From Candidatus Parvarchaeum sp. (GTDB taxonomy: Archaea > Nanobdellota > Nanobdellia > Parvarchaeales > Parvarchaeaceae): 63,453 bases of DNA. The stretch lies in the NCBI GenBank assembly GCA_049965555.1, contig JBMFWF010000003.1, positions 1 to 63,453 on the forward strand. The letters are read 5' to 3'. The position numbers and the translations under genes were made by a program. The notes beneath the pieces were generated by a model. The model was not told the DNA's origin, ran no database searches, and saw nothing but the letters and a program-made list of their open reading frames with translations. This document shows positions 1 through 63,453 of the stretch, one piece after another (the stretch's first letter is position 1; every line of letters begins with the position of its first letter).

Positions 1-1054
1 TACCATAAGAGGCTGTTATGGTTTTTCTTCGGCCTATCTTGTCTAAAGCAAACGACATTGCAATTATACCTAAGACTCCTGCCAGTGTTATGTATACAAG
101 AGAAAGGCCAACACTGGATGGGCTGTACTTGAAGAACTTTACGAGTATTACTGGTATAACGGAAAATGCTGCATAATAAGGCCAAACCTCTGTCAAATTA
201 AGTATTATTGCCAAAGTTATCCTCTTCGGATACTTCCTGAACAAAAGGCCGTACTTTGCTGAAAGCTTCTGCGAAGAGAAGTTAAGCATCTCTGCGCTGA
301 CTGGGGGAAGTTTCTTATGAGTCTTGGCCTGATAGGCCTTTTCTGCCTTGCTTACTATGGCCTCAGCTTCCTTCAGCCTGTTCTTTCTTATAAGATATCT
401 TACTGATTCCGGAAGCTTTAATCTTGCTATGAAAACTACAACTGCTAATATGACTGCCGAGGCGAAAGCGATCCTCCATCCTATAGTTGAAGGAAGCAGT
501 GCTATTGCGAAGAATGCCACCAATGAAGCTGCGACTGTTCCTACGTCAAATGCTGTCGCATTTCCCGAGGCTACTGCCAATCCCCTCTTTTTAGGAGGCA
601 CAAACTCTGCCAGAGCTGTATTCGCTACTGCTACTTCTCCCTCTGCACCGATTGCTGTTATTATCCTACCGAATACCAATGAACCGTAGTTAAAGGAGAG
701 GGCAACTATTACGCTGCCGATGATTACAATGCTAACTGTTATTATGAAAACCTTTTTCCTTCCGATATAATCGGCCATTGTTCCCATTAAGAAGGAGCCT
801 ATAAGAGCACCTACTAGGTACAAAGGAGTCAATACAACTGCTTCAAATGTTGTAAGATTAAATTGTTTTTCAAGTGCACCCAAAGTTGCACCGCCTAGTG
901 AAATAGAAAAACCCTCTAAAATGACGCCTGCAAACAGAATCGCAAAGATGTAAGTGTGCCATGAATTCCAAGGAATCCTGTCTAACCTTGCAGTTAAGTT
1001 TGTTTTAATAGAACGAATATCACCTTTTTCACTGGTTTTAGCTGAATTAGGCAT
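1..1054 (-). CDS. MFS transporter, sugar porter-like (C-terminus runs off the window start)
   Basis: Not in the ORF track; translated by hand from ATG at 1054: MPNSAKTSEKGDIRSIKTNLTARLDRIPWNSWH...; MFS motif A-like GTMADYIGRKK and E..P.K.RG; many hydrophobic helices. Confidence 0.85.
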   Translation of the reverse strand, partial: MPNSAKTSEKGDIRSIKTNLTARLDRIPWNSWHTYIFAILFAGVILEGFSISLGGATLGALEKQFNLTTFEAVVLTPLYLVGALIGSFLMGTMADYIGRKKVFIITVSIVIIGSVIVALSFNYGSLVFGRIITAIGAEGEVAVANTALAEFVPPKKRGLAVASGNATAFDVGTVAASLVAFFAIALLPSTIGWRIAFASAVILAVVVFIARLKLPESVRYLIRKNRLKEAEAIVSKAEKAYQAKTHKKLPPVSAEMLNFSSQKLSAKYGLLFRKYPKRITLAIILNLTEVWPYYAAFSVIPVILVKFFKYSPSSVGLSLVYITLAGVLGIIAMSFALDKIGRRKTITASYG

Positions 1055-1151
1055 AAATAAATTAATTGCATTATCATATTTAAAGCTTTCTAGTACACAA
1101 ATGATAAAAAAATAGCTATTTGTCAGTAATCACTGAGCACAGTACTAAAAA

Positions 1152-1158
1152 CTTAAAT
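1152..1158 (+). promoter_or_regulatory. Archaeal TATA box with A-rich BRE, leaderless-type spacing
   Basis: AAAA-CTTAAAT starting 29 nt before the deoC ATG. Confidence 0.55.
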
Positions 1159-1180
1159 TAGCCTAAATTTAATATAAGTT

Positions 1181-1930
1181 ATGGAAAAATCAGAAATAGA
1201 TAAAATAATGGGTGTGGTTGACCACACCTTGCTTAAGCCTTACGCAAAGGAAAAAGAAATCAAGAAACTAATAGATGAAGCTGCTGAATTAAAAACTTAC
1301 AGCGTATGCATACATCCTTTGTTCGCAAAGGCAGCAAAAAGATACATAACGAAGAAGAACTATCCGCTTAAGATAGCAGTTACCGTTGATTTCCCGATGG
1401 GGGTTCTGACTACGAATGCGAGGGCAAAGATACTAAAGGCAGTGGCAAAGGATGTTAATGAGGTTGATTTCGTTGTGCAGATGGGCTATGTAAAATCAAA
1501 GAAATTCAATGCTGTGCAAAAGGACGTAAACAAGCTTGTTGAAGTAGCGCACCAAAATAATATTGTGATAAAATTCATAGTAGAAGATGCTTACACTACA
1601 AAGGAAGAGAAGGAAAGGCTTTATGAAATAATATGCAGTTCGAATGCTGATTTCATAAAGACAAGCACTGGATTTGCTGAGCCGGAATATACCTCTTCAA
1701 TTGGCAACAGGATAGGGGCAGATCCTGAAAACGTAAAATTAATGGCAGAAACAATAAAAAGACTTAATTCAAAAATAGGGATAAAGGCATCCGGAGGCAT
1801 ACATTCGTACCAGCAGGTTTTAGACTTGCTGAAAAGCTCTGAAAAACATTTAGATCCGAAGGAATTTCGCTTGGGCATGAGCGGGACCAGAAAACTTTAC
1901 GAAGAACTGGAAAAGCTAAAGACTAGTTAA
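1181..1930 (+). CDS. deoC: Deoxyribose-phosphate aldolase
   Basis: VDHTLLKP, VDFPMG, Schiff-base FIKTSTGF and IKASGGI motifs. Confidence 0.92.
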   Translation: MEKSEIDKIMGVVDHTLLKPYAKEKEIKKLIDEAAELKTYSVCIHPLFAKAAKRYITKKNYPLKIAVTVDFPMGVLTTNARAKILKAVAKDVNEVDFVVQMGYVKSKKFNAVQKDVNKLVEVAHQNNIVIKFIVEDAYTTKEEKERLYEIICSSNADFIKTSTGFAEPEYTSSIGNRIGADPENVKLMAETIKRLNSKIGIKASGGIHSYQQVLDLLKSSEKHLDPKEFRLGMSGTRKLYEELEKLKTS

Positions 1931-1938
1931 AGTGAAAG

Positions 1939-2814
1939 ATGGAAATAAGCGGTGCTTTGTCTGAAGTATTTGCAGGATTAGATGAAAGAAACAATGTAGA
2001 CGAGCAGAAAACCATTGATTACATAAAGTTTCTAGTAAAAAATGGCGTCAAGGCATTGTTTGTTGGTGGCATAGCTGCAGAAACGCTTTCATTTTCCTAT
2101 AATCAGAGAGAGAAATGGCTGAAGGCAGTTAAATCAGCAGCCAGCGATACTCCGATAATATTCCAACTCAAGAGCCCATCTAACATTGAAGAATTGAAAA
2201 AACAGATTGATTTAGCGGAAGATAACGATGTTGCTGCCGTGTCTCTAAGCCAGCCTTACCCTATACCTTTAAGCAGCAATGAGCTAGTGGATTACTTCAA
2301 CAAAGCGTGCAAACTAACCAGTCTTCCAATAATGGTTTACAATGAGCCAACGGTTGGAAAACCGATAGATGTGCAGACTCTGAATCTTATAATAAAAAAC
2401 AACGGGAACATCAAGTTTTACAAGGACAGCACCCACAACATGATTGATTTGCATAGCTTAATCATGGAAAACCCGCAGCTTAAAGTTCTTGCAGGCAGTG
2501 ATGGATTGATATTTGACATAATGAATGCCGGCGGAAAAGGTGTTGTTTCACTGGTTGTGAATCCCTTCCCTGAGCTTATAAACGAAGAGGTAAAGGCATT
2601 GCAGAATAAAGACATAGATAAAGCGCTGGAACTTCAAAATAAGATTCTTAAAGTAAGGTCAATATTGAAAGAAGGAGGGCTAACAGCCGGCTATAGGTAT
2701 GCAATGAAGCTTAGGGGAATAGACATAGGAAAAGCTCCTTTTCCCTATTCAAATGTAAATGAAGAAGCGAAATCGAAGATAGAGAAAAGCCTCAAAGAAC
2801 TCAAATTATTATAA
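1939..2814 (+). CDS. Dihydrodipicolinate synthase/KDG aldolase family (class I aldolase)
   Basis: MVYNEP (Tyr), YKDS (Schiff-base Lys), LAGSD, GGKGVVS; the usual GTTGE reads GIAAE. Confidence 0.85.
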   Translation: MEISGALSEVFAGLDERNNVDEQKTIDYIKFLVKNGVKALFVGGIAAETLSFSYNQREKWLKAVKSAASDTPIIFQLKSPSNIEELKKQIDLAEDNDVAAVSLSQPYPIPLSSNELVDYFNKACKLTSLPIMVYNEPTVGKPIDVQTLNLIIKNNGNIKFYKDSTHNMIDLHSLIMENPQLKVLAGSDGLIFDIMNAGGKGVVSLVVNPFPELINEEVKALQNKDIDKALELQNKILKVRSILKEGGLTAGYRYAMKLRGIDIGKAPFPYSNVNEEAKSKIEKSLKELKLL

Positions 2815-2892
2815 TTGCAAATGCTTTCACTAAATCTACTTATCCAAGAAATACGGGCAGATTCTGCTGCTGTCCTTAAAGTATTATAGAAC

Positions 2893-3003
2893 AGGTGAGC
2901 GCGGGAGTCGAACCCGCCTACTTCGTTTACGGCTATGAAACGGAAATGCTGAGACAGCATTTGTCATTTGCAGACGAATACATAGCCGCTCTGTCAGCTC
3001 ACC
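2893..3003 (-). tRNA. tRNA-Cys(GCA) with 40-nt intron at 37/38 (intron 2928-2967)
   Basis: Acceptor GGTGAGC/GCTCACC, U73, anticodon stem TTCGT/ACGAA, CT-GCA-A, T arm GCGGG-TTCGACT-CCCGC; intron hairpin AAATGCTG/CAGCATTT. Confidence 0.9.
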
Positions 3004-3045
3004 ACATGACAGAATAAAAATTTTAATCTTTAATAGAATAAAAAC

Positions 3046-3378
3046 CTATGAGATGTTCTTTCCCAAAGGAACCTCTTTATCAGGAGAAAGCAAGACAACT
3101 CCATTTTCGGTTTCAACTCCAAGGACAAGTACTTCCGAGATAAAGTCTGCAATCTGCTTTGGCCTAAAATTAACAACTGCTATTATCTGCTTTCCAACTA
3201 AGTCCTCCTTTCTGTAAAGCTTGGTAATCTGTGCGCTGCTTTTCTTTATCCCCAGCTCACCGAAATCTATTCTTAGCTTGTAAGCCGGCTTTTTTGCATT
3301 TGGGAACTCCTCTGCGCTTACTATTTTACCTGTCCTTATGTCCACCTTCTTGAAATCCTGAAAATCTATGTATTCCAT
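3046..3378 (-). CDS. csaA: CsaA/Trbp111 tRNA-binding protein / export chaperone
   Basis: DF.KVDIRTGKI, KPAYKL.IDFG, SSAQIT, VVNF.PKQIA.F.SEVLVLG. Confidence 0.88.
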   Translation of the reverse strand: MEYIDFQDFKKVDIRTGKIVSAEEFPNAKKPAYKLRIDFGELGIKKSSAQITKLYRKEDLVGKQIIAVVNFRPKQIADFISEVLVLGVETENGVVLLSPDKEVPLGKNIS

Positions 3379-3999
3379 TTATTTCTTTTTCTTTATTCTC
3401 AAAATTAAAGCTATCTTCTTTCTAAAGATGTAAAGCAGGAAGAAAAGAACGAAGGCTGCGGCGATGTATACGCCTGCTTCTTCAAAAATATTGGCTATTG
3501 CTTGCCAATTACTCGAAAGGTAATAGCCCGTATAGACAAGAAAGCCAGACCAAATAAGTATACCTGCAGAAGAGTAGGCTATGAACTTCTTTAAATCCAT
3601 CTTGAAAGCGCCGCATATTATGCCTGCTATTGAGCGGATTGCAGGCAAAAGCTTTGTGAAGAAAGCGAAGTAATCCCCGTATTTCTTTATCCATCTTATG
3701 CCTTTTTCATACTCTAAGTCTTTGAAGCCCAGCTTTTTTGAGTATCTAAGAAATATCTCTATCCCGAGGAAGTAGCCGAGAAGAAAACCTGCTATGCTCC
3801 CTAGTATGGAGGCTGATACTGCATCAGCAAAGCCTAAGTAAGGATTGATTTTTCCTATTGCTATCAAAAAGCCTGTAAATGGCAGAACTACTTCGCTTGG
3901 TATTGGAACTATAACTGATTCAAGGAACATCAATATAAAAATCGCCGAGTAGCTGTTGCTTTCTAAAAAAGCGAGTATTTGATCTAAGCCAAAAAACAT
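3379..3999 (-). CDS. DedA family membrane protein
   Basis: FLES..PIPSEVVLPF.G, G...GY.LG, hydrophobic helices. Confidence 0.88.
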   Translation of the reverse strand: MFFGLDQILAFLESNSYSAIFILMFLESVIVPIPSEVVLPFTGFLIAIGKINPYLGFADAVSASILGSIAGFLLGYFLGIEIFLRYSKKLGFKDLEYEKGIRWIKKYGDYFAFFTKLLPAIRSIAGIICGAFKMDLKKFIAYSSAGILIWSGFLVYTGYYLSSNWQAIANIFEEAGVYIAAAFVLFFLLYIFRKKIALILRIKKKK

Positions 4000-4000
4000 T

Positions 4001-4441
4001 TTACACCTTTTTTATCAGTTCCCTTGGATCCTTTCCATCGACCTTTAAGCCAAGGCTCAGGCATGAACCTAGAACCTCATTTATGAGCCCCTGTTCACTC
4101 TTTGCCAGCGAATACTGCGAATGATCCTTTGCTATCTTTTTTACTTTTTCAAAGGATATGGATGCAGATTCCTTTCTGTCGCCGAAGCCTTTTTCCAGCC
4201 CCGCTTCCTTTATAAGAAGCTGCGAAACTGAAGGCATTAAAACATTCAATTCGTATTCCTTTGTTGCTTTATCTACTTCTATCTCAACAGGAACTTTCAT
4301 CCCTGCGAAATCCTTTGTCTTGTCGTTTATCTTCTTAACAACCTCAGGCGGTTTCAAACCAAGCATTGTAAGCTGCGGTCCAAGAGGCGGAGCAGGCGTT
4401 GCTTTTCCTCCCTCAACAACAATCTTCACTTTTGTTTTCAT
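4001..4441 (-). CDS. rpl11: 50S ribosomal protein L11 (uL11)
   Basis: GGKATPAPPLGP, GMKVPV.I.VD, GSC.SLG..VDGKDP. Confidence 0.95.
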   Translation of the reverse strand: MKTKVKIVVEGGKATPAPPLGPQLTMLGLKPPEVVKKINDKTKDFAGMKVPVEIEVDKATKEYELNVLMPSVSQLLIKEAGLEKGFGDRKESASISFEKVKKIAKDHSQYSLAKSEQGLINEVLGSCLSLGLKVDGKDPRELIKKV

Positions 4442-4914
4442 TTTTGATCACTCTCGCTTTTTACTGTAGACACGTCTGATATTTTAATGTTAACGTTTAT
4501 AGGAACTGCTGACTCTAAAAACATTACTGTCAACTCTTCCTTTTCCTTGTTGACTGCTTTTACAGTTGCTGTCTCCCCCTTGAACGGGCCGGAAAGCACT
4601 TTAACCACATCCCCTATGTTTATGTCTATCTTCTGTTTCTTCTTCTCTATCGTCTTCAATGCCTCTTCTGTTGAAAGTTCTTTGTTCATTATTCCGCGGA
4701 TGTGCTTTATGTTGTATATCAAATTAGAAACGCTTTCTCTAGAATCGGCTTCTACTATTATATAGCCTTTCAAAGAATATGGCTTTATTATTGAGTAAAT
4801 GCCTTTTACCCTTGCAAGCTGCGATTCCAGCCTGTCTAGGGCCTGCATCTCCCTTCCTATCGTAACCCTAATTATGAAGAAATGCGATTCTTCACTATTT
4901 TCAGTAGCTTCCAT
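4438..4914 (-). CDS. spt5: Transcription elongation factor Spt5/NusG
   Basis: NGN domain (LKGYIIVEA) plus KOW motif GDVVKVLSGPFKGE; upstream of rpl11. Confidence 0.93.
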   Translation of the reverse strand: MEATENSEESHFFIIRVTIGREMQALDRLESQLARVKGIYSIIKPYSLKGYIIVEADSRESVSNLIYNIKHIRGIMNKELSTEEALKTIEKKKQKIDINIGDVVKVLSGPFKGETATVKAVNKEKEELTVMFLESAVPINVNIKISDVSTVKSESDQK

Positions 4915-4959
4915 ATATTTAAAAGAATATTATTCTAAGAATTTAACAGTATAAAAGCT

Positions 4960-5478
4960 TTATACTTTGTCTTTGCACCAAGCATCAAACATGTCTTCCC
5001 ACTCTTTAATATTTTCTTCTTGAATTTTTGCAAATTTTAGTATATCCTTTATCCAATCCCCTTTACGTATATAACCTATTTCAAATTTGTACTCTAGATT
5101 TTTAATAAGATAATAATCTCCGATAGCCTTCGAAAAAACCTCAGGGATTAAACCTTTATCAATTAAATTCAAGTCTGGCTTAGTTCTTTCAAGCATTTCT
5201 TCATTTACATGAGTTTTTTTAGTAAAGTATAAGACTGGTTCATATTTTTTACCATTACTAACAGATACAAGCACGTAATAATCGATTAACATGGCTTTTG
5301 AATTTGAGTAAACTCCCATTTTATTAATTTTTATGTCGCCGGAATTGGCACTTAATATGTATTCTGAAAAAGAACTAGGACTCGCACCTTCTCCCAGAAA
5401 CTTCGTATCTCCTCTATTTATTTCCATTATGCCCTCAAGTAATTCATTCAAACTGTTTTTCTTTGTATCTTTAATCAT
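4960..5478 (-). CDS. Hypothetical protein (N-terminal LNELL motif)
   Basis: 172-aa ORF with a TATA-like box about 30 nt upstream; no recognised family. Confidence 0.7.
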   Translation of the reverse strand: MIKDTKKNSLNELLEGIMEINRGDTKFLGEGASPSSFSEYILSANSGDIKINKMGVYSNSKAMLIDYYVLVSVSNGKKYEPVLYFTKKTHVNEEMLERTKPDLNLIDKGLIPEVFSKAIGDYYLIKNLEYKFEIGYIRKGDWIKDILKFAKIQEENIKEWEDMFDAWCKDKV

Positions 5479-5551
5479 GTTTATATAAGGAGATTAATCA
5501 ATATTTAAAGATTAACGATGCTTGTTTTAATGTCAAGCAGTAATGAATTTT

Positions 5552-5592
5552 AAAAGGCTGCTGCATAAATCGCTTTACAACAGCCTTTTTTT
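5552..5592 (+). terminator. Hairpin followed by a T run
   Basis: AAAAGGCTG...CAGCCTTTT inverted repeat followed by further T residues. Confidence 0.4.
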
Positions 5593-5687
5593 ATTAAAAA
5601 CTATACATTTTATCAAAGACGGAGTCGGTATGGAAAATCTGAAAAAGAAAGTAAAAACCTTAAATTTACCATATTTTTAGTTAATTA

Positions 5688-6128
5688 ATGATAGAAAAAT
5701 TGGAAAGTATTTTATATCAAAAGAAATTCAGAGGAATTGCAGAAAAGGACATTGAACTTGAGGGGGTAAAAGAACTTTATGGTAAACCAGTAGCTTTCCT
5801 TGGAGTCAGCCCTTTCTTTATGAGCTAGGGATTCTTCCATAAAAGAACTTACTTAGTACTGCCGCATTTTAAGGAGAAATTCAAATTGAAAGAAAAGGAA
5901 TATTTAGAAGATACCTTGATTATAAAGATAGAGGGAAAAGAGGAAAAGAAAATAGAGCCTATGGATTACATGTATGACAACGGCAATGGTTCTTATGACT
6001 TCCCGCCTTTCATTACTGTAAAAACCTTCAAAGGTGATTTGCATTTATGCTCTTCGCGATTTGAGAACAGCGAGTATTTGGAAATAAAGAAAAATACAAA
6101 AAAAGTGAAGGCAGTTTTTGAAAACTAG
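5688..6128 (+). pseudogene. Hypothetical gene interrupted by one in-frame TAG (5826-5828)
   Basis: ATG 5688 is in frame with ORF 5886-6128: MIEKLESILYQK...FFMS*GFFHKRTYLVLP...; TATA-like CTTAAAT 29 nt upstream of 5688. Confidence 0.7.
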
Positions 6129-6174
6129 GTTGCATATTTATAAGCAAAAAAACATAATAGATAGTATTATTTCC

Positions 6175-6249
6175 GGGCTCGTAGCTCAACTAGGTCAGAG
6201 CATTCGGCTTTTAACCGAGTGGTTGCGGGTTCAAATCCCGTCGAGCCCA
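6175..6249 (+). tRNA. tRNA-Lys(TTT)
   Basis: GGGCTCG/CGAGCCC acceptor, TTCGG-CT-TTT-AA-CCGAG, TTCAAAT T loop; CCA not encoded. Confidence 0.95.
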
Positions 6250-6421
6250 TTTTAATACTCTTATAACAACAGGGCAGTGGCAGAAGCGATTCCTGCAATA
6301 ACATCTGTTTTAAGCTTTTCAGCCATAAGTCATAATGCAGTTCATTGACCTGCGCTTTTTAGAGCATAAATAAAGAATTAAAGTTATAAGAACATAAAAT
6401 TAATTATATTATAATACTGCG

Positions 6422-7945
6422 ATGGAAACAGAAGGAACTGAGATAGTAGAAAATTATCAGGTAGTATCTGATGGTATATCTGCGGATGTTAAGATATTGA
6501 GAATACCCTCAAAGTTTACAATGAGCTACAAGATAACCACTCCAGTAATAGACCAAAGCATGAATGCAGTTCTTACTGAAATAAGGACACAGCTTATAAG
6601 GGAGGACCCGTCAAAGATACAGCAGCTTTCGCAGACTACTTCTGAAGCATTAAAAAGGGAGTTCCTCGAGATAGTCCAGAAAAAACTTCAGGAGATAATA
6701 CCCGGAATGCAGGAGAAATCTTACCTGGAACTGTCTGCTACTCTCTTGCATGAGATGTTCGGCCTTGGAATAATAGAAATACTTGATATGGACCCGAACC
6801 TTGAAGAAATAGTTATAAACGATTCAAAAACGCAGGTCATGGTTTACCACATTAAATACGGCTGGCTGGAAACAAATGTAAGGATAGAAACCGAATCTAA
6901 GATAGAGTCTTACGCACAGCAGATTGCAAGAAAGGTGGGAAGGCAGATTACAAACTTAAACCCATTGCTAGATGCACAGCTGCCAAACGGGGACAGGGTA
7001 AATGCTACTTTGTATCCTATATCCACGCACGGAAATACACTAGACATAAGGAAGTTCCGCGCAGAGCCATGGACAATAATAGATTTCCTCAAGAGAAAAA
7101 CGGTTTCACTAGAGCTGATTTCATTTGTATGGCAGGCAATGCAGTATGAGCTTTCTTTTCTTGTAACAGGAGGTACAGCAGCAGGTAAAACTTCAATGCT
7201 TAACGTTTTTCTTCCTTTTATTCCTCCGAACCAGAGGATAATAACAATAGAAGATACGAGCGAGCTTGTCCTTCCAAAATACATGCACTGGGTCCCTATG
7301 CTTACTAGGCAGCCTAACTCTGAAGGAAAGGGACAGGTAACAATGCTTGATCTTTTGCTTAACTCGCTTAGGATGAGGCCTGACCGTTTGGTAGTAGGTG
7401 AGATAAGAAAGAAGGAAGACGCACAGACTCTTTTCGAAGCGATGATGACTGGTCACTCAGTTTATGCAACTATGCACGCAGAGACCGCACAGCAGGTTGT
7501 AAAAAGGTTAATATCGGAACCGATAGATCTGCCGGAAATTGAAGTTTCAACGCTTGATCTTATAATAACTTCATTCAGGCAGAGAAGAACAGGCGTAAGA
7601 AGGGTATTAGAGCTCGCTGAGATAGTTGAACGACAGGTAAGCGGACAGATGGAGCTTAAGACCAACAACCTGTTTGAATGGAAGCCGAGAAATGACTCCA
7701 TAGAAAGGACAATAAATACTTCACAGAAGATCTCAACTAAGCTAGCGCTTTACTCAGGATTGACAAGCGAGGAGATGGCCGCGGATCTCAAGGAAAAAGA
7801 AGTAGTTTTGCAGTGGATGATTGAAAAAGGAATAAACAATGTAAATGTGATAGGTTTGGCAGCAAGCAATTACTACACAAACCATGACAAGTTAATGCAG
7901 TTAGTAAACGACAAAGGAGATCCTTCGGAATTGGAAACTCTGTGA
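6422..7945 (+). CDS. Type II/IV secretion, archaeal pilus assembly ATPase (TadA/FlaI-like)
   Basis: Walker A GGTAAGKT, Asp box TIEDT.EL, LRMRPDRLVVGE, His box TGH..YATMHA. Confidence 0.93.
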   Translation: METEGTEIVENYQVVSDGISADVKILRIPSKFTMSYKITTPVIDQSMNAVLTEIRTQLIREDPSKIQQLSQTTSEALKREFLEIVQKKLQEIIPGMQEKSYLELSATLLHEMFGLGIIEILDMDPNLEEIVINDSKTQVMVYHIKYGWLETNVRIETESKIESYAQQIARKVGRQITNLNPLLDAQLPNGDRVNATLYPISTHGNTLDIRKFRAEPWTIIDFLKRKTVSLELISFVWQAMQYELSFLVTGGTAAGKTSMLNVFLPFIPPNQRIITIEDTSELVLPKYMHWVPMLTRQPNSEGKGQVTMLDLLLNSLRMRPDRLVVGEIRKKEDAQTLFEAMMTGHSVYATMHAETAQQVVKRLISEPIDLPEIEVSTLDLIITSFRQRRTGVRRVLELAEIVERQVSGQMELKTNNLFEWKPRNDSIERTINTSQKISTKLALYSGLTSEEMAADLKEKEVVLQWMIEKGINNVNVIGLAASNYYTNHDKLMQLVNDKGDPSELETL

Positions 7946-7946
7946 G

Positions 7947-8843
7947 ATGGAAACGAAAATACCCGCTGTGATGATTTCCCCTGAAAAGGCCATTTTTTTC
8001 GGCAAGAAGGTAAAAAAATTTGCTCCGATGTTCAAAGGAATGTCTCCAACATTAAGGCAGGACCTTTTGCAGGCCTCGATGGACATAGACTACCTTGACT
8101 ATATAGCGGCAGGGATAATAGTCACCTTGGTTTTAGTAGGGTTGATGTTAGGTGTATCGGCGCTCATTCTTCTTATAGCCATAAAAAAAGACCTTCTTAC
8201 TATAAAGATAGAAGCAATACTGCCGATTCTAATTTTAGTAGTGCCTGGAATCTACTTCCTGTATTTCCTAAACTATCCAAAACTTCAGGCAGTAAAAAGG
8301 ACAAAACTTATAGAAGAGCAGGTTGTATTTGCAACTAGAGAGATAATGATAAAAGTAGGCTCCGGAGTACCTGTCTTCAATGCCCTACTAGATGTTGCAA
8401 ATGGAGATTACGGTGTTGTATCAGATGAATTCAAGCTTGCAATAGAAGAAATTGAATCAGGAGTTCCACAGGAAGAAGCTTTAGACCACCTAGCAAGAAG
8501 AGTTCCCTCCCAGTCTCTTAGAAGAACTATAGATATAATGTTGAATGCAATAAAATCGGGAAGTGATGTTGCAGGCACACTTACTCTTATAAATGACATG
8601 CTGATTAAAAAACAGCAGTCTGACATGAAGTCATATGCTGGTGAACTGACCCCCATGTCAATGGCTTATATGCTTATCTCAGTCGTGCTGCCAAGTTTGG
8701 GTATGTCTGTATTTGTAATTCTTGGTTCGTTAGCTCATTTTAACACAGTAGACATAATGTATATAATACCGCCTTTTCTTTTGATGTTCCAGATATTCTT
8801 CATGGGGATGGTAGGTAATAGGAGGCCTTCGATAGGAGTATGA
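7947..8843 (+). CDS. TadC/FlaJ-like pilus platform membrane protein (T2SS F family)
   Basis: TM pair, YGVVSDEF...E..SG...EEAL..LA.R, C-terminal TMs; follows the ATPase. Confidence 0.88.
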   Translation: METKIPAVMISPEKAIFFGKKVKKFAPMFKGMSPTLRQDLLQASMDIDYLDYIAAGIIVTLVLVGLMLGVSALILLIAIKKDLLTIKIEAILPILILVVPGIYFLYFLNYPKLQAVKRTKLIEEQVVFATREIMIKVGSGVPVFNALLDVANGDYGVVSDEFKLAIEEIESGVPQEEALDHLARRVPSQSLRRTIDIMLNAIKSGSDVAGTLTLINDMLIKKQQSDMKSYAGELTPMSMAYMLISVVLPSLGMSVFVILGSLAHFNTVDIMYIIPPFLLMFQIFFMGMVGNRRPSIGV

Positions 8844-9886
8844 AACAAAATTCAAATCATAAGGATATAAGAGCAAGCCTGGCCAATATGCTCCCGAAAA
8901 AGCTTACTGTATCATTAAAAGAGGAATTTATATATGCACAGATGGGTGGGGAAGACTTGGACCAGACAATAGGATCCGTTGTAATTCTTCTCATTGCAGG
9001 AGCAATTATAGGTGCTGTGCTTGTATTTCATTTTTTGCACTCCCCTCTTTACGCAATAGGAGCAGTATTTGGAATATTCTTTGGAGGGATCATTCTTGTC
9101 AGGTCCGTGCTTTCAATGCTTGCAGATTCCATTGCAGGTAAAATAGAGAAGGTTCTTCCTGATATGCTTCTATTGATGGCTGCAAACTTAAGGGCAGGTA
9201 TGATACCTGAAAATTCATTTATAGCATCCATGAAACCTGAATTTGGAAAGCTGAATTATCTCTTAAATAAAGCGGCAATAGAAACACAGGCAGGCAAAAA
9301 TTTCTCAGAAGCGTTGCTGGAGATGAATGACATGACAAACTCCGAATTCTTTAAGGACAGCGTAAGGATAATATCAGAAGGGATAAGGTCCGGAGCGGAA
9401 TTACACTTAATATTAGAGAACCTTGCCAGTAATCTTTTGCAGAATGAAAGCATAAGAAATGACATGAAGGCACAGGTAAAAAGCTATTCTCTTTTCATAT
9501 TCATAGCAGCTACTCTTGCCGCGCCGCTGCTCTATGGGGTATCCTCTTTCCTTATAGGAATACTTGACCAAGTAGGCGCAACAACAAACTCAGGAAATGC
9601 TGCTGCTAACCTTCCAAGTGGCACACTTGGGTTATTTTCAGGTTTTAGCCTCCCACATATTTCAGTGACTTTAGTTATAGCCATCGCTACAATAAACGTA
9701 ATTATAACAACTGCTTCAAGTGCTCTTTTAGGTGGTGTTTTAAACACAGGAAAAGCAAAAAACGGCCTTAAAAACATACCTGTATATGTATTGATAGGTT
9801 TAGGTATATTTTTCATGGTCAGAATAGGCGTATCGACATTATTTGCAAGCTCATCACTTACATCAGGAGTATCAAGTGGATTTTAA
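8840..9886 (+). CDS. Second TadB/TadC-like platform membrane protein
   Basis: IEKVLPD.L.LMA.NLRAG, EFG.L, SGAEL..IL; ATGA overlap with the preceding gene. Confidence 0.88.
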   Translation: MKQNSNHKDIRASLANMLPKKLTVSLKEEFIYAQMGGEDLDQTIGSVVILLIAGAIIGAVLVFHFLHSPLYAIGAVFGIFFGGIILVRSVLSMLADSIAGKIEKVLPDMLLLMAANLRAGMIPENSFIASMKPEFGKLNYLLNKAAIETQAGKNFSEALLEMNDMTNSEFFKDSVRIISEGIRSGAELHLILENLASNLLQNESIRNDMKAQVKSYSLFIFIAATLAAPLLYGVSSFLIGILDQVGATTNSGNAAANLPSGTLGLFSGFSLPHISVTLVIAIATINVIITTASSALLGGVLNTGKAKNGLKNIPVYVLIGLGIFFMVRIGVSTLFASSSLTSGVSSGF

Positions 9887-9956
9887 TTTTCAAAGAAAGG
9901 ATTAAATGCATGTTTTTAATATTAAAGGATATTACATAAATATTGACGGATTTGAA

Positions 9957-10029
9957 GGGCTCATGGTCTAGCGGTTATGACGTCTCCCTCACACGGAGAA
10001 GGTCGGGAGTTCGAACCTCCCTGGGCCCA
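9957..10029 (+). tRNA. tRNA-Val(CAC)
   Basis: GGGCTCA/TGGGCCC acceptor, TCTCC-CT-CAC-AC-GGAGA, TTCGAAC T loop. Confidence 0.95.
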
Positions 10030-10040
10030 GATAAATTAAA

Positions 10041-11210
10041 TTAAGGTATTACCCATTTGATATTATTTGATACTCCGTTACGCCCATTGCCACTATAGTC
10101 TAGTGTATTACCGTCCAATGGCCACCAAGCAATCAAATCTAGATTTTGTAAAGGCAAACTATTCCGTCCATTTAAAAATAATTTAGACACATTATTTGCC
10201 GTTATGGCCAAATTATAAAGCTGAACGTTTGATATAGAACCATTAAAATAAGAGATGGGTGGTAAATCGGGCCAATTTGCTCCATTTGAACTTCCAGCTC
10301 CAACAACAAAATAATAAGGAGAAAATGTACACACACTATCACTAATTTTATTTATTTCACTGCCATTTAAATATAAAACTTCAGTCTTGCCTGCAGCCGT
10401 TACATTCTGTGTTAAAACTGCAAACGTCCAAGCATTATTTGAAACTATTTTATTAGTCTGAAAAATAGGGCCGCAGTCTGTTCCCCCAAATAAAGAGTTA
10501 TTACTTCCCACGTAAAGAATATTCCACCAACCTCCAACGTAATTCGGCATAGGCCCTGACCCCAACCATATCATTGCGCCGTAACTTGATGTTTTAAACC
10601 ATAATGCTACAGAAAAATTTTCTGTATTATTTAAAATGGAATTTTCTGGCGTACTCATATAACTGTTAACTCCATTAAAACTGGCAACTAAATTAGATGA
10701 AGATGCTCCCGTTATTGTACCTGTTGTATTAGTAATTACATTACCCGCAGGAGTTGAATAACTATATTGAAGATTGGCAGACAGAGAATATTTTGTATTT
10801 GCAGATGTACATGTAATGGTAGGTATTATTATTGTTGCTGTTGTGCCAGGGTAAATCTTTATAGGTGTTAGATTGTACTCTTTTGTTAAAGCTGTTGTGC
10901 CGGTATTTGATGTTATATAAATTTTAGAGATTGTTGCCGAAGTTGCCGTGTTTGGCAAGCCCCCTCCTATTAATGTGACTAACAACCCTGATGGATTACA
11001 TATCACTGAAGAAACTGCAAAGGGTGAGAAACCGCTGCTTGTAAAAGTTACGCTTGAGCTTGGGTTGAAGATTCCCATGCTATATAATATAACTGCTACA
11101 ATTACTATAATCAGAATAGCCCAGCCGTAGGTCATCATGTACTCTAGAGCTGACTGAGATCTCTTGCTTTTTGTTAAAAGAGTCAAGTGCTTATTTGTGT
11201 GTGTGAACAT
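10041..11210 (-). CDS. Class III signal peptide (pilin-like) protein with C-terminal LamG/ConA-like domain; true start may be the out-of-frame ATG at 11271
   Basis: KRSQ/SALEYMMTYGW plus hydrophobic helix; LamG hallmarks FNGVNSY, FSVALWFK, LYLNG, FNGSISNVQLYN, WWPLDGN..DYSGNG. Confidence 0.88.
   Translation of the reverse strand: MFTHTNKHLTLLTKSKRSQSALEYMMTYGWAILIIVIVAVILYSMGIFNPSSSVTFTSSGFSPFAVSSVICNPSGLLVTLIGGGLPNTATSATISKIYITSNTGTTALTKEYNLTPIKIYPGTTATIIIPTITCTSANTKYSLSANLQYSYSTPAGNVITNTTGTITGASSSNLVASFNGVNSYMSTPENSILNNTENFSVALWFKTSSYGAMIWLGSGPMPNYVGGWWNILYVGSNNSLFGGTDCGPIFQTNKIVSNNAWTFAVLTQNVTAAGKTEVLYLNGSEINKISDSVCTFSPYYFVVGAGSSNGANWPDLPPISYFNGSISNVQLYNLAITANNVSKLFLNGRNSLPLQNLDLIAWWPLDGNTLDYSGNGRNGVSNNIKWVIP
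11062..11173. repeat. Dispersed repeat copy 1 (pilin N-terminal cassette)
   Basis: 104/112 nt identical to 31108-31219 by manual alignment; 60/61 over 11113-11173. Confidence 0.9.
11196..11205 (-). repeat. (CA)5 dinucleotide tract at the frameshift junction
   Basis: TGTGTGTGTG on the + strand; (CA)6 or (CA)3 would join ATG 11271 in frame to the adhesin. Confidence 0.75.
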
Positions 11211-11294
11211 ATATAATATGAGAATGCTCTGCCTTTTCCTCTTCTTTATTGTTTAAGGCTTTGGATTGCATATTATTTTATATAAAAACAAGGG

Positions 11295-11301
11295 ATATAA
11301 A
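11295..11301 (-). promoter_or_regulatory. TATA box for the adhesin gene
   Basis: GAAATA-TTTATAT on the - strand, 30 nt upstream of ATG 11271. Confidence 0.55.
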
Positions 11302-11313
11302 TATTTCTAATAG

Positions 11314-11862
11314 TCAATAGTAACTAAGCTTTTTATTCTTGTCTATGTATATAAATTTCAATCCCATTTTTCTAGCTTTTTCAAATGTGGCAGCTGCCTT
11401 TTCACTATTTTCATAGCCTAATATTATTATATTTTTTATGTCTTCCTCCTTTATGTCTTCATACATTTTTTCATGCTCGTATGCCTTTTCCTTTAAATAG
11501 ACTTTAGGGACTTTGCCCCTCAATTCAAGGTATATCTTAAGCCAGCCAGTCCAATGATCCGGCTTTCCGTCTTCATAACTGCCCAGCAACCTATTCTGCC
11601 TGTGTGCCTCTTCGTGTATAAGCAGGTTCTCAATGTCATCAAATTTGCTAGAGCACATAGAATCGTAAAGAAACCACTTATCAATTAGTATTTTATCGTT
11701 ATGCCGGTCATATTTACCTAAAAACATGCCGTTGGAATTTGCTATATAATATTTAGTTTTGTCAAATGCCGAAGGATAAGGCGAATTCTCTTTAAGCTTT
11801 GAAAGTAAACATTCCAGAACACTCCTCTGCTTTCTTATATCAATGAACTCCTCGTTTATCAT
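11314..11862 (-). CDS. SprT-like zinc metalloprotease (zincin)
   Basis: LIHEEAHRQ...PDHWTGW (HExxH plus downstream His). Confidence 0.65.
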   Translation of the reverse strand: MINEEFIDIRKQRSVLECLLSKLKENSPYPSAFDKTKYYIANSNGMFLGKYDRHNDKILIDKWFLYDSMCSSKFDDIENLLIHEEAHRQNRLLGSYEDGKPDHWTGWLKIYLELRGKVPKVYLKEKAYEHEKMYEDIKEEDIKNIIILGYENSEKAAATFEKARKMGLKFIYIDKNKKLSYY

Positions 11863-11974
11863 GATTAATAGAGATGGAAGGCCATTAATAAAGATTATTC
11901 AGTTGTTAAAGAAAGCACTAAAATGAACATGACTAATTTAAATGGCTCTACTTTTAATTGCTATTACGGAAAAA

Positions 11975-12748
11975 TCATATAAAAGGAACCAGCATGTAAA
12001 TGCCTACAACTATGATTATAATTGCGAATATTTTTCTAAGCAGCGACTTATTGATGGAGGTAGTAATCCTGGTTCCTAATATGCCGCCAAAAATTCCGCC
12101 CAGTACATACAATAATGCTATTGATATGATAAGATCACCTGCAAAGGCATACCTTATTGCGGTCACAATGCCAAATGTTCCCACAGCAAGAAGAGAAGTG
12201 CCTACTGCTTTGTTTATGCTTGTATCTGAGGAATATAAAATAGAAGGCACTATTAGAAATCCTCCCCCAATCCCAAAATATCCTGATGCAAAGCCGGCAA
12301 TTAAACTAAATATGCTAACCTTCTTTTTATTTACTCTTTGCTTTTTGGATTTTTTGTTTTGCGTACACTTTTTACATTTAGTAAGAAACATGTATAAGCC
12401 TATTGCAATTATCAAAACTGAAAAGATGCCTATTAAACTCTCTCCCGGGGTTATTAATCCCAGCGTTGTCCCTACTAATACCCCAACTACACCAACTATT
12501 GAGAATATCAAGCCCACATTTTTATCCACATTGTGTTTTCTGAAGTGGCCTATAAAATTTACATAAGCGTTTATTCCCACTGCCAATGCCGTCGTACCAA
12601 TAACAAGATGCGGTTTATCTATGCCTACAAAATAGAGCAGCAAAGGTATAGCAAGTATGGAACCTCCGCCTCCTATCAACCCTAATGAAAAGCCCACTAA
12701 AAACCCTGAAACAATGGAAAAAATATACTGAATCAATGTGATTATCAT
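11975..12748 (-). CDS. Sulfite exporter TauE/SafE (DUF81) permease
   Basis: Duplicated GLIGGGGSILAIP / GYFGIGGGFLIVP and AVGTSL motifs. Confidence 0.9.
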   Translation of the reverse strand: MIITLIQYIFSIVSGFLVGFSLGLIGGGGSILAIPLLLYFVGIDKPHLVIGTTALAVGINAYVNFIGHFRKHNVDKNVGLIFSIVGVVGVLVGTTLGLITPGESLIGIFSVLIIAIGLYMFLTKCKKCTQNKKSKKQRVNKKKVSIFSLIAGFASGYFGIGGGFLIVPSILYSSDTSINKAVGTSLLAVGTFGIVTAIRYAFAGDLIISIALLYVLGGIFGGILGTRITTSINKSLLRKIFAIIIIVVGIYMLVPFI

Positions 12749-12801
12749 ATTATAGTTAACTTAATTTTCTTTATTTAAATAAAGTAGAAGATGCATGCAA
12801 T

Positions 12802-13416
12802 TTAATTGCCTAATTCTTTTTTCGAAGCTACATTGCCATTCGAATCAATTAAATAAATTATCGGCAGGCCTGTAGGCAGTTCCAATGACAATACCTGCTC
12901 TTTTGACAAATTATCCAAATACATTACTATCGAACGTAAACTATTCCCGTGCGCAACAACTAAGACATTTTTCCCGCCCTTGATATCAGTCATTATGCAG
13001 TTCATGAAAAACGGGATAGTCCTTTTTTGTGTGTCCTCTAAGCTTTCTCCGTTCGGCGGCTTTACGTCATAACTTCTTCTCCATATATGGACTTGCTCCT
13101 CTCCGTACTTCTTTGCAGTATCTGCCTTGTTTAATCCCTGCAAATCCCCGTACATCCTTTCATTCAAAGCCGAATCCTTTATTACTGGAATTTTTTGCTG
13201 TATTTCTTTCATTACTATATCAAGAGTCTCTATTGCCCTGTCCAAAACGCTTGTATAAGCAACCTGAAACTGTATGCCTTCTTTTTTTATTGACTGGCCG
13301 GCTTTCTTTGCCTGCTCTCTTCCAAAATCTGTCAAAGGAACGTCAACCCAGCCGGTGAACCTGTTTTCCTTGTTCCAAAGGGATTCTCCGTGCCTTAACA
13401 AACACAGTTGTGCCAT
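12802..13416 (-). CDS. gpmA: 2,3-bisphosphoglycerate-dependent phosphoglycerate mutase
   Basis: LRHGES.WN.ENRFTGWVDVPL, LNERMYG.LQG.NK, WRRSYD, AHGNSLR; ATG 13416 chosen over the upstream GTG. Confidence 0.93.
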   Translation of the reverse strand: MAQLCLLRHGESLWNKENRFTGWVDVPLTDFGREQAKKAGQSIKKEGIQFQVAYTSVLDRAIETLDIVMKEIQQKIPVIKDSALNERMYGDLQGLNKADTAKKYGEEQVHIWRRSYDVKPPNGESLEDTQKRTIPFFMNCIMTDIKGGKNVLVVAHGNSLRSIVMYLDNLSKEQVLSLELPTGLPIIYLIDSNGNVASKKELGN

Positions 13417-13478
13417 TTTATTTGATAGCACTCCATTTATTAATCTCTTTTTAGCTTTTTTTACAAAAAGAAAAACAA

Positions 13479-13820
13479 TTATCGTTTTTTCCCTCTTCTA
13501 ATTATTTTTACAGCTATAAGAAGTACAATAAAGATAAGAATCGCCGCTGAAACTGAATACATTATTGCGTTCAATCCGCATTTAAAATAAAAAGAACCGG
13601 AAATCGAAGGCGTTCCTCCTGCTGTGCTTGAAAGCGCTGCGGCGTAAATAGAACATGAATTATAGTTTGTAAATATAAGAAAATAAATGGGTATGGCCAA
13701 AGCAATTCCTATAATTGCAAGGATCAATTTTGTCCTGTCTTTTTTGATTTTTATGCTGTTTATTTCTACATTTATGCCCTGAGATTTTAATTCCTCCTTG
13801 TATTTATCTGCTAAGCTCAT
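13479..13820 (-). CDS. Hypothetical two-TM membrane protein
   Basis: Two hydrophobic helices; coupled to the upstream Lrp gene. Confidence 0.7.
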   Translation of the reverse strand: MSLADKYKEELKSQGINVEINSIKIKKDRTKLILAIIGIALAIPIYFLIFTNYNSCSIYAAALSSTAGGTPSISGSFYFKCGLNAIMYSVSAAILIFIVLLIAVKIIRRGKKR

Positions 13821-14251
13821 TATATTTCTACGTGTCTCATTATAAATATAGATTGTATTTTCTTAACGTTTTGCAGATTCTGCAGCTTCTCGTGCACAAA
13901 GTTTATTATGTCTTCTTTTTGCCCACTTACAGATAAGATAAAATCCCAGTCGCCGCTTACTTCAAAAATTTCCTTTACAACCGAATCTTCCTTTAGGTCC
14001 TGGAAGAACTTTTCAAAATCAGTAGTGTGTACGCTGTTCAATGAAACAAGGATAAACGCTTTTTCATAGATTTTTGATTCATCATAATTCATCTCAACCT
14101 TTAAGCCTTTAATAAATCCATTTTTCCTGAGTTTGTTGTAATGGTAATAGACTGTTGACTGGGGAACATTCAATTTTTTGGTTATTTCCTTGACTTTTTC
14201 CCCTTTTTTAAAAAGATCTAACAGCTCTACATCTATTTCTTTGAGTTTCAT
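13820..14251 (-). CDS. Lrp/AsnC family transcriptional regulator
   Basis: HTH (LNVPQSTVYYH..KL...GFIKG) plus RAM domain VSGDWDFIL. Confidence 0.88.
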   Translation of the reverse strand: MKLKEIDVELLDLFKKGEKVKEITKKLNVPQSTVYYHYNKLRKNGFIKGLKVEMNYDESKIYEKAFILVSLNSVHTTDFEKFFQDLKEDSVVKEIFEVSGDWDFILSVSGQKEDIINFVHEKLQNLQNVKKIQSIFIMRHVEI

Positions 14252-14297
14252 AGCATTGAATAATACTTATGGTAATACTCTATTTAAAAAGCTTTCA

Positions 14298-15086
14298 TTA
14301 TGATATTATTCTTGCGGAAAAGAAGTTTGCAACGACATTTTTAAGCGTCGAATTTGGAAGAAACATTTCTCTCCCGTAAAAAGTGTTTAAATCTGCTTTT
14401 GAAAGGAAGAAAGCCGTTGTGTTTTCGTACAAAAACATCAGGCCGTTGTAAAACCTTGTATTGTTTATCTTTATTGAAGGTATGTAAGTAGTATTTTGCC
14501 CGTTGTATGAAAGTGTACCGTTTATTTCATACAAGTAAGTGCTATTAGGAAATGCTACAAAAGTTCCAAAACCAAGTCTTATGCTCTTGTTTATAGAGCT
14601 GTTTGCTATAGGAATTGTAACATTTGAATAGATAGAGCACACGGCAAATGCCTCGCTTTTGTTACTTGCAACCTCGCAGTTTCTTAATGAATTACTCAAG
14701 GTTTTCGTAGTAAAATTATACGGGAAAAAAGTCAAATACGGAAGAGAGGATGCATTTTCCATGTCTATTAATATGTTATACCCTGCAGGAAGCTTTGCGC
14801 TGCCAAAAAGAATTGAATTATACAAAGTAGCGTTTTCAACTGCTTTGTTGCCGTTAATTGAAAGCGCTTTTGCAGCACTATAATACTGCGAAGGAACCAG
14901 GATAGTTGAATTCGTATATGCTGCATTGAAATACTCTAAAGCATACTGTATTGAAGAAGGAATTGAATTTACATTAACTGTTGATGGTGCTTTGTTTAGC
15001 TTGACGAAAGCAAAAACTGCAATCAAGATGATTATTACCACAACTAGAAGCCATAAAAGAGAGGGGGATATTCTTAGCACTACCAT
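14298..15086 (-). CDS. Membrane-anchored/secreted hypothetical glycoprotein
   Basis: N-terminal TM helix, many N-x-S/T sequons. Confidence 0.7.
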   Translation of the reverse strand: MVVLRISPSLLWLLVVVIIILIAVFAFVKLNKAPSTVNVNSIPSSIQYALEYFNAAYTNSTILVPSQYYSAAKALSINGNKAVENATLYNSILFGSAKLPAGYNILIDMENASSLPYLTFFPYNFTTKTLSNSLRNCEVASNKSEAFAVCSIYSNVTIPIANSSINKSIRLGFGTFVAFPNSTYLYEINGTLSYNGQNTTYIPSIKINNTRFYNGLMFLYENTTAFFLSKADLNTFYGREMFLPNSTLKNVVANFFSARIIS

Positions 15087-15092
15087 AGACCA

Positions 15093-15458
15093 CTACTCAT
15101 TTGGATCATTTTTCTCTTCGTTCTCTTGATCATTTTCTTCGCTGTTTTCTTGGTTTATAGTTTCAGTGTCATTGTATGAAGGTTCTTCATGGATTTCTTC
15201 ATCACTGCCTTTAATCCCAGCATCTTCAGTTGCAAAGATTGTGAATTTCCTCTTTACCTTCGAGCTACCTGTTCTTTTTACGTATTTAGGCATGCCTTTG
15301 TAAAGCCTTTGTCCGTGTATTTTCTTTGCGCAGTCCGGACAATAATATGCCTTTATCCCGTCTCTAAATAGATAAACGGCTCTGTCCCTTCTAGTTATTT
15401 GGCCGCATGAAGCGCATCTAACGTTTCCTGTTCTTCCCCTTCTTATGTTCTTTCCCAT
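15093..15458 (-). CDS. rps26e: Ribosomal protein eS26-like with acidic tail
   Basis: RRGRTGNVRCASCG...RDRAV...YYCPDCAK matches the eS26 zinc-finger layout; own TATA-like box at 15481-15490 inside cydB. Confidence 0.7.
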   Translation of the reverse strand: MGKNIRRGRTGNVRCASCGQITRRDRAVYLFRDGIKAYYCPDCAKKIHGQRLYKGMPKYVKRTGSSKVKRKFTIFATEDAGIKGSDEEIHEEPSYNDTETINQENSEENDQENEEKNDPNE

Positions 15459-16455
15459 TCACTTTATTATTATTGGAGATTATATATAAGTTTGCTATAC
15501 CTATTTTTTCATTCTCATCGCTATCTTCCTGATAGTTATCGCTGCTATTTTCTTTTTCTGGAAGCTTGTACATGTAAAGGAAAAAGAGAAGCATTGCTGT
15601 AAGCAATATCCCGCCGACTATTGTGACAAGTATGCCGGCAGAGGCAACCGCTGAATTATTCAAGTAAGAAGCCAAAGACTGTGTTCCAAAAACTTTTCCA
15701 TAATTAAGAAAATTTATTGATATGACGGAAAGAAATGCAGCTATAAAAACAATCTCTCTTCTTGCCTTTCCAGTTATGTAATAAAATAATGAAACTGCTG
15801 CTATCGCAGCAGCAAGTACATAAGTTATGTAGTTTACATTTAGGTTAAGCCTGCTGATTGAAAATATGAAAACAAAAAGGCCGAGAACTGTAGATATTGG
15901 TGACAAAACCTTTGCCTTTTCGATCTTGTAAAAAACAAATGATAAACCAAATGCTATAAGAAGCGTACCGACTATGAAGCCAAGAACATATGGATTGGAT
16001 AGGAATACTGAGGTTGAAAACCCGGTCAGCGTTGAATTAGTTCCAACACCGGATATTATTGATATGAAAATTGAAAGAAGTATGATGATTATTATGAATG
16101 TTATCAATGAATAAACCCTTGCAAGCATAAGCTGGCTGAACTTAGAGTCTTTCCAGATGTACTCGGAAAAAACGAGAAAAACGTTTCTCCCTATGAACAA
16201 TAAAGTTGCTAAAAGTATTGGGAAAACATACATGTAATCAATTGCAGGCATTATTGAAGGGTAGAGCACTTCGGTATTTACAACAAAGAAAACGACGAAA
16301 GTTCCGACTATGCCCCACACAGGATCAAGGTATTTCTTTACTTTCGGCAAGCTTTTTCTGTCGTATATAAAGGATATAGCGGACATCCCTTCAACAAAAA
16401 GAAATGTGAACACAATAGCAAGCAGAACGTAATTTATTGTTATGTATGTGTTCAT
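15418..16455 (-). CDS. cydB: Cytochrome bd ubiquinol oxidase subunit II
   Basis: YLDPVW, R.VF.VF, multiple TMs; directly after cydA. Confidence 0.8.
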   Translation of the reverse strand: MNTYITINYVLLAIVFTFLFVEGMSAISFIYDRKSLPKVKKYLDPVWGIVGTFVVFFVVNTEVLYPSIMPAIDYMYVFPILLATLLFIGRNVFLVFSEYIWKDSKFSQLMLARVYSLITFIIIIILLSIFISIISGVGTNSTLTGFSTSVFLSNPYVLGFIVGTLLIAFGLSFVFYKIEKAKVLSPISTVLGLFVFIFSISRLNLNVNYITYVLAAAIAAVSLFYYITGKARREIVFIAAFLSVISINFLNYGKVFGTQSLASYLNNSAVASAGILVTIVGGILLTAMLLFFLYMYKLPEKENSSDNYQEDSDENEKIGIANLYIISNNNKVNGKEHKKGKNRKR

Positions 16456-17867
16456 GGCTTCACCCCAATTTCACTTTTAAGATCCCTTTTTTCCATCACT
16501 CTGCGTACAAATAAAATGGTTGCAGGCATAACTACGATGTAAAAGGCTATCATTGCTATTCCTACAGGAAGGACTGATGGTGAGGTATTAGAGGCAGCTG
16601 AAACAGTCATAACGTTGTATATTATCCATGGCTGCCTTCCAACTTCATCCGTTACCCAGCCGTCCTCCAAAAGGAAAGCAGCAAGCACCCCTATTATTAT
16701 CAACACCTTTAAAACAAGAGGGTTGTCGAATGGATCAGAGAATATCCTTCTTGACAGTAATTTATTGAAAAATTTGTTGGATTCAAACTTGTCTCTTATC
16801 TTATCTATATTCAAAAGCCAAATTATTAGGAAGACAACCATTATGATGCCTATCAAAACACCCAAACCGACCATTATATCAAATGTATTGTGTACTACTG
16901 TAACTGGCGGCCAAGTGCTCTTTGCATATGATAAAAGAGAATCATTGCTTGCTATTACCCCATTGAAGCTTCCTGTAGCCAGAAAGCTCATCAATCCAGG
17001 AACGTTTATCGAATCAATAGTTTTATTGTTTACTAGGAAACCGCCTATTACCTCTGCTACGTGCGGCCCTGAATTGAAGTTCATCTCCAATGCAGCGAAT
17101 TTTTCTGGCTGGTAGACCATCAAATTTGTAATCGATTCAATCCCTATTATAACTGTCAGTATTATCGCTATTATGACTATTGCCGCTGCAATCTTTGCGG
17201 CTTTTTTATAGTACTCCCTTTCAATTCCTTTCGTTTTCAGCAGCTTGTATGCAAAGTAAGCTAAAAAGAAAGCTGCGCCTGCAAATATTGTAGAGCCTAT
17301 TACATGCCCTATCTCTATCCATGTAGTAGGCGTGTTCAAAACTGCAAATGGATTTACGCCGATTATCTTGCCGGTACTCAAATAATAAGGGATGTTGAAC
17401 CCTTTTGGTGTATTCATAAATGCATTTATCATTGTTATGAAAACGCCTGACATTACTGCACCTATTGCGATAAATACGGAAAGAAGCCAATGCCTTATCC
17501 TGCTCTTGAATTTATTCCAGAAATAGATGTATATTCCTAAGAAGATAGCTTCTGTGAAAAAAGCAAATATCTCCATGTACAGAGGCAGTATACCTACCTG
17601 CCCAAGAACAGATATGAACTTCGGCCAGAGAACAAAAAGCTCTATAGCAACTACTACACCACTAGCAGTTCCCACTGCAAAGAATATTATAAGAGCATTT
17701 GCAAGTCTTTTAGCCAAAACATCATATAACCGTATCTTATATCTTATAGAAACGAACTCTGCTATACTCATTATTATAGGCAGGGTCATTCCGATAGTAA
17801 CCAACAGGATATGTACTGCTAAGGAGTAACCCATGAGTCCGGCATCGAATAATACTAGATTTACCAC
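16452..17867 (-). CDS. cydA: Cytochrome bd ubiquinol oxidase subunit I
   Basis: Heme ligands H (AVHILLV, IGHVIG) and M (FDIMVG); QPEKFAALE; GWVTDEVGRQPW. Confidence 0.95.
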   Translation of the reverse strand: MVNLVLFDAGLMGYSLAVHILLVTIGMTLPIIMSIAEFVSIRYKIRLYDVLAKRLANALIIFFAVGTASGVVVAIELFVLWPKFISVLGQVGILPLYMEIFAFFTEAIFLGIYIYFWNKFKSRIRHWLLSVFIAIGAVMSGVFITMINAFMNTPKGFNIPYYLSTGKIIGVNPFAVLNTPTTWIEIGHVIGSTIFAGAAFFLAYFAYKLLKTKGIEREYYKKAAKIAAAIVIIAIILTVIIGIESITNLMVYQPEKFAALEMNFNSGPHVAEVIGGFLVNNKTIDSINVPGLMSFLATGSFNGVIASNDSLLSYAKSTWPPVTVVHNTFDIMVGLGVLIGIIMVVFLIIWLLNIDKIRDKFESNKFFNKLLSRRIFSDPFDNPLVLKVLIIIGVLAAFLLEDGWVTDEVGRQPWIIYNVMTVSAASNTSPSVLPVGIAMIAFYIVVMPATILFVRRVMEKRDLKSEIGVKP

Positions 17868-17920
17868 TAAACTATTAGTTTACGTGTTATTTATGGTTTT
17901 TTATAGCTTTAAACAGAAGA

Positions 17921-18631
17921 TTACAAGTGGACAACGCCATTAGGATAAATTATCCTTTTGTCCGACTTTGAAAGCTTTAAAGCTAGATTATTTGAATCAA
18001 CGGATAAATGAACTGGCACCAGCTTTTTGGCACGGCTTTCTTGGAATACCTGAATTACAGAGCTGTAAGTGGAATGCCTCCAAAAGTCGGCTTCCTCTTT
18101 CTTGTTGTCTAAATATGTCATTTCATGCAGTAATATGTCTGCATCCTCTGCGCCTTTCACTACGTTTTCACTATAAGCAGTATCTCCGCTGTAAAAGATG
18201 GTTTTTCCCTTGTAATTAACCCTGTATCCGTTGTCTATTACGAGATGTTTCGCCCTGAAAGGCTGTATGAAATCATATTTCGTGTCTTCAATGAACTCTG
18301 CATTTATCTTGAATGCCTTTGGTGTCTGTAATGTTTTCAGAAGCCTTTCTGTGTTGTTTTTTATTCCTTTTGGGCCAAGAACTATTAATTTGTTTTTTGC
18401 CTTGTATATAGACCTGTACCAAAATAGTTCCGGCAAGCCGCTGAAATGGTCCAAGTGCATGTGCGTTATAAGAACTATTTCTATATCCCGAGGGTCTATC
18501 TTACTGTCAAGCAAAGACTCTATTGTATGCGGGCCGAAGTCAAAAACTATTTTGTCATCCAATGCAAAGGATATGTTTCTTTCTCCCCTTACAAGATTAG
18601 AACTCCACTTACCGAGAAATCTTATGTTCAT
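17921..18631 (-). CDS. MBL-fold metallo-hydrolase, RNase Z-like
   Basis: THMHLDHFSG, YSGDT, LLHEMT, HST, PVH. Confidence 0.85.
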   Translation of the reverse strand: MNIRFLGKWSSNLVRGERNISFALDDKIVFDFGPHTIESLLDSKIDPRDIEIVLITHMHLDHFSGLPELFWYRSIYKAKNKLIVLGPKGIKNNTERLLKTLQTPKAFKINAEFIEDTKYDFIQPFRAKHLVIDNGYRVNYKGKTIFYSGDTAYSENVVKGAEDADILLHEMTYLDNKKEEADFWRHSTYSSVIQVFQESRAKKLVPVHLSVDSNNLALKLSKSDKRIIYPNGVVHL

Positions 18632-20004
18632 TCTTCCGTCAGTTCTTCCAGGCTTTTATCCTTTGTTTCAGGTGCAAGGAATACTGTAAGCAAAAGACCT
18701 ATTAATCCTGCTATTGCGAAAAACAGTAAACCATAGCCCAAACCGTATAAAGCTACTATTGTAGGAAAGGTCGTTAAACCAAGTATAGCACCGATTCTGC
18801 TTATTGAAGTCCCCCAACCTTGGCCAGTGGCACGGATTGTTGTTGGGAAAAGTTCCTGTCCATACACGAAATCCGTGCTTCCCATACCCCATGACTGTGT
18901 TAGTTCAAATAGTATGTACATTGCTGCTATAACTGTGCCGGTTATTCCTACTGCAAATGCATCTTTTGGAGTGTGCATTGCTATTATTGCCAAGACTAAA
19001 AGAGAGATGAACATGCCTGCGAAACCAAGTATTGTCACTGCTTTTCTTCCCCATCTGTCTACAGTCAATATGCACATTACAGAACCTATTATAGCTACAG
19101 AGGAAAAGATTGCTGACCCTAAAATAGACAGACTATGACTTAATCCAAACAGCAGAAGAATAGTTGGGGTAAACAGCCCTATACCATAAAATGCAACATC
19201 ATAGAAGAACCACGCCAAACCAAAATAGATTGTATTCTTTATGTATTTCTTTTCGAATAATGTGAAAAATGAAACCTTATTGTATGTAGCCTTAAGAGCA
19301 TCTGATTTGCCAGCCACTATCTTTTCAGATTCCTTTGCCTTCTCTACCTGGCCGTTATTTGCCAGCCACCTGGCAGATTCCGGTACCTTTCTTCTAAGTA
19401 TAAGGACTATTATTGCGGGAATAATGCCTATTGCGAACATAACCCTCCAAGAATTAATGCCTAATGGGAGAAGAAGATAGCCCACTATAAATGCAAAAGC
19501 TGCGCCGACCCACCATGCCAGCCCATCGCTAGCCAAGAATTTCCCTCTGGATTTTTTTGGTGTTATCTCGGATATGATTGTGGCCCCGATTGCATAGTCT
19601 GCACCTATTGCTAAACCAAGTATCAATCTAAAGATGAAAAGAGACCAGAAATTAAATGACAAGCTTATTGCGGCAGTGAATACTATAAAGATGACCATAT
19701 CCCAAAGGTACATGAACTTCCTGCCCTTGAGATCCGTTATATAGCCTATTGACAATGCACCAAAAAGCATTCCTATGGTTGTAGAAGCAGCCATCAAACC
19801 CTTTCCCAGAGGAGTGGTGGCATAGCTGAAAGCGCTTATGGCAGTTATTATAGTCAAAGCAACTCCTATTATAGAGATGTCATATCCATCCAGAAAAGTA
19901 CCTGCAACGGAAAGCAAGGTTATTCTATAGTGGTTTGAATTTGTTTTAGCGTTATCTAAGGCAGAATAAGAAACGGTCTTCACAGCCTTCTGCTTCTTCT
20001 GCAT
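18628..20004 (-). CDS. MFS transporter, sugar porter family
   Basis: FLDGYD, TDLKGRK, GADY, PES.RWL, VDRWGRK, ELFPT.IR, PETK.KSLEE. Confidence 0.92.
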   Translation of the reverse strand: MQKKQKAVKTVSYSALDNAKTNSNHYRITLLSVAGTFLDGYDISIIGVALTIITAISAFSYATTPLGKGLMAASTTIGMLFGALSIGYITDLKGRKFMYLWDMVIFIVFTAAISLSFNFWSLFIFRLILGLAIGADYAIGATIISEITPKKSRGKFLASDGLAWWVGAAFAFIVGYLLLPLGINSWRVMFAIGIIPAIIVLILRRKVPESARWLANNGQVEKAKESEKIVAGKSDALKATYNKVSFFTLFEKKYIKNTIYFGLAWFFYDVAFYGIGLFTPTILLLFGLSHSLSILGSAIFSSVAIIGSVMCILTVDRWGRKAVTILGFAGMFISLLVLAIIAMHTPKDAFAVGITGTVIAAMYILFELTQSWGMGSTDFVYGQELFPTTIRATGQGWGTSISRIGAILGLTTFPTIVALYGLGYGLLFFAIAGLIGLLLTVFLAPETKDKSLEELTEE

Positions 20005-20132
20005 AGTTTTTATTTGTTTTTAGCGTATTTAAAGTTTTTCTTTTAACTGCAAAAAGCAAAATAGGATTATTTACTTTTTTTCTAGAAGAATAGAATAAAA
20101 AGACATAAAAAGAAATGCGGCAATATAATTGA

Positions 20133-20498
20133 ATGGAGCAGACAGATTTGACAAGAAATGTAGTAGAACTTAGAGAATCTTTGAAGATATTCGACCAAAG
20201 GATTTCGCAGCTCAAAGATACTATCAAGATGGTTGACCAGAATAATTTGGAGAAATATAAAGAGATAAAGGTTGCATTGCAGGAGATCAACAACGAGCTG
20301 TCAAGCAGCAAAACCAAAATCTTTGAGCTTGATGATGCTTTGAATAGATTGGAAAGGCAGTCTGAAACGTATGCCAAGGCGCAGGATATAAAAGTCATAG
20401 AAAAATACCTTAGCTTTATAGATCCTTCAAGGTTTTTAAATAAAGAAGACGTTATTAAAATTGTAAACGACTACATGAACAGTAAAAAATGGAGTTAA
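20133..20498 (+). CDS. Coiled-coil hypothetical protein
   Basis: Heptad pattern; C-terminal EKYLSFIDPSRF. Confidence 0.75.
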   Translation: MEQTDLTRNVVELRESLKIFDQRISQLKDTIKMVDQNNLEKYKEIKVALQEINNELSSSKTKIFELDDALNRLERQSETYAKAQDIKVIEKYLSFIDPSRFLNKEDVIKIVNDYMNSKKWS

Positions 20499-21142
20499 AT
20501 ATGAACTTAATGAATGCATTCAAGAAAAAAGATGATAATGAAACGCCTGACATAAGTTCTATGCTCAACAACGGAATGAGCCAGCAGGACATAATAGACA
20601 GCTTAAGACAGCAGGGATATGACAGCACCACAATCAAAAATGCGCTCGTAAACGCGCTTAAAAGCAATCCAACAAAGCAGGCTTCTCAGCAGCCAATGCA
20701 ACAGATGCAGGAAGAGCCTATTCAAAGAATTCAAAACATAACGCAGCCGGCCGTACAGGAAAGCAGGCAGTCTTACGAAAGCAGTCCTTCAATGAGCAAT
20801 CAAAACCTTGAAAGCATACAGCAGATACTCGAGCAGATAATCAATGAAAAGTGGAAAAGTTCCGCCTCGGAACTGAATTCATTAAGGTCTAGCGTAAATA
20901 TAAACACAAATTCTATAGAGAACATAAAGGATAATTTGGAAAAGTTAAGCCAGAGGATAGACAGCATACAGAACACTATGATAGGAAAGACTGAAGAATA
21001 CAATAAAACTATCTCTGACGTTAATGTAGAATTGCAGGCCTTTGAGAAGGTGATAGACAGATTGATACCTGCGATAAGCGACAGCATAAAAGAACTCAGA
21101 GACTTGATTGACGATTTAAAAAAAGAAAAACAGACAGAGTAG
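20489..21142 (+). CDS. Hypothetical protein: small helical domain, Q/P linker, coiled coil
   Basis: GMSQQDIIDSLRQQGY, Q-rich linker, IEQIINEKW-like coiled coil. Confidence 0.75.
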   Translation: MELNMNLMNAFKKKDDNETPDISSMLNNGMSQQDIIDSLRQQGYDSTTIKNALVNALKSNPTKQASQQPMQQMQEEPIQRIQNITQPAVQESRQSYESSPSMSNQNLESIQQILEQIINEKWKSSASELNSLRSSVNINTNSIENIKDNLEKLSQRIDSIQNTMIGKTEEYNKTISDVNVELQAFEKVIDRLIPAISDSIKELRDLIDDLKKEKQTE

Positions 21143-21202
21143 CGAATAATGCTTTTTCTGCACATTTTAACGTTTAAATACTACTTGTATTCTTTGAAAA
21201 TT

Positions 21203-21916
21203 GTGGAATACAAAAAGGATTTAAAAAATTTTAAAGACTTAGATGACTTGCTGGGAGAGGATTACATATATGGAAATTACGATTTAAGCAAAGCCATACT
21301 AGAAAAAACCGCTAGTCTGCTAGTTAAAAACTCCGTAACAATACTGAATAAACCATTCAAATATGTATATTTAGTGCACAATGAAAAGCTAGAAAAGAAG
21401 ATTCAAGGCATAAATAAATTTATTGATAATCTAAAAGCTGATTCATTGGGGTACCTGTGCTTATTGATCGGCAGGGATTTTTACATGCTTAATTCAAACA
21501 ATTATGACATGTCTGTGGTTACCAAGGAGCTAAAAAACGAGGGATTGATTTACTTTTGGGACCACAAAGAATTAAATGACAAAGAAATAGATTTCATCGA
21601 GAACATAAAGGAAGATAAAGAATTAAAGAAAGAAAGATTAAATCGCGTATTAGAATTAAATAAGATGGCAGATTCTGATTACCTTGCGTATCAGATAAAG
21701 AAAAGATCCGAGGCCTTTTTAAACGAAGAAGAACTGTCAAATGTATACAAGAAATTCAGTGAGAAGCCCTTATTTATAATGGATAAAAAAGAGATATACT
21801 CAATTGAATACAAAGACAATGTGGCCCAGTTATCAAAGCACAATGCCAATGACGACAAATACAGTTTAATGATTGGAATGATAAACAGCAAATACAACGA
21901 CAACATGTATGAGTAA
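21203..21916 (+). CDS. Hypothetical protein (N-terminal LDDLL, C-terminal MYE)
   Basis: GTG 21203 preferred because TTTAAATA lies 30 nt upstream. Confidence 0.7.
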   Translation: MEYKKDLKNFKDLDDLLGEDYIYGNYDLSKAILEKTASLLVKNSVTILNKPFKYVYLVHNEKLEKKIQGINKFIDNLKADSLGYLCLLIGRDFYMLNSNNYDMSVVTKELKNEGLIYFWDHKELNDKEIDFIENIKEDKELKKERLNRVLELNKMADSDYLAYQIKKRSEAFLNEEELSNVYKKFSEKPLFIMDKKEIYSIEYKDNVAQLSKHNANDDKYSLMIGMINSKYNDNMYE

Positions 21917-22730
21917 TAAAAATCTTGATGAGATAATAAACGAAGATGAAGAAAGCCTATATGATAACAAACTTTCGGATATTTTCCAGCTTTCTGCAAA
22001 TATAAAGAGCAAATCAAGATTGATAAGGCAGGAGTTTGGGATAAATGACTATTATGTATGCATGGCGGATAAAAATATAGTCAAAGACATAAGATCATTA
22101 GAAGACTTTTTGCTTGAGGCGCTTTACTTTGCTCTTAAAAGGCCGTTGGTTTTAATTTATAATGAAGAAGCCTTTTGCCTTAGACAAAAATTCGATGGGT
22201 TGGAGGCAAGCTACTTTTTTGATCCAGTTAAGGCGTCAAAAAAAGAATTGACAAAACTAGAAGAACTGTACAAAAAAGGCGAAATCCCAGATGTTAACGA
22301 TGACAGAAAATTCTCTGAAATGTACAGGATTTCATCTGAAATAAAAGAAAAAAGTTTTAATGTCTACCTTGAAGACGAAGGTTTTTCCTTTTATATTACA
22401 GATACTTCTGCTCTCGGCAAAAACGCAGAAAAAATACTGAATTATATATCCAATCTTAATAAAACTGACCTTGAAAGATTCTCCAATATAACAAGCCTTT
22501 TCTCCATAATAGACACGGAAAAAAAGAAAAGATATGCAATACTTAGCTATAACGAAGGCAATGCTCCTAGGATTAAATTCAGTGGGACGGCTGACAGTGA
22601 AGAGGAGTATGCAGGACTAAACAAAATACTTGAAATCGCAAAGGAAAGCGGGCAGAAATTCTTGAGCATAAGCAAAAACACTAATAATTATTCGCCAAAA
22701 GATGACGCCCCATCAGACATGTATCAGTGA
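21909..22730 (+). CDS. Hypothetical protein (N-terminal LDEII, C-terminal MYQ)
   Basis: 273-aa ORF overlapping the preceding gene by 8 nt. Confidence 0.75.
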   Translation: MSNKNLDEIINEDEESLYDNKLSDIFQLSANIKSKSRLIRQEFGINDYYVCMADKNIVKDIRSLEDFLLEALYFALKRPLVLIYNEEAFCLRQKFDGLEASYFFDPVKASKKELTKLEELYKKGEIPDVNDDRKFSEMYRISSEIKEKSFNVYLEDEGFSFYITDTSALGKNAEKILNYISNLNKTDLERFSNITSLFSIIDTEKKKRYAILSYNEGNAPRIKFSGTADSEEEYAGLNKILEIAKESGQKFLSISKNTNNYSPKDDAPSDMYQ

Positions 22731-24020
22731 TTAAGGTATAAGCCTGTCAGGAGTTCTTGGCAAAAGCGTTGCCTCGGCCACATTTTCCAGGTTAAGCATC
22801 TGCTTCACTATTCTTTCTAAACCAGTTCCTGAACCGCCGTGCGGAGGAACTCCGTACCTGAAAAAGTCTGTATAGAATTTGAACTTTTCCGGATCCAAAT
22901 TCTTTTCCTTTAATTGTTTTATAAGAACGTCATACCTGTGTTCCCTCTGCGCTAGCGTAGTTATCTCCAGTCCTTTGTATATCAGATCTGCCCTATTTGT
23001 AACTTCCTCATTGCCCTCTTTTTTCATGTGATAGAATTGTGCAATCGACCAAGGGAATTCTGTCAAAAAGAAAAAGTCGCTGCCGTATTTTTCCTTTACA
23101 TACTGGCCCATTATCCGTTCTCCTTCTGGATCAATGTCGCCATCCTCTTTTAGCTTGTTTCCATACTTATTCAGTATCTCTCCCGCTTCCTTTATTGTTA
23201 TCCTTGGAAATGGAGTTTTCAATTCTCCCAATTCTATGCCGTAAAGCTCCAAATCTTTTTTATTCTTTTCCTTTACTTCCTTGAATATTCTTAACATCAA
23301 ATTTTCCATTACGGTCATTACTTCCTCGTATGAAGTTATGAAGCTCATCTCCAGATCCACGCTTGTGTACTCTGTCAAATGCCTCGTTGTGTGGTGGGGC
23401 TCTGCCCTGAACACTGGCCCTATCTCAAATACTTTTTCAAAACCGGCAGCCATCATCATCTGCTTGTAGAACTGGGGCGACTGTGCAAGAAAAGCAGTCT
23501 TGTCAAAGTAAAGGACCTGAAAAACGTTTGCTCCTCCCTCTGTTGCCTGCGATATTATCTTTGAGGAGTGTATCTGGTAAAAACCATTGTCCTCGAAAAA
23601 CTTGATTATTGCATTGCTTACAGTGCTTTGTATCTTAAAGATAGCGGCTGTTTTAGGCTTCCTTAAACTTAAAAACCTATAGTCAAGCTCCTTGTCTAAT
23701 GAAGACTGCACCTTTTCGCTTAAATTCAACGGAACGGGCTGCTCTGCTACTGTAAGTATTTCCAGCTTTTTAGGTATTACCTCGTAGCCGTTCACTGCTT
23801 TTTCATTCTCTTTCTTTTCGCCTGTAACCTCGATTACCGACTCGGATTTTATTTCTCCAAGCTTTTCGAATAATTCTGGATTTGAATTTTTTGAAACGGT
23901 TACCTGGTATTTTCCGTTTATGTCCCTGAGGGTTATAAATGCCAGCCCTCCCAAGTTCCTTACGTTCTCAGCCCATCCTTTTATCTTCACATCTCCATTT
24001 TCATTGATTATCATAAACAT
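22731..24020 (-). CDS. aspS: Aspartyl-tRNA synthetase, archaeal-type (no GAD insert)
   Basis: OB anticodon domain, LAQSPQFYKQ, FRAE...RHLTE, GVPPHGG.G.GLER; 429 aa. Confidence 0.92.
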   Translation of the reverse strand: MFMIINENGDVKIKGWAENVRNLGGLAFITLRDINGKYQVTVSKNSNPELFEKLGEIKSESVIEVTGEKKENEKAVNGYEVIPKKLEILTVAEQPVPLNLSEKVQSSLDKELDYRFLSLRKPKTAAIFKIQSTVSNAIIKFFEDNGFYQIHSSKIISQATEGGANVFQVLYFDKTAFLAQSPQFYKQMMMAAGFEKVFEIGPVFRAEPHHTTRHLTEYTSVDLEMSFITSYEEVMTVMENLMLRIFKEVKEKNKKDLELYGIELGELKTPFPRITIKEAGEILNKYGNKLKEDGDIDPEGERIMGQYVKEKYGSDFFFLTEFPWSIAQFYHMKKEGNEEVTNRADLIYKGLEITTLAQREHRYDVLIKQLKEKNLDPEKFKFYTDFFRYGVPPHGGSGTGLERIVKQMLNLENVAEATLLPRTPDRLIP

Positions 24021-24139
24021 TCCAATACTTTTACCTTAATAAGTATTGCTATACAAATTACAATTTAATAAATTTTATTGCAAAATCATTACTTACATAA
24101 ACCTTAAACATCCTATTTTAGCTTTACGAATAATTTTAA

Positions 24140-24446
24140 CTAATCCGCCGAGAATTCCCCTTCCTTAAGACGGGAGATGAAAGACAGTAAGGAAAAGTAT
24201 TTACCGAAGAAATGATAAAACAAAAAATATGCGTAATTACAAATTCAGGCCGTATCCAAATAAAGTAGTAAAGGCAGAATTGAATAAGCAATTAGATTTA
24301 TACCGATGGACTTACAATAAGCTTCTAGAAGAACTGAATGAAGCGAAAGAGAAGCTCGCAGAGTCAAGACCTCTGCAGCAGAGAAAACTGTTGCAAGTCA
24401 AGGTATTGAAGCGAGAAGCCCCGTGCAAAAGCGTGGGGTAGTTCAC
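24140..24446 (+). mobile_element. Internally deleted IS200/IS605-family (tnpB) element, MITE-like
   Basis: Left subterminal hairpin about 24155-24177; right hairpin CCCCGTGC-AAAA-GCGTGGGG then TAGTTCAC; candidate target TTTAA at 24135-24139; left boundary uncertain. Confidence 0.8.
24229..24441 (+). pseudogene. tnpB: tnpB remnant (N-terminal HTH joined to the extreme C-terminus)
   Basis: YKFRPYPN...YRWTYNKLL fused to E.RPL...QV...KREAP; RuvC core missing. Confidence 0.8.
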
Positions 24447-24453
24447 GATAAGT

Positions 24454-25341
24454 ATGGAAGAAACTTTAGAAGGCGCAAGGCTACATACTGCAGAGCATGT
24501 TTTCGCAAGGGCCCTGCAGGAACTTGGACTAAACATCCATGTAAGGAAGGCAGATACATACAGACAGGATAACGTAGGAAAGGCCTATTTAAAGGAGATA
24601 ATTCCCTTCGAGAAAGTAATGGAAGCTGAAAAAGCTGTCAATTCGAAAATAATGGAAGAGCTTTCAGTAACTGAGGAAAATTTTGAAAATCTAGAGGCCG
24701 CAATGAAAAAGAATCCGAAACTAAGGTTCAATGAAGACAGACTTGACAAAGAAAATCAGGTAAGGGTAATAACCATAGGCCAGTACGATTTTTCGGCATG
24801 CAAACACAGGCATGTAAAAAACACTAGAGAGATAATAGCGTTTTCTGTAAAACGCATTTCATATCTAGGCGGTGAAACTGAGATAGAATTTTTGGCAGGA
24901 AATGCTGCTTTGCTTTATCTTTTGCAGATAAAAAATCAGGTTTTGGGGGCAGCAATGGAAAGGCATTTTGTTCCAGAAATGCTTTCGGAGTACATAAAAA
25001 ATGAAAACCAAAGGATGATTGAAATTGAAAAAGAGGAAAAAGAGATTCTGTATAAACTTTTGGAAAACAGCTCTAAACTGATAACCTTAAAGAACGTAAA
25101 AATTTCTAAATTTTATGGGGAGCTTAATTACTTCATAAAAACACATGCAGAAAGATGCATAGCAATAACTAACGGCCAACAAATAACTATTATGAAGGGA
25201 AAGAATTGTAAAGTCGATCTTTTAAATATTGGGGAAAGATTGAAATCACTGGGTTTCAATGGCAGCATCAATGAAAGTTCAATAAACGGAAAGGCAGATG
25301 AAAAAATAGCAGAAGAGATTGATAAACTGTGGAAAGCCTGA
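24454..25341 (+). CDS. AlaX-like aminoacyl-tRNA editing protein
   Basis: Zn ligands HTAEH and CKHRH; VRVITIG.YD.SAC. Confidence 0.8.
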   Translation: MEETLEGARLHTAEHVFARALQELGLNIHVRKADTYRQDNVGKAYLKEIIPFEKVMEAEKAVNSKIMEELSVTEENFENLEAAMKKNPKLRFNEDRLDKENQVRVITIGQYDFSACKHRHVKNTREIIAFSVKRISYLGGETEIEFLAGNAALLYLLQIKNQVLGAAMERHFVPEMLSEYIKNENQRMIEIEKEEKEILYKLLENSSKLITLKNVKISKFYGELNYFIKTHAERCIAITNGQQITIMKGKNCKVDLLNIGERLKSLGFNGSINESSINGKADEKIAEEIDKLWKA

Positions 25342-25898
25342 ATGCTATTTCAAAAGAAATAGAAAAATGCACCCTCTGTGATCTATGCCTAAAAAGGAAG
25401 AATACTGTGCCGGGAGAAGGGAACGAAAAGGCAGAGGTGGTAATAATCGGGGAAGCCCCTGGTAAAAACGAAGACCTGCAAGGAAGGCCGTTTATAGGCA
25501 TGTCTGGAAACTTTCTTTCAAAGGCTTTGAAGAGCATTGGAGTAGATAGATCGACGGTTTTCATAACAAATGCCGTGAAGTGCAGGCCTCCAAACAATAG
25601 GAAGCCAAGCAAAAAAGAGATAGCTACTTGCAGGCCCTATTTAGTAAGGCAGCTTTCCGTAATACAACCAAAATTGATCCTTGCGTTGGGAACGTCAGCG
25701 GCCTCTTCTCTTGGCATTGATTTCAAGCATTTAAGCGAGGTAAAAAGCAAATTTATTGAAATTGAGCTCGACAGCAAACATTTCAAATGCCTGGTTACCT
25801 TCCATCCATCCTTCCCCATGCGATTCCCCTCTGCAAGAGAATCGTTTTTAGCGGATCTTTCGATGGCCTTTAATTCATACAAAAATTTATCTACATAA
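25329..25898 (+). CDS. udg: Uracil-DNA glycosylase family 4 (4Fe-4S)
   Basis: CxxCxL, IIGEAPG..ED..GRPF.G, TNAVKCRPP.NR.P, TFHPS. Confidence 0.93.
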   Translation: MESLNAISKEIEKCTLCDLCLKRKNTVPGEGNEKAEVVIIGEAPGKNEDLQGRPFIGMSGNFLSKALKSIGVDRSTVFITNAVKCRPPNNRKPSKKEIATCRPYLVRQLSVIQPKLILALGTSAASSLGIDFKHLSEVKSKFIEIELDSKHFKCLVTFHPSFPMRFPSARESFLADLSMAFNSYKNLST

Positions 25899-25940
25899 TA
25901 ATAGTAAAGTATTTATATACCTGGCATCATAGTATAATGT

Positions 25941-26927
25941 ATGAAAGCAGCTAAAAATCCGAATGAAAACGATCAGAAAAAACAGGCGCAGCAGCCTAAT
26001 GAACAAGCACAGAAATCTAATGCAAAAAAGACTTTAGAGGACATAGTACTCGAAAATGGAGATTACTACAATGCATTGAATGCATTTGTAACAAACGTAA
26101 AAAGATTCGAGAACAATAAATATGATAACTTTCCAGAATTCAACAAAAACTTCGTCGCAAGCCTTGTAAATTACCTCCAGCACACGCCATTAAAAGATGA
26201 TTCGAAGATGATGAACGGCTACTTGATGGGCTTAAATTCGCTTTTGACTAATGATTCGGTAGGGATGGACAAGAAAAAGGACTACATACAGAAGGCGATA
26301 AACCAAGCTATGCCTTTGCTATCGGCAGAATACAATAAGATAAAAGGCAGTTTATCCCAAGAGCATTACCATAATATGGTCCAGGGCGCATTAAATGATC
26401 CGATGATAATGTTCAGCCCGTTTACGAACAACCTTAAGCAGGAATTAGGCAAAAATGATGTGTACGGCAGGAATATAAAGTTGAATCAGTTGGCAAAGGA
26501 AATGGAAAACGACTATAAAAAGGATAACTTTTCAAAGCTTGGAGAATACTTTGAAAAGATACCTTACAACAAGGAAGCCTTCAAGAAGTTAAATCTTAAG
26601 GATGAAGAGATAGATAAAATGATGAACGATGCAAACAAGATATTCAAAGATCTGTCTTCAAGCTTAAAAGAAGAAGACCAAAAAAGACTCATGGCTTCTA
26701 TGATGAACATATTGGCAGATGAAAGCAGCAAGCAATTTTCCAACTTGGACAAATCATACTCGGTTAATGCTTTCAATAATTCAAACGCAGATGCTACAAC
26801 TGGTTTATATCTTGCTTTGAATGCAGCTAAGGGCACTACTCAAGAATATGGCAAAGTTAACCCCAAAGACATAGCTAATATGTTGGGCGCAGGGCCGTAC
26901 GGTATGGGCCCCGGAATGTTTAGTTAA
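25941..26927 (+). CDS. Hypothetical helical protein (LEDIV motif, C-terminal GMFS)
   Basis: 328-aa ORF; TTTATATA about 30 nt upstream. Confidence 0.78.
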   Translation: MKAAKNPNENDQKKQAQQPNEQAQKSNAKKTLEDIVLENGDYYNALNAFVTNVKRFENNKYDNFPEFNKNFVASLVNYLQHTPLKDDSKMMNGYLMGLNSLLTNDSVGMDKKKDYIQKAINQAMPLLSAEYNKIKGSLSQEHYHNMVQGALNDPMIMFSPFTNNLKQELGKNDVYGRNIKLNQLAKEMENDYKKDNFSKLGEYFEKIPYNKEAFKKLNLKDEEIDKMMNDANKIFKDLSSSLKEEDQKRLMASMMNILADESSKQFSNLDKSYSVNAFNNSNADATTGLYLALNAAKGTTQEYGKVNPKDIANMLGAGPYGMGPGMFS

Positions 26928-26930
26928 TTA

Positions 26931-26937
26931 GGAGGTG
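26931..26937 (+). promoter_or_regulatory. Shine-Dalgarno GGAGGTG
   Basis: Lies between the stop at 26927 and ATG 26942. Confidence 0.7.
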
Positions 26938-26941
26938 TTGT

Positions 26942-27856
26942 ATGGAAGTAGTAGGATTTTTTTCCGGAGTTGGTTACAAAGAAAAGAATAGCAGTAAACT
27001 AATACGGCCTTTAAATACGGCAGCCGGCCAAACTACTAATTACAGTTTGATAGATACTAATGGCCCTGACGCAATAGAAAAGAGCTTTGATTATAACAAG
27101 TGGAATGATAACAGAAAGTACAACCTGCAGAATTTCACTGGCTCGCTGCAAAGGGAGATGGGAACTGGCAATATAGCCGATTTGATGGCTTATAATGAGA
27201 TTGCTAAGGTGCAAGTAGCAGCAGAGATGCCCGGTGCGAAGGTAGTTGGTTTAGAAGACAAACTTTCGGAGATAAGAAGATTAAATCAATTGGAGCAGGG
27301 AGGACTGGAACCGCATAAGAATCTGGGCCCATTCAAGCTTTTAAGGTATGAGATTGTAAATGCGGGTGCATTGAAAACATATGACAGCAATGGAAATCCA
27401 AAGATACAAAAGATGTTTAGACTCAAAATAGAATATGGTTACAGGATAATAGATAAAAAGAAAGCCTATCACCAAAACATGCATGATTTAGCATTAAAAT
27501 TGTTACAAAATGCAGCAAATAAAAGAATACATTTCGGCAATTTAGACAGAAGATGGTTTAATGACAGTGTTTATGCTGATGACCTTATGGTAGAATTTCT
27601 TTCTCCATATAGATGGGGCGGGAGCTATGATTACAGGAATATTAACTTAAGAGATAACAGTTCTCTGAAAAGACACGGAATCGCTTACAAAACTTTAGAT
27701 GGGATATTCGGAGGAGTATTAAAAGGACTTGTAGTTGGCCCGAGGGTAAGCCTAGTTTCCACAAAACCTATGACAGAAGAAAGAGTGAGAGACTTAATGA
27801 GCATACTTGATCTTAAAGGAGCTTATAGCATAGAAAAGGAGGAGGAAAACAATTGA
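26942..27856 (+). CDS. Hypothetical protein
   Basis: 304-aa ORF with strong SD; no recognised family. Confidence 0.78.
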   Translation: MEVVGFFSGVGYKEKNSSKLIRPLNTAAGQTTNYSLIDTNGPDAIEKSFDYNKWNDNRKYNLQNFTGSLQREMGTGNIADLMAYNEIAKVQVAAEMPGAKVVGLEDKLSEIRRLNQLEQGGLEPHKNLGPFKLLRYEIVNAGALKTYDSNGNPKIQKMFRLKIEYGYRIIDKKKAYHQNMHDLALKLLQNAANKRIHFGNLDRRWFNDSVYADDLMVEFLSPYRWGGSYDYRNINLRDNSSLKRHGIAYKTLDGIFGGVLKGLVVGPRVSLVSTKPMTEERVRDLMSILDLKGAYSIEKEEENN

Positions 27857-28671
27857 ATATGATAAAAACCCATAAACTTGAAAAGCTTATATCGGAAGGA
27901 TCAAGTGCCGTTTATTTTAGCCTTAACCCTGCTGTAACAAGCAATGAAATCTGGACAAAAGGGAACGGATTGGAAAGAAGCTTAGGGTCGAAAAAACCAG
28001 GAGATGCCGTTACTTTGATAGGCAGGATGGAAGAAGAGAAAGGCAAGGAATCCTACTTTTTACACGGGGTTTACGAGTTGATACCTTTTTATTCGGACAA
28101 AGCCAAAGATGAAAACTTCAAAAATGCGTATGATAAAATGATACCGGGTGTAGCCTACATAAACCCTGTTTCCGTTGGCATAAACAGTGAAGAGTTCAAT
28201 AATTTGGACCAGGAGACTGGCCCTGTAAAGAGAGGAAATAAAGAATTTCTTGGTATATTAAATCTGGATTACCTAATCGGCTTGAAAAGAGGAAAAATAA
28301 GCGACTTCTTCGTAAATGGTGCATATCTTATAAGGAAACCCGGAGCAGATAAAAACAAATACGTTCAGCCCAGTGTTAAATACAAGACTATGAAAAATAT
28401 AGGGCAGGGGGCAGGTCTAATTTCCTCAAAAATAACTGACAAAATTGCAGATGCGTATGGATTTCCAAGGCCAAGACCTGGAGATGTTGTAGTGGGGATT
28501 GGCTACTTCGAAGATTCTGTGTTAGGCTACAAAAAGCATGAGCCTTATGCGTTTTCTATGGTAGTGTCAGCTGTCGGCGACAGAATACAGGTTCCTCCTG
28601 ATGTGATAGACAGCATGTATCTGGAGGTTATTCTCGGTGTAGAGAATAAAGTGGGAAAGAAACTTGTCTAA
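27853..28671 (+). CDS. Hypothetical protein, possibly tandem OB-fold
   Basis: Internal repeat KKPGDAVTLIGRMEE / PRPGDVVVGIGYFED; GGAGG upstream. Confidence 0.72.
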   Translation: MNMIKTHKLEKLISEGSSAVYFSLNPAVTSNEIWTKGNGLERSLGSKKPGDAVTLIGRMEEEKGKESYFLHGVYELIPFYSDKAKDENFKNAYDKMIPGVAYINPVSVGINSEEFNNLDQETGPVKRGNKEFLGILNLDYLIGLKRGKISDFFVNGAYLIRKPGADKNKYVQPSVKYKTMKNIGQGAGLISSKITDKIADAYGFPRPRPGDVVVGIGYFEDSVLGYKKHEPYAFSMVVSAVGDRIQVPPDVIDSMYLEVILGVENKVGKKLV

Positions 28672-28703
28672 AAGCTTAAAATAAACCAGCTACAATAAAT
28701 TCA

Positions 28704-29825
28704 ATGGACGGATTGGTTCTTCCTGATTACAATAATAGCATATGTAATTTATTCAATGAAGAACTCTCTGTATTTGGAATAGAGAATCCTGGAAAAAGGC
28801 CTGGGCTTGACCTAAAACGCGGAAAAAAGACTACTCTTTTATTTTTAGATGGTTTCGGTTGGAATCTATATTCTAACACAAGATACTTTTCAAGTTTTAA
28901 AAAAGTAAAAGTAAGCAGTGTATTCCCTTCAAGCACGGACACTGCGTCTATCTCATTGATTTCTGGCTTAAATCCAGGAATGCATGGAATAATAGGTTAC
29001 AAAGCATTTTTAAAACTTGCCGGTGCAATAATAAAACCTTTGGAGAATACCTATGCTTCTGCACCACATTCAAACAACCTGCTTGGCCATATAGGAAAAC
29101 TAAGAGACGTGGTAAGGATAAAGACAATATTCAATGTGCTGTCCAAAAAAAGAATACGCAGCCTGGTAATAACCCCTTCATTTATAGTAAACTCCTCTTT
29201 CAGCTCATTGATATTCTCTGGAGCAACTGAGATTAGCGGCTATGAAAACATATGGGATGCTTTCTATATCTATAGAAAGGCGCTAGAAAATGAATCCATA
29301 AAGTTCATACATTTTTATATTCCATACATAGATACTCTTGAGCATATGTATGGTTACGATAATGCAGAAGTTAAGGAAGCAGCGGAATACATATTAAAAA
29401 GAACGAGTGAATTAAACAATGGAAAAAATACAAATACAATAATAACCGCGGACCATGGCCACAAAAAGATTGGAAAGATAATAGACTTTAGCAGGGATAA
29501 AAAACTAATGAAGAAACTTGAACTGCCCCCTTATGGAGACACGCGTGCTCCGCTATTTAGATCTAGGTATGACATAACAAAGGATTTGGATAAATACCCT
29601 ATGAAAGTATTCAACAGAAACGAAAGAGAATTGCTTCTGGGTAAAATAAACAAAGACATAGAAGATATTCTACCCGATTACTTAGGTGCAGCCGAAGAGG
29701 ATTTTGGATTTACATTCAATTATAAGGTGAATAAAAAAGAGCAAGGGAACAGGAATGAAGAACCCGTTTCAAACCACGGCGGGCTATCGACTGATGAGAT
29801 GGAAGTACCTTTAATCTCAATTTAA
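28704..29825 (+). CDS. Alkaline phosphatase superfamily nucleotide pyrophosphatase/phosphodiesterase
   Basis: FLDGFGW, SVFPSST, D...H.YG, TADHG, HGGLS.DEM.VP. Confidence 0.88.
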   Translation: MDGLVLPDYNNSICNLFNEELSVFGIENPGKRPGLDLKRGKKTTLLFLDGFGWNLYSNTRYFSSFKKVKVSSVFPSSTDTASISLISGLNPGMHGIIGYKAFLKLAGAIIKPLENTYASAPHSNNLLGHIGKLRDVVRIKTIFNVLSKKRIRSLVITPSFIVNSSFSSLIFSGATEISGYENIWDAFYIYRKALENESIKFIHFYIPYIDTLEHMYGYDNAEVKEAAEYILKRTSELNNGKNTNTIITADHGHKKIGKIIDFSRDKKLMKKLELPPYGDTRAPLFRSRYDITKDLDKYPMKVFNRNERELLLGKINKDIEDILPDYLGAAEEDFGFTFNYKVNKKEQGNRNEEPVSNHGGLSTDEMEVPLISI

Positions 29826-31232
29826 TTAAACGCTTATAACAAAGACTTTTCCTGGATTAGTAGTCGTCTCTGCTACATATAATAAATTATTTGATTGAGA
29901 TAAAGAAGAATAAGAAACACAGGTATTAACTGGGTAAGGTAAGGTAATGTTTGCTACCACTGTATTTGTTAGAATATTATATACTGGTATTTTATTGTTC
30001 TGGCACATAGCAGTATAAATATATTGACCATTATTTGATATAGACATACCACTAGCACTGGTAGTATTTGAAATAGGCTTAGTATAAATAACGGTTAAAC
30101 TAGATGTAGAAATTGTAGTTAGATTGGTTTTGCCGTTTGAAGAATAACCAGAGTATGCATATAAACCATTCGGATTAAATATCACAGGATTACCACTAGA
30201 ATTAGTTATATTCTTTATTATTTTACCGGTAGCCGTATCTATAATTGCTATATATGGAATACCGGATCCATTATACCCTGCAGCATATACAAGACTGTTA
30301 TTTATAGGCGATTGCTCTGCTTGCCATATGGAAAGTCCATCTGTGGATATATTTTTAACGATTGCTAAATTACTTTGATTTATCTCAAGTAAGAAATCAC
30401 AGGTGTTCAAATCCGGAACTATAACAAGGCCGTTGCTTGTAGTGCTCAGAATTTGTGGATCACATAAACCGCTGATATTTTTTATGGTTTGATAATTAGA
30501 GGTATTCATTACTATCATCCATCTGCCAGCGGGGGAAATTGGAGAATTGCCGGCGATAAACGCCAGTTCTCCATCGTTAGAAAACACTACTGCGCGTGTA
30601 GGTAAGTTACTCAGGGTCTTAACGACTGATGCTGAAACAACATTAACTATTGAAATTGTACTGTTACCTTGGTTGGGCTGCCAAAAATAATAACCATTTG
30701 GAGTTATTGCATTTACTGTTGGAAAATCTTGAACATTTATAGTTTCCAGTATTTGATAGGGAACAAGAGAGCTTATACTTCCAGCTATGCCGCCTGTGAA
30801 TATGATAGGAGAATTTAAACTATTGTATTCTATACCATTAAAATTAACCTTGTCTGAAAAATGCGCTCCTATTGTATTCGGACAAGCTCTCAGTAAATAA
30901 AAATCATGCGACCCGCTAGTGGACAATGTATAATCCATTGGTTCGGATAAAGAAGAGCCGTTTGAAAAATAAATTGTAGCATTTTCTAGATACACTGGAT
31001 AACCTAGTGAGTTACCAATTGAAACGATTAAAGTGCCGCCAGCTACGCAGTTTGCTTGTACTGTTAAGCCCGCAAAACCCGTAATTGTTGGTACAAGGGA
31101 GGAAGAGGGATTAAAGATACCCATGCTGTATAAGATAACTGCTACTATTACTATAATTAGAATAGCCCAGCCGTAGGTCATCATGTACTCTAGAGCTGAC
31201 TGTGATCTCTTGCTTTTTGAGAGTTTATACAT
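29826..31232 (-). CDS. Class III signal peptide (pilin-like) protein with YVTN-like beta-propeller
   Basis: KRSQ/SALEYMMTYGW N-terminus; repeats AITPNG/FSNDG/FNPNG/ISNNG with IDTATGKIIKNI-type blades. Confidence 0.85.
   Translation of the reverse strand: MYKLSKSKRSQSALEYMMTYGWAILIIVIVAVILYSMGIFNPSSSLVPTITGFAGLTVQANCVAGGTLIVSIGNSLGYPVYLENATIYFSNGSSLSEPMDYTLSTSGSHDFYLLRACPNTIGAHFSDKVNFNGIEYNSLNSPIIFTGGIAGSISSLVPYQILETINVQDFPTVNAITPNGYYFWQPNQGNSTISIVNVVSASVVKTLSNLPTRAVVFSNDGELAFIAGNSPISPAGRWMIVMNTSNYQTIKNISGLCDPQILSTTSNGLVIVPDLNTCDFLLEINQSNLAIVKNISTDGLSIWQAEQSPINNSLVYAAGYNGSGIPYIAIIDTATGKIIKNITNSSGNPVIFNPNGLYAYSGYSSNGKTNLTTISTSSLTVIYTKPISNTTSASGMSISNNGQYIYTAMCQNNKIPVYNILTNTVVANITLPYPVNTCVSYSSLSQSNNLLYVAETTTNPGKVFVISV
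31108..31219. repeat. Dispersed repeat copy 2 (pilin N-terminal cassette)
   Basis: Matches 11062-11173; the 8 mismatches are all synonymous. Confidence 0.9.
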
Positions 31233-31420
31233 GTCTAATTTATGTTTTTTTTTATTTAAATGTTTTGATTGTGGTACGATGTAAATAATAGATATAACTT
31301 ATTACAATCTTTTCAAAAATTATCTTTTAACCAATTGGAATATTTTTCAGGATTAATTGCGTTTAAAGTTATTGAAAGCTTTTGTTTACAGAAACTAAAT
31401 TTTAAAATTGTAAATTTTAA

Positions 31421-33190
31421 TTAATCAAACTTTAACTTGTAATCTTCTAGTAATCTTTTGTTGTCTATCTTTGTAGGTGAGCCGTCTATAGGCGAGTCAA
31501 AGCTTTTCGTCTTTGGAAAAAGAATAAAATCACGTATGCTTTGCTTTTCCTTGAGAACGGCAACAAACCTGTCAAGGCCTATCGCAAAGCCTATGTCTTC
31601 CGGGGCACCGAACTTAAGTGCGTTTATTAAAAACCCGAAAGTATCCATTGCTTCCTCCTCAGACATGCCTATCATTTTAAGCACTTTAAGCTGCAAATCC
31701 GCATTGTTTATCCTGACGGCCCCGCCGCCGACCTCATTTCCATTCAATACGAGGTCAAATTGCCTGCCCCTTACTTTTTCAGGTTCTTTTTCTAGCATTT
31801 CAAGATCTTCATTAAAAGGCGCAGTAAAAGGATTATGAGAGGGCTTTAGCTTTTTAGTTATACTATCTGCCTCGAACAAAGGGAAGTCTATAACCCATAA
31901 AAACGAGAATTTGCTCTTGAATTTCCCTATTTTATCCCCTATAGTTTTCCTTGCCTTGCCTAATGCCTGCAAAAGAAGCATTTCATCAAGGTCTGCTGCG
32001 AATATTATTATATCGCCATCTTTTGCTTTAAGCGATGAAATTATTTCGCCTTCCGCGTTTGACAATGAGCTTGCGATCGTTTCTGGAATAGATTTCAACT
32101 TCCCATTTTCAACGAATAGCCATGTAAGGCCCTTTAATCCATTTTTCTTTGCTGCGTCTATAACATCAAGCATGAAATCTTTAGTTATCCTTTCTGATTT
32201 GCCATAGTCTGCCGAAAAAGAGATGGCTTTTACCTTTCCGCCGCTTTCCAGGATTCTTTTTATAGTATTGTAATCAGTTTTCTTCATTGAATTTGTAATA
32301 TCAACTATTTCATATTCATACCTTAAATCGGGTTTGTCACTGCCGTATTTAGTCATTGCATCCATGTATTTGACCCGCTGGAATGGCAGCTTTATTTCTT
32401 CATTCATAACCGATTCAAATATTTTTTCGATTAAGCTTTCTATCAAGGACATAATATAGCTTTCATCTTTGAAGGAAACTTCTAAATCTAATTGAGTAAA
32501 TTCCGGTTGCCTGTCCTCCCTCTGATCTTCATCACGGAACGCTCTTGCTACCTGAAAATACTTATCCAAACCGGCTACCATTATAAGCTGCTTGTATATC
32601 TGTGGAGACTGGGGAAGGGAATAAAAATTTCCCTTTTTTGTCCTTGAAGGAACTATAAAAGGCCTTGCTCCTGTTTCATAAGTATCCTTCACTAGTATAG
32701 GTGTCTCAAGTTCTAAAAAGCCGTTGTCCCAGAAAAACTGCCTCGCTACTTTAGTAACTTTATCCCTGAATACTAAGTTATCTATCATCTCTGTTCTTCT
32801 CAAGTCAAGATATCGGTACTTAAGCCTAATATCTTCTGATGCAAGAAATTTCTCCTTTTCATCGGTTATTTCAAATGGAGGCGTTTCTGATTTGTTTATT
32901 ATAATCAGGTTTTTAGCTTTTACTTCAAATTTACCAGTAGGGTTTTTTTCGTCAATGGTTTCTTTGTCTCTTTCGCCTACTAAACCGTCTACCCTTATGA
33001 CGTATTCCCTTCCAAGTGCTTTTGCCTGCTCTAGTATATTGCCATCGAACACTACCTGCGATATCCCAGTTCTGTCTGCTATATCAACGAATAGCTTTCC
33101 TCCATGGTCCCTTATATATCTGCACCATCCATTCAAGGTGACTTCTTTACCGACTAATTCGGCAGATAAATCGCCACAGTAGATATCCAT
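31421..33190 (-). CDS. aspS: Aspartyl-tRNA synthetase, bacterial-type with GAD insert, probably non-discriminating
   Basis: 589 aa; RDHGG, RLKYRYLDLRR, LPQSPQ.YKQ, FRDED.R.DRQPEFTQLD.E, YGSDKPDLR, FLWV.DFP; last gene of the gatCAB run. Confidence 0.93.
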   Translation of the reverse strand: MDIYCGDLSAELVGKEVTLNGWCRYIRDHGGKLFVDIADRTGISQVVFDGNILEQAKALGREYVIRVDGLVGERDKETIDEKNPTGKFEVKAKNLIIINKSETPPFEITDEKEKFLASEDIRLKYRYLDLRRTEMIDNLVFRDKVTKVARQFFWDNGFLELETPILVKDTYETGARPFIVPSRTKKGNFYSLPQSPQIYKQLIMVAGLDKYFQVARAFRDEDQREDRQPEFTQLDLEVSFKDESYIMSLIESLIEKIFESVMNEEIKLPFQRVKYMDAMTKYGSDKPDLRYEYEIVDITNSMKKTDYNTIKRILESGGKVKAISFSADYGKSERITKDFMLDVIDAAKKNGLKGLTWLFVENGKLKSIPETIASSLSNAEGEIISSLKAKDGDIIIFAADLDEMLLLQALGKARKTIGDKIGKFKSKFSFLWVIDFPLFEADSITKKLKPSHNPFTAPFNEDLEMLEKEPEKVRGRQFDLVLNGNEVGGGAVRINNADLQLKVLKMIGMSEEEAMDTFGFLINALKFGAPEDIGFAIGLDRFVAVLKEKQSIRDFILFPKTKSFDSPIDGSPTKIDNKRLLEDYKLKFD

Positions 33191-33194
33191 ATTC

Positions 33195-34481
33195 TTAGTT
33201 ATTTAACATGCTTTTTATTACTTTCTTTATCAAATCCGCGGCTTCCTTTCCAGTAATATGGTATTTTTCTTTTATTTTCCCAACCATGAATCCCATCGCT
33301 TTTTGATCTTTAATTCCCCTGTCAATTAATGTTTTGTCTGAGGATAACAGCTCCATTATCCCGGCTTCAATCTCCTTTTCGTCTGCTTTTTTCTCTATTG
33401 AATCTAACCTGCCAAGCAGCTGTAGAAAGCCTTCTTTTTCAATCGAACTCACGTCTTTATCAAGCATTTTTCTAAACTCCTCTTCAGAGTAGTCTTCTAT
33501 ATTAAAGGACGCAAATTTCTCTATCAAAGAAATCCCTTTTTTGAATTCATCTTTGCTTATGCTGGTTAACAGTGAAAGATTTCTTTTGTTAAATAGAATC
33601 AATTCCCTTATGGTTTTTTCGCTGTAGCCATTTTTATCTGCCAGTTCTTTTGCAACTTTACTGGCAATTATCGGTTCAGGCACTGTCAGCTTCGTAGTAT
33701 CATAAAATGTTAAATCCGGTTCAAATGTAAAACCATACTCTTCTTCTGTTTCTTTTTCTCTCGAAGATACAGTTTCATTTGAATCTTCCTTATATGACCT
33801 GGTTTCCGCTTTTATCTCCTTTCCTTCTTTTATGAGAGCTGACTGCCGGTTTATTTCATACACTGCCGCTGCGATCAAATTCTTAATACCTGTAACATTC
33901 TTTATCTCAACCCTTTTTTCCGCTAGAGATATGTTAAGATCTGTTTTCAGTTCCTGGTTTATGTTAACCCCTTGATAGTAAAGTATGCTTCTAAGTTCTT
34001 CTATGAAAGCTTTAAGCTCATCTAAACTTTCTATGTCTGGTTCGGTAACTATCTCATTGAGAGGCACGCCAGACCTGTTGAAATCTATCAAGGAATAATC
34101 CTTTTCCCTTATTATTCTTGCAGGATCCTCTTCTATCTGTACCCTTCTTATCCCTATCTTTTTGCCGTTTAGATCAACGTATCCATTTATGCCTATCGCT
34201 CCATCAAGCTGTGTTATTTGATAACCTTTTGGTAAATCTGGATAGAAGTATACCTTTCTTACAAACCAAGTTTTTTCATTTATTTCGCAGTTTAGAGCCC
34301 TTGCTATTCCTGCAGATATCTCTAAAGCTTTCTGATTCAAAACCGGCTTTGCGCCTGGTAAACCAAGACAAACCGGGCATACATTTGAATTCGGTTCTTC
34401 CTGGTTTTCGTATGCCAAATCCGAACAGAACAGCTTAGTCTTTGTAGGCAGCGCAACATGCACTTCTAAACCGATTTTCAT
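33195..34481 (-). CDS. gatB: Asp/Glu-tRNA amidotransferase subunit B
   Basis: IGLEVH..L.TKTKLFC, CPVCLGLPG..PVLN, RK.YFYPDLPKGYQITQ, DFNRSGVPL.EIVTEPD. Confidence 0.95.
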   Translation of the reverse strand: MKIGLEVHVALPTKTKLFCSDLAYENQEEPNSNVCPVCLGLPGAKPVLNQKALEISAGIARALNCEINEKTWFVRKVYFYPDLPKGYQITQLDGAIGINGYVDLNGKKIGIRRVQIEEDPARIIREKDYSLIDFNRSGVPLNEIVTEPDIESLDELKAFIEELRSILYYQGVNINQELKTDLNISLAEKRVEIKNVTGIKNLIAAAVYEINRQSALIKEGKEIKAETRSYKEDSNETVSSREKETEEEYGFTFEPDLTFYDTTKLTVPEPIIASKVAKELADKNGYSEKTIRELILFNKRNLSLLTSISKDEFKKGISLIEKFASFNIEDYSEEEFRKMLDKDVSSIEKEGFLQLLGRLDSIEKKADEKEIEAGIMELLSSDKTLIDRGIKDQKAMGFMVGKIKEKYHITGKEAADLIKKVIKSMLNN

Positions 34482-35809
34482 TGTCCAATCTCCTCCTTAA
34501 ACTTGTAATCAAAGCCGCTTTCCCATTCCGATAAGAAGTCCAAAAGAGAATAGTCATTAAAATGATCTGTTATTAGTTGCGCCCCTAAAGGCATGCCCTT
34601 TTCATAAAAATATGGAAATGACATGTGTGGGAATCCACAAAGATTTGGAGGTACTGTAAGCATATCCATAGAATATGCTTCTACAGGGTTTATGTCGCTT
34701 ACTTCGCTTATCTTTGGGGTGAAAATCGGCATAGTTGGCATTATGATAAACCCATCTCTCAGAACTTTGGCCATTCTTGATATTATTGCATGCCTGATAG
34801 CAAGCGCCTTTTCATAATATTTCTGTTTGATGCTTTTGCTCCTTATGAAGGTCCCCAATATAACTCTCCTCTTTGCCTCCTTCCCAAACTGTTTTCTTGC
34901 AGACATAAAAAATTCATTGTAATTAAGCGAAAAGTCTTTAATCTTAAATCCATACTTGAATCCCTGATACTTTGCGAGATTTGTTGAAGCCTCCGACATT
35001 GACAATATATAATAAGCCGGAACAGAATACTCTAAATAATCTATTTTCACATGCTCAACCTTATAGCTTAGTGCAGATAACTTAGCAAGCAAATCTTCAA
35101 ATCTGTCCTTTATGCCTTCGTCTACTCCCTGCATCAGATTATCGATTATATACAGATTATGCTGGTTTTTATTAGATATCTTTGTTGACAAAGAGGTTGT
35201 ATCTCTTGGATCGCTGCCGACCGTTTTTTCCATTACCTCGCGTATATTGGCTGAACTTTTGCCCATAAAGCCTATTTTGTCCAATGAACTGGCATAGTCT
35301 ATCAAGCCGTATCTTGACATTATGCCATAAGTAGGAGTCAATCCTACAACGCCGCAGAAGGCCGCCGGCGCAGAAATTGATCCGCCAGTGGATTCTGCTA
35401 TTGAAACATGCTCCTTTATCAAAGCGGTAGCCACTGCACTTCCAGAACTTGAGCCGCCTGCAACATATTGTTCATCAAAGGGGTTCTTTGCAGGATTATC
35501 TGAATTTAAACCAAAACTGCCGAAGCCAAATTCATCCATATTGGTTTTGCCAATTACAGAAAAGCCGCTGCCCTCTAATCTTTCAACTACAGTAGCATTG
35601 AACCCTGGCACATAGCCTTGCAATATCTTTGAAGAAGCGGTTGCAGGCATGCCTTTCACACATATGTTGTCTTTAACGCTTATTATCTTGCCTTTTTTCT
35701 CGCTTTCATCTATAAAATTAAACGCATTAAACCGCTGATTTGCGAGCTTAAGCTTGGAAACAAAACTTGCGTACTCCTCTGGTTCCAAACTAAGAAATTT
35801 GCCGATCAT
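34478..35809 (-). CDS. gatA: Asp/Glu-tRNA amidotransferase subunit A
   Basis: VKDNI, GKTNMDEF, GGSSSGSA, TGGSI..PAAFCG, EA.RR..LG. Confidence 0.93.
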   Translation of the reverse strand: MIGKFLSLEPEEYASFVSKLKLANQRFNAFNFIDESEKKGKIISVKDNICVKGMPATASSKILQGYVPGFNATVVERLEGSGFSVIGKTNMDEFGFGSFGLNSDNPAKNPFDEQYVAGGSSSGSAVATALIKEHVSIAESTGGSISAPAAFCGVVGLTPTYGIMSRYGLIDYASSLDKIGFMGKSSANIREVMEKTVGSDPRDTTSLSTKISNKNQHNLYIIDNLMQGVDEGIKDRFEDLLAKLSALSYKVEHVKIDYLEYSVPAYYILSMSEASTNLAKYQGFKYGFKIKDFSLNYNEFFMSARKQFGKEAKRRVILGTFIRSKSIKQKYYEKALAIRHAIISRMAKVLRDGFIIMPTMPIFTPKISEVSDINPVEAYSMDMLTVPPNLCGFPHMSFPYFYEKGMPLGAQLITDHFNDYSLLDFLSEWESGFDYKFKEEIGQ

Positions 35810-36078
35810 ATCCTTGGCCCTAGGAAATAAAACCTGTAATTATCTCCATTATAGAATACATTCTCTATCTGGTCCTTACTTTGAGTGCTATCGTCTCTAA
35901 GTTTCTCAGGTATTTCAACAGGATGAAAAGCAAGCTTCTCATTATTCAAAGACACATCTTCAAGGGTGTCAAAAAACTTTAATATCTCTTCTATATCCTT
36001 CTCTATAGAAGCCGCTTCTTCTGCATCTAATTCTATCCTGCTAGTCTTTAAAAGCCGATCGAATTCTTCTTTTTCCAT
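35806..36078 (-). CDS. gatC: Asp/Glu-tRNA amidotransferase subunit C
   Basis: MEKEEFDRLLKTSRI.L, IL.FF..L, LRDD, YF.GPRI; ATG 36078. Confidence 0.85.
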   Translation of the reverse strand: MEKEEFDRLLKTSRIELDAEEAASIEKDIEEILKFFDTLEDVSLNNEKLAFHPVEIPEKLRDDSTQSKDQIENVFYNGDNYRFYFLGPRI

Positions 36079-36146
36079 TTTAAATATAGATATTATAATC
36101 CATAATATCAAATAAATATTAAATAAATCAATGAATAATACAAAAG

Positions 36147-36452
36147 ATGAAAATACTTGTATTGAAGATACATTTTGAGATGGATAGGAATATAAAGAGA
36201 GAAGAAGAGGCCCTGCGTGTCATATATAAATGGGCAGATAAGGTATTTCCTTCTGGTTACACTGTATACAAAACAAAAGGTGTGTGGAATGGAAAAGCCC
36301 GTGACAGTTTTACTGTTGAAAGATATGATAGAAACATTAAACTAGCAAAGGACAGAGAATTTATAAAAGAAGTAAAAATATTGGCAGAGAGTCTCAAACA
36401 AAAAGAGATAATAGTGACTTCTTTTACTGCAGATATGACAATTGTAAAGTAG
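36147..36452 (+). CDS. Small hypothetical protein, DUF3574/PII-like pattern
   Basis: FPSGYTVY...G.W...LKQKEI. Confidence 0.55.
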   Translation: MKILVLKIHFEMDRNIKREEEALRVIYKWADKVFPSGYTVYKTKGVWNGKARDSFTVERYDRNIKLAKDREFIKEVKILAESLKQKEIIVTSFTADMTIVK

Positions 36453-36492
36453 GTGGTGTTAGTTATTTTAACGCTGGCTTTCTATTAAACTA

Positions 36493-37446
36493 ATGCAAAA
36501 AAAGATAGAAAACACGATATTACTTGTTATATTAGTGATATTTTTACTCTATTTTCTGCTTAATTACAACCTTTCGCAGGCAATAAAAGACTTGGGAAAA
36601 ATAAACCTAACCTACATACCTTATATAGTGCTTGCTTGGTTAATGTTTACCTCATTAAAGTTTCTGCCTTGGGAATTAACGCTTAAAAAAGTCAAAGTTA
36701 AAATGCCGTTAATAAAAAGCTTCCTTTTTATGTATGCATTTTTTGGCCTGGGTATGGGCAGTGCAGGGGTGGGCCAGCTAATACCTTTGAGGAAACTTGA
36801 TAAATTCAAGAAGGATGCAAGATTTTTTTCAGTGAGCATAATGTTATTCCTCGGCACTACTGGCAGCATGGCAGCGATACTGCTTGCTTTAATATCTTCA
36901 GTACTGCTTTCAAAGTTCATTCTTTACCTATTGTTTATATTTGCCTTGGGGTACATTTTTATAACGATTCTTGGATTCGAATCCCCCTACAAAAAACTAG
37001 TCTCAGTTATAAACAACCGAAAACGTATAAGAACTTCCAAAATGGTAAAAAGAGGATTAAAGTACATTGAAGGCATGAGAAAACAGCGTGGTCTGATGGC
37101 GCAGAGGTATTTCATTTCTGGTATGCTTTTGTTTATACCTTCATTAATATCAGAGGCCTTGCTGCTTGTTTTCATACTTGCCGCTTTTAACGTAAACATT
37201 TCCATTTTGACAGGCATATTTATATTCACTGTCTCTGTAACTATAGGAGGGTTATCAATGCTTCCTGCAGGCATTGGAACTGAGGATATCTCTCTGGTTG
37301 CATTGATGGTCCTTTTCAACGTTCCTGGAGTATTGGCACTTGCGTCGCTTATAATATTTAGGCTATTTAACACATTTCTAGTGACAATTGCAGGCTATTT
37401 AACTATAGGATTTATAAACTTGGATAAAAAGATTAAAAAGATATGA
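36493..37446 (+). CDS. Lysylphosphatidylglycerol synthase TM / UPF0104 flippase-like protein
   Basis: Multi-TM; LPAGIG.ED, AS.I.FR. Confidence 0.8.
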   Translation: MQKKIENTILLVILVIFLLYFLLNYNLSQAIKDLGKINLTYIPYIVLAWLMFTSLKFLPWELTLKKVKVKMPLIKSFLFMYAFFGLGMGSAGVGQLIPLRKLDKFKKDARFFSVSIMLFLGTTGSMAAILLALISSVLLSKFILYLLFIFALGYIFITILGFESPYKKLVSVINNRKRIRTSKMVKRGLKYIEGMRKQRGLMAQRYFISGMLLFIPSLISEALLLVFILAAFNVNISILTGIFIFTVSVTIGGLSMLPAGIGTEDISLVALMVLFNVPGVLALASLIIFRLFNTFLVTIAGYLTIGFINLDKKIKKI

Positions 37447-38549
37447 CAAAGAAAATAAAGGTTTTACTTGTCTCAGTGAGCTTCGCGCCGAGAAGCGGCC
37501 TTGGCATAATAGAGCACGGAATACTCCTCTATAAAGGCTTAAAAAAACACGCTAAATGGATTGATGTGAAGGCATACAGTCTATCAAATAAACGTTTATT
37601 TTATATGATAAACAAGGCAAATAGAAAGTTCACATTGAATGAAGACTTGGCAGACAGCTGGATAAAGGGTAAGCCCGATATAATTCATTACATGTCCCCT
37701 GGCATATTTGTCTCTAGCTTGTTTATTAAACCTGTTCTGAATATAAAATCAAAACAAGTAGTGTCAATACATGATTTGGATATGTTTAAGAAAATACCCA
37801 AAATAGGACTTGACAACTATGTAAACAAAGCCACGACAAAAGGTTATATGTATCTGCCGGTAAAGGCCATGAATAGATTTGCGCACGTTATGGAGAAAAG
37901 AGGGATGCTTCTGGCAATCAAAAAGGCCGATCATATCTTATGCGTTAGTGAAAACACTAGAAAGGATCTTATAAATATGGGTGTAAAACCTTCCAGGATA
38001 TCAGTTATATACAACATAGTTGGAAAAAACTTTAAGAAAATTAAAAAAAATCGTAATAAAGACAAGATAATAATCGGTCACCTAAGTAGTTACGCATACA
38101 ATAAAAACGCAGAAACGCTGATAAAGGCATTCAAAAAAGTAAAGTCAGATAAATTTGAATTGCATCTTTACGGGGCTAAACTCCCTTTTGACATATCTGA
38201 TGACAAGAGGATAAAGTACTTTGGACATGCTGCAAATACAGTCAAAATGTATAATTCATTCGATGTATTTGTTTTCCCTTCTCTTTGGGAGGGATTCGGG
38301 ATGCCTATAATGGAAGCAAAGCGCTGCAGAATACCAGTGATAACCTATAGAAAAGGGGAGCTACCAGACATAGTGAAAAGGAATACACTCCAATTCAAAA
38401 ATGAAAAGGACCTTACTGAAATATTGGAGAAAATGAAATGGAAAAAAGTGAACCTTGACAAAGCATACAATGACACAAAAGAATGCGAAGAAGAAGTTAT
38501 AATAAAAAAATTAGAAGAAATGTACAAAAAAGTACTGGAGGAGGAATAA
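37443..38549 (+). CDS. Glycosyltransferase family 4
   Basis: SIHDL, CVSENT..DL, DVFVFPSLWEGFGMPIMEA. Confidence 0.92.
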   Translation: MTKKIKVLLVSVSFAPRSGLGIIEHGILLYKGLKKHAKWIDVKAYSLSNKRLFYMINKANRKFTLNEDLADSWIKGKPDIIHYMSPGIFVSSLFIKPVLNIKSKQVVSIHDLDMFKKIPKIGLDNYVNKATTKGYMYLPVKAMNRFAHVMEKRGMLLAIKKADHILCVSENTRKDLINMGVKPSRISVIYNIVGKNFKKIKKNRNKDKIIIGHLSSYAYNKNAETLIKAFKKVKSDKFELHLYGAKLPFDISDDKRIKYFGHAANTVKMYNSFDVFVFPSLWEGFGMPIMEAKRCRIPVITYRKGELPDIVKRNTLQFKNEKDLTEILEKMKWKKVNLDKAYNDTKECEEEVIIKKLEEMYKKVLEEE

Positions 38550-39673
38550 TGCTCATAGGTACTTCAACTTCTGCGCATCAAGTAGAAGGAAATGATAAGA
38601 ACACAGACTGGTGGCATTTTGAGATGAACGGAAGACTGCCATACAAATCTGGTAGCGGATGCATGCAGTACAAGTATTTTAAAAAGGACATAGAAATAAT
38701 GAAAAAGCTACATTTAAACGCATATAGGTTTGAGATAAACTTCTCCAGAGTTATGCCTTCTCCGGGAGTAATAAACCTGGGTGCAATAAAACATTATAAG
38801 TCCATTATTAAGGAATTAAAGGACGCAGGAATAGAGCCTATACCGACGCTTTGGCACTACGCTCTGCCGCTTTGGCTTTACAATATACACGGATTCGAAA
38901 GAAGAGAAAATTTCACGTATTTTGTAAAGTACGTTGATTCTCTGCTTAAAAATGACTTGGATGTCAAGTACATACTTACAATAAATGAGCCTGTTATATA
39001 CGCCTCAAAAGCTTATCTTTCCAAGGAATATCCGCCATTTAGAAGATCTTATATAATGTTTAATAGAGTATTGAACAACATACTTTTACTACATAACCAA
39101 GTATATGACATATTGAAGGCCAACGGCTATACTGTTTCATTTGCAAACAATTTTATGGAATTCAAAAGCGATGCTGTATTCTACCCAGTGGCAAAGGCCC
39201 TTGATTACTTATTTAATCAAAGGCCGCTGGTTCAAACAAGGTTTGATTTCATAGGAATAAACTATTACAAAACAATTGATGCAATGAGGTTTTTAGTATC
39301 TAAAATAAACAAGAGCAGGAAAAAGATCTGGTTTGTGGATCCGAAGGGCATAAGTAGGATAGCAGAAAGAGAGTACAAACTTTTCAAAAAGCCAATTATG
39401 ATAACAGAGAATGGGGTTGATACATTGGATGACAAGTATAGAATAAAATTCATAAACGACCATTTCTCTGAGCTTATATCCGCAAAAAAGAAGGGTGTAC
39501 CTGTCTTAGGCTACCTGCATTGGTCATTTCTTGACAATTTTGAATGGAACTTCGGCTACAATAAGAACTTCGGGATAGTAGGTTTTGATAACTTAACTAA
39601 GAGGAGGATAATAAAACCAAGCGCATTTGCATTGAGGGATATAGCCTTGAAGTACGGTAAAAAGCGCAATTAA
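38549..39673 (+). CDS. Glycoside hydrolase family 1 (beta-glycosidase)
   Basis: GTSTSAHQVEG, YRF, TLWHY, TINEP, ITENG, WSFLDNFEW..G; ATG 38549 after GGAGG. Confidence 0.93.
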   Translation: MLIGTSTSAHQVEGNDKNTDWWHFEMNGRLPYKSGSGCMQYKYFKKDIEIMKKLHLNAYRFEINFSRVMPSPGVINLGAIKHYKSIIKELKDAGIEPIPTLWHYALPLWLYNIHGFERRENFTYFVKYVDSLLKNDLDVKYILTINEPVIYASKAYLSKEYPPFRRSYIMFNRVLNNILLLHNQVYDILKANGYTVSFANNFMEFKSDAVFYPVAKALDYLFNQRPLVQTRFDFIGINYYKTIDAMRFLVSKINKSRKKIWFVDPKGISRIAEREYKLFKKPIMITENGVDTLDDKYRIKFINDHFSELISAKKKGVPVLGYLHWSFLDNFEWNFGYNKNFGIVGFDNLTKRRIIKPSAFALRDIALKYGKKRN

Positions 39674-40416
39674 TCCTTGCCTTTGTTCTTTCTTCTTATT
39701 GACTTAAACTTAAACCTGAATCTTTTTGTAAAAAGCGCAGAAACCGAGGCCAAAAAGTAAATCAGGCCGGTCTTTATAGTTCCTTCCTTAGAGTGCCTTC
39801 TGTAAGACATCCTTACATGATCTTTTATCATTCTGAATTTACCCTGCCTCCTAAGCCTCGAAAAGAACTCTTTGTCCTCCGCAACGTCTATATCCTCATT
39901 AAAAAGCCCTGACTTCTTTACAGCGTCTACTCTGCAAAAATCGCAGCCATACGCTGCGGGCACCCAAGTAAAGAAGCTTATCCTCTTGTATAGGTATATA
40001 AGTTCATTTAGCAGCTTGAACTTTATTATGTCCCGCCTTCTAAGGTCTTTTAAATTCAACTTGGGTCTGGGCTCTACGCATACAACCCTGCTATTTTTAG
40101 GGTTTTCCAGATACTTTACGACTGATCCAAAAAGATTCTTTTGCAATATATAATCTGCATCTATCAAGGCAAGGATTTCCCCTTTAGCCTTCTTAATTCC
40201 GGCATTTCTAGCAGCAGACACATTTGTCTTAGGTATTCTTATTACCTTTACGCCAAACTTTCTAAGTATCTTTAGAGTATTATCAGTAGAGGAATCCGCC
40301 GCGATTATCTCATAATTTTTATAGGTCTGCTGACCTATTGATCTAATCAAATCTGACACGTAGCTTTCTTCATTGTAAACAGGTATAATTACAGAGATCT
40401 TTGGCTGGCCTTTCAT
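39670..40416 (-). CDS. Glycosyltransferase family 2
   Basis: ISVIIPVYNEE, STD.T, ARNAG, DAD, AED. Confidence 0.92.
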   Translation of the reverse strand: MKGQPKISVIIPVYNEESYVSDLIRSIGQQTYKNYEIIAADSSTDNTLKILRKFGVKVIRIPKTNVSAARNAGIKKAKGEILALIDADYILQKNLFGSVVKYLENPKNSRVVCVEPRPKLNLKDLRRRDIIKFKLLNELIYLYKRISFFTWVPAAYGCDFCRVDAVKKSGLFNEDIDVAEDKEFFSRLRRQGKFRMIKDHVRMSYRRHSKEGTIKTGLIYFLASVSALFTKRFRFKFKSIRRKNKGKD

Positions 40417-40549
40417 ATTATAAACATTTTTAATAACATAATTATTTAAAAACTATAATATTTGATTAAAGAATCCCTAATTAGTAGCAATAAAAATTGC
40501 AAAATAATCTATTTATCGACCAAAAACCAAGAAAGATTGAGGTGGTGTT

Positions 40550-40738
40550 ATGGCGTACACATTCGCATGTAAGGATATAGGAATGGATTGCGGATTTAAG
40601 ACCAAAGCAAAAACAAAGGAAGAACTCATGCCATTGATAGCAAAGCATGCTAAGGAAAAACATGGTATGGACCCTATCCCTCCAGATGTAATGCAAAAGG
40701 TCGAAGCTGCAATAAAAGAGAAGAAAGGGCTCTTCTAA
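40550..40738 (+). CDS. DUF1059 small metal-binding protein
   Basis: F.CKDIGMDC.F...A...EEL.....HA...H; GAGGTG SD. Confidence 0.85.
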   Translation: MAYTFACKDIGMDCGFKTKAKTKEELMPLIAKHAKEKHGMDPIPPDVMQKVEAAIKEKKGLF

Positions 40739-40757
40739 ATATTTTATTGTTTTTATT

Positions 40758-41234
40758 TTATTCTTTAATACAATTTTCTAGGATTTCTTTTGTGAACTCT
40801 TCTCTACTCTTAAAAGGAGGGTAAGAAGAAAGGTACTTAATCCAAGGGTGGTGTAGCAGTTTACTGTCTTCTATTATTACATAAGTTGGTTTGGATAGGT
40901 GGGCTGAATTGTAAAAAAGCTCCATAGCGGTGCCCATGCTGTTTTCAGTGAGAATTGCAAGAATGCCATCGCACCTGTCTATAGCATTTAAATCATCCTC
41001 TACTATAGACTTGTAATCCATATTCTGAGTGTAAATACTACCTTCCCTTAATTCTGTCGAGTCCTTTCTGTAATTATCAAAAAAAGGGTTAAGCAAGGTT
41101 ATATTATATTTTTCCTCTATTGCAAGTTCCCATTCTCTTATCTCTTTGCGGGCCGCGGTTGGATGTGCTAGGTAAAAGGTCTTCTTGCTCTTAAAATCTG
41201 ATATTATTCCATCGAGATTCTTGTAAACTACCAT
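40758..41234 (-). CDS. Nucleoside 2-deoxyribosyltransferase / dNMP N-glycosidase-like
   Basis: YLAHP, LNPF, DL.AID.CD..LA, S.GT.ME; N-terminal extension with LDGII. Confidence 0.75.
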   Translation of the reverse strand: MVVYKNLDGIISDFKSKKTFYLAHPTAARKEIREWELAIEEKYNITLLNPFFDNYRKDSTELREGSIYTQNMDYKSIVEDDLNAIDRCDGILAILTENSMGTAMELFYNSAHLSKPTYVIIEDSKLLHHPWIKYLSSYPPFKSREEFTKEILENCIKE

Positions 41235-41281
41235 TTATTGGTATTGTAACTGTATTTAATAAGCTTTAATCAATAAAAATA

Positions 41282-41356
41282 TGGGGCAGCCGGGATTTGA
41301 ACCCGGAACATCCAGAGCCCAAGTCTGGCATCATAACCAAGTTAGATCACCGCCCC
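41282..41356 (-). tRNA. tRNA-Pro(TGG)
   Basis: GGGGCGG/CTGCCCC acceptor, CCAGA-CT-TGG-GC-TCTGG, TTCAAAT. Confidence 0.95.
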
Positions 41357-41396
41357 TTACAACGTAAAGAATATTCCTTCTTATTAATAGGTTATC

Positions 41397-41966
41397 CTAT
41401 TCATCAGTATAATGATTTTTAAGCTTGAGCTGCAGCTCTTCCTGAGAGATATTCTTTAATATTAGCTCGCCTAGCTTTACTTCCTTTTCACTAATTCTAG
41501 AATAATCATAGAATTTGCCTAAGCGTTTATCAAAATAAAAACCCGCGCCCGAAAAGAAAGTTATCCTTTCGCTTGAAATGTAAAATTTATTAATCTCATT
41601 TCTTGCAGTCAAAAAGTAATCTATCGAACCATTGTACTTGTTTTCCACCGCACAATTGCCATTTTCTTTTATTACGCCCTCCAAGTATGATTCTAGCATC
41701 CCACTTTTCTTCGACTCCGCTAGCTTCTTCAAATCAGATACTAATATATCCTTCCCTACAAGTGTTCTAAGCAGGAAAAGCGAATTTATGTAATCTTTTC
41801 TGTAAATCTTTTCAAAGTCCGGTAACATCCCACATGTTTCAAAAGACAGAGAATCTGTAGACACTTGTTCAGCGGGTGTCTTTACTAGGCTATCCAATTT
41901 CTTCGCCTTTTCCTTTATTGCAAAAACCAAAGGACTAACCTTCTCATCGTAAGTTACCGCAACCAT
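41397..41966 (-). CDS. Hypothetical protein (LDSLV motif)
   Basis: 189-aa ORF; TTTATATA about 30 nt upstream. Confidence 0.72.
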   Translation of the reverse strand: MVAVTYDEKVSPLVFAIKEKAKKLDSLVKTPAEQVSTDSLSFETCGMLPDFEKIYRKDYINSLFLLRTLVGKDILVSDLKKLAESKKSGMLESYLEGVIKENGNCAVENKYNGSIDYFLTARNEINKFYISSERITFFSGAGFYFDKRLGKFYDYSRISEKEVKLGELILKNISQEELQLKLKNHYTDE

Positions 41967-42108
41967 CTTTTAGAACTAGAATTAAACTTATATATAAATA
42001 TTACAGGAAAATTTCCAATTTTATTGGAATTTTTACAATAAACATGCATCAAATGCTATCAACCTATCTAAAATATTCTAAGGAAATATGTTTTTATGCG
42101 AATATGGA

Positions 42109-42300
42109 TTACTCCATATTTGAGAAGTTTATTATGTTGTCTTCATCTACTGTACCAAGAAAGACCGCTCTGCAGCAGTACCTTTTTATACCAAGTTCAT
42201 CTAGAACCTCTTTAGGCGATTTATTTGCTATCTCTTCCTTGTACTTCTCCCAATATTGTGACAAGGGCTTACCGCAACTATAACATCTCATTGGTATCAT
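42109..42300 (-). CDS. rpoN: RNA polymerase subunit N (Rpo10)
   Basis: IP.RC.SCGK...LD.LG..RYCCR. Confidence 0.95.
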   Translation of the reverse strand: MIPMRCYSCGKPLSQYWEKYKEEIANKSPKEVLDELGIKRYCCRAVFLGTVDEDNIINFSNME

Positions 42301-42524
42301 ATCATTTCTATAACTGTAACTGTGCGCATTATACCGTTCATTTTCCTTATTTTTCTAACGAACTCTTGTATATCATGGGTTGTCTTTGTGTTTATAACGA
42401 AAACAGCGTCGTATTCTCCATAAACCTGAAAAGCTTCCTTAACTTCTGGAAGTTTTTTGACGTTTTCAAAAGTTTTTTCTGTTTTTTCAGGAGCCATGTT
42501 GACAAGTACAATAGCTTTGACCAT
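42297..42524 (-). CDS. Stand-alone Lrp/AsnC ligand-binding (RAM) domain
   Basis: AIVLVN, EVKEA..VYGEYD, IR...G..RT.T. Confidence 0.85.
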   Translation of the reverse strand: MVKAIVLVNMAPEKTEKTFENVKKLPEVKEAFQVYGEYDAVFVINTKTTHDIQEFVRKIRKMNGIMRTVTVIEMI

Positions 42525-42584
42525 TGTTATTTAATGTAAAATCAACGTATTTAAGCTTTATGCAACCTATATTATTGAAATAAT

Positions 42585-43184
42585 ATGATAGTTATAGATG
42601 TTGAAACCTCTGGAACTGATCCTTACAAGAATTCTATATTAAGTATAGGGGCAATTGATTTTTCCAACCCTGAAAGGCAGTTCTATGAAGAATGCCAAAT
42701 TGAAAAAGACAAGGAGTACACTGAGGAAGCTTTGAATGTAAATGGCTTTAAAAAAGAAGAATTAACTAGCCCAAAAAAGAAGACTTTAGAAAATGTATTA
42801 AATGAATTTTTTGAATGGATGAAACCTTTAGAAGACAAAACAATAGGCGGCCATAATGTAAACTTTGATGCAGGATTCTTAAATTATTCGTTCAAAAGAT
42901 ACAACATAAATTTCTCATTTGGACACAGAGTATTAGACACGCATTCTCTTGTTTATGCATCCTTATTAAGTAGAGGGCTGAAAATCCCACTAAAAAATGA
43001 AAAAACCAACATAAACTCAGATTATGTATTCAACTATGTTGGCTTGCCATCCGAACCTAAACCACACAATGCATTGAATGGGGCAAAAATGGAGGCGGAA
43101 GCGATATCAAGACTTATCTTTGGAAGAAAGCTCTTGAACGAATATTATAACTATGATGTCCCGGCGTACCTATCAAAAATCTAA
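42585..43184 (+). CDS. DEDDh 3'-5' exonuclease (DnaQ-like)
   Basis: IDVETSG, GHNVNFD..FL, LDT, HNAL. Confidence 0.88.
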   Translation: MIVIDVETSGTDPYKNSILSIGAIDFSNPERQFYEECQIEKDKEYTEEALNVNGFKKEELTSPKKKTLENVLNEFFEWMKPLEDKTIGGHNVNFDAGFLNYSFKRYNINFSFGHRVLDTHSLVYASLLSRGLKIPLKNEKTNINSDYVFNYVGLPSEPKPHNALNGAKMEAEAISRLIFGRKLLNEYYNYDVPAYLSKI

Positions 43185-43234
43185 TATTCGATAAGATAAA
43201 GATATTTATCTGTTTGTAGACAGATTCTTAAAAT

Positions 43235-43305
43235 GCGGTCATAGTATAGTGGTAGAACATCAGCCCTCCAAGCTGAGAACGCGGGTTCGAATCCCGCTGA
43301 CCGCA
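43235..43305 (+). tRNA. tRNA-Gly(TCC), with C at position 33
   Basis: GCGGTCA/TGACCGC acceptor, TCAGC-CC-TCC-AA-GCTGA, TTCGAAT. Confidence 0.9.
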
Positions 43306-43422
43306 ATTAATACTATTTACGTATATACACCTAAAACTAAAAACAATACAGAAAACAGAAAATAATTACTTACAAAATATTTAAGAAGATATAATTAAAT
43401 TTTAGCAACTTGTTAAGATATC

Positions 43423-44757
43423 ATGACAAAGAAGTATGAAATTATAATAATCGGGGCAGGAGTAGTTGGCACTGCAAGCATGTATGCTCTCAGCAGGTAT
43501 TCTGAATTCAAAGATGTACTTATAATAGAGAAGGAAAAAGATGTTGCATTGCTTAACTCAAACAGCAACAATAACAGCCAAACCCTTCATTCTGGAGAAA
43601 TAGAAACAAACTATTCAATAGAAAAAACAAAGGAGACTAAGGAAAATGCAAAATTAGTCGTAAGTTATGCTAATAAGGAATTGAGTGAAGATGAAAGAAA
43701 GAATGTCATACAAAAATGCCAGAAAATGACCCTTGCAGTCGGAGATGATGAAATAGATAAACTTGAAAAAAGATATAACTCGGAATTTAAGGAAATATTC
43801 CCATATGTCAAAAAATTAGATAAAAAAGAGGAAATAGCAAAAGTTGAACCAAATGTAGTAAAAGGAAGGGCAGAAAATGAAAACTTACTTGCACTTTTCA
43901 CAGATAATGGGTATATGGTTGATTACCATAATCTTTCTAAATCTTTCATTGACATAGCTTTAAAAAGGGATTCATTTAAAGTCAGATTCAATGAAGAAGT
44001 AAAAGAGATAAAAAAGACTTCTGAAGGTTACATAATAAAAACCAATAAAAACGAATTTATTTCAGATTCTGTTTTAGTAACAGCTGGCGCATACAGCCTT
44101 TTCTTCGCCAAAAAATTAGGCTACGGCACCAATCTAGGGATATTATCTGTTGGTGGCAAGTTCTATTACTCAAAAAAAGTACTGAATGGAAAGGTTTACA
44201 GGGTGGAAAGAGAAGGTATACCTTTTGCAGCCGTACACGGCGATCCCGACATTACAGATCCAAACATAACTAGGTTTGGGCCGACAGTTAACATATACCC
44301 TGAACTTGAAAAAGGAAACTTATATTCAATGCCGGATTACTTTCGCTCACTTAACTTCAATGAGGATACCGCAAAGAGCCTAGAAAACATACTCTTTGAT
44401 AAAACAATCTCAAAAATTGTCAAGGAAAACTTAATTTACTCTATACCATTCATTGGCAAGATATCTTTCACTAAGAATGAAGTAAACAAGATAGTACCTT
44501 CACTCAAACCTGATGACCTCAAGCTTGCCGAGAATGTCGGTGGGATAAGACCCCAGATAATAGACACGAATAAAAAGCAGCTTGCGTTGGGCGGAACTGC
44601 AATAGAAGGAGATGGTGCCCTCTTTTCAGTAACACCATCCCCCGGAGCAACATCCTGCTTAAAGGAAGCAATGGATAACTGCCTTTACCTTGCAGATTAC
44701 AATGAAAAACAGTTTTATCTTGAAAAATTTAAACAAGATTTAGATTATAAATTATAG
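43423..44757 (+). CDS. mqo: Malate:quinone oxidoreductase-like FAD oxidoreductase
   Basis: GAGVVG FAD motif, NSQTLHSGEIETNY, LNGKVY, PFAAVHGDPD, RFGPT, GGIRPQ, TPSPGATSCL; resembles the Helicobacter/Campylobacter-type MQO group. Confidence 0.78.
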   Translation: MTKKYEIIIIGAGVVGTASMYALSRYSEFKDVLIIEKEKDVALLNSNSNNNSQTLHSGEIETNYSIEKTKETKENAKLVVSYANKELSEDERKNVIQKCQKMTLAVGDDEIDKLEKRYNSEFKEIFPYVKKLDKKEEIAKVEPNVVKGRAENENLLALFTDNGYMVDYHNLSKSFIDIALKRDSFKVRFNEEVKEIKKTSEGYIIKTNKNEFISDSVLVTAGAYSLFFAKKLGYGTNLGILSVGGKFYYSKKVLNGKVYRVEREGIPFAAVHGDPDITDPNITRFGPTVNIYPELEKGNLYSMPDYFRSLNFNEDTAKSLENILFDKTISKIVKENLIYSIPFIGKISFTKNEVNKIVPSLKPDDLKLAENVGGIRPQIIDTNKKQLALGGTAIEGDGALFSVTPSPGATSCLKEAMDNCLYLADYNEKQFYLEKFKQDLDYKL

Positions 44758-44801
44758 ATAAAAATAATATTACTTTAATAGTTATAAAGTAATATGATTT
44801 T

Positions 44802-45818
44802 ATGAAGATATTGTTTATAGGAAGGTTTCAGCCCTTTCACAAAGGCCACCTTAATACAATACTTTCAATCTGTAAAAGAGAAGATAAAATAAAAATAGTT
44901 ATTGGTAGCAAGCAGTTTTCTTTTACTAAAGAAAATCCCTTTACATTTGAAGAAAGGAAAGAGATGATTGAACTTTCGCTTAAAGATGAGAATTTTAAAA
45001 ATTTCGAAATATTCGGTGTAGAAGATAAAGAATCACATAGCAAGTGGTTTAAAGAACTTGTAAACACTGTTGGTTACTTTGATGTGTGCTACACTGGAAA
45101 TAATCTTGTTGAAAAAATACTTTTAGGGAACAAAATTAGAGTAGAAAAAATAAAGGAATTCAAGCGTGATAAATACTCCGGGACAAAGATAAGAAAGAGA
45201 ATTTTATCGGACAAAACAGTAGATAATTTAATACCAAACGGGACTTTAAAAGTTATAAACAAAATAAACGGAACAGAGAGAATAAAGAGCATTAACATAA
45301 ATAGTATTAAAAGGATATTCACTGTAGGACATTCTACTAGAGATATAAAAGATTTTGTATCATTGATGAAGGAATATGGAATTAAGGAGGTTGTAGACAT
45401 AAGAACAATAGCAAGGTCTAGACATAATCCACAGTTTAACTCTTATGACTTAAAGACAATCTTATTTGAAAATGGAATTAGATATAAACACTTTAAAGAA
45501 TTAGGAGGCCTCAGAAAAGCTGATAAAGATTCAATTAATACATTTTGGGAAAACGACTCTTTCAGAGGTTTTGCTGATTACATGAAAAAGAAGGAATTCA
45601 AAGAAGGGATAGATAAGCTAATTAAACTAGCACTTAAAAAAAGAGTCACGATAATGTGTGCTGAGATATTGCCATGGAATTGCCATCGCTCACTTATAGC
45701 GGATTTACTTACTGCAAAACACTTTTCAGTGACACATATAATAAACCACAATCAAACATTAGAACATAAATTAAACAAGCATGCAATAAAATACCGGGGC
45801 AGCCTTATCTATAGATAA
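44802..45818 (+). CDS. nadM: NMN adenylyltransferase (NadM) fused to DUF488
   Basis: GRFQPFHKGH, NPFT..ER..MI, SGT.IR; then IFTVGHS, VDIR...SR.NPQF, LGG.R, MCAE..PW.CHRSLIAD. Confidence 0.88.
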   Translation: MKILFIGRFQPFHKGHLNTILSICKREDKIKIVIGSKQFSFTKENPFTFEERKEMIELSLKDENFKNFEIFGVEDKESHSKWFKELVNTVGYFDVCYTGNNLVEKILLGNKIRVEKIKEFKRDKYSGTKIRKRILSDKTVDNLIPNGTLKVINKINGTERIKSININSIKRIFTVGHSTRDIKDFVSLMKEYGIKEVVDIRTIARSRHNPQFNSYDLKTILFENGIRYKHFKELGGLRKADKDSINTFWENDSFRGFADYMKKKEFKEGIDKLIKLALKKRVTIMCAEILPWNCHRSLIADLLTAKHFSVTHIINHNQTLEHKLNKHAIKYRGSLIYR

Positions 45819-45821
45819 ATT

Positions 45822-46301
45822 TTATTTATTTGAGTATTCTTCTTCCTTGTCTTCTTTTACTTCTAGAGGTATACCTGATTTGCTAAAAAGATCAACAGTA
45901 TCTTTATCATCATGGTATTTCTTAAATGCGACAACTCTTTTAATGCCCACTTGAACGAGCATTTTTGCGCATGTGAAGCAGGGTTCCATTGTAACGTAAG
46001 CTGTCGATCCATCAAGGGAAACCCCAAATTTAGCTGCTTGCGTTATTGCATTTTGCTCTGCATGTATTGTTCTCACACAGTGTGTAGTTATTTCTCCCGT
46101 TTCATTGTCGTATTGCTTTCTTAATAAGTGACCAACATCATCGCAATGGGGCATTCCTTTGGGAGAACCTGCGTATCCTGTGGCTAAAATCCTGTTTTCT
46201 TTTACAATAACGCAGGCCGCATGTCCTCTGTCGCATGTTGACCTTTCCGCTACTTTTTTTGTTATCTCTGTAAAATATTCATCCCAGCTTGGCCTTACCA
46301 T
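45822..46301 (-). CDS. dCMP deaminase (ComEB-like)
   Basis: RPSWDEYF, RSTC, TGY.G, HAEQNAI, PCxxC. Confidence 0.92.
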   Translation of the reverse strand: MVRPSWDEYFTEITKKVAERSTCDRGHAACVIVKENRILATGYAGSPKGMPHCDDVGHLLRKQYDNETGEITTHCVRTIHAEQNAITQAAKFGVSLDGSTAYVTMEPCFTCAKMLVQVGIKRVVAFKKYHDDKDTVDLFSKSGIPLEVKEDKEEEYSNK

Positions 46302-46392
46302 TATAGTACATTTTAATTGTACAATAAATAATTTCTCTAAAATATTTAAACGAATGATGCTATATATGTATGTAATAATTCTAGGAGGTAAT

Positions 46393-46983
46393 ATGGAAAT
46401 AGGAAAAGAAGTATTTGAATTTAAGGAAAAAGCATATTTTCCAGACAGTGATGAGATAAAGCCGGTAGATTTGAAAAGCTACCGCGGAAAGTGGGTTCTT
46501 TTAACTTTTTATCCAGGAGATTTCACGTTCGTTTGCGCCACAGATATCGAAGCATTAATGGAGAAATACAGCGAATTTGAAAGTGAAGATATTGCAGTCT
46601 TTGTTATTAGCGCAGATACGGTATTTTCTCATAAGGGGTGGGTTCAGGCTTCTCCAAGAGTAGGCAAGAGCAAGATACCTATGATAGAAGACCCAAAAAA
46701 GGAGATAATTACAAATTACGGTTTCTTAAACAGTGAAACCGGCGGAGCCAGAAGAGGGATGGTAATAATAGACCCTGATGGGAAGTTACAGTACTATTCA
46801 ATTTTCAACGATGCACTTGGAAAGGACATTAACCATATAATGTTTGCATTGAAAGGGCTTAAAGCAATATACAATGCAAAAGAGTCTGAAGGCCACATCT
46901 GCATAGTGCCAGCAATATCAAAACCTAGTGAAACTGTGAAAACTATGGACGTTGATACTGTAAAGGATATAGGAAAGCTTTAA
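46393..46983 (+). CDS. Peroxiredoxin (AhpC/TSA)
   Basis: FYPGDFTFVC peroxidatic motif, R..IIDPDG; ATG 46393 after GGAGGT. Confidence 0.88.
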   Translation: MEIGKEVFEFKEKAYFPDSDEIKPVDLKSYRGKWVLLTFYPGDFTFVCATDIEALMEKYSEFESEDIAVFVISADTVFSHKGWVQASPRVGKSKIPMIEDPKKEIITNYGFLNSETGGARRGMVIIDPDGKLQYYSIFNDALGKDINHIMFALKGLKAIYNAKESEGHICIVPAISKPSETVKTMDVDTVKDIGKL

Positions 46984-47083
46984 GATACCTATCATAAGTT
47001 AAGCAAAACAATCTATAGTTAATTTACAATTAGCGTATAACTAAGAAGGCATTTAAGGAGCTATAGACTTTTGCCAAAGAATG

Positions 47084-47473
47084 TCACTGGTGGCCATAAG
47101 CGCCGAGCATCGCACTCAAAAGCACTAAGGCTATTAAAAACATTTTAATCCCAGGATCAACCTTTACTTTCGTAGCCTCTTCTATTGAACTTATAAGTAT
47201 ATTTCCAGAATTTGTTAGGTAATCGCTTAATTCGACCTCTGGTTTTATAAAATTCTGCAAATCCCCTTTTATTATGGCGGTTATATCATCGTTCAAGTGG
47301 TCCATAAATAACTGTACATTCTTGAAATTTGGGTCCGCCTTAAATTCTGCAATTAAACCTTCTTTACCGAGGGATTTTATATACTCCCCTACGCTGCCCT
47401 TCTTGGTCTTCCATTCATTGCCCTTTGATGAAAAATAAGCCTCTAGTAATGAACGAGTATAAGCTCTTTCCAT
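47084..47473 (-). CDS. Hypothetical protein with C-terminal TM anchor
   Basis: 129 aa, hydrophobic C-terminal helix. Confidence 0.65.
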   Translation of the reverse strand: MERAYTRSLLEAYFSSKGNEWKTKKGSVGEYIKSLGKEGLIAEFKADPNFKNVQLFMDHLNDDITAIIKGDLQNFIKPEVELSDYLTNSGNILISSIEEATKVKVDPGIKMFLIALVLLSAMLGAYGHQ

Positions 47474-47564
47474 AACAGAATTACATATTTGTTATTTAAG
47501 TACTTATCATTTTATTTTGAGCTATAAATAAAAATTATAAATACACGTAGAACTTTAAAGGGGT

Positions 47565-47813
47565 ATGGAAGAGATGGAAGCACTTATATTCGTTGAGGTT
47601 TCGCAAGGATCTTCAGCAATAGAGATAGCCAAGGCCGTTAGCGGTGATGAAAAGGTAACAGAGGTAATGTTGATAAGTGGACAATGGGATTTATTAATAA
47701 GATTAAAATACAGCAGCATAGAAGAACTTTCAAACTTTGTTGTTTCCCAACTAAGAAAAGAAAAAGGCGTCGGCAGGACTGACACCACTATAGTATTAAA
47801 CAAAGTGAAGTGA
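47565..47813 (+). CDS. Stand-alone Lrp/AsnC ligand-binding (RAM) domain
   Basis: V.EV..ISGQWDL, LR...GV.RT.T.IVL. Confidence 0.85.
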   Translation: MEEMEALIFVEVSQGSSAIEIAKAVSGDEKVTEVMLISGQWDLLIRLKYSSIEELSNFVVSQLRKEKGVGRTDTTIVLNKVK

Positions 47814-47821
47814 GGTAAAGA

Positions 47822-48859
47822 ATGGAAGAAGACGAAATTGAACACATTGAAGAAGAAAATAACGATGAAGATACAACAGAAAAAGTAAATTCTGAATTTG
47901 AATATAAGGATATAAAAGATTTGCCTGGAGTCGGTAGCACTATCGCTTCAAAAATAAGAAATGCTGGCTATCAAGACATAATAGCACTTGCAACTGCAAA
48001 TCCTTTGGTTTTGGTAGAAGCCTGCGGGATAGGAGAACCAACCGCAAGAAAGATAGTAGCAGAGGCAAGAGAAGCATCAAAAATGAACTTTATGTCTGGA
48101 CTGGAGTTCGAAGACAAAAGGAAAAGCGTACAAAGGATATCTACCGGTAGCGAGGCCCTCAATATTTTGTTGGGTGGAGGTGTAGAAACTCAATCAATAA
48201 CAGAATGCTACGGTGAATACGGTTCAGGTAAGAGCCAACTTGCATTTCAGCTATCTGTCAATGTGCAACTACCGTTAGAAAAAGGCGGATTGGAGGGCCA
48301 TGCAATATGGATTGACACTGAGGGGACATTCAGGCCGGCGAGAATTGAACAATTAGCAGCAGTAAAAGGCCTTGATCCAAAGCAGGCTTTGCAAAACATA
48401 AAGATAGGAAGAGCTTACTCGTCAGATCACCAAGTTCTTTTAGTAGACAAAATACCCGAATTAATAAATGCAGATCCTAAGATAAAATTAATAGTAGTAG
48501 ACAGCATGATGGCCTTGTTTCGTGCAGAATATGTGGGAAGAGGGACACTTGCAGACAGACAGCAGAAAGTAAATGTTGTTTTGCATAACCTTCAAAGACT
48601 AGCAGATCGCTTTAATGTAGCAGTTTATATAACAAACCAAGTTATGGCCCGGCCAGATGTAATGTTTGGAGACCCTACAGCAGCAGTTGGCGGACACATA
48701 ATCGGACATGTAGCTACTTACAGGATATACTTAAGAAAGGGAAAGAAAGGCTCAAGAGTAGCAAAGCTAGTAGATTCGCCAAGCTTGCCTGAAGGAGAAG
48801 CTTCTTTTGAGATCACTTCGAACGGAATAATGGATATAGAAGAAGAAAAGAAAAAATAA
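47822..48859 (+). CDS. radA: DNA repair and recombination protein RadA
   Basis: HhH LPGVG, Walker A GEYGSGKS, IDTEGTFRP.R, RAEY.GRG.LA.RQQ, TNQV. Confidence 0.96.
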   Translation: MEEDEIEHIEEENNDEDTTEKVNSEFEYKDIKDLPGVGSTIASKIRNAGYQDIIALATANPLVLVEACGIGEPTARKIVAEAREASKMNFMSGLEFEDKRKSVQRISTGSEALNILLGGGVETQSITECYGEYGSGKSQLAFQLSVNVQLPLEKGGLEGHAIWIDTEGTFRPARIEQLAAVKGLDPKQALQNIKIGRAYSSDHQVLLVDKIPELINADPKIKLIVVDSMMALFRAEYVGRGTLADRQQKVNVVLHNLQRLADRFNVAVYITNQVMARPDVMFGDPTAAVGGHIIGHVATYRIYLRKGKKGSRVAKLVDSPSLPEGEASFEITSNGIMDIEEEKKK

Positions 48860-48878
48860 GCCGTTTTATTGGTAAAAC

Positions 48879-49901
48879 ATGAAATTAGAAGGGGATAGAC
48901 TTAAAGGTATAATTGACTTGATTGAGCCTATAAAAGATCCAGAGATAGGCATAAGTATAGTTAAGCTCAGAATGGTAGAATCCGTTGAAGAAGACGACGG
49001 TAAAATAAAAGTGAATGTAAAATTGACTGTTCCTGGCTGTCCTCTGTCATCAACAATAGAAAAAGACATCAAGAAGGCACTTAAAGAGAAGGGATACAAC
49101 GATGCAGAAGTAAACTTTGGATTTATGTCCAAAAAAGAGCTTGAGGAAATAAAAGAAGTCGTCAGAAAAGAGCAGATAAAAATGCCTCAGAGCATAGAAA
49201 GATATGAGAAAAAAAGCATAAGAAAAATAATAGCAGTTTACTCTGCAAAGGGCGGGGTTGGGAAAAGCACTATTGTAAAGCTTTTGGCAGAAACCGCAAA
49301 TTCAATGAATTATAAAACAGGTATACTAGACTGCGATATATCCGGGCCTTCAATAACTTCTTTATTCAATTTAAAGGAAAGAGCATACGCCAATGAAGAA
49401 GGAAAAATAATTCCTGTAATAAAGGATGGAATAAAGATAATGGCAGTTGACATGCTAACTGATGTAGAAGCGATAATATGGCGTGGCCCTTTAGTTTCCA
49501 GCGCAATAAAACAGATGTACAATGATACTGATTGGGGCAGCTTGGATATACTTTTCTTGGATTTGCCCCCGGGTACTAGTGATGCACCTATAACTGTCTT
49601 TCAGTCGATACCTGTTGACGAAACTTTGGTTGTTACAACACCTCAAGAGCTTTCTAACTTAATAGGTAAGAAAACGATTGTTGTTGCCAAAAGCCTAAAT
49701 ATTCCGGTAGTAGGCGTAATAGAGAATATGAGCTATTTTGTATGCAAACACTGTGGAGAAAAGAACGAAATAGGTAGCAACTATAAAAAACTTGACCTGC
49801 CAATACTTGCAAAGTTGCCTTTCTTTAATGATCTTGATTCAGAAAAGAAAGAAAGCATTAATGAGCTGAGGATTTCCGTCGGCAAAATGCTTAACGGATA
49901 A
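48879..49901 (+). CDS. Mrp/ApbC/NBP35 Fe-S carrier ATPase with N-terminal DUF59
   Basis: DPE...SIV.L.MV, GCP, KGGVGKS, WRGP, DLPPGTSD, VTTPQ, ENMSYF.CxxC. Confidence 0.92.
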   Translation: MKLEGDRLKGIIDLIEPIKDPEIGISIVKLRMVESVEEDDGKIKVNVKLTVPGCPLSSTIEKDIKKALKEKGYNDAEVNFGFMSKKELEEIKEVVRKEQIKMPQSIERYEKKSIRKIIAVYSAKGGVGKSTIVKLLAETANSMNYKTGILDCDISGPSITSLFNLKERAYANEEGKIIPVIKDGIKIMAVDMLTDVEAIIWRGPLVSSAIKQMYNDTDWGSLDILFLDLPPGTSDAPITVFQSIPVDETLVVTTPQELSNLIGKKTIVVAKSLNIPVVGVIENMSYFVCKHCGEKNEIGSNYKKLDLPILAKLPFFNDLDSEKKESINELRISVGKMLNG

Positions 49902-49941
49902 TCTCATTAATCGTTTTATATTATAATAGACAATATAGCTT

Positions 49942-51213
49942 ATGGAGATATTTAAGGAATATGATATACGCGGGCTTTATCCTCAGGAAATAGATGAAGA
50001 GAAGGCATACAAAATAAGCAGGGCAATTGCAACCACTTTAAAGGGAAAGAAAACATTTTTGGGATATGACAACAGGATAGGGAGTTTAGCAATAAAGGAT
50101 TACGTTAAAAAGGGCTTAATAGAAAGCGGCAAACAGGTTATAGATTTGGGTTTAGGGCCTATAATGATACCCGTATTCGCTTCATTCATTGAAAAAACAA
50201 ACGGGCTATGCATAACGGCATCACATAATCCTGCAAAATATACGGGATTATTGCCTTATAACAAAGGAGTCACTGTTACACCAGAAAAAATAAAGAAGGT
50301 GTATGATAAAGGTAAGTTCAATGAAAATATTGGTAATTTAATAGAAGAAGATTATTATGAGAGGTATATATCTTACATAACTAAAGGGATAGGAAAACTA
50401 AATTTAAATATAGGAATAGACAGTATGGGCGGTTCAACAACAAGTATAGCGCCTGACATTTTTAAAAGACTTGGCTGCAATGTAAAGGTTTTGCATCCTA
50501 AACCAGATAGCAATTTTTATGGCAAGACACCCGAACCTATAAAAGAAAACGCAGGTGAATTAGAAAAGATGGTTAATAGAAATGGATTAGATGTTGGCAT
50601 GCAATTTGATGCAGACGGCGACAGAGTTGCTTTCGTTGATGAAACTGGGAAATTTGTAGACCCGATGGTCATAACAATGATATTCATCAAATACTTGAAG
50701 TTAAAGAAAGTGGTAGCGACAGTTGCATGCTCTTCTCACTTGGAAAAGTTTGCAAAAGTCACTTACTCAAAGGTTGGGAGACCCAACATAGAAAAAAGGC
50801 TTGTAAACAAAAAATTCGATTTGGGGGTAGAGACAGCTTCTCACTACTATTTTGCAAGGTATTTTCCTTTTTCAGATGGATTGTTGGGAGGAGTTCTTCT
50901 TGCCAGCATACTTAATAAAACCAAAAAGAAACTAAGCCAACTTGTTAATGAATTCCCAGCAATATATTTCAGTTCAATTTCTATACCGTTTAAAAGTGAA
51001 TCAGAAAGAAGCGATAAAATGAATAGAATAGAAAAAGAAGCGATCAAATATGGAAAGATTGAAAAAATAGACGGAATAAAGGTAATAAACGAGCAGGGAT
51101 TTATGCTTTTCAGGAAATCTAATACAGAACCAATACTACGGGTATACTATGAAGGGAAGGATAAAGAAGCATACGAAAAAATAAAAGAAACTGTAAATTC
51201 AATAATAAGATGA
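49942..51213 (+). CDS. Phosphohexomutase (PMM/PGM) family
   Basis: IF.EYDIRG, ITASHNP, FDADGDR, FRKSNTEP..R. Confidence 0.92.
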   Translation: MEIFKEYDIRGLYPQEIDEEKAYKISRAIATTLKGKKTFLGYDNRIGSLAIKDYVKKGLIESGKQVIDLGLGPIMIPVFASFIEKTNGLCITASHNPAKYTGLLPYNKGVTVTPEKIKKVYDKGKFNENIGNLIEEDYYERYISYITKGIGKLNLNIGIDSMGGSTTSIAPDIFKRLGCNVKVLHPKPDSNFYGKTPEPIKENAGELEKMVNRNGLDVGMQFDADGDRVAFVDETGKFVDPMVITMIFIKYLKLKKVVATVACSSHLEKFAKVTYSKVGRPNIEKRLVNKKFDLGVETASHYYFARYFPFSDGLLGGVLLASILNKTKKKLSQLVNEFPAIYFSSISIPFKSESERSDKMNRIEKEAIKYGKIEKIDGIKVINEQGFMLFRKSNTEPILRVYYEGKDKEAYEKIKETVNSIIR

Positions 51214-52109
51214 TGGAAGAATGGATAATCGATAAGATAACTGAAAAAAGCAGTAAGTCTAAGGAAGAGATACTTGACATTATCCAGCAAAGAAAAAAAC
51301 AGTTCCCAGAATTAACTGAAGACGCAATATTAAGGATGCTGGCAACTGAAAATGGCATTATACCTATCAAAAGAGATTACAAGATAAAGGAAATAAACCA
51401 ACGAATAAATCACGTAAACTTGTCCGCAAAGATAAAAAGAAAGTTTCCGCCGAGGACAGTAACGGTAAAAGGAAGAGAAGCTAGAGTTATGAATTTTCTT
51501 ATAGAAGATGAAACTGGCGAAATACCAGTAGTGACCTGGGATGAAAATTATATCAACAGAATAATAAACAGCCAAGATGGCGAGAGCATATCAATAGCAA
51601 ACGCATATTCAAAAGAAAACCCCTTTAATGGTATAATAGAATTGAACCTTGGAAACGGAAGCGCGATATCTGTGAATTCAAATTTTACACAAAGGAAAGA
51701 AGAGAATAAAGCAGAGTACAAAAAGATAAGGGACTTAATGGATGGAGAAACGGCAGATATACGCGGCTTTATAACTAGAATCTTCTCAGATGACATTTAC
51801 CTAATAAGGTGCAATATCTGCAAAAAGAAGGTAGATGTTGAATGCGACATACATAAGGACAAAGCCCTGTCGAAAACCTTAAGGATTAGGGGGATATTTG
51901 ACGACGGAATTTACAGTTCAAGCATAACATTCTTCGACAGACAGGCAGACTCTCTTCTGAAGCTCTCACAAAGCCAGGACATAAAAGAAAAACTAAACGA
52001 TATTTCATTTGGTTTATACCAATTAAATATAAACGCAAAAATGAACAAATTTAACGATAATTATTCATTGACTGCAAGAAAAATTGCTAAAACGGAATAT
52101 AATCTTTAA
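51210..52109 (+). CDS. Replication protein A-like OB-fold protein with zinc finger
   Basis: DETGEI.VV.W OB fold, CxxC...CxxH. Confidence 0.8.
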   Translation: MMEEWIIDKITEKSSKSKEEILDIIQQRKKQFPELTEDAILRMLATENGIIPIKRDYKIKEINQRINHVNLSAKIKRKFPPRTVTVKGREARVMNFLIEDETGEIPVVTWDENYINRIINSQDGESISIANAYSKENPFNGIIELNLGNGSAISVNSNFTQRKEENKAEYKKIRDLMDGETADIRGFITRIFSDDIYLIRCNICKKKVDVECDIHKDKALSKTLRIRGIFDDGIYSSSITFFDRQADSLLKLSQSQDIKEKLNDISFGLYQLNINAKMNKFNDNYSLTARKIAKTEYNL

Positions 52110-52110
52110 A

Positions 52111-52962
52111 CTACACAAAGATGTAAAGGAAAGATCCAATTGTTATTAAAGTTATCCCTATTAACCCAAATTTTTTAGCTCTTTCACCTAAAATTAAAAA
52201 CGATGCTGCTACTACTATTGGAATTCCTAACTGGGCAACAAAAGGTGTTAGAACCGCATTAAATTTGTACGCAAACGAGAAAACAACCGTTGCAACGCCA
52301 TTTAAGATGCCTGCCAATGCAATGTACTTAAACTTTTTATCGGATATATAATAAGTAATCGATTTATGCCTATTCTGTAAAAATGCAACTGGCAAGCAAA
52401 AAACAAAGGCAAAAGACTGGAGAATTGAGTAGTAAAGCAATGGAAGATTTGTATTTATAGTATAAAATAGCACCCACATAAACACCCATAACAATACTGC
52501 TATCAATGTAAAAACTACGTACTTAGAAAATCTGGCTTTTCCACTTGTATTAAATAAAAGAAATGTTATACCTGCTATTACAATTAAAAACGGCAAAATA
52601 ATTGAATGCAAATCAGAAATGAAAAAGAAGACGCTGCTAAATAATGCTATAAGTACCTGCTGAGATCCGACAATCGTATTTATTATAGATATATTGTAGT
52701 GCTCTACGGAATAAAGCATTAAATACATTCCTAAGGTATACATCCCTCCTAAAAGTGCAAGAAGGGGCAAATAACCTAAATCAAATGAAAGGTTCCTGTA
52801 GATTACGAACGGAACTATAATAGTGCCAATTGCAGAAAACCCGAGGAATATTGGTATGAATTTTCTGTATCCGACGCCGCCTATGTACTTTTTTGATATT
52901 AGAGGATATAACGAAAACCCAACAAGTATTACAAAAAGAGACAATATGTAAGTATAAAGCAT
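52111..52962 (-). CDS. EamA/DMT family transporter
   Basis: About 10 TMs; FLILGE...K....GI.LI..G ending. Confidence 0.75.
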   Translation of the reverse strand: MLYTYILSLFVILVGFSLYPLISKKYIGGVGYRKFIPIFLGFSAIGTIIVPFVIYRNLSFDLGYLPLLALLGGMYTLGMYLMLYSVEHYNISIINTIVGSQQVLIALFSSVFFFISDLHSIILPFLIVIAGITFLLFNTSGKARFSKYVVFTLIAVLLWVFMWVLFYTINTNLPLLYYSILQSFAFVFCLPVAFLQNRHKSITYYISDKKFKYIALAGILNGVATVVFSFAYKFNAVLTPFVAQLGIPIVVAASFLILGERAKKFGLIGITLITIGSFLYIFV

Positions 52963-52963
52963 A

Positions 52964-53248
52964 TCACAGCTTTCTTATAGAGCCTGCTTTGCCTACATTC
53001 ACCTGCAGCTCGTCTCTAAAAGATTTGACATAGCCTTTGCTTATTTCCACAGTATCCCCTACGGAAAACATTTCAATTTGCTTTCCCCATAAAGAAAGCT
53101 TGCATTCTCCGCTATCATCTTTTATTTTTGCAGTAGCAACTTTATTACTGCCGAATTTGGTCATTACCTCTCTTGCTTCTCCTATTTCAGTTATTTCAGC
53201 CGACAAATCAACATCACTCATTCCGTCCTTTAATTCCGATATTTTCAT
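52964..53248 (-). CDS. Single-OB single-stranded DNA-binding protein
   Basis: MKISELKDGM..V, DDSG..KLSLW, GD.V.I..GYV..FR..LQ.NVG; ATG 53248. Confidence 0.88.
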   Translation of the reverse strand: MKISELKDGMSDVDLSAEITEIGEAREVMTKFGSNKVATAKIKDDSGECKLSLWGKQIEMFSVGDTVEISKGYVKSFRDELQVNVGKAGSIRKL

Positions 53249-53252
53249 ATTT

Positions 53253-54188
53253 TCACCCCAAAAAAGAAGAATACAACAATGGAAGCAGTATTGTAACATC
53301 GCCTTCTACAGTTATCTGCTTTGCTTCCGGCTTAACCTTGCCCCAAGATATTGCTTCTTCTAACCTTGCGCCTGACAGACTACCATCCCACTCAACTGCA
53401 GTAGTCATGTATATCGCATAATCCAAACCATTCTTAAACTGGTTCCACCAAATTGTGTGGTGCTTGGATATTCCCCCGCCAAGCATCAAAGCCCCGCTCT
53501 TCTTTGCTTTGAAGACTATCCCTGCTAGAAGGTCTTCGTCTTTTATTAGGTTTATTTTAAAGTCTTTGTCCTTCTGGGAATACATCCATATCTGAGAACC
53601 GACACTCCCATCCGTTATTCCTGGAACTATCATTGGTATATTGTTCTTCCAGGCCCAGTAAACTATCGATTCTTTTGCATTCTTTTCCTTGCTTATTTTA
53701 CTTCCAATAAATGATATCAACTCGCTTGTCGAATATTCTTTTTGCTGCCCTGCTGCTTCCTTTAGTATAGGAATAAGCTTATCCTCGAGAATATAACCGT
53801 AGCTGTCGTTTGGTATAAATATATTGTAGAGCCTGTTTATGCCTTCCTGCCTTAATTTTGCATCGTCCGACATTTGGGTTCCTGCGTAATAGTCTTTCCA
53901 AACTTTCGCAAGGTCATGGTCCAGTGTTCCGCATGTAGTTATTATCACATCTACAAGCTTGTTTTTTACTAAATCTACTATTACCCCTCTCAAACCTGTT
54001 GATATCACATCTGCGGGAAAAGAAAGGAACTTAACGCATTTGCTGTCTTTTTCCATGTCCTTAAATATGTCTGAAGCTATTGCCAATTTCTTTGCAGTGA
54101 AACCGCCGCTCTCTGAGAAAGCATTCACTAAGTCGGAAACCTTTTCTCCTTTTTTAATCTCTATATTTTTTACTTTCTTTCCTAGCAT
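53253..54188 (-). CDS. dys: Deoxyhypusine synthase
   Basis: GFTA..L, STGLR, GINR, PGITDGSVG, GGG.SKHH, DGSLSGA..EAISWGK. Confidence 0.95.
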   Translation of the reverse strand: MLGKKVKNIEIKKGEKVSDLVNAFSESGGFTAKKLAIASDIFKDMEKDSKCVKFLSFPADVISTGLRGVIVDLVKNKLVDVIITTCGTLDHDLAKVWKDYYAGTQMSDDAKLRQEGINRLYNIFIPNDSYGYILEDKLIPILKEAAGQQKEYSTSELISFIGSKISKEKNAKESIVYWAWKNNIPMIVPGITDGSVGSQIWMYSQKDKDFKINLIKDEDLLAGIVFKAKKSGALMLGGGISKHHTIWWNQFKNGLDYAIYMTTAVEWDGSLSGARLEEAISWGKVKPEAKQITVEGDVTILLPLLYSSFLG

Positions 54189-54230
54189 CCTTATTTTAGT
54201 GAATTTATTATTTAAATATGTTTTAAAGAT

Positions 54231-55475
54231 TTAATTTGATATGAGTAGAATAGAATTATCTTCGCCCTCATTTTTAAGATACTCTGCAGCTGCTGCTTGC
54301 ACGTCTTCCTCTTTAAGATTCATCACATCTTTATAAATTTCATTTGGATCTTTTCCGTATTCCAATGCGGAGTCTAATATATAACTAGAATGATCTAAAG
54401 TAGAATCAAATGTGTCGGCAAGGCTTGCTTTTAAGCTTATTTTAGATCTATTCGCATTTTTGTCAATAACATCTCCATTTATCATTTTTTCTATTTCATT
54501 GAACATTATCTTTTTGACTTTTTCTAAATCTTTGTTTTTTACCTCTGCATATGTAACTAGATAACCGGTATGCCTACCTATGCTTATATCTGAGTCCGAG
54601 AGATATACTAAGCCAGCTTTATCTCGCATACTCTCCATAAGCCTGCTCGACAAGATATCCCTTATATAATTGAGCGCTGCCACTCCTTCTTCTGATTTTT
54701 TATAAAGCTCGCCCGCGCCAGGAAGTTTCATACCGAATATTATAGAAGACTGGCCCGAATAAGGCCTAAAGCTTTTCATATGTACGCTTCTGTATTCTGT
54801 TTTGCCTAGGTATACCTCTAAATTAGGTTGGATATTTTCCTTTTTAATATTTCCAAAAGAATTGTTTATACTTTCCATTACTCTTTTCCTATTAAAATTG
54901 CCTGCTACAGATATAATAGCATTCCCAGGGCAGTAGTATTTTGAGTAGATATCGATTAAGGTATCCTTAGATAACTCTTCAACTTTAAAAGGATCTCCAC
55001 CTAAAAATGTTGTTACTGGCTTCCTAAATAGGTATGCCCTTGTAATTGCTCCCTCTAGTACAAGATCCTCCCCATAATTAGCATGCACTTCGTTTGTTAG
55101 TGCATTTTTCTCCTTTTCCAGATTCTCTTCAGGAAAAACAGAATCAAAAATCATCTCTGAAACAGTATCAAATACATACTGTGATTTAAATAGGTTTAAA
55201 AATTTAAATTTATAAACGGTTTTCTCCGCAGAGGTTTCTCCATTCCAGTATAAGGTATTATTGTCCAAAAAATCTCTTAATGTCTTTTTACTAAATTTAG
55301 CAGCGCCCTCAAAGAGCATATGTTCTATAAGGTGAGATATTCCTGTGACTTCGTTACTTTCGTTAAAAAGACCATATTTAAACCCAACTGAAATCGAAGC
55401 ACTATGAAGATTATTATTAGGGCTCAGTATTACTTCTAAACCGTTATCAAGCCTTCGCTTGTAATAAGGCATCAT
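54231..55475 (-). CDS. M16 family zinc peptidase
   Basis: LDNGL.V, GISHLIEHMLF.G inverted zinc motif, YY.P.N....V.G, R...GLVY. Confidence 0.88.
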   Translation of the reverse strand: MMPYYKRRLDNGLEVILSPNNNLHSASISVGFKYGLFNESNEVTGISHLIEHMLFEGAAKFSKKTLRDFLDNNTLYWNGETSAEKTVYKFKFLNLFKSQYVFDTVSEMIFDSVFPEENLEKEKNALTNEVHANYGEDLVLEGAITRAYLFRKPVTTFLGGDPFKVEELSKDTLIDIYSKYYCPGNAIISVAGNFNRKRVMESINNSFGNIKKENIQPNLEVYLGKTEYRSVHMKSFRPYSGQSSIIFGMKLPGAGELYKKSEEGVAALNYIRDILSSRLMESMRDKAGLVYLSDSDISIGRHTGYLVTYAEVKNKDLEKVKKIMFNEIEKMINGDVIDKNANRSKISLKASLADTFDSTLDHSSYILDSALEYGKDPNEIYKDVMNLKEEDVQAAAAEYLKNEGEDNSILLISN

Positions 55476-55545
55476 TTAATTTAATGAATAAATGGCATAT
55501 TAATAATTATAGGTAGTTTGAAGCAAAATTGGATTTGAATTCCTA

Positions 55546-56184
55546 TTATTTACGCCGCTTTCCTTTCTGATAACCCATTAAATATGCAAGTAGACCACCA
55601 CTTATTGCAAGAAAAATATCTGTGGCCCCTACAAGCTCTGCCGCATAAATACTGGGCGTCCTCAATCCTTCTTTTATTAAGGGTATAAAGCCTAGAATAT
55701 CTAAGGACAAAAGTGCTGCATAAGGACCGAGTCTTACTTTTTGCACAAACCCCTCATTTTCAAGGCCCTTCAATGCTACTTTGTATAAATACCTTTTTTG
55801 GCGTTCTTTGGAGTAATCCAGTGATTTTATTGGGAGATTGCTGTTATAACCTCTGCGTTCAAGTTCTCTTTCCAACATTTTAAGTGAAGCCTGTGATAGC
55901 ACTAGTTTATACCTCTCTTCATCTCCACCACACCTCTTATATTTGTTCATTTCTTTTGTAACTGAATATAAATAAGAAGAAAAAGCGTGTTTGAAAAATT
56001 CAGTATTTTCTTTATAAACAGTAGCGAGTTTCTCAAACCTAGATTGTCCTATCATTAATTCAAAATCTGACACTGCATTAAGAACCTTGTTTTCAAGATC
56101 GCTATTTTTTGAACCATTAAAATTAGAATCGATTATCAGCTTTGACAACGATGACCTGAAATAACTGGCACCATTGTTATCCAT
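55546..56184 (-). CDS. Hypothetical protein with C-terminal hydrophobic hairpin (LSKLI motif)
   Basis: 212-aa ORF with two hydrophobic segments near the C-terminus. Confidence 0.7.
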   Translation of the reverse strand: MDNNGASYFRSSLSKLIIDSNFNGSKNSDLENKVLNAVSDFELMIGQSRFEKLATVYKENTEFFKHAFSSYLYSVTKEMNKYKRCGGDEERYKLVLSQASLKMLERELERRGYNSNLPIKSLDYSKERQKRYLYKVALKGLENEGFVQKVRLGPYAALLSLDILGFIPLIKEGLRTPSIYAAELVGATDIFLAISGGLLAYLMGYQKGKRRK

Positions 56185-56246
56185 CTTATTCTATAGGATT
56201 TAATGTTTAAATAAGTAATTTAAGCATTAATTCTTCTTGCTGGGTT

Positions 56247-56900
56247 TTAAATCGTCCTTTCCTGGCCCGGCTCCAATACTATTACCTTTGAGCCTTTCAC
56301 CATCTTAGCAAATTTATTTACATCCTGCATTATTGGAGGAAAGGTGTTGTAATGCATTGGGAAAACTAGTTTTGCCCCTAAGTATTTAGCAGCAATTGCA
56401 GCCTCTTTAGGCCCCATTGTAAAAAACCCTCCTATTGGAAGCATCGCAACATCTGGTTTATAGAGTTTCTTTATAAGTTGCATGTCGCTGAATAAAGCCG
56501 TATCTCCGGCATGATATATGGTCTTCCCGTCCCCGCGTATGATAAACCCGCCTTCATTGCCGCTATGTATTGCTGGAACCATTGCTATCTCAAGTGAACC
56601 TAACTTAGTTATACTTCCTATATTCATACCTATAGCATTTGCCTCTGGTACTCCTGCTTTTTGAGCATCTAAAGAAAGTTCAAACTTGCCTATTAATTTC
56701 GCATTATTTCTTTTTGCGATATCGAATGCATCCCCCAAATGATCAAAATGATTATGCGTAACGAAAACCATATCGACCATTACATCCTGCGATTTCATAG
56801 CTGCTTTTGGATTGTTAGTGAGAAAGGGATCAATTATTATCTTTGTATCCTTAAAATTTATTATCCATGCTGCATGGCCTAACCATTTAACGCTAACCAT
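56247..56900 (-). CDS. UPF0173 MBL-fold metal-dependent hydrolase
   Basis: WLGHA, IDPF..NP, THNHFDH.GD, YHAGDT, LPIGG.FTM, PMHYNTFP. Confidence 0.92.
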   Translation of the reverse strand: MVSVKWLGHAAWIINFKDTKIIIDPFLTNNPKAAMKSQDVMVDMVFVTHNHFDHLGDAFDIAKRNNAKLIGKFELSLDAQKAGVPEANAIGMNIGSITKLGSLEIAMVPAIHSGNEGGFIIRGDGKTIYHAGDTALFSDMQLIKKLYKPDVAMLPIGGFFTMGPKEAAIAAKYLGAKLVFPMHYNTFPPIMQDVNKFAKMVKGSKVIVLEPGQERTI

Positions 56901-56920
56901 TTAAAACACCTCCTGACATT

Positions 56921-57487
56921 TTACAAAGGGATTATTCCGCTTGCAGTCACTGCCAGCAATATTGAAAGAACGCCGGATGCAATAAGAAAACCAGATTGCA
57001 GGCCCGCTTTCATCTTGCCGTGAGTGAGCGCGAAGAAACCTACCTCATCAAATAAGTAGGATACTAAAGTTATTTCCACTATTATGAAATCTGCAAGACT
57101 ATAGACAGAATAACCTGAATTCCAGAAGAACAACGCGATTATAGCAATTATATTAAAGACAAAAAGTACCATAGTCATATCGCCTATGAATTTCATGTCC
57201 CAATTATACAAGAGAGTCATACCAAATGTTATCCACACAAATGAAAATATCAGCATAAGAAGGGAGAACATCAATTCTACATTTGCTGCAGGATAAACAG
57301 TTCCATAAGGCGTTGTTATTATAAGCAGCAATGATGAAATAAATATTGCAAGTCCGACCAAAATAACGATTACGCCGAGAGTTTTTGCAGCCGTTTTGTC
57401 CTTGCTTGACCCTTTTAGATTAATACCAGAAATTATGGCCGCAACAGAAAATGCTGAGATAGCGAGTGCTACTGGTGCCAATGCCAT
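56921..57487 (-). CDS. AmiS/UreI-like six-TM channel (tentative)
   Basis: Six TMs; LIFSFVW...L.NWD.K..G resembles the family LLFGFTYL...D.R segment. Confidence 0.5.
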   Translation of the reverse strand: MALAPVALAISAFSVAAIISGINLKGSSKDKTAAKTLGVIVILVGLAIFISSLLLIITTPYGTVYPAANVELMFSLLMLIFSFVWITFGMTLLYNWDMKFIGDMTMVLFVFNIIAIIALFFWNSGYSVYSLADFIIVEITLVSYLFDEVGFFALTHGKMKAGLQSGFLIASGVLSILLAVTASGIIPL

Positions 57488-57547
57488 GTTAAAATAAAAT
57501 AGCCGTTATATATAAACTTTTGAAAATAAATTAAATATTATAATTTA

Positions 57548-58336
57548 TCAAACCGATGGCAAAGAAGAAGAACAGACAGGAGCTGCATTGTTTATATCTT
57601 TGCATATCATTGCGGTTATATAATCAGCTTCTTCCGTTATTCCTTTGTTTATTGTAGAACCTGTAGTATTGAATTGATTTATTATATAACTAGGCATATA
57701 TCCCGTTCCATTAGAAGCAAATATTATTGGGAGCCCATTACTTACCAGGCTAGAACCCGCCCCAACCTCGAAGAAGGTTCCTCCTATTAGCGAAAAAGGA
57801 ACTGCTCCCTGCGGATCATATTTTGTTGCGTACTTGCTCTCTAAAGGAGTAAAAGTTTCTAGGGGAGATGGATTAGGGTACTGATCATTATAAAGCTCTT
57901 CGGAAGTGAAATTAACATATTTTGATGTATAAATTAAATGAGGATTAAGAAAATTAAGCGTCCAGTCTCCCTCATATGCATGATAAAATAGGGTATTAAT
58001 CTGAGGAAGCTGCGAATAATTCATTACTGGCAGGGTGCTTATAGTAACGGGTTTGCCGTAATAGCTCCAATTTCCAAAATTACTTAATGCGTCAAAAAAT
58101 GCATACCTTTCTATAGCACAGTACTCACAACCTTCAATACCTGCAAAATTTACCCACAATTTACCGTTATTTATTATTGGAGCTGCGCCATTTATGCTAA
58201 ACCAATTGTTTCCAACACTCTTTGTGGCAGAACCATTAACGAAAAAGAACAGATACAAAACTACTACTATTATTACTGCTAATAAAACCGCAAACATGTA
58301 AATTAAGGTTTTGAGCTTAAACTTTAAACTATCCAT
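57548..58336 (-). CDS. DUF929-like membrane-anchored thioredoxin-fold protein
   Basis: N-terminal TM, GCEYCA.ER, ALSNFG, KYDP.G.VPF..IG. Confidence 0.75.
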   Translation of the reverse strand: MDSLKFKLKTLIYMFAVLLAVIIVVVLYLFFFVNGSATKSVGNNWFSINGAAPIINNGKLWVNFAGIEGCEYCAIERYAFFDALSNFGNWSYYGKPVTISTLPVMNYSQLPQINTLFYHAYEGDWTLNFLNPHLIYTSKYVNFTSEELYNDQYPNPSPLETFTPLESKYATKYDPQGAVPFSLIGGTFFEVGAGSSLVSNGLPIIFASNGTGYMPSYIINQFNTTGSTINKGITEEADYITAMICKDINNAAPVCSSSLPSV

Positions 58337-58386
58337 CCTAAGTACAATATTTAAAAGCATATAAATTTTGCTAATTTATTTAGTAT

Positions 58387-59421
58387 ATGGAAATAAAACT
58401 AGAGTATGACGATGAAAGGGGCATATACCTATTAAACAAAATCCGTGTGCTGGTCTTACCAAAAGGCAGCCTTGAATCGCTGCAAAACTCCGTTAATATA
58501 ATACTTGGGCTTGCGACTAAAAGCATATTCCAAGAGGTTTCATCTACTGTTTTTTACTCTTTTTTGCAGGATTTAATAAAAAGAAAGTCAATAAAAATTA
58601 GAGGAGAAGAAAAAACAGAAATAGAGATATTTGACCTCTTCAAAGAAATGGGTTTTGGAAGAATAAATAAGGTATCCAGTGATTTAAATGTTTACAAAAT
58701 AAGTATAGACGGCAGCGCAAATTCATTTCTGAATCTGATATCGAATTCCCCTTACTGCTTTAACAGCATAGGCATGCTAACGGGGATTTATAGAATAATC
58801 ACAAATAGAGATGTAGAGGTCACTGAGGAAAAATGCAGAAGTACTGGCGATTCGGACATTGATTATTTTAATATAGACGTAAAAGATTCAAAGAGCGAAT
58901 ATTCATACATCCCTTCTCAAATATTCGATGAAAAAAATGAAAACTTAAGGACGGTAGAAATAACCAAGGATGAAACGGATATTTTTATAAATTCAATCCC
59001 TTCTGAGATAGTGCCTGTTGTTTACTTTCCTTATCTTTTCAGTAAATTAAGAAAGATAATTGGGCAGGGAGTATATGGAGTAGAGAATCAAGCGGGTAAA
59101 GAGCTTGTAAAGCTGTACCAGCAGTATAATCTTCAAGTTATAAAAGATAAATACGGTTTAAATGATCTAAGTATAATATCTGTTCTAAGCGGATTCGGAA
59201 AGATAAAAACATTGAAAAATAATTTAGGGTATTTTTTAGAAGTAGATGTGTACAATTCATTTAATGCGCTGCATGTTGATGATGCAATAGAAAAGAGATG
59301 CTTTCTTTTGGGAAGCGTGCTTTCTGGCCTTTCATACAAAATAACCGGGACAATGCTAAAATTAAACGAAAAAGAGTGCTCAGCTATTAATAATGAAGTC
59401 TGTAAATTTTCGTTTGAGTGA
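58387..59421 (+). CDS. Tandem V4R-domain protein
   Basis: Two units of GFG.I...C...G.L.G...E..C. Confidence 0.75.
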   Translation: MEIKLEYDDERGIYLLNKIRVLVLPKGSLESLQNSVNIILGLATKSIFQEVSSTVFYSFLQDLIKRKSIKIRGEEKTEIEIFDLFKEMGFGRINKVSSDLNVYKISIDGSANSFLNLISNSPYCFNSIGMLTGIYRIITNRDVEVTEEKCRSTGDSDIDYFNIDVKDSKSEYSYIPSQIFDEKNENLRTVEITKDETDIFINSIPSEIVPVVYFPYLFSKLRKIIGQGVYGVENQAGKELVKLYQQYNLQVIKDKYGLNDLSIISVLSGFGKIKTLKNNLGYFLEVDVYNSFNALHVDDAIEKRCFLLGSVLSGLSYKITGTMLKLNEKECSAINNEVCKFSFE

Positions 59422-59458
59422 GTATAATTATTAATATTAATTAAGCAATCATAATCTT

Positions 59459-59530
59459 GGAGCTATCGCCCAACAGGAGGGCACACGACTGAAGCTCGTG
59501 ACGGTGAGGGTGCAAATCCCTCTAGCTCCA
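59459..59530 (+). tRNA. tRNA-Phe(GAA), non-canonical T loop TGCAAAT
   Basis: GGAGCTA/TAGCTCC acceptor, CACGA-CT-GAA-GC-TCGTG, GAGGG/CCCTC T stem. Confidence 0.88.
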
Positions 59531-59560
59531 TTTTATCGATAAAACCAGGTTTTTCTAAAT

Positions 59561-60334
59561 TTACTGTTCTTTGCATTTTATGCTTTTAACAACCCTGTTA
59601 AAAGCAGTTTCAACAGCGGATATTGAACTATTTTGTGAAGCCAGGGCGAAGACCATACATACTGTTTTACCTGTTATAGATATAGCTACTTTAACGTATT
59701 TGAAAGATAAGTTTTGGATCTGCGGTATCTTTATATTTCTGTCGGTTATTGCAACCCCCTGCTTTCCTGACATGTTGATATAAGAATAATTTAAAGTGTT
59801 TATTTTAAATGAGCTTAAAAACCCACCTACCTGATTTATATTGGTTGAATTTGAAAAATTGCTTGGCACTTTGAAATTTGATACCAAAACCAAATTGACA
59901 TTTTTTACTAATTTTGTTATGGTTGCAAGGCTTAAGTTCTTTGATATAGCGCCTGAGATTACGCTTGGGATATCTGATATTATGTTAGATATATATGAAT
60001 TCGGGATTATTATGGCAATAGAAGAATTCGTAATTTCATTTGATATGCCTTTAGAAAAACTATTATTCTGCGACAGTATTGGCACGCCATTAACAACAGA
60101 AGGAGAAAAAATTAACCAATTGCCTGGATAAGAAAAGTTGGCGCCATTTGAGACAAAAGTATTATTAACGCTTGAACTTTTAAAGAAAGATGTTATTGAC
60201 TGACCAATAAGGCCAGCTACCTCTGGGGCGTTTATATTTATTATATATGTAGATATAAGAGAGAAAACAATTATCGCAATTATGATATAAAAGATTATTT
60301 TTATAACGCCCATGTGATTATAAATAAAAACCAA
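59561..60334 (-). CDS. Membrane-anchored PsbP/DcrB-like protein (tentative)
   Basis: N-terminal TM, FSYPGNW, MSGK.G, FN.VVKSIK. Confidence 0.55.
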   Translation of the reverse strand: MVFIYNHMGVIKIIFYIIIAIIVFSLISTYIININAPEVAGLIGQSITSFFKSSSVNNTFVSNGANFSYPGNWLIFSPSVVNGVPILSQNNSFSKGISNEITNSSIAIIIPNSYISNIISDIPSVISGAISKNLSLATITKLVKNVNLVLVSNFKVPSNFSNSTNINQVGGFLSSFKINTLNYSYINMSGKQGVAITDRNIKIPQIQNLSFKYVKVAISITGKTVCMVFALASQNSSISAVETAFNRVVKSIKCKEQ

Positions 60335-60378
60335 AATATAAACCTTATTAAGCTTAGTAAAAGCGCTTATCCAAAAAT

Positions 60379-61116
60379 TTAGACTATTTTTGAGTATATT
60401 ACACCTTTATTATCTTTGAAATTCAAATCAAACTCTAAGCGATAAATTAAACCTCCTGAAATTAATTTGATGCTTTTATCTTTCTGCATTATCTTTAATT
60501 CCTTTTTTTTATTTATGTAATAATCCTCTATATTTTTTATCATCTCTTTATTCTCAGTATAAGAGTTACTTGCCTTATTTATAAAAAGTATATCATCAAG
60601 TTTAATGCTTCCATTTTTTAGCCCATCTTTTAATAAATTATAAGTAACATGGTAAGAAGACCCCTGGTCCTTTATATAAACATCAGATATTTTCCCATTG
60701 AACAGGTTCAAAATATAAAAGAATAGCTCATCGTGATAGTCTTTCTCAGGTATTATCCCTTCATACCTTAAATCTAAGAAATTTGCTTGCCTATGTGCTT
60801 CTTCATGCTTAATTATGCTGTCTTTTATGAACGTAGAATCTACTTTATCAGTGTATTTAACGGTAACAAAGTCCTCTTTATCATGTTGTTCATCTACAGG
60901 TTCAAATATATTAATTGTTAGATTTTTATTCAAGCTCCTAAAAACATCCTTCTTGATTATCACCTTATCTCTTTTTACGCTGTACTCGGCCATCCCGTCT
61001 GAATATTTTAGTTCGCGTATCTCATATTTAGATGGAGAAAATGCGTTGTTATACTTAAAATTCGTCTCATTTGAAACCTCTGAAAGAAGTTTTTCTAATA
61101 TTTTTCTATTATTCAT
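60379..61116 (-). CDS. SprT-like zinc metalloprotease, paralogue of 11314-11862
   Basis: IKHEEAHRQ...DYHDELF. Confidence 0.62.
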   Translation of the reverse strand: MNNRKILEKLLSEVSNETNFKYNNAFSPSKYEIRELKYSDGMAEYSVKRDKVIIKKDVFRSLNKNLTINIFEPVDEQHDKEDFVTVKYTDKVDSTFIKDSIIKHEEAHRQANFLDLRYEGIIPEKDYHDELFFYILNLFNGKISDVYIKDQGSSYHVTYNLLKDGLKNGSIKLDDILFINKASNSYTENKEMIKNIEDYYINKKKELKIMQKDKSIKLISGGLIYRLEFDLNFKDNKGVIYSKIV

Positions 61117-61184
61117 ATTTTATATAAGAATAAATCTGAATTAAAACTTTAAAAGTATTTAAGCCAGGGTGCCAATTTAATATT

Positions 61185-61385
61185 ATGTTCGGAAGCATAC
61201 CTGATTGGATAATAGTTATAGTTGCGGCTATACTTCTGTTTGGCGGTGCGAGCAGGATTCCGCAGCTATTTAAAAGCTTTGGAAGGGCTATGGGAGAATT
61301 CAAACGCGGGCAGATGGAAGTCGAAAAAGAACTTAAAGAAGAATTAGCGAATAGCAATAAAGAAGAAAAACAAGAGAAAAAATAA
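61185..61385 (+). CDS. tatA: Twin-arginine translocase TatA
   Basis: LLFGG..IP.L..S.G.AMGEFKRG. Confidence 0.92.
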   Translation: MFGSIPDWIIVIVAAILLFGGASRIPQLFKSFGRAMGEFKRGQMEVEKELKEELANSNKEEKQEKK

Positions 61386-61417
61386 AAGGTTAAATCAATT
61401 AAAATTTTCTTCTTATA

Positions 61418-62224
61418 ATGTATAGAAAACTACTTCAGCATTTAGAGGAGCTTTTTAAACGTATAAAAATAGTTATATTTTTCCTGATAGTATTTTTGCT
61501 TTTTTACATGATCATTGGATTCCATATTTCAAATCTCTACGGTTTGTACCTTCCAATACCTTACATATCAATATTCTCTAGCTCTGCGATAGAATTTTTA
61601 AAATTTGTATTAAATAGTGAAATCCCAAAAGGATTGTTAGTGATAAATGTAAATGTATATGGGCCGATACTTGCTGACATAACTGCCGATTTATTTTTGG
61701 CCATTTTGACTACAAGTCCGCTAATAACATACGAGATACTTCTTTTTGTATACCCCGGGTTAAGAAAGAAGGAGAGGAAAACGCTAAGAAATGCCCTTTT
61801 ACCTGCTGTGATATTGTTCTTCGCAGGGGTCTTTATCTCTTTTAAATTTCTAATACCCTTCATATTGAAAGCCGTGCTTCTTTTTGCAAAGGCGATGAGC
61901 ATACAGCCAACAATCAGCATAAGCTCCTTTATAAGTATGGCTCTTTGGTTTACAGTGGGTGTAGGCATTGCTTTTGAATTGCCGGTTATAATGGCCGGTT
62001 TGACCAGCGCAGGCATTGTAAGGTATAGCACTTGGAAAAGATACTGGAGATACGGCATACTTGTATCTTTTGTAATAGCTCTGGTGATATCGCCAGGAAC
62101 ATCCGGAGGCCTAATAGAATTGACTATAGGGTTTATATTCTCAGGACTTTATCTCTCTGGGATAGTAGCGGCTAAATTTATTGAAAGAAAAATTAATAAT
62201 CGGGAAGCAAGGAAAGAGAAATGA
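61418..62224 (+). CDS. tatC: Twin-arginine translocase TatC
   Basis: HLEEL..R, P...YE...F..PGL...E, FELP, WRY. Confidence 0.9.
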   Translation: MYRKLLQHLEELFKRIKIVIFFLIVFLLFYMIIGFHISNLYGLYLPIPYISIFSSSAIEFLKFVLNSEIPKGLLVINVNVYGPILADITADLFLAILTTSPLITYEILLFVYPGLRKKERKTLRNALLPAVILFFAGVFISFKFLIPFILKAVLLFAKAMSIQPTISISSFISMALWFTVGVGIAFELPVIMAGLTSAGIVRYSTWKRYWRYGILVSFVIALVISPGTSGGLIELTIGFIFSGLYLSGIVAAKFIERKINNREARKEK

Positions 62225-63092
62225 AGGAGATTATTAGCAAAAATATAAGCTCAGCGACGTAATAATAGTAATTTAAATTAACGGAGTTTACCGAAAAGAA
62301 ATAGACAAGGCCAAATAAAACTTCCACTAAAAACAGCAAAGCAGAAAAAAGCGAAAGTCTTTCTCCTGCCCTGTTTTTAATGTAAATAAACAGGAGTAAA
62401 GCAATTGATATTAGACTAAAGATCAAGTAAGAGAACCCTGCAACTGAGTAAAAAGATAATATGGGCATGTAACTTTTATATGAACTATACAGTATAAAAA
62501 AATAAGGTACAAAAGCCAAAGATAATGTTAACCACTTTAGATAGTATACAAAATCGTAGCTTTTCTCCAATTTTTTAGGTATTAAATTTTTAATCTTTAG
62601 AGACTTTAATTTACTAAGATTTTTTAATTTCGATGTTAAAAAGCTAAGCATGGAAATAGGATCGAATAACTCCCCACCAAACTTTATAGCTTTCATTACA
62701 TAAACAATATTGACAACAGAAAACAGGAATATAAAAAAGAAGGATGAACCCATAGTTATAGAAAAGATATTATATCCAGTAAAGAAGAATTCTATTCCTG
62801 CAATAGCAGCTAATAATGAGAATACAAGTGTAATAGCAGATAAAAGCGCGATATCAAGCATGTCTTCGAGAAAGGCAAGAACTGTAACTGCTACGCTTAT
62901 TGAAACCACTAAAACGGCAAGTGAAACATGTGCTGCAAATACTATCTGTGTAAAAGATAAAACTGAAACAAATATGTGAGTATAAAACCCTGCAATGTAT
63001 ATGGCTATTAATAAACCTACCTGCAAGTATAATAGGTATAGAATCGACCTTCTAAGGTAGTTTGATCCATCATAAAATTCTTTATTTTTCAT
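62193..63092 (-). CDS. Multi-pass membrane hypothetical protein
   Basis: About eight TMs; converges on and overlaps tatC. Confidence 0.7.
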   Translation of the reverse strand: MKNKEFYDGSNYLRRSILYLLYLQVGLLIAIYIAGFYTHIFVSVLSFTQIVFAAHVSLAVLVVSISVAVTVLAFLEDMLDIALLSAITLVFSLLAAIAGIEFFFTGYNIFSITMGSSFFFIFLFSVVNIVYVMKAIKFGGELFDPISMLSFLTSKLKNLSKLKSLKIKNLIPKKLEKSYDFVYYLKWLTLSLAFVPYFFILYSSYKSYMPILSFYSVAGFSYLIFSLISIALLLFIYIKNRAGERLSLFSALLFLVEVLFGLVYFFSVNSVNLNYYYYVAELIFLLIISFISLSLLPDY

Positions 63093-63453
63093 AACTCCTC
63101 AGTGAATTGTTGTCATTTAATACATAATTGAAGTAATGGTATATCCATACACCTATTCCCCACAAAAGCAGTATTATGCCAATAAAGACGCCTGCCAAGT
63201 TCGATTGCAGGCCGGTAGATGGAAGGGTATAAGTGAATACGCCAATAGGAGCTGTAGCCAAAAATATAATTATCATAGCGATTACACAGATCTTTTTTCT
63301 TTTGTCTATCTGTTTTTCGGATATCCTAGCCCTTTTAGGTACGCTAGTAAGCAAAGAAGGCAGGAAGTACCATGAAATAAGAGCAGACCAAGATAATGTT
63401 ACGACGCTTAGCCCCAGGCCTATAAGGCTAAATTTGTATATTGTATCGCCTAC
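63082..63453 (-). CDS. Membrane hypothetical protein (5'-partial)
   Basis: Frame open to the window end: VGDTIYKFSLIGLGLSVVTLSW... Confidence 0.65.
   Translation of the reverse strand, partial: VGDTIYKFSLIGLGLSVVTLSWSALISWYFLPSLLTSVPKRARISEKQIDKRKKICVIAMIIIFLATAPIGVFTYTLPSTGLQSNLAGVFIGIILLLWGIGVWIYHYFNYVLNDNNSLRSYEK

Follow-up and report, generated by a model that had tools for sequence, protein, structure and literature searches.

A short N-terminal motif common to unrelated accessory proteins in one genus of Nanoarchaeota: a candidate targeting or docking peptide

Introduction

The capsid targeting sequence of phage T4 and the N-terminal motifs recognised by ClpX are about ten residues long, lie at the extreme N-terminus of unrelated proteins and are read by a single partner. 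PEXEL (RxLxE/Q/D) and RxLR are genus-level short host-targeting motifs of eukaryotic parasites, located after a classical signal peptide and functioning in the secretory pathway. The encapsulation peptides of bacterial microcompartment (BMC) cargo (PduP, PduD, EutC, CcmN) are described as a short terminal amphipathic helix with a poorly conserved polar linker, common to unrelated enzymes, and were recognised from an extension that only the homologues in compartment-bearing organisms have (PMC4594438, PMC12339742); a length of 15–20 residues is given for the helix (PMC4594438).

Here we describe a short motif, L-[EDNS]-x-[LI]-[LIV], carried near the N-terminus by dozens of accessory proteins, unrelated to one another, from a single genus of Nanoarchaeota. 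It was noticed in a stretch of 63,453 nucleotides, hereafter the window. The initial annotation interpreted it as a sorting tag for effectors delivered to the host of a DPANN archaeon; the cell is indeed a DPANN archaeon, and that interpretation as a whole is partly supported.

Results

Genes of the whole 0.78-Mb genome G000 (92% complete) were predicted with an in-house gene caller. The motif occurs in residues 1–40 of 85 of the 752 proteins, against 193 of 4612 internal 40-residue windows (4.2%; Fisher p = 2e-13), and 500 shuffles of residues 2–40 gave a mean of 36.2 motif-bearing N-termini (sd 5.5, maximum 55), which confirms the suspected excess. Motif starts peak at residues 3–11, the excess being weaker (about twofold) at L16, L24 and L32. 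Starts at residues 2–12 number 40, compared with 11.7 ± 3.4 (maximum 24) after permuting alignment columns among proteins, and with a motif of only five residues about 12 of these 40 matches are expected by chance. Among the 392 genes whose start agrees with co-linear orthologues, 32 (8.2%) have the motif against 4.3% of internal windows (p = 0.002), and in 18 it starts at residues 2–12, against 5.2 ± 2.1. At C-termini there is no such excess (32 of 744 windows). When 5285 reduced-alphabet patterns were scanned without bias, L-[ED]-x-h-h came first among the non-hydrophobic ones (55/752 N-termini against 169/8415 internal windows). Each of the six Leu codons and of the two Glu codons is used in the motif, which shows no conservation at the DNA level; selection on it is at the level of protein, not DNA.

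Of the 75 genes in the window that encode 60 aa or more, 13 show the motif within residues 1–40, where about three would be expected at the internal rate. All eleven carriers named in the initial annotation contain it at the residue assigned there (Table 1), and the GTG start of 21203 is supported by the orthologue in G012, a genome of the same genus. The carrier placed at 27853 keeps its motif, with a start more likely at the ATG at 27859, so that the leucine becomes residue 7. The 46-residue reading frame at 5688 also keeps it, and is the 5' piece of a longer, interrupted gene, the intact G012 orthologue of which has 151 aa and the N-terminus MAERLESII. That housekeeping N-termini mostly lack the motif holds statistically; DedA had been recognised as an exception, and matches in 44802 and 54231 had been overlooked. 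The latter two are probably chance matches, and that of DedA is probably a chance or structural match outside the carrier set.

Table 1. Motif matches in the window, with carriers first and the three housekeeping matches last.
Feature	Coordinates	Strand	Motif	Residues	Motif (nt)	Remarks
Orphan protein, 172 aa	4960..5478	-	LNELL	10-14	5437-5451	No Pfam family
Gene of ~147 aa	5688..6128	+	LESIL	5-9	5700-5714	In-frame stop at codon 47
Orphan protein with HEEAH, 182 aa	11314..11862	-	LECLL	16-20	11803-11817	
Orphan protein	21203..21916	+	LDDLL	13-17	21239-21253	GTG start; C-terminus NMYE
Orphan protein, 273 aa	21909..22730	+	LDEII	6-10	21924-21938	
Orphan protein, 328 aa	25941..26927	+	LEDIV	32-36	26034-26048	K/N/Q-rich leader before motif; weaker-enrichment zone
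Orphan protein, 270 aa	27859..28671	+	LEKLI	7-11	27877-27891	
Nucleoside 2-deoxyribosyltransferase-like (NDT-like) enzyme, 158 aa	40758..41234	-	LDGII	7-11	41202-41216	
Orphan protein, 189 aa	41397..41966	-	LDSLV	24-28	41883-41897	Weaker-enrichment zone
Orphan protein, 212 aa	55546..56184	-	LSKLI	13-17	56134-56148	
Orphan protein with HEEAH, 245 aa	60379..61116	-	LEKLL	7-11	61084-61098	
VTT/DedA membrane protein	3379..3999	-	LDQIL	5-9		
Cytidylyltransferase-DUF488 protein	44802..45818	+	LNTIL	17-21		Within enzyme domain
M16 peptidase	54231..55475	-	LEVIL	13-17		Within Pfam domain

The motif is retained in the families of several of these proteins. L-[DEN]-x-[LIVF]-L is kept in nine of nine genus orthologues of 4960, LE[KR]LISEGSS is invariant across eight sequences of the 27859 family (overall identity 64–84%), and the 21909 family, with an invariant C-terminus PSDMY[QR], retains the motif class down to 42% identity. 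The G012 orthologue of 11314 has LESLL; 11314 is itself a weak paralogue of 60379, the sole homologue of which (50% identity) has LENVL in the same position. Across four families, all 24 orthologues have the same residue at L0, and mean identity is 0.84 at positions 0, +3 and +4, compared with 0.56 ahead of the motif, 0.68 behind it and 0.40 at x. This contrast between motif and flanks is modest and drawn from four families.

The carriers as a set are mutually unrelated (one weak pair among 37), and a Pfam family over the curated cut-off is found in 7 of 30, compared with 26 of 40 neighbours in the window matched for length (p = 0.0007). Four outgroup samples gave no hit for 26/39 carriers, against 330/787 non-carriers (p = 0.003), and carriers evolve fast, with an orthologue identity of 79% versus 92% (p = 3e-5). 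TM-like segments occur in only 5 of the 39 carriers defined by PSSM, against 210 of 826 proteins overall, and the residues that follow the motif are polar. These figures agree with the first description of the motif as common to unrelated proteins that have no hydrophobic signal peptide and mostly no known family. The set includes NDT-like, NDK-like and NAPRT-like proteins, a metallophosphoesterase, two HEEAH proteins, and PrkA and SpoVR of cytoplasmic type.

In the same genus the excess recurs in G012 (49/519 N-termini against 4.5% of internal windows) and in G030 (22/302 against 3.4%), which has a median identity of 53% and a GC content of 41%. The best-scoring carriers of G030 have no homologue in G000, and the PSSM trained on G000 is weakly enriched there (4 N-terminal hits against 0–2 at internal offsets), which indicates that the genus-wide signal is looser than the G000 consensus. 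G013 and G066, each from another family of the class and processed with the same pipeline, have no excess (9/268 against 3.8% and 11/358 against 2.7%, respectively), and in the sister genus G074 the difference is not significant (18/278 against 4.8%, p = 0.23). The enrichment is restricted to one genus of Nanoarchaeota.

This distribution bears on an explanation that does without a common reader, in which the motif would be a convergent structural habit, a short N-terminal capping helix of fast-evolving, lineage-restricted proteins. Such a helix, hydrophobic at i, i+3 and i+4 and acidic in its first turn, would pack on the body of its own protein or aid the folding or stability of young proteins. 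The pattern does resemble a first helical turn; in the 4960 family it extends into a conserved amphipathic helix of greater length, LDELLDAIIKIP, which could simply pack on its own fold, and in several cytoplasmic-type carriers (PrkA, RpoH and LysRS, as well as aconitase and a helicase) it is part of an ancestral domain. The few good matches in G074 could also mean gradual drift. However, the orphan-rich relatives G013 and G066 have no excess at all, and therefore the motif is not general to orphans or to N-terminal helices. The motif is also missing from internal helix starts of the same proteins, and the polar sequence after it has no hydrophobic periodicity. The caveat, raised at the outset, that the motif may be just a generic amphipathic helix is largely answered by the three same-pipeline genomes with no significant excess. 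We consider a capping helix rather unlikely.

The enzymes among the carriers are informative in this respect. In the NDT-like enzyme the motif lies inside a 17-residue N-terminal extension, the PF05014 domain beginning at residue 21, and the extension is present in seven close homologues and absent from seven distant ones. The AF2 model predicts a short helix at residues 7–12 followed by a loop, with pLDDT below 50 for residues 1–11. Two NDK-like proteins of the genus, 32% identical to each other, both have a motif-bearing leader, and an NDK from another family has none. The motif was gained as an N-terminal extension on an enzyme, and its place ahead of the NDT-like domain, seen from the beginning, is that of a lineage-specific add-on. 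As extensions outside the fold, modelled with low confidence, the enzyme cases argue further against a capping helix.

The same exposed, low-confidence arm of the NDT-like model would suit an N-terminal degron through which an unfoldase or protease (LonB, Cdc48-20S) would limit the lifetime of accessory or potentially harmful proteins. ClpX, whose short N-terminal recognition motifs are common to unrelated substrates, provides a precedent, and a weak ParE-like hit and possible hydrolases are found among the carriers. On the other hand, purifying selection keeps the motif on the NDT-like and NDK-like enzymes, where constitutive instability seems costly. Nor is the motif linked to HbYX tails: HbYX/HbFX tails, which the initial annotation had noted on three carriers, occur on 2 of 39 carriers against 41 of 826 proteins overall. 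A degron appears very unlikely.

Every candidate reader that was tested either fails co-occurrence across genomes or is absent, a result that counts against a common reader and favours the capping helix. The initial annotation had put forward the T2SSE ATPase (6422–7945) and CsaA. The former is full-length in G074 (65% identity) and G039 (33%), relatives with no enrichment, and a stand-alone CsaA-like tRNA_bind protein is likewise present in these motif-poor genomes; neither is specific to motif-positive genomes, which speaks against a client signal of either protein.

Known classes of signal were also compared with the carriers. A Sec signal peptide (class I/II) does not fit the polar residues after the motif and the rarity of TM-like windows. 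RR followed by an h-region, as in a Tat signal, occurs in no carrier, and TatC was not found in the motif-positive G030 (100% complete). Against a double-glycine leader, G is minor at +5 to +7 (3, 2 and 6 of 39), and no column shows GG. The ESCRT domains of a MIM-MIT interaction, PF04212 (MIT) and PF03357 (Snf7-type), were not found in G000.

An export signal independent of Sec and Tat, for effectors delivered to a host, would be a special case of a targeting peptide. It would account for carriers that lack hydrophobic signals and, like many host-interaction proteins, are confined to a lineage and evolve fast, and for the nucleotide-acting enzymes and two HEEAH proteins among them; PEXEL and RxLR show that short genus-level host-targeting motifs exist in eukaryotic parasites. 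Nanotubes between DPANN cells and hosts, with unknown components, are described in one report (PMC11329633) and count in its favour. Against host export stand the proposed readers, not specific to motif-positive genomes, the failure to find TatC in G030 and the presence of PrkA and SpoVR. The genus also encodes an A-type ATPase, TCA enzymes, cytochrome bd and DnaK, so that strict host dependence is itself an assumption. Export to the host is not supported by these results, and as an explanation of the motif we hold it to be improbable.

Discussion

Our results are best explained by a lineage-specific N-terminal short linear motif, most likely a terminal targeting or docking peptide, a reading to which we assign a probability of about one half. 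The layout consists of a variable lead-in of 2–10 residues, often K, N or S, then L-[ED>SN]-x-[LI]-[LIV] and a polar stretch, often with [SKG]-[DEN]. The core would span one and a half to two helical turns, and its small hydrophobic face (positions 0, +3 and +4), beside an acidic residue, would be read by a common partner. Such reading would gather the carriers at one place, which may be a scaffold, the cell envelope or the site of host contact. We infer both the existence of the common reader and localisation as the function of the motif. Short, helical and carried at the extreme N-terminus of roughly one protein in twenty, mostly fast-evolving ones of unknown function, the motif has the look of an address or docking tag. 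A bolder proposal, which we think has little chance of being correct, is that the motif is an archaeal sorting signal not described so far and used by one genus of Nanoarchaeota. It would route a changing set of accessory proteins that have no signal peptide to the cell surface or into a partner cell, and its cargo would include nucleotide-salvage enzymes and the HEEAH hydrolase-like orphans.

Compared with BMC encapsulation peptides, the NDT-like extension is similar in being a terminal helix with a linker that occurs in one lineage only, and the NDK-like leader likewise. The helix is shorter here, with about 6–8 residues against the 15–20 described for BMC cargo. Moreover, this organism is an archaeon, the carriers are mostly orphans rather than the enzymes of one pathway, and G000, 92% complete, has no match at E ≤ 0.1 to the BMC shell protein family PF00936 or to encapsulin PF04454, the latter result also speaking against an encapsulin cargo-loading peptide.

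Archaeal class III (type IV pilin-like) signal peptides are a further close comparison. G000 encodes 11 pilin-like proteins with the N-terminal K-S-Q-S-A-L-E-Y-M-M, in which the L-E-x-h-h core likewise follows a basic residue; two variants fit the motif regex. Pilins then continue with a hydrophobic segment of about 20 residues, whereas the carriers are polar after the motif and have neither a conserved Q nor a small-residue cleavage site; a class III (prepilin) signal was rejected for the carriers on the missing segment.

The T4 capsid targeting sequence and the ClpX motifs resemble the present motif as extreme N-terminal peptides on unrelated proteins, with different sequences. The carriers have no sign of viral origin, since they are found on most contigs and lie in conserved synteny, and to our knowledge Clp is not expected in archaea. 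With PEXEL and RxLR the motif shares a genus-level, short, near-N-terminal form on many unrelated, fast-evolving orphans, found by enrichment statistics. It differs from them in that its carriers have no signal peptide. If it were indeed a sorting signal, it would be a prokaryotic counterpart of PEXEL or RxLR.

Results

The motif in the window

The short motif L-[EDNS]-x-[LI]-[LIV], which the initial annotation reported near the start of eleven window ORFs, is present in 11/11 at the residue given for each, and some of the gene models are amended here. The orphan 21203 carries it as listed behind a GTG start codon, a start that is supported because the orthologue in G012, a genome of the same genus, begins MEYSKDLKNFKDLDYLL. 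The motif of 27853 also stands, with the ATG at 27859 as the more likely start. The 46-aa ORF at 5688 has the motif but is not a separate ORF: it is the 5' head of a gene of ~147 aa that is interrupted in frame by a stop at codon 47. The orthologue in G012, intact at 151 aa, has Tyr there, and the interruption reflects either a pseudogene or a sequencing error. The housekeeping matches originally named fell short by two, the genes at 44802 and 54231, in both of which the motif lies within a Pfam domain.

Locations of the features discussed in the text
Feature	Contig or region	Position	Strand
Interrupted gene, 46-aa ORF plus 80-aa ORF	window	5688-6143	+
80-aa ORF of the interrupted gene	window	5886-6128	+
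T2SSE ATPase and two T2SSF genes	window	6422-9886	
Pilin-like protein	window	10041-11210	-
Pilin-like protein	window	29826-31232	-
Orphan with HEEAHRQ (11314)	window	11314-11862	-
Orphan with HEEAHRQ (60379)	window	60379-61116	-
Two adjoining orphans (21203 and 21909)	window	21203-22730	+
TatA and TatC	window	61185-62224	+
PrkA, DUF444-like and SpoVR gene cluster	C4	26268-30745	
Part of the rich gene set	window	15418-17867	
Part of the rich gene set	C1	73977-81873	
Part of the rich gene set	C4	39596-42947	
Part of the rich gene set	C6	11176-14950	

Enrichment at N-termini

The whole genome of this DPANN archaeon (G000; 783,591 bp in 28 contigs, the window being C3:1-63453) was called with a simple home-made codon log-odds caller, which yielded 858 genes and a coding density of 92%; ORFs truncated at the 5' edge of a 20-kb piece were excluded from the comparisons, and proteins below 100 aa (below 60 aa in some counts) from the statistics. 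The N-terminal excess over internal windows and shuffles, controls that the initial annotation called for, was borne out genome-wide: the motif occurs within residues 1-40 of 85/752 proteins of at least 100 aa (11.3%) vs 193/4612 internal 40-residue windows (4.2%; Fisher p = 2e-13), and shuffling residues 2-40 500 times produced 36.2 carriers on average (sd 5.5, maximum 55). Motif starts are concentrated at residues 3-11. When columns were permuted among proteins, which fixes the position-specific composition, 40 starts at residues 2-12 were observed vs 11.7 +/- 3.4 expected (maximum 24), so that chance alone would supply about 12 of these 40 N-terminal matches. Among 5285 reduced-alphabet five-residue patterns scanned without bias, L-[ED]-x-[LIVMF]-[LIVMF] came first of those that are not simply hydrophobic, being found in 55/752 N-termini vs 169/8415 internal windows (3.6-fold excess, p = 5e-14). 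C-terminal windows of G000 proteins showed no enrichment (32/744).

Several trivial causes were rejected. Composition does not account for the excess, given that the observed count is far above whole-window shuffles, local shuffles and column permutations. Mis-called starts are ruled out by the 392 genes whose N-terminus is co-linear with that of the G012 orthologue, in which the motif is found in 32 (8.2%) vs 4.3% of internal windows (p = 0.002), with 18 starts at residues 2-12 vs 5.2 +/- 2.1. A nucleotide-level signal or common 5' cassette was discarded since the codons vary (Leu is encoded by all six of its codons and Glu by both) and conservation is lacking in upstream and coding DNA alike; selection therefore acts on the peptide. 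Upstream of starts, AT-rich TATA-like sequence peaks at -28 to -23 and the Shine-Dalgarno signal is slight, and many mRNAs are therefore probably leaderless; a link of the motif with leaderless promoters was not upheld, the TATA-like box being present at 24/39 carriers, as defined by a motif scoring matrix (PSSM), vs 376/787 other genes (p = 0.10).

All compared genomes were run through the same pipeline, the outgroup genomes being sampled at only 31-66%.

The motif in related genomes (residues 1-40 and internal windows as for G000)
Genome	Relation to G000	Residues 1-40	Internal	p	Starts at 2-12	Remarks
G012	same genus, 91% median identity	49/519 (9.4%)	4.5%	1e-5	27 vs 7.3 +/- 2.7	
G030	same genus, 53% median identity, 41% GC	22/302 (7.3%)	3.4%	0.003	11 vs 3.8 +/- 1.9	broader pattern 19/302 vs 1.9%, p = 3e-5
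G074	sister genus	18/278 (6.5%)	4.8%	0.23		a few good matches
G013	another family of the class	9/268 (3.4%)	3.8%		2 vs 4.4	
G066	another family of the class	11/358 (3.1%)	2.7%		3 vs 4.6	
G039	another family, 24% GC	33/359 (9.2%)	6.5%	0.07		weak excess

The excess in G039 was not retained as a positive, because it includes tandem paralogues and the refined PSSM leaves 2 N-terminal matches vs 1-2 at internal offsets. GC content was also dismissed as the cause, G030 being positive at 41% GC and G013, G066 and G074 negative at 40-42% GC. The comparison thus makes the trait essentially genus-wide and lineage-specific; the excess is not general to proteins, orphans or AT-rich genomes. The top-scoring carriers of G030 have no homologue in G000. 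Taken together, the tag is statistically solid and genus-wide.

Shape, conservation and gain of the tag

Aligned on the leucine, the consensus reads [K/E/S]-[K/S]-L-[E>D>S,N]-[K/x]-[I/L]-[L>I,V]-[S/K/G]-[E/D/N]-x, with Met most often 3-6 residues before the motif and no hydrophobic periodicity downstream. The pattern is that of a helix of one and a half to two turns, its hydrophobic face made up of three residues, with polar sequence after it.

The motif is conserved modestly better than its flanks among orthologues of four families: the leucine is identical in 24/24, and mean identity is 0.84 at positions 0, +3 and +4, vs 0.56 for the residues that precede the motif, 0.68 for those that follow and 0.40 at x. 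The gene of the 4960 family occurs in 9/40 genomes of the taxonomic family, all nine in the genus, and retains L-[DEN]-x-[LIVF]-L in 9/9 at 48-61% overall identity. Eight sequences of the 27853 family share an invariant LE[KR]LISEGSS behind a variable lead-in; AF2 gave no confident model of this family (mean pLDDT 34.7), and the ESM Atlas yielded no result for 27853. The 21909 family retains the motif class down to 42% identity, and the only homologue of 60379, at 50% identity, carries LENVL.

The most telling case of gain is 40758, a nucleoside 2-deoxyribosyltransferase-like enzyme whose Pfam domain starts at residue 21. A 17-residue leader, MVVYKNLDEIISDFKSK, is present in 7/7 close homologues (75-93% identity), and 7/7 distant homologues (43-48% identity) begin directly at the domain, without the leader. 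Its AF2 model (mean pLDDT 63) places a helix at residues 7-12, residues 1-11 lying below 50. Two NDK-like proteins of the genus, mutually 32% identical, both have a motif leader (LSDIL, LENYL), which is missing from an NDK of another family. PrkA was dropped as an add-on case because its L-E-x-[FY]-L element is part of the ancestral N-terminal region.

The carriers

Hidden paralogy is ruled out: all-against-all BLASTP of 37 soluble carriers returned one weak pair only, 11314/60379, both with HEEAH. The HEEAHRQ of these weakly related orphans looks like a zincin site, and neither has a Pfam family match at E <= 0.01. The Pfam curated cut-off was reached by 7/30 scanned carriers (NDT-like, SWIM, SpoVR, PrkA, metallophosphoesterase, DUF5658 and NDK) vs 26/40 non-carrier window genes of 100-350 aa (Fisher p = 0.0007), and in the window alone by 1/10 carriers vs the same 26/40 (p = 0.003). 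Carriers also more often have no tblastn match in four outgroup samples (26/39 PSSM carriers vs 330/787 other proteins, p = 0.003), are less identical to their G012 orthologues (79% vs 92%, p = 3e-5) and rarely have TM-like segments (5/39 vs 210/826).

Two contigs are unusually carrier-rich, C10 of 34.9 kb (10/44 genes) and C18 of 5.4 kb (4/6 genes). Both have almost no orthologues in the sampled 65% of G012, and they may be accessory islands. C10 holds an NDK-like gene, rare in the class (3/61 genomes). PrkA, which clusters with DUF444-like and SpoVR genes, occurs in only 7/101 genomes of the class, 6 of the 7 in the motif genus, and both PrkA and SpoVR have the motif at residue 6.

The adjoining orphans 21203 and 21909 end in M-Y-E and M-Y-Q, possible HbYX-type proteasome-docking tails; in the 21909 family, PSDMY[QR] does not vary in an alignment of four sequences that reaches down to 42% identity. 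Only 16/826 proteins of G000 have Hb-Y-X ends. The motif shows no link to such tails in G000.

Candidate partners

Nothing supports the T2SSE ATPase or CsaA, both put forward as readers of the tag: they fail on co-occurrence, the ATPase and a CsaA-like protein being conserved in genomes without enrichment. TatC, whose gene lies with TatA beside the carrier 60379, fails as a partner on co-occurrence: it was not found in five relatives, the motif-positive G030 of the same genus included. No convincing twin-arginine substrate was found in the G000 genome; the Tat translocase is seldom present in this group and lacks obvious clients. Hsp70 is not a specific partner, as it is present across the family, including the motif-poor G074. 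Encapsulin, BMC, MIT and Snf7 were not found in G000. A crude phylogenetic profile, which required a match in G030 and allowed none in the four outgroups, returned 86 proteins with no obvious reader; the sampling of each outgroup at only 31-66% weakens it.

Discussion

We give a probability of roughly one half to the motif being a terminal targeting or docking peptide. A short terminal helix with a polar link has the anatomy of such a peptide; the tag was acquired by unrelated proteins in one lineage and added onto enzymes, and its hydrophobic face is under purifying selection. A structural habit, in which the motif has no common reader, we consider rather unlikely, and an N-terminal degron very improbable.

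Export to the host would be a special case of targeting, and we judge it improbable. Nanotube-like connections of DPANN archaea to their hosts have been seen, although neither their components nor any cargo signal are known (PMC11329633). With 0.78 Mb, G000 has a rich gene set among DPANN genomes. Judged from the N-termini of the proteins and from two Pfam hits, weak or partial, it appears to comprise cytochrome bd, an A/V-type ATPase operon, the chaperones DnaK, DnaJ and GrpE, aconitase, and genes resembling those of isocitrate dehydrogenase and succinate dehydrogenase. Most of these metabolic, ATPase and chaperone genes have no match in the outgroup samples. Given this gene set, strict host dependence is not to be assumed.

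How DPANN archaea place proteins at or beyond the envelope is an open question on which the tag bears. It yields a list that can be tested, some 30-40 proteins in each genome with eleven in the window, and its peptide is a concrete reagent for use in pull-downs, in N-terminomics and in fusions to reporters. Should the destination prove internal, repeated acquisition by unrelated proteins in one genus would still be a rare instance of short linear motif evolution in prokaryotes, and the tag would account for part of the orphan proteome too. Full-text searches of open-access articles and bioRxiv preprints, supplementary files aside, turned up no account of such a motif.

The tag is none of the Sec, Tat or class III signals. 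G000 has eleven pilin-like proteins of 66 to 1171 aa with class III signal peptides, two in the window and nine more genome-wide, whose genes adjoin those of the T2SSE ATPase and two T2SSF proteins. In 9/11 the N-terminal sequence is the near-identical KSQSALEYMMTYGWAILIIVIV, the other two being more diverged; the C-terminal parts differ, with a Laminin_G_3 domain in one. Their L-E-Y-M-M core resembles that of the tag and is equally far from a basic residue. Of the systems described so far, the encapsulation peptide of bacterial microcompartment (BMC) cargo comes nearest to the tag. The tag does not belong to that system, since neither BMC nor encapsulin shell genes were found in G000. The encapsulation peptide was recognised in a like manner, as an extension found only on homologues from compartment-bearing organisms (PMC4594438; PMC12339742).

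Follow-up and report, generated by a model that had tools for sequence, protein, structure and literature searches.

Why is the adhesin gene on the minus strand at positions 10041–11210 preceded by a promoter-proximal ATG whose own frame closes after 26 codons, just past a (CA)5 repeat? The window, i.e. the whole 63,453-nt stretch of DNA that was analysed, comes from a DPANN archaeon, and an initial annotation of it had proposed a slipped-strand ON/OFF switch at this repeat. The elements concerned are the following.

11295–11302, minus strand: TATA-like box ATTTATAT, its ATTTATA beginning 31 nt before ATG 11271; presumed promoter of a leaderless mRNA.
11279–11286, minus strand: second TATA-like motif, TTTATATA, 15 nt before ATG 11271.
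11191–11271, minus strand: promoter-proximal short ORF, 26 codons plus TAA; its homologues stay in frame, e.g. MQFNALSSERKEEAEHSLYVHTHTTKHLTLLAKSKRSQSALEY.
11209–11219, minus strand: TA-rich tract ATATTATATAT, immediately upstream of (CA)5; relatives have TATATATATT at this place.
11196–11205, minus strand: (CA)5 tract, the frameshift site; homologous tracts in relatives comprise 3–12 units.
11184–11186, minus strand: TTG in the pilin frame, 4 nt past the stop of the short ORF, aligned with the ATG of short-leader paralogues.
10041–11210, minus strand: ORF of the LamG pilin-like adhesin (P0001), 389 aa from the internal ATG 11210, intact past the shift.

Re-reading the sequence bears out the geometry first described for the locus. 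ATG 11271–11269 begins the frame MQSKALNNKEEEKAEHSHIIYVHTHK (predicted product AEHSHIIYVHTHK), and the TAA of this frame, at 11193–11191, falls just past the (CA)5 tract; the pilin-like ORF is in the +1 frame relative to it. The conserved GAGTACATGATGA core starts 127 nt downstream of ATG 11271. Because this distance is 1 modulo 3, one additional CA unit (+2 nt) or the loss of two (−4 nt) would join both frames, as had been claimed; this is deduced from frame arithmetic and the open frames on either side of the tract. Comparison with homologues identifies the short ORF as the N-terminal portion of the long charged leader typical of the family, truncated by the frameshift. The TA-rich tract makes up the other half of a compound (TA)n(CA)n microsatellite and is itself prone to indels. 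Two further codons in the pilin frame are of interest as starts. ATG 11210 lies 5 nt upstream of (CA)5; TTG 11186, a putative start codon, occupies the position of the ATG in paralogues with a short leader of 11 aa. Relatives have TTA at the latter position, TTG being restricted to the genome's own copies. The absence of an evident Shine–Dalgarno (SD) motif at ATG 11210 was noted at the outset, and indeed no GGAG/GGTG-like motif occurs in the 15 nt before it, nor an SD-like motif before TTG 11186; genome-wide, SD-like motifs peak at −12 to −9.

The repeat itself is commoner than chance predicts. (CA)5 appears in none of 100 dinucleotide-preserving shuffles of the window, and a first-order Markov model predicts 0.29 (CA)5 and 0.01 (CA)6 tracts for the 783,591-bp genome. 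The observed number is two, both in copies of the same leader (contigs C3 and C6), and no dinucleotide tract of more than five units exists anywhere in the 783,591 bp. Several attributes of a contingency locus are present: a perfect short repeat in the 5′ leader-coding region of a LamG pilin-like gene, its over-representation relative to base composition, and a unit number that sets the frame of an intact downstream ORF (389 codons here, with a shift of 1).

Upstream of 617 long ORFs, TATA-like motifs peak at −28, −29 and −30 (42, 25 and 33 ORFs), with 12 ORFs at −31 and a background of about 5. The box before ATG 11271, described initially as having the spacing typical of genes here, is thus slightly off the mode at 31 nt; an equivalent box is present at −30/−31 in 17 homologous modules. 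Use of the second TATA-like motif would yield a transcript from about 11256, with AUG 11210 as its first AUG. This motif recurs in the genome's own copies on C3, C6 and C9 and in genomes G005 and G012, and is absent from the G003 and G013 modules.

The encoded protein and its surroundings are those of a pilus system:

11082–11171, minus strand: class III (prepilin-like) signal, KSKRSQSALEYMMTYGW followed by a hydrophobic stretch.
10188–10673, minus strand: Laminin_G_3 (ConA-like lectin) domain, residues 180–341 (PF13385, E = 3.8e-11, 43.8 bits against a cut-off of 27.6).
6422–7945, plus strand: T2SSE-type ATPase (PF00437, E = 2.1e-36).
7947–8843 and 8840–9886, plus strand: two T2SSF-type platform proteins (PF00482, E = 5.2e-16 and 3.2e-11).

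Class III signals combine a short charged leader, a cleavage motif and about 20 hydrophobic residues. By inspection, the N-terminus KSKRSQSALEYMMTYGWAILIIVIVAVILY fits this pattern, with charged leader, cleavage motif and hydrophobic residues in place; no pilin N-terminal or class III family was matched in Pfam at E ≤ 10 (residues 1–80) or E ≤ 0.01 (whole protein), or in NCBIfam at E ≤ 1. The pilus-assembly genes (6422–9886) adjoin the adhesin gene, and a prepilin peptidase is encoded in the genome (Peptidase_A24 at C8:7177-7518, E = 5.4e-15). The pilin core is found at 15 places in this genome, and P0001 has 305 homologues at E ≤ 1e-30. Family-wide, many lectin-type heads are carried on one invariant pilin stem.

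Nine of the 15 core matches have a TATA-linked ATG, which is in frame in seven; the two out-of-frame cases are exactly the two (CA)5 modules. The second of these, on contig C6, also has the in-frame internal ATG, and lacks 3 nt of the TA-rich tract, giving an ATG-to-core distance of 124 nt against 127 nt. Since the C3 and C6 5′ modules are 96% identical, their shifts count as a single event. Within the 61 nt of upstream leader, the copies differ by one substitution and one 3-nt indel, with the tract perfect; over the 57 residues that they share, the proteins are 100% identical and the roughly 14 nucleotide differences are all synonymous. The assembly itself contains no unit-number heterogeneity, both own copies being in the same state. 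In P0003, which at 91% identity is the closest orthologue, the leader is of another kind and tract-free, so the gene can work without the tract.

Whether the upstream frame is coding at all can be judged from relatives. The comparison comprised 20 DNA-homologous modules from nine genomes; two modules, G002_C2 and G008_C8, were set aside as degenerate. Seventeen of the 20 possess an ATG with a TATA-like box 30–31 nt upstream. In 11 of these 17 the ATG reads in frame, without a stop, into the core, and in six it is out of frame. The in-frame modules display ten distinct ATG-to-core distances (69, 78, 81, 108, 117, 120, 123, 132, 138 and 153 nt), all of them multiples of 3. In-frame ATGs in 11 of 17 modules and leader lengths that change in threes show that the long leader is coding, and support the promoter-proximal ATG as the family's normal start; this gene and its C6 copy are therefore shifted at the repeat. 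Mixed frames, which the initial annotation had thought worth looking for among paralogues, are seen in these modules.

Frame follows tract length where the surroundings are constant. Between identical flanks, ATT(CA)nACTAAG, the frame is kept by the six modules with n = 4 and by G008_C10 with n = 10, and it is lost in those with n = 9, 9 and 12 (G013_C10, G013_C24 and G012_C10), the downstream ORF being intact in two of these three. The protein representatives form an in-frame series SHTT, SHTHTT, SHTHTHTT and SHTHTHTHTT, which suggests, on the assumption of the same codons, that n = 7 and n = 13 would be in frame as well. Among relatives, tracts range from 3 to 12 units in DNA, and up to about 13 judging from the proteins; (CA)5 is the shortest tract found out of frame. 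Pairwise alignments place the length changes at the tract: a 6-nt gap separates G012_C10 from G013_C10 (12 versus 9 units), and a 12-nt gap G008_C10 from G013_C4 (10 versus 4 units). Within one MAG, loci L181 (8 units, out of frame) and L202 (9 units, in frame) share 451 of 478 positions, and the one indel between them, of 2 nt, falls at the tract.

Protein clusters at 90% identity likewise contain both long-leader and shifted alleles. P0138 (…EETESSYIYSHTHTHTKTK) and P0049 (KKQRVPIYIHTHTHTKTK) are readings of one stretch of upstream DNA in two different frames, consistent with 10 as against 9 CA units; in a 90% cluster with P0126, this protein has the long leader and P0050, P0124 and P0125 begin at an internal Met; and P0129 and P0077 offer a like contrast between long leader and internal start. 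The 90% cluster of this gene has one member. Proteins that merely share a leader were considered as alleles and rejected, as no pair of 13 exceeds 75% identity in the mature part; such leaders are therefore shared by different bodies, and allelic evidence comes only from the 90% clusters. A protein search with the leader alone (P0069, residues 1–40) matched three of ten candidates and returned no predicted in-frame allele of the gene's own leader. A metagenome pattern scan for the leader plus a variable gap gave 68 loci, none of them with a pilin core downstream, and these were discarded as chance matches. One sequencing run, at a 0.06 share of sampled words, yielded contigs at 11105–11141, 11651–11880 and 12107–12298 only, with 85–95% likeness, which leaves 11176–11343, and so the tract, uncovered.

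Long CA tracts are concentrated in these leaders. In 33 genomes of the genus, CACACACACACA matches at seven places, all seven in pilin-gene leaders, 51–81 nt before the core and spread over at least four leader types. Two more 12-nt tracts, in the other phase, lie outside leaders, so that seven of nine AC/CA tracts of at least 12 nt are in pilin leaders, and the stronger statement, that pilin leaders account for all long CA tracts of the genus, was rejected. Reversed-pattern controls for a CA tract followed by the core gave no match in any of the 33 genomes. When leader-ORF tracts are tallied, those of at least five units are in frame in 9 and out of frame in 10 cases (n = 19), and those of 3–4 units in 10 and 4 cases (n = 14); the out-of-frame excess in longer tracts (10/19 versus 4/14) is weak, the copies being kin. 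The 12 Micrarchaeota-labelled loci in this tally count as 'in frame' if any upstream ATG, whatever its promoter spacing, has an open run into the core. The tally left out G047 (10 loci) and G042_C23, in which the tract precedes the ATG, and eight loci with bacterial titles were left out of the analysis.

Loss of frame is seldom accompanied by loss of the gene. Nine out-of-frame copies that were checked are open for every available codon past the core (27–451 codons); further open lengths are 471 codons in G012_C10, at least 281 in G013_C24 and 367 in this gene, the exception being G013_C10 with 47 codons. Out-of-frame cases with other reasons comprise a deletion (G013_C7 and G013_C38), a poly(A) run (G045_C24), and L203, with 12 units.

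Taken at the level of this locus, the reading that we favour, with guarded confidence, is an oipA-like slipped-strand frame switch, which would be new for archaea. (CA)5 would then belong to a compound (TA)n(CA)n microsatellite, prone to slippage, that recurs in the leaders of many pilin-like adhesin genes of a Parvarchaeum-like DPANN lineage. To judge from relatives, the normal route would start from a TATA box about 30 nt upstream, giving a leaderless mRNA with a 5′-terminal AUG (here 11271). This AUG would open a charged leader of 37–51 residues, followed by the prepilin signal KSKRSQ/SALEY, and the prepilin peptidase together with the neighbouring ATPase and platform proteins would process and assemble the pilin. 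Slipped-strand mispairing at replication would add or remove CA units, bringing the leader into or out of the pilin frame. At five units, both own copies belong to the out-of-frame class; translation from AUG 11271 would stop after 26 codons, so that no long-leader prepilin would be made. Access to the 389-codon ORF would be limited to AUG 11210 and UUG 11186, where ribosomes would either initiate internally or reinitiate once the short ORF has ended, and the state would consequently be off or low; AUG 11210 may sustain expression in the (CA)5 state. Gain of one CA unit or loss of two would produce the standard ON form. Of the ON/OFF switch as originally put forward, what stands is a conserved leader-coding tract that varies in length and sets the frame, with both states at 90% identity or more. 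An OFF state of this gene, slippage of a five-unit tract fast enough for phase variation as opposed to a fixed shift, and switching within the population at this locus are conjectural; the transcription start, the slippage rate, reversibility in the population and the level of expression from the internal starts are what we infer.

Phase variation through simple sequence repeats is a strategy that textbooks describe for host-adapted bacteria. In Neisseria, the multi-copy opa adhesin family has CTCTT repeats in the signal-peptide region, expression is combinatorial, and switching rates have been measured. The present family resembles it in having many paralogous adhesins, each with a leader repeat of its own and with differing frames within one genome; it differs in that the repeat is a dinucleotide in an archaeon rather than a pentamer in a bacterium. 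Helicobacter pylori is not known to possess canonical mismatch repair; in the present genome, which is 92% complete, MutS_V and NucS gave no match. H. pylori oipA has 5–9 CT units in the signal-peptide region, with 6 on and 5, 7 and 8 off (PMC6327388). The gene oipA (hopH) and related outer-membrane adhesin genes share with the archaeal modules a dinucleotide repeat in the 5′ leader- or signal-coding part, and in both the tracts are short (5–9 units in oipA, 3–12 here) and their unit number sets the frame. The differences are that the present organism is an archaeon, a DPANN symbiont, in which switching is putative; that the mRNA is presumably leaderless, with the repeat 65 nt into the transcript; that the signal is of the prepilin (class III) type instead of a Sec signal; and that initiation at an in-frame internal ATG just ahead of the tract may yield an additional product with a short leader.

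The same internal ATG is the basis of the best of the competing explanations, possible though on balance unlikely: the shift may have become fixed in the lineage and reached at least two paralogues through duplication or gene conversion, with AUG 11210 or UUG 11186 as a constitutive start and no meaningful switching. AUG 11210 would then give a 19-residue leader, MFTHTNKHLTLLTKSKRSQ, and the old start would persist at the head of an upstream ORF of 26 codons. In favour of this, (CA)5 and the in-frame ATG occur together in both own copies, and the out-of-frame modules G009_C28 and G012_C12 likewise have a pilin-frame ATG 5 nt upstream of their tract, at a place where most in-frame modules carry ATT; this looks like compensation following a fixed shift. 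In G013_C7 and G013_C38, a short upstream ORF stops 2 nt ahead of an in-frame ATG, and the confinement of TTG to the own copies, with TTA in relatives, fits as well, as does the shortness of (CA)5. A leader of about 19 residues is within the family's range of 4–58 residues, a range which implies that short leaders are functional. CA repeats just 3′ of a start codon boost translation in Escherichia coli, on leaderless and leadered messages alike (Martin-Farmer and Janssen 1999, as cited in PMC9031893), and termination–reinitiation coupling is known in Haloferax (Huber 2019, as cited in PMC7531240). Set against this are the lack of an SD-like motif at ATG 11210 and TTG 11186, though the genome's internal genes use such motifs, and the expectation that a ribosome from the 5′-terminal AUG would run over AUG 11210. 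Furthermore, the tract is still perfect and the upstream leader codons are conserved between the copies, and relatives have the same module in both states.

It is improbable that the tract persists chiefly because it serves as an unstructured, CA-rich enhancer of translation or as a promoter spacer, with mutability and out-of-frame copies as non-adaptive side effects. The E. coli enhancer, as cited in PMC9031893 and PMC7531240, resembles the present case in that a CA multimer lies just 3′ of the start, (CA)5 being 5 nt after AUG 11210; it is a synthetic or reporter finding without frame switching, however, and the long-leader tract here is far from the 5′ AUG. Micrarchaeota-labelled loci with a tract starting 9–20 nt past an ATG would suit an enhancer, and in G047 (one Parvarchaeota MAG with 10 loci, nine of them re-seen) and G042_C23 the tract lies between a TATA-like run and the ATG. 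In the long-leader modules, in contrast, the tract is 56–100 nt past the 5′ AUG, and an enhancer would leave unexplained that roughly one in two of the longer tracts is out of frame although the ORF is intact; such a role is, moreover, compatible with switching.

A decaying pseudogene in a large, redundant adhesin family is very improbable. The family has 17 matches in the genome, some of which are clearly broken (C11:250-390, with stops, and two C1 copies with internal stops), and the G002_C2 and G008_C8 modules of relatives are degenerate; this gene, however, keeps 389 open codons at about 36% G+C, a LamG domain above the Pfam cut-off and only synonymous differences from the C6 copy, and other out-of-frame modules are intact too. 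Least credible of all is that the shift is an artefact of assembly or sequencing, or that a programmed frameshift takes place at the tract during translation or transcription: although the assembly is in 28 contigs that break at modules (C6:1, C9:1 and the end of C12) and the short ORF terminates in AAA-TAA-G, the same five units on two contigs with different flanks make the assembly error once suggested unlikely, re-pairing from AAA to AAU is poor, and 11 of the 17 modules that could be scored need no shift to be in frame, so that there is no conserved recoding site and no conserved out-of-frame arrangement.

If the slipped-strand switch is taken beyond this gene, acidophilic DPANN archaea (Parvarchaeum-like organisms and Micrarchaeota-labelled MAGs) may possess a genome-wide contingency system, with dozens of pilin-adhesins carrying (TA)n(CA)n in the leader or promoter spacer and slippage in the absence of mismatch repair; we regard this extension as tentative, somewhat short of probable. 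Each cell lineage would then show a different random subset of adhesins, amounting to bet-hedging on host attachment or virus avoidance, and an internal AUG before the tract would let some switches toggle between a long and a short leader rather than plainly on and off. DPANN archaea live attached to other archaea, and a repeat switch on lectin-headed pilins would provide a concrete, testable handle on the way they choose and vary their host contacts. In the openly accessible literature searched on simple-repeat phase variation in archaea and DPANN, on dinucleotide repeats in archaeal pilins and on archaeal contingency loci, no description was found. A 2025 review (PMC11868660) leaves the archaeal distribution of simple-sequence phase variation to future work, and in a 2025 preprint the sole archaeal source cited is a 1987 hybridisation paper; the system would, as far as the literature searched goes, be the first of its kind described in Archaea. 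Gene callers start these genes at an internal Met or GTG, or inside the signal peptide, which hides the leader and with it the putative switch.

The 5′ region of the gene for P0001, a LamG pilin-like adhesin, has the following features (the domain of the product is given last):

ATG 11271 to TAA 11193-11191, minus strand: short ORF, reading MQSKALNNKEEEKAEHSHIIYVHTHK
11205-11196, minus strand: (CA)5 tract, from the sequence
from ATG 11210, minus strand: P0001 ORF, 389 residues, in the +1 frame relative to the short ORF
P0001 residues 180-341: Laminin_G_3 domain (E 3.8e-11)

These frames and coordinates agree with the initial annotation, in which the frame of ATG 11271 stopped just after the repeat. 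The TATA box that it placed about 30 nt before this ATG, at a spacing common in the genome, was measured at −31, and ATG 11210, described there as having no obvious SD, has neither an SD nor a box at leaderless distance. P0001 opens with a prepilin-like signal, MFTHTNKHLTLLTKSKRSQSALEYMMTYGWAILIIV; its N-terminus matches no curated HMMs. Downstream of the core, the conserved part of this signal, the pilin frame is open for 367 codons. Genes for a T2SSE ATPase and two T2SSF proteins adjoin the pilin gene (6422-9886), and a Peptidase_A24 gene is encoded in the same genome.

This genome, of which the window is contig C3, comprises 783,591 bp in 28 contigs and is 92% complete. The names attached to homologous proteins and loci are Candidatus Parvarchaeum, Parvarchaeota and 'Nanoarchaeota'. 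Among its 617 long ORFs, TATA-like motifs peak 28-30 nt before the ATG (42, 25 and 33 ORFs), with 12 at −31, and SD-like motifs peak at −12 to −9; the genome thus combines leaderless first genes with SD-led internal ones.

A DNA search of 33 genus genomes with positions 11130-11320 found the whole module (promoter, leader and prepilin signal) at 69-84% identity in eight other genomes. Twenty modules were aligned, and the 17 with an ATG and a TATA-like box 30-31 nt upstream form the scorable set. The long charged leader is predicted to be translated, with the promoter-proximal ATG as the family's start, because in 11 of the 17 this ATG shares the frame of the pilin core with no stop between them, the in-frame ATG-to-core distances (10 values, 69 to 153 nt) are all multiples of three, and gene callers call long leaders in many metagenomes. 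An in-frame example from the closest relative, with (CA)6, reads MQFNALSSERKEEAEHSLYVHTHTTKHLTLLAKSKRSQSALEY. The six out-of-frame modules are two own copies, G012_C12, G013_C7, G013_C38 and G045_C24. In the own genome, nine pilin genes have a TATA-linked ATG; it is in frame in seven of them, and only the two (CA)5 modules depart from this.

The best reading, which we hold to be somewhat better than an even chance, is that the leader of this multi-copy adhesin family contains a slipped-strand frame switch; the P0001 gene falls into the out-of-frame class. Between identical flanks, ATT(CA)nACTAAG, the leader is in frame at n=4 (six modules) and n=10, and out of frame at n=9, 9 and 12. On the assumption of unchanged codon use, protein representatives add in-frame steps matching 7, 10 and 13 units. 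Tracts of at least five units divide into 9 in and 10 out (19 tracts), and those of 3-4 units into 10 in and 4 out (14 tracts); the copies are kin, hence no statistical test was applied. In nine out-of-frame copies the downstream frame is open through all 27-451 available codons, and further copies are open for 471 and at least 281 codons; the exception, G013_C10, stops after 47. The sole gap between loci L181 and L202 over 478 aligned nt is a 2-nt indel at the tract, and two other close pairs have gaps of 6 and 12 nt there. In the 90%-identity clusters, P0138 and P0049 represent two reading frames of the same upstream DNA, as gain or loss of one CA unit would give; P0126 and P0129 have a long leader, and their cluster mates begin at an internal Met or in the other frame. 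CA tracts in pilin leaders of related genomes occur in mixed frames, a point that the initial annotation had proposed to check. A search of the 92%-complete own genome for MutS_V (PF00488) and NucS (PF01939) gave no match.

The main rival, to which we give clearly less weight and which we consider rather unlikely, is a fixed shift, with the P0001 gene read from AUG 11210 or UUG 11186. Two other shifted modules likewise have an in-frame ATG before the tract, the TTG is found in the own genome alone, and (CA)5 is short, all of which would suit a fixed shift; however, neither start has an SD, and the tract is kept perfect. An assembly error, an alternative raised initially, is contradicted by the C3 and C6 copies, which have distinct sequences and the same (CA)5: their modules are separated by 4 changes in about 170 nt and the pilin codons that follow by about 14 synonymous site differences, which argues for one event rather than two.

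(CA)5 appeared in 0 of 100 shuffles of the window, and a Markov model predicts 0.29 per genome; exactly two are observed, both in one promoter-leader module type (C3, and C6:157-166 at a contig end). A third promoter copy terminates contig C9. The assembly breaks within promoter-leader-signal modules at C6:1, C9:1 and the C12 end; a 57-nt overlap with 3 mismatches links the C6 start to the C12 end, which implies at least three module copies and one gene split across two contigs.

Across the 33 genus genomes, CACACACACACA occurs at seven places, all of them pilin leaders, which belong to at least four types, with 6, 6, 9, 9, 10, 12 and 12 units and TATATATATT before the tract. Two more 12-nt tracts, in AC phase, lie in G014 immediately upstream of an unrelated gene that is duplicated there; the pilin-leader share is therefore 7/9. 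These (AC)6 tracts (C2:6462-6473, L214; C20:44947-44958, L215) end 2 nt before the start codon, with the gene on the other strand; L214 has an inverted (GT)5 about 150 nt away, and the site is possibly a mobile element end. The pattern 'CA tract, 35-96 nt, pilin core' matches 12 of the 33 genomes; the reversed controls give no hits.

Scanning 185,579 species genomes gave 40 loci, of which the eight with bacterial titles were left out. The 32 archaeal loci comprise 11 already-counted modules, nine from one Parvarchaeota MAG, where the tract precedes the ATG, and 12 from MAGs labelled Micrarchaeota. In the latter, where any upstream ATG open to the core was counted, the frame is in at 6, 6, 9, 9, 9 and 4 units and out at 7, 8, 8, 10, 12 and 4. 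At these loci (L177, L180, L181, L189-L191, L197, L199, L202, L203, L209, L211), which are SQSAMEYLMT-type pilin genes, (CA)4-12 follows an ATG by a few codons. In the Parvarchaeota MAG, G047, 10 pilin genes (L164-L173) have (CA)3-5 before the ATG, with an AT-rich TATA-like run on one side and TTTTATATG on the other; the tract here is part of the promoter spacer and not of a coding leader. At G042_C23 (L162) the tract also precedes the ATG.

Promoter-leader cassettes appear, from sequence comparison, to be swapped between adhesin genes, since the closest orthologue of P0001 (P0003, 91% identical) has another leader altogether, MAFKSILINCREKYWRPTFLSKSKRSQ. In the clusters of P0077, P0067, P0065 and P0012, genes whose mature parts share at least 90% identity likewise have unrelated leaders.

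The nearest multi-copy analogue is the opa genes of Neisseria. The proposed mechanism is of a known kind; its novelty lies in its occurrence in another domain of life, in a leaderless context and in a prepilin leader. Of the known systems it is closest to H. pylori oipA, which has a dinucleotide repeat of 5-9 CT units in the signal-peptide region, with 6 on and 5, 7 and 8 off (PMC6327388). The literature searched held no account of simple-repeat phase variation for genes of archaea, and archaeal distribution is named as future work in a 2025 review (PMC11868660).

Other leaders vary differently. G045:C24 (L058) has CAAAAAAACAAC in place of the CA tract and its leader is out of frame (MLFKALNNKEEEKAERYYVYQKNN, then a stop), unlike protein representatives with ...YYVYQKTTKHL in frame; it looks like a homopolymer version of the CA-tract switch. 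In G013:C7 and G013:C38 (L050, L051), a 12-codon upstream ORF, MPFKALNNKERA, has its stop 2 nt upstream of an in-frame ATG (MHTTNITNHL...), whose Met is the start of four protein representatives; this arrangement suggests termination-reinitiation. A second promoter class (window 31245-31253, minus strand; also C4, C5, C7 and C11) precedes MHKLSKSRRSQ-type pilin genes. Its TATA-like ATTTAAA is separated from the ATG by a poly(A) run that is 7, 8, 8 or 9 long, a possible spacer-length switch for a leaderless start; the box-to-ATG distance is 27 to 29 nt across paralogues.

Follow-up and report, generated by a model that had tools for sequence, protein, structure and literature searches.

Conserved HbYX-type tails in a tandem pair of Candidatus Parvarchaeum proteins, candidate partners of the 20S proteasome

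Whether proteins with an HbYX-like ending are partners of a proteasome, and of which one, is the question raised by three ORFs located between positions 21203 and 26927 of the window, a stretch of 63,453 nucleotides of chromosomal DNA from Candidatus Parvarchaeum, an ARMAN-type DPANN archaeon of acid-mine habitat (GCA_049965555.1, JBMFWF010000003.1:1-63453). A viral origin of the window was considered and rejected, as it is part of the housekeeping chromosome of a cellular archaeon. The ORFs, here called A, B and C, end in NDNMYE, PSDMYQ and GPGMFS respectively, and all three carry an N-terminal motif, as had been described in a sequence-only reading of this DNA; the motif, L-[DE]-[DE]-[IL]-[ILV], is conserved in each family. 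That reading took the three for orphans and proposed that they are ATP-independent proteasome adaptors, activators or inhibitors, possibly aimed at the proteasome of a host. It had also noted the absence of a Walker A motif, and a search with the pattern [AG]xxxxGK[ST] indeed finds none in A, B or C, nor do these proteins match an AAA family in Pfam.

ORFs A and B are tandem paralogues

ORF A (21203-21916, plus strand) encodes 237 aa from a GTG codon at 21203; an alternative ATG is located upstream at 21149 and would give a protein of 255 aa, and the GTG start is the one in agreement with the "MEY.." starts of the orthologues. ORF B (21909-22730, plus strand) is translationally coupled to A and encodes 273 aa, which form two tandem alpha/beta repeats of about 120 aa (hhalign 97%, E 1.2e-10). 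ORF A is a two-domain paralogue of B (hhalign 98%, E 1.3e-13), and the tails of the two are thus common by descent and count as one instance, not two, so that the picture of three independent orphans has to be given up. The N-terminal motif of A is L-D-D-L-L (21239-21253, plus strand), a low-confidence short helix preceding the folded core, where 90% or more of the aligned rows retain L13, and that of B is L-D-E-I-I (21924-21938, plus strand), where L6 is invariant in 14 of 14 sequences. At the other end, A has the tail N-M-Y-E at 21902-21913, and B has a tail consisting of residues 257-273, which ends in P-S-D-M-Y-Q and is located at 22677-22727 with the HbYX triplet at 22719-22727, both on the plus strand.

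The predicted model of B is confident (pLDDT 86.0, pTM 0.82), with values below 50 for residues 1-11 and for the 17 residues 257-273, and the tail is predicted to be a flexible, disordered appendage on a confident core. For A the AF2 model has a pLDDT of 79.6 and a pTM of 0.67, with 52-59 for residues 1-20 and 54 for the last block; the tail of A is short and its flexibility is less clear than for B. The fold of B has no known relative, neither model gives a structural match above noise, and PAC2/PbaB chains are not among the structural matches listed for A or B. In Pfam, A matches no family and B has only a sub-threshold unrelated match (E up to 0.1); the PAC2 profile PF09754 is matched by neither.

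When 1.84 billion proteins were searched exhaustively with an HMM, 17 matched, and all of the 15 representatives that were fetched end in [M or L]-Y-x. Judged by these sequence searches, A and B belong to a small and previously undescribed family that is confined to Parvarchaeum-type archaea. The members show 31-75% identity within one genus, B is present alone, without A, in several genomes (G003, G020, G002, G005, G045), and the family is lost or broken in some others (G013, G021, G044). The B gene of G013 is broken by a stop codon, indicating that B is dispensable in that genome.

Conservation and frequency of the tails

The Tyr of the B tail is present in 14 of 14 orthologues, together with Ser in all 14, Asp in 13 and Met in 13 (Leu once). 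Residues S269 and Y272 are invariant, D270 and M271 are kept in at least 90%, an acidic D/E precedes Hb-Y in every one of the 14 sequences, and the last residue is free (Q, R, L, S or A). The A orthologues have the Tyr in ten of ten and the Met in nine of ten (Ile once). Across 14 + 10 + 6 family members Tyr is kept at -2, and the tail of the family invariably closes with [D/E/S/G]-[M/L/I]-Tyr-x.

The Tyr codon is TAT eight times and TAC eight times in 16 B-type genes, the Ser, Asp and Pro codons vary too, and the end of B overlaps no gene, as the AspRS gene on the opposite strand ends at 22731, indicating that selection acts on the B tail at the protein level. In A, the TAT-G of the Tyr-Glu codons holds the ATG start of B, and this is found in all eight overlapping A-B pairs; the conservation of the A Tyr could thus in part be a coupling constraint with the B start. 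Against a pure constraint of this kind, Tyr is kept as TAC in three A genes that do not overlap B. With a fixed Tyr, a hydrophobic residue before it, a free last residue and a flexible linker, the A/B tail appears to act as an HbYX motif should, and the alignments support this.

Endings of the type [MLIVF][YF]x are found in 41 of the 865 ORFs of at least 60 aa in the genome, against 21-34 ORFs when the pattern is read 3 to 30 residues upstream, so that they are in no more than a mild excess, near background. Tyr-only endings number 17 (8-16 in the upstream control) and M-Y-x endings three (0-2 in the control), the latter being A, B and the PAC2 homologue. Since the frequency is near background, it is conservation and not the count that carries the argument. 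In T. acidophilum, 63 of 1484 proteins end in the broader HbYX pattern (excerpted text of PMC3493965), and 0.93% of archaeal proteins have the motif ending (PMC11475706); most proteins with an HbYX-like ending are expected to touch no proteasome.

This common background is one point in favour of taking the A/B tail for a degradation or turnover signal, or for an intramolecular or structural element, with a likeness to HbYX that would be functionally coincidental. A/B would then be short-lived substrates or serve a function outside proteasome regulation. The fast evolution and the losses of the family fit accessory rather than core machinery. Such an explanation is nevertheless unlikely, as the Tyr is position-specific at -2, in the family D described below too, while its synonymous codons change, which shows a specific terminal contact under selection, and as the tail of B is predicted to be disordered and not packed.

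The ending of ORF C

ORF C (25941-26927, plus strand) is an unrelated genus-wide orphan, with no homology to B and no Pfam family. The N-terminal motif L-E-D-I-V is located at 26034-26048, with L32 invariant, and the Gly/Met/Tyr-rich end closes with GPGMFS. Among 19 orthologues the pattern [MLIVF][YF]x is found once, in the window's own copy, and a second orthologue ends in G-Y-I, fitting the broader published pattern. Copies with 71-76% identity end in GMGLGY, GMGLG or DMGMSY, and six distant orthologues are without the C-terminal segment, so the M-F-S ending is very probably a chance match in a low-complexity C-terminus. Eight close orthologues do keep a loose P-Y...G-x-G-M-G theme, for which another role is possible. 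At the sequence level, conservation of the tail thus supports the proposed proteasome partnership for A and B but not for C.

The proteasome and other tailed proteins of the genus

The cell encodes its own 20S proteasome, with genes for both the alpha and the beta subunit, and P19, G21, Y28 and K70 of alpha are invariant among 28 class-wide alpha sequences; K70 is presumably Lys66 of T. acidophilum, going by residue numbering and alignment offsets. Pro17 and Gly19 are given as invariant pocket residues by Forouzan et al. (excerpted text of PMC3493965). A PAN-type OB domain was not found in this 92%-complete genome, which makes alternative proteasome regulators plausible. Two proteins whose families are known for docking to the proteasome have the same kind of ending in this genus. 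The PAC2 family protein (PF09754, E 5.2e-23), the sole match to this profile in the genome, ends in NMYV, and 30 of 30 orthologues read end in Hb-Y-x. A Cdc48-D2-like single AAA ATPase of 483 aa ends in GLYS, with Tyr at -2 in 21 of 21 orthologues, and Cdc48 itself ends in NYFG. The A/B tails do not co-vary with that of PAC2; in genome G006 the endings GEMYA and DTMYA are found beside a PAC2 protein ending in NDIYG.

Another family, D, is encoded elsewhere in this genome (98088-98825 on contig 1 of G000). It is unrelated to A/B in sequence and has both an L-D-D-L-L N-terminal motif and an HbYX tail; of its 25 orthologues, 24 have Tyr at -2. The same combination in an unrelated family argues for the HbYX reading of A/B. 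The N-terminal L-[DE]-[DE]-[IL]-L motif recurs in no fewer than five families that are unrelated in other respects (A/B, C, D and the 483-aa AAA ATPase).

Parvarchaeum-type ARMAN cells have been reported in association with Thermoplasmatales, and a role aimed at a host would make A/B effectors or viral proteins directed against the proteasome of a Thermoplasmatales archaeon. Like many effectors the family is lineage-specific and fast-evolving, and the common N-terminal motif could be an export or transfer signal. The locus is, however, ordinary housekeeping chromosome, where A/B have MFS transporter, AspRS, AlaX-like and UDG genes as neighbours and where the window ORFs and the Pfam search show nothing of phage or plasmid origin. 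The ORFs and Pfam matches also give no sign of a signal peptide or of secretion genes, the pocket residues of the cell's own 20S are intact, and the cell's own PAC2 protein bears the same M-Y-x ending, all of which makes a host as the target highly improbable.

Linkage to cc121 and p217

The conserved block that contains A and B opens with cc121 (20133-20498, plus strand), which encodes a coiled-coil protein of 121 aa with Pfam matches that are sub-threshold only and of coiled-coil type. Its 3' end overlaps the start of p217 (20489-21142, plus strand), to which it is translationally coupled in the same way as A is to B, and in the related loci that were read it precedes p217 as well. The p217 protein has 217 aa, with a conserved N-terminal domain of about 55 residues that looks UBA-like by eye, followed by a linker rich in Gln and by a coiled coil at the C-terminus, and matches no Pfam family. 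It has 97 relatives, the taxa named being Parvarchaeota, Parvarchaeum and Acidifodinimicrobium, plus once "Nanoarchaeota archaeon", and it is found in 32 of 39 other genomes of the family. Within the genus p217 is always ahead of the HbYX-tailed genes, and the gene after it ends in [M/L/I/G]-Y-x in 23 of the 25 genus genomes where the locus was read, a count that takes in two-domain genes of the A/B type and one-domain genes (113-138 aa), the latter matching the second domain of B (hhalign 81%, E 1.2e-5). The strict linkage of A/B is to p217/cc121 and not to proteasome genes, none of which is located within the cc121-p217-A-B block.

This arrangement, with its two coupled gene pairs, would suit an M-Y-x tail that docks not to the 20S alpha ring but to another partner, the candidates being p217/cc121 and the N-domains of Cdc48 and the 483-aa ATPase. 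In eukaryotes the D-D-L-Y-G end of p97 is a ligand of PUB and PUL domains, and the acidic residue preceding Hb-Y in B resembles this tail. We regard such a partner as a rather less likely alternative, because family D has a tail of this kind away from p217, a Pfam search detects no PUB- or PUL-like domain in the neighbours, and a fixed Tyr with a free last residue is the pattern of proven 20S binders and of the cell's own PAC2 and AAA proteins.

Proposed role of A and B

The reading that we favour, with a probability of about 0.45, is that A and B associate, without need of ATP, with the alpha ring of the cell's own 20S, as suggested by the tails of the same type in its PAC2 and AAA proteins and by the conserved pocket residues of alpha. 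The A/B tail would insert into the pockets between the alpha subunits like the HbYX tails of PAN, Cdc48, AMA and PbaB, and the proteins would be a tethering adaptor or a gate-opener, possibly as an A-B hetero-oligomer, with the N-terminal motif left free for a second partner; inhibition or chaperoning are further possibilities. From the genes we infer the docking itself and any influence on the gate, and likewise how A/B oligomerise and what the N-terminal motif does. According to the excerpted text of Forouzan et al. (PMC3493965), gate opening needs ring-shaped oligomers with many tails. PbaA of P. furiosus has an HbYX tail, yet it does not bind the mature 20S (excerpted text of PMC3605417), indicating that an HbYX ending is not in itself a predictor of binding.

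A wider reading, which is decidedly improbable, makes cc121-p217-A-B a lineage-specific, ATP-independent proteasome cap in the PAN-less Parvarchaeum. The M-Y-x tails would anchor A/B to the alpha ring in such a cap, the two coiled-coil proteins cc121 and p217, with the small N-terminal domain of p217, would be the receptor arm, and the L-[DE]-[DE]-[IL]-L helix at the N-terminus would be a second short docking code. If this were true, the code would wire A/B, C, D and the 483-aa ATPase into one proteasome-centred network.

Comparison with known systems

PbaB of P. furiosus, like PbaA an archaeal protein of the PAC2 family (PF09754), is a non-ATPase that binds the mature 20S via its tail and stimulates it without ATP, and 19-23 of its tail residues are invisible in the crystal (excerpted text of PMC3605417). 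The B model likewise has a folded core and a flexible C-terminal Hb-Y-x tail of about 20 residues, and the NMYV of the genome's PAC2 homologue is like the NMYE of A. A/B differ from PbaA and PbaB in being without sequence relation to them, in having a different alpha/beta unit of about 120 aa in one or two copies, and in the added N-terminal motif.

The eukaryotic Pba1-Pba2 or PAC1-PAC2 proteins are a paralogous pair whose HbYX tails dock onto the alpha ring. A and B resemble them in being adjacent, coupled and tailed paralogues, but they belong to another fold family, and a heterodimer of the two is suggested by the gene arrangement. The HbYX motif of PAC1 is mentioned in the excerpted text of PMC3605417.

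Bacterial Bpa/PafE is, like A/B, a small, lineage-restricted non-ATPase, and it docks to the 20S via a C-terminal motif containing Tyr. This motif is GQYL, and Bpa forms a ring; A/B end in [ML]-Y-x instead and are unrelated in sequence. Bpa/PafE (Rv3780) is described as an ATP-independent activator of the bacterial proteasome (PMC4254994).

AMA and Cdc48/VAT are archaeal AAA ATPases bearing HbYX (excerpted text of PMC3493965). Unlike these, A/B have no AAA domain or Walker A motif and cannot by themselves unfold substrates. What A/B have in common with them is the terminal motif, here in a PAN-less archaeon, and the ATPase ending in GLYS and the Cdc48 ending in NYFG fit such a network.

Genomic setting of the locus

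Contig 3 of a 783-kb genome (28 contigs, 92% complete) makes up the window. ORFs and Pfam matches around the three proteins under study include an MFS transporter, an archaeal-type AspRS, an AlaX-like editing protein and a uracil-DNA glycosylase, and the source names on relatives of p217 (encoded just upstream of A) and of family D (a separate protein family on contig 1) include Candidatus Parvarchaeota, Candidatus Parvarchaeum acidiphilum ARMAN-4 and Candidatus Acidifodinimicrobium. The setting among cellular genes and the Parvarchaeota-type relatives identify the window as chromosomal DNA of a small DPANN archaeon and not viral DNA. Since the locus is on an archaeal chromosome and the cell encodes its own 20S proteasome, with an alpha subunit of 236 aa and a beta subunit of 206 aa, the host proteasome that the sequence-only reading had suggested as a target finds no support, and any docking would be on the 20S of the cell itself. 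A 70-aa IS605 OrfB/TnpB remnant with the N-terminal HTH only (PF12323, E 3e-9) is located between the AspRS and AlaX-like genes (24229-24438, +).

The A and B proteins

ORF A (21149/21203-21916, +) ends in NDNMYE, ORF B (21909-22730, +) in PSDMYQ and ORF C (25941-26927, +) in GPGMFS. These coordinates and tails are as first described, a motif scan agrees that a Walker A motif is absent from all three, and the Pfam search gave no family for any of them. The start first chosen for A, GTG at 21203, is the likely one over the upstream 21149, since the orthologues begin MEY.. at that point. The three had been taken as separate orphans, but profile comparison relates A to B as a paralogue (98%, E 1.3e-13, 230 columns), and the two constitute one family. 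Pairwise BLASTP of A against B gave nothing, and the relation is visible with profiles only. No more paralogues were found in the genome with the profile of B or with that of the small one-domain proteins described below. A look through RNA runs listed none for 20100-22750, which has no bearing on expression.

The AlphaFold2 model of B, made from the B alignment, has a pLDDT of 86.0 and a pTM of 0.82 and consists of two similar helix-strand units, while residues 1-11 and 257-273 fall below pLDDT 50. Profiles of the two halves align with one another (97%, E 1.2e-10, 108 columns), and the model of A (pLDDT 79.6) is akin to that of B. In Foldseek against the PDB the best E for the B model, 1.8e-2, missed the limit of 0.001, none of 48,161 chains reached Z 5 in a wide VIA-align search (best Z 4.3, rmsd 6.1, 132 aligned), and the BFVD viral library held nothing within the same E limit of 0.001; in the ESM Atlas the best feature score for B was 0.85 with a TM of at most 0.30, both below the bars. 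For the A model the best of the 48,161 chains (Z 4.7, rmsd 3.2, 75 aligned) is not convincing. No fold relative was thus recognised for the predicted structures, and a new fold is not claimed. Two possible links of B to AAA+ adaptor proteins were dropped as being at noise level, namely a MecA cluster of the ESM Atlas (0.84) and YjbA with the ClpC N-domain (VIA-align Z 3.4).

Frequency and conservation of the C-terminal tails

The HbYX motif is a C-terminal hydrophobic-Tyr-any residue motif by which partners dock on the alpha ring of the 20S proteasome. The genome-wide count that had been proposed as a check shows that [MLIVF][YF]x ends 41 of the 865 ORFs of at least 60 aa, against 21-34 at ten shifted positions; the Tyr-only version ends 17 of these ORFs against 8-16, and M-Y-x three against 0-2, the three being A, B and a PAC2 homologue. 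As a bare count the HbYX-type ending is therefore not remarkable in this genome. A broader HbYX pattern is given for 63 of 1484 Thermoplasma acidophilum and 133 of 3368 Methanosarcina mazei proteins, with few expected real partners, by Forouzan et al. (PMC3493965), and the ProEnd paper places the motif on 0.93% of archaeal proteins (PMC11475706). Within the window, a protein in which a cytidylyltransferase-like (NMNAT-type) domain is fused to DUF488 (44802-45818, +) also has an HbYX-type end, ..SLIYR.

Conservation sets the A and B tails on firmer ground, and here the proposed check of orthologues came out in their favour, with the penultimate Tyr present in 10/10 A and 14/14 B sequences. Relatives of B are detectable in 12 of 24 other genus genomes drawn, and a 5.8-billion-protein index holds only five clusters of them, B itself included. 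In the alignment of 14 B-type proteins, 19-76% identical to the B of the window, neither the penultimate Tyr nor the Ser four residues before the end varies, Met is found in 13 (Leu once) and Asp in 13 (Glu once), and the last residue varies between Q, R, L, S and A. A was detected in 8 of the 32 other genomes of the genus, and in its alignment nine of the 10 sequences have Met ahead of the Tyr and one has Ile, while the residue after the Tyr is E, G, V, S or A. When 1.84 billion representative proteins were searched exhaustively with a profile, only 17 matched at E up to 0.001, and all 15 sequences fetched from these end M-Y-x or L-Y-x. The Tyr codon of 16 B-type genes is TAT in eight and TAC in eight, the Ser, Asp and Pro codons vary too, and the stop of B abuts that of the convergent AspRS gene with no overlap, indicating that the constraint is on the protein.

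The end of A overlaps the start of B (21905-21916, ATG TAT GAG TAA), where the ATG of B is formed by the AT of the Tyr codon and the G of the Glu codon. All eight overlapping A-B pairs have TAT as the Tyr codon and a last codon starting with G, and the overlap limits the last residue of A to E, G, V or A in such pairs. Given this overlap with the B start codon in 8/8 pairs, a share of the conservation of the A tail could serve translational coupling. AAT, GAT and CAT codons would allow the overlap equally well as TAT, and the Met before the Tyr is not explained by it; in the three A-position genes that lack the overlap the Tyr is kept, with the codon TAC.

ORF C

Of 32 other genus genomes, 24 have a relative of C, but among 19 orthologues the [MLIVF][YF]x end is found only in the copy of the window. 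Copies of 71-76% identity end in GMGLGY, GMGLG or DMGMSY, the ending is G-Y-I in a single more distant copy, and six are without the C-terminal segment. The ending of C, which had been grouped with those of A and B, is thus put down to chance. B and C give no match by pairwise BLASTP and are unrelated also by profile comparison. Directly after C, on the same strand, are two orphan genes of 304 and 272 aa (26942-27856 and 27853-28671) that overlap by 4 nt and have no Pfam family; the first, which ends ..EEENN, has a conserved place beside C in the genus. The two genes and C look like one block of three.

The genes following p217

Upstream of A and B are cc121, a 121-aa coiled coil (20133..20498, +), and p217 (20489..21142, +), which are translationally coupled. 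In p217 a Gln-rich linker joins a small conserved N-terminal domain to a coiled coil; the protein is confined to Parvarchaeota-type genomes and was found in 32 of the family's 39 other genomes. The DNA after p217 was read in 25 genus genomes. B, with or without A, follows in 14, among them G013, where B is split by a TAA stop and a TnpB-like piece is located between B and AspRS. Two divergent two-domain proteins follow in three (G006, G022, G014), a protein of 113-138 aa takes the place of A/B in six, and two have no such gene, namely G021 and G044 (58-aa ORF only). The six small proteins end in SMYR, TMYG, TGYA, EGYS, TGYA and IGYN, and a profile match to the second domain of B (81%, E 1.2e-5, 73 columns) gives moderate support to a relationship with that domain. 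In 23 of the 25 genomes the gene directly after p217 consequently ends in [M/L/I/G]-Tyr-x, and in two other genera of the family no such tailed gene was found at this place. The simplest history would be a one-domain tailed protein that underwent internal duplication and then gene duplication with the tail kept throughout, which would make the A/B family a short evolutionary series with both terminal motifs kept at every stage. One of the contigs read for these other genera, contig 20 of the genus genome G018 (L199), carries a second p217 copy and has an ORF content mirroring that of a genome of another genus (G089, L194), with the same 148-aa, 135-aa and 463-aa ORF starts, and this contig is probably mis-binned.

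The tight genomic link of A and B is to p217/cc121 and not to proteasome genes, and for this reason binding of the tail to these neighbours, or to an AAA N-domain, rather than to the 20S is a serious alternative.

Other tailed proteins and the N-terminal motif

The only PAC2-family protein of the genome (PF09754, E 5.2e-23) ends in NMYV, and 30 orthologues end in MYV (17), MYG (2) or V/L/I-Y-G (11); co-variation of the A/B tails with this tail was looked for and not seen. A 483-aa single-AAA ATPase on contig 2 (4980-6431, L044), closest to the VAT/Cdc48 D2 ring (5vc7, E 7.3e-57), ends in GLYS, and 21/21 orthologues have Tyr at -2, with ends GLYS, GMYS and others. The Cdc48 of the genome ends in NYFG. 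A PAN-type OB domain was not found in the 92%-complete genome, and the 483-aa protein may be an AMA-like proteasomal ATPase of a PAN-less lineage. Its unassigned 250-residue N-terminal region has up to three L-[DE]-[DE]-[IL]-[IL] motifs, resembling the N-terminal motif L-[DE]-[DE]-[IL]-[ILV] of A and B, and its orthologues keep K-L-[ED]-x-[IL]-L near residue 50.

Family D is represented by a 245-aa ORF on contig 1 (98088-98825, L045), outside the window, that starts ..ILDDLLKQDY.. and ends ..SYMSLYY, with a conserved end ..S-[LM]-Y-Y. This orphan is restricted to Parvarchaeota, where it is named only 'hypothetical protein', and 30 of the genus's 32 other genomes have it; the Pfam search gave no family and the ESM Atlas no usable match. 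Tyr is at -2 in 24 of 25 orthologues, one of the 25 ending in FYIR, and position -3 is occupied by L, M or I in 21 and by G in three. Against the A profile the alignment covers only the 12-residue N-terminal motif, and family D thus appears to be an independent second case of N-terminal motif plus HbYX tail, not homologous to A/B. Another 245-aa ORF, at 17207 on contig 1, is unrelated by homology comparison.

Genome-wide, [LIVM][DE][DE][ILVM][ILVM] occurs within the first 60 residues (41 matches, 0.79 per 1000 aa) at 2.8 times its density elsewhere (53, 0.28). The motif is present in 38 ORFs, 17 have the [MLIVF]-Y-x end, and four have both, namely A, B, D and the 483-aa ATPase (Fisher p 0.005, or 0.023 with A/B counted once), although density and Fisher statistics are both post hoc, the pattern having been drawn up after viewing the proteins. 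The association is a lead, not proof. An ESCRT link of the motif was dropped, as the genome has no Snf7 match. The genome has two FtsZ genes; on contig 2 (35634-36101 and 24890-26017, outside the window), a 155-aa orphan with R-L-E-E-L-I-N-E-D is found beside one of them, and the other has S-L-E-E-L-I just ahead of the GTPase core.

The tails as putative proteasome-docking signals

In the A and B tails the Tyr at -2 never varies, the residue at -3 is hydrophobic or small, the last position is free and the linker is floppy, the same pattern by which HbYX is defined for PAN, Cdc48 and AMA (PMC3493965) and likewise for PbaB (PMC3605417). A putative proteasome-docking tail is the best available reading of these sequences, with a probability that we put somewhat below one half (about 0.45). 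The docking reading first proposed thus persists for A and B, with a strongly conserved HbYX-pattern tail, and is given up for C and for a host target. The alpha subunit keeps P19, G21, Y28 and K70 among 28 class-wide sequences. From the alignment offsets, K70 is presumably the equivalent of T. acidophilum Lys66. Pro17 and Gly19 are named as invariant pocket residues by Forouzan et al. (PMC3493965). A complex prediction with three alpha subunits and B residues 234-273 gave no answer (score 0.02, mark 0.32) and speaks neither for nor against docking. The Pyrococcus furiosus PbaA carries an HbYX motif yet fails to bind the mature 20S (PMC3605417), and Forouzan et al. (PMC3493965) argue that the gate is opened only by ring-forming proteins presenting many tails.

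The family bears on proteasome regulation in genome-reduced DPANN archaea without PAN, and raises the question whether lineage-specific proteins repeatedly acquire an HbYX tag to reach the proteasome. Should 20S binding fail, A and B would instead carry a conserved Tyr-penultimate docking code for another hub, and would be a caution against motif-only predictions such as HbYX databases. No literature pairing HbYX with DPANN was found, and among the papers listed on Parvarchaeota and the proteasome none, judged by titles and abstract openings, deals with the A/B family. Other literature searches led to the PbaB, AAA-network, Bpa and ProEnd papers. To our knowledge only a handful of non-ATPase proteins (PbaA/PbaB) plug into the archaeal 20S, and to these the A/B family would be a lineage-restricted addition among non-ATPase HbYX proteins, distinguished by short motifs at both ends and by its conserved setting in a block of four genes. 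PbaB has the HbYX motif G-Y-L and its last 19-23 residues are disordered (PMC3605417); A and B are like PbaB in being non-ATPases with a hydrophobic-Tyr-x end on a tail predicted to be flexible.
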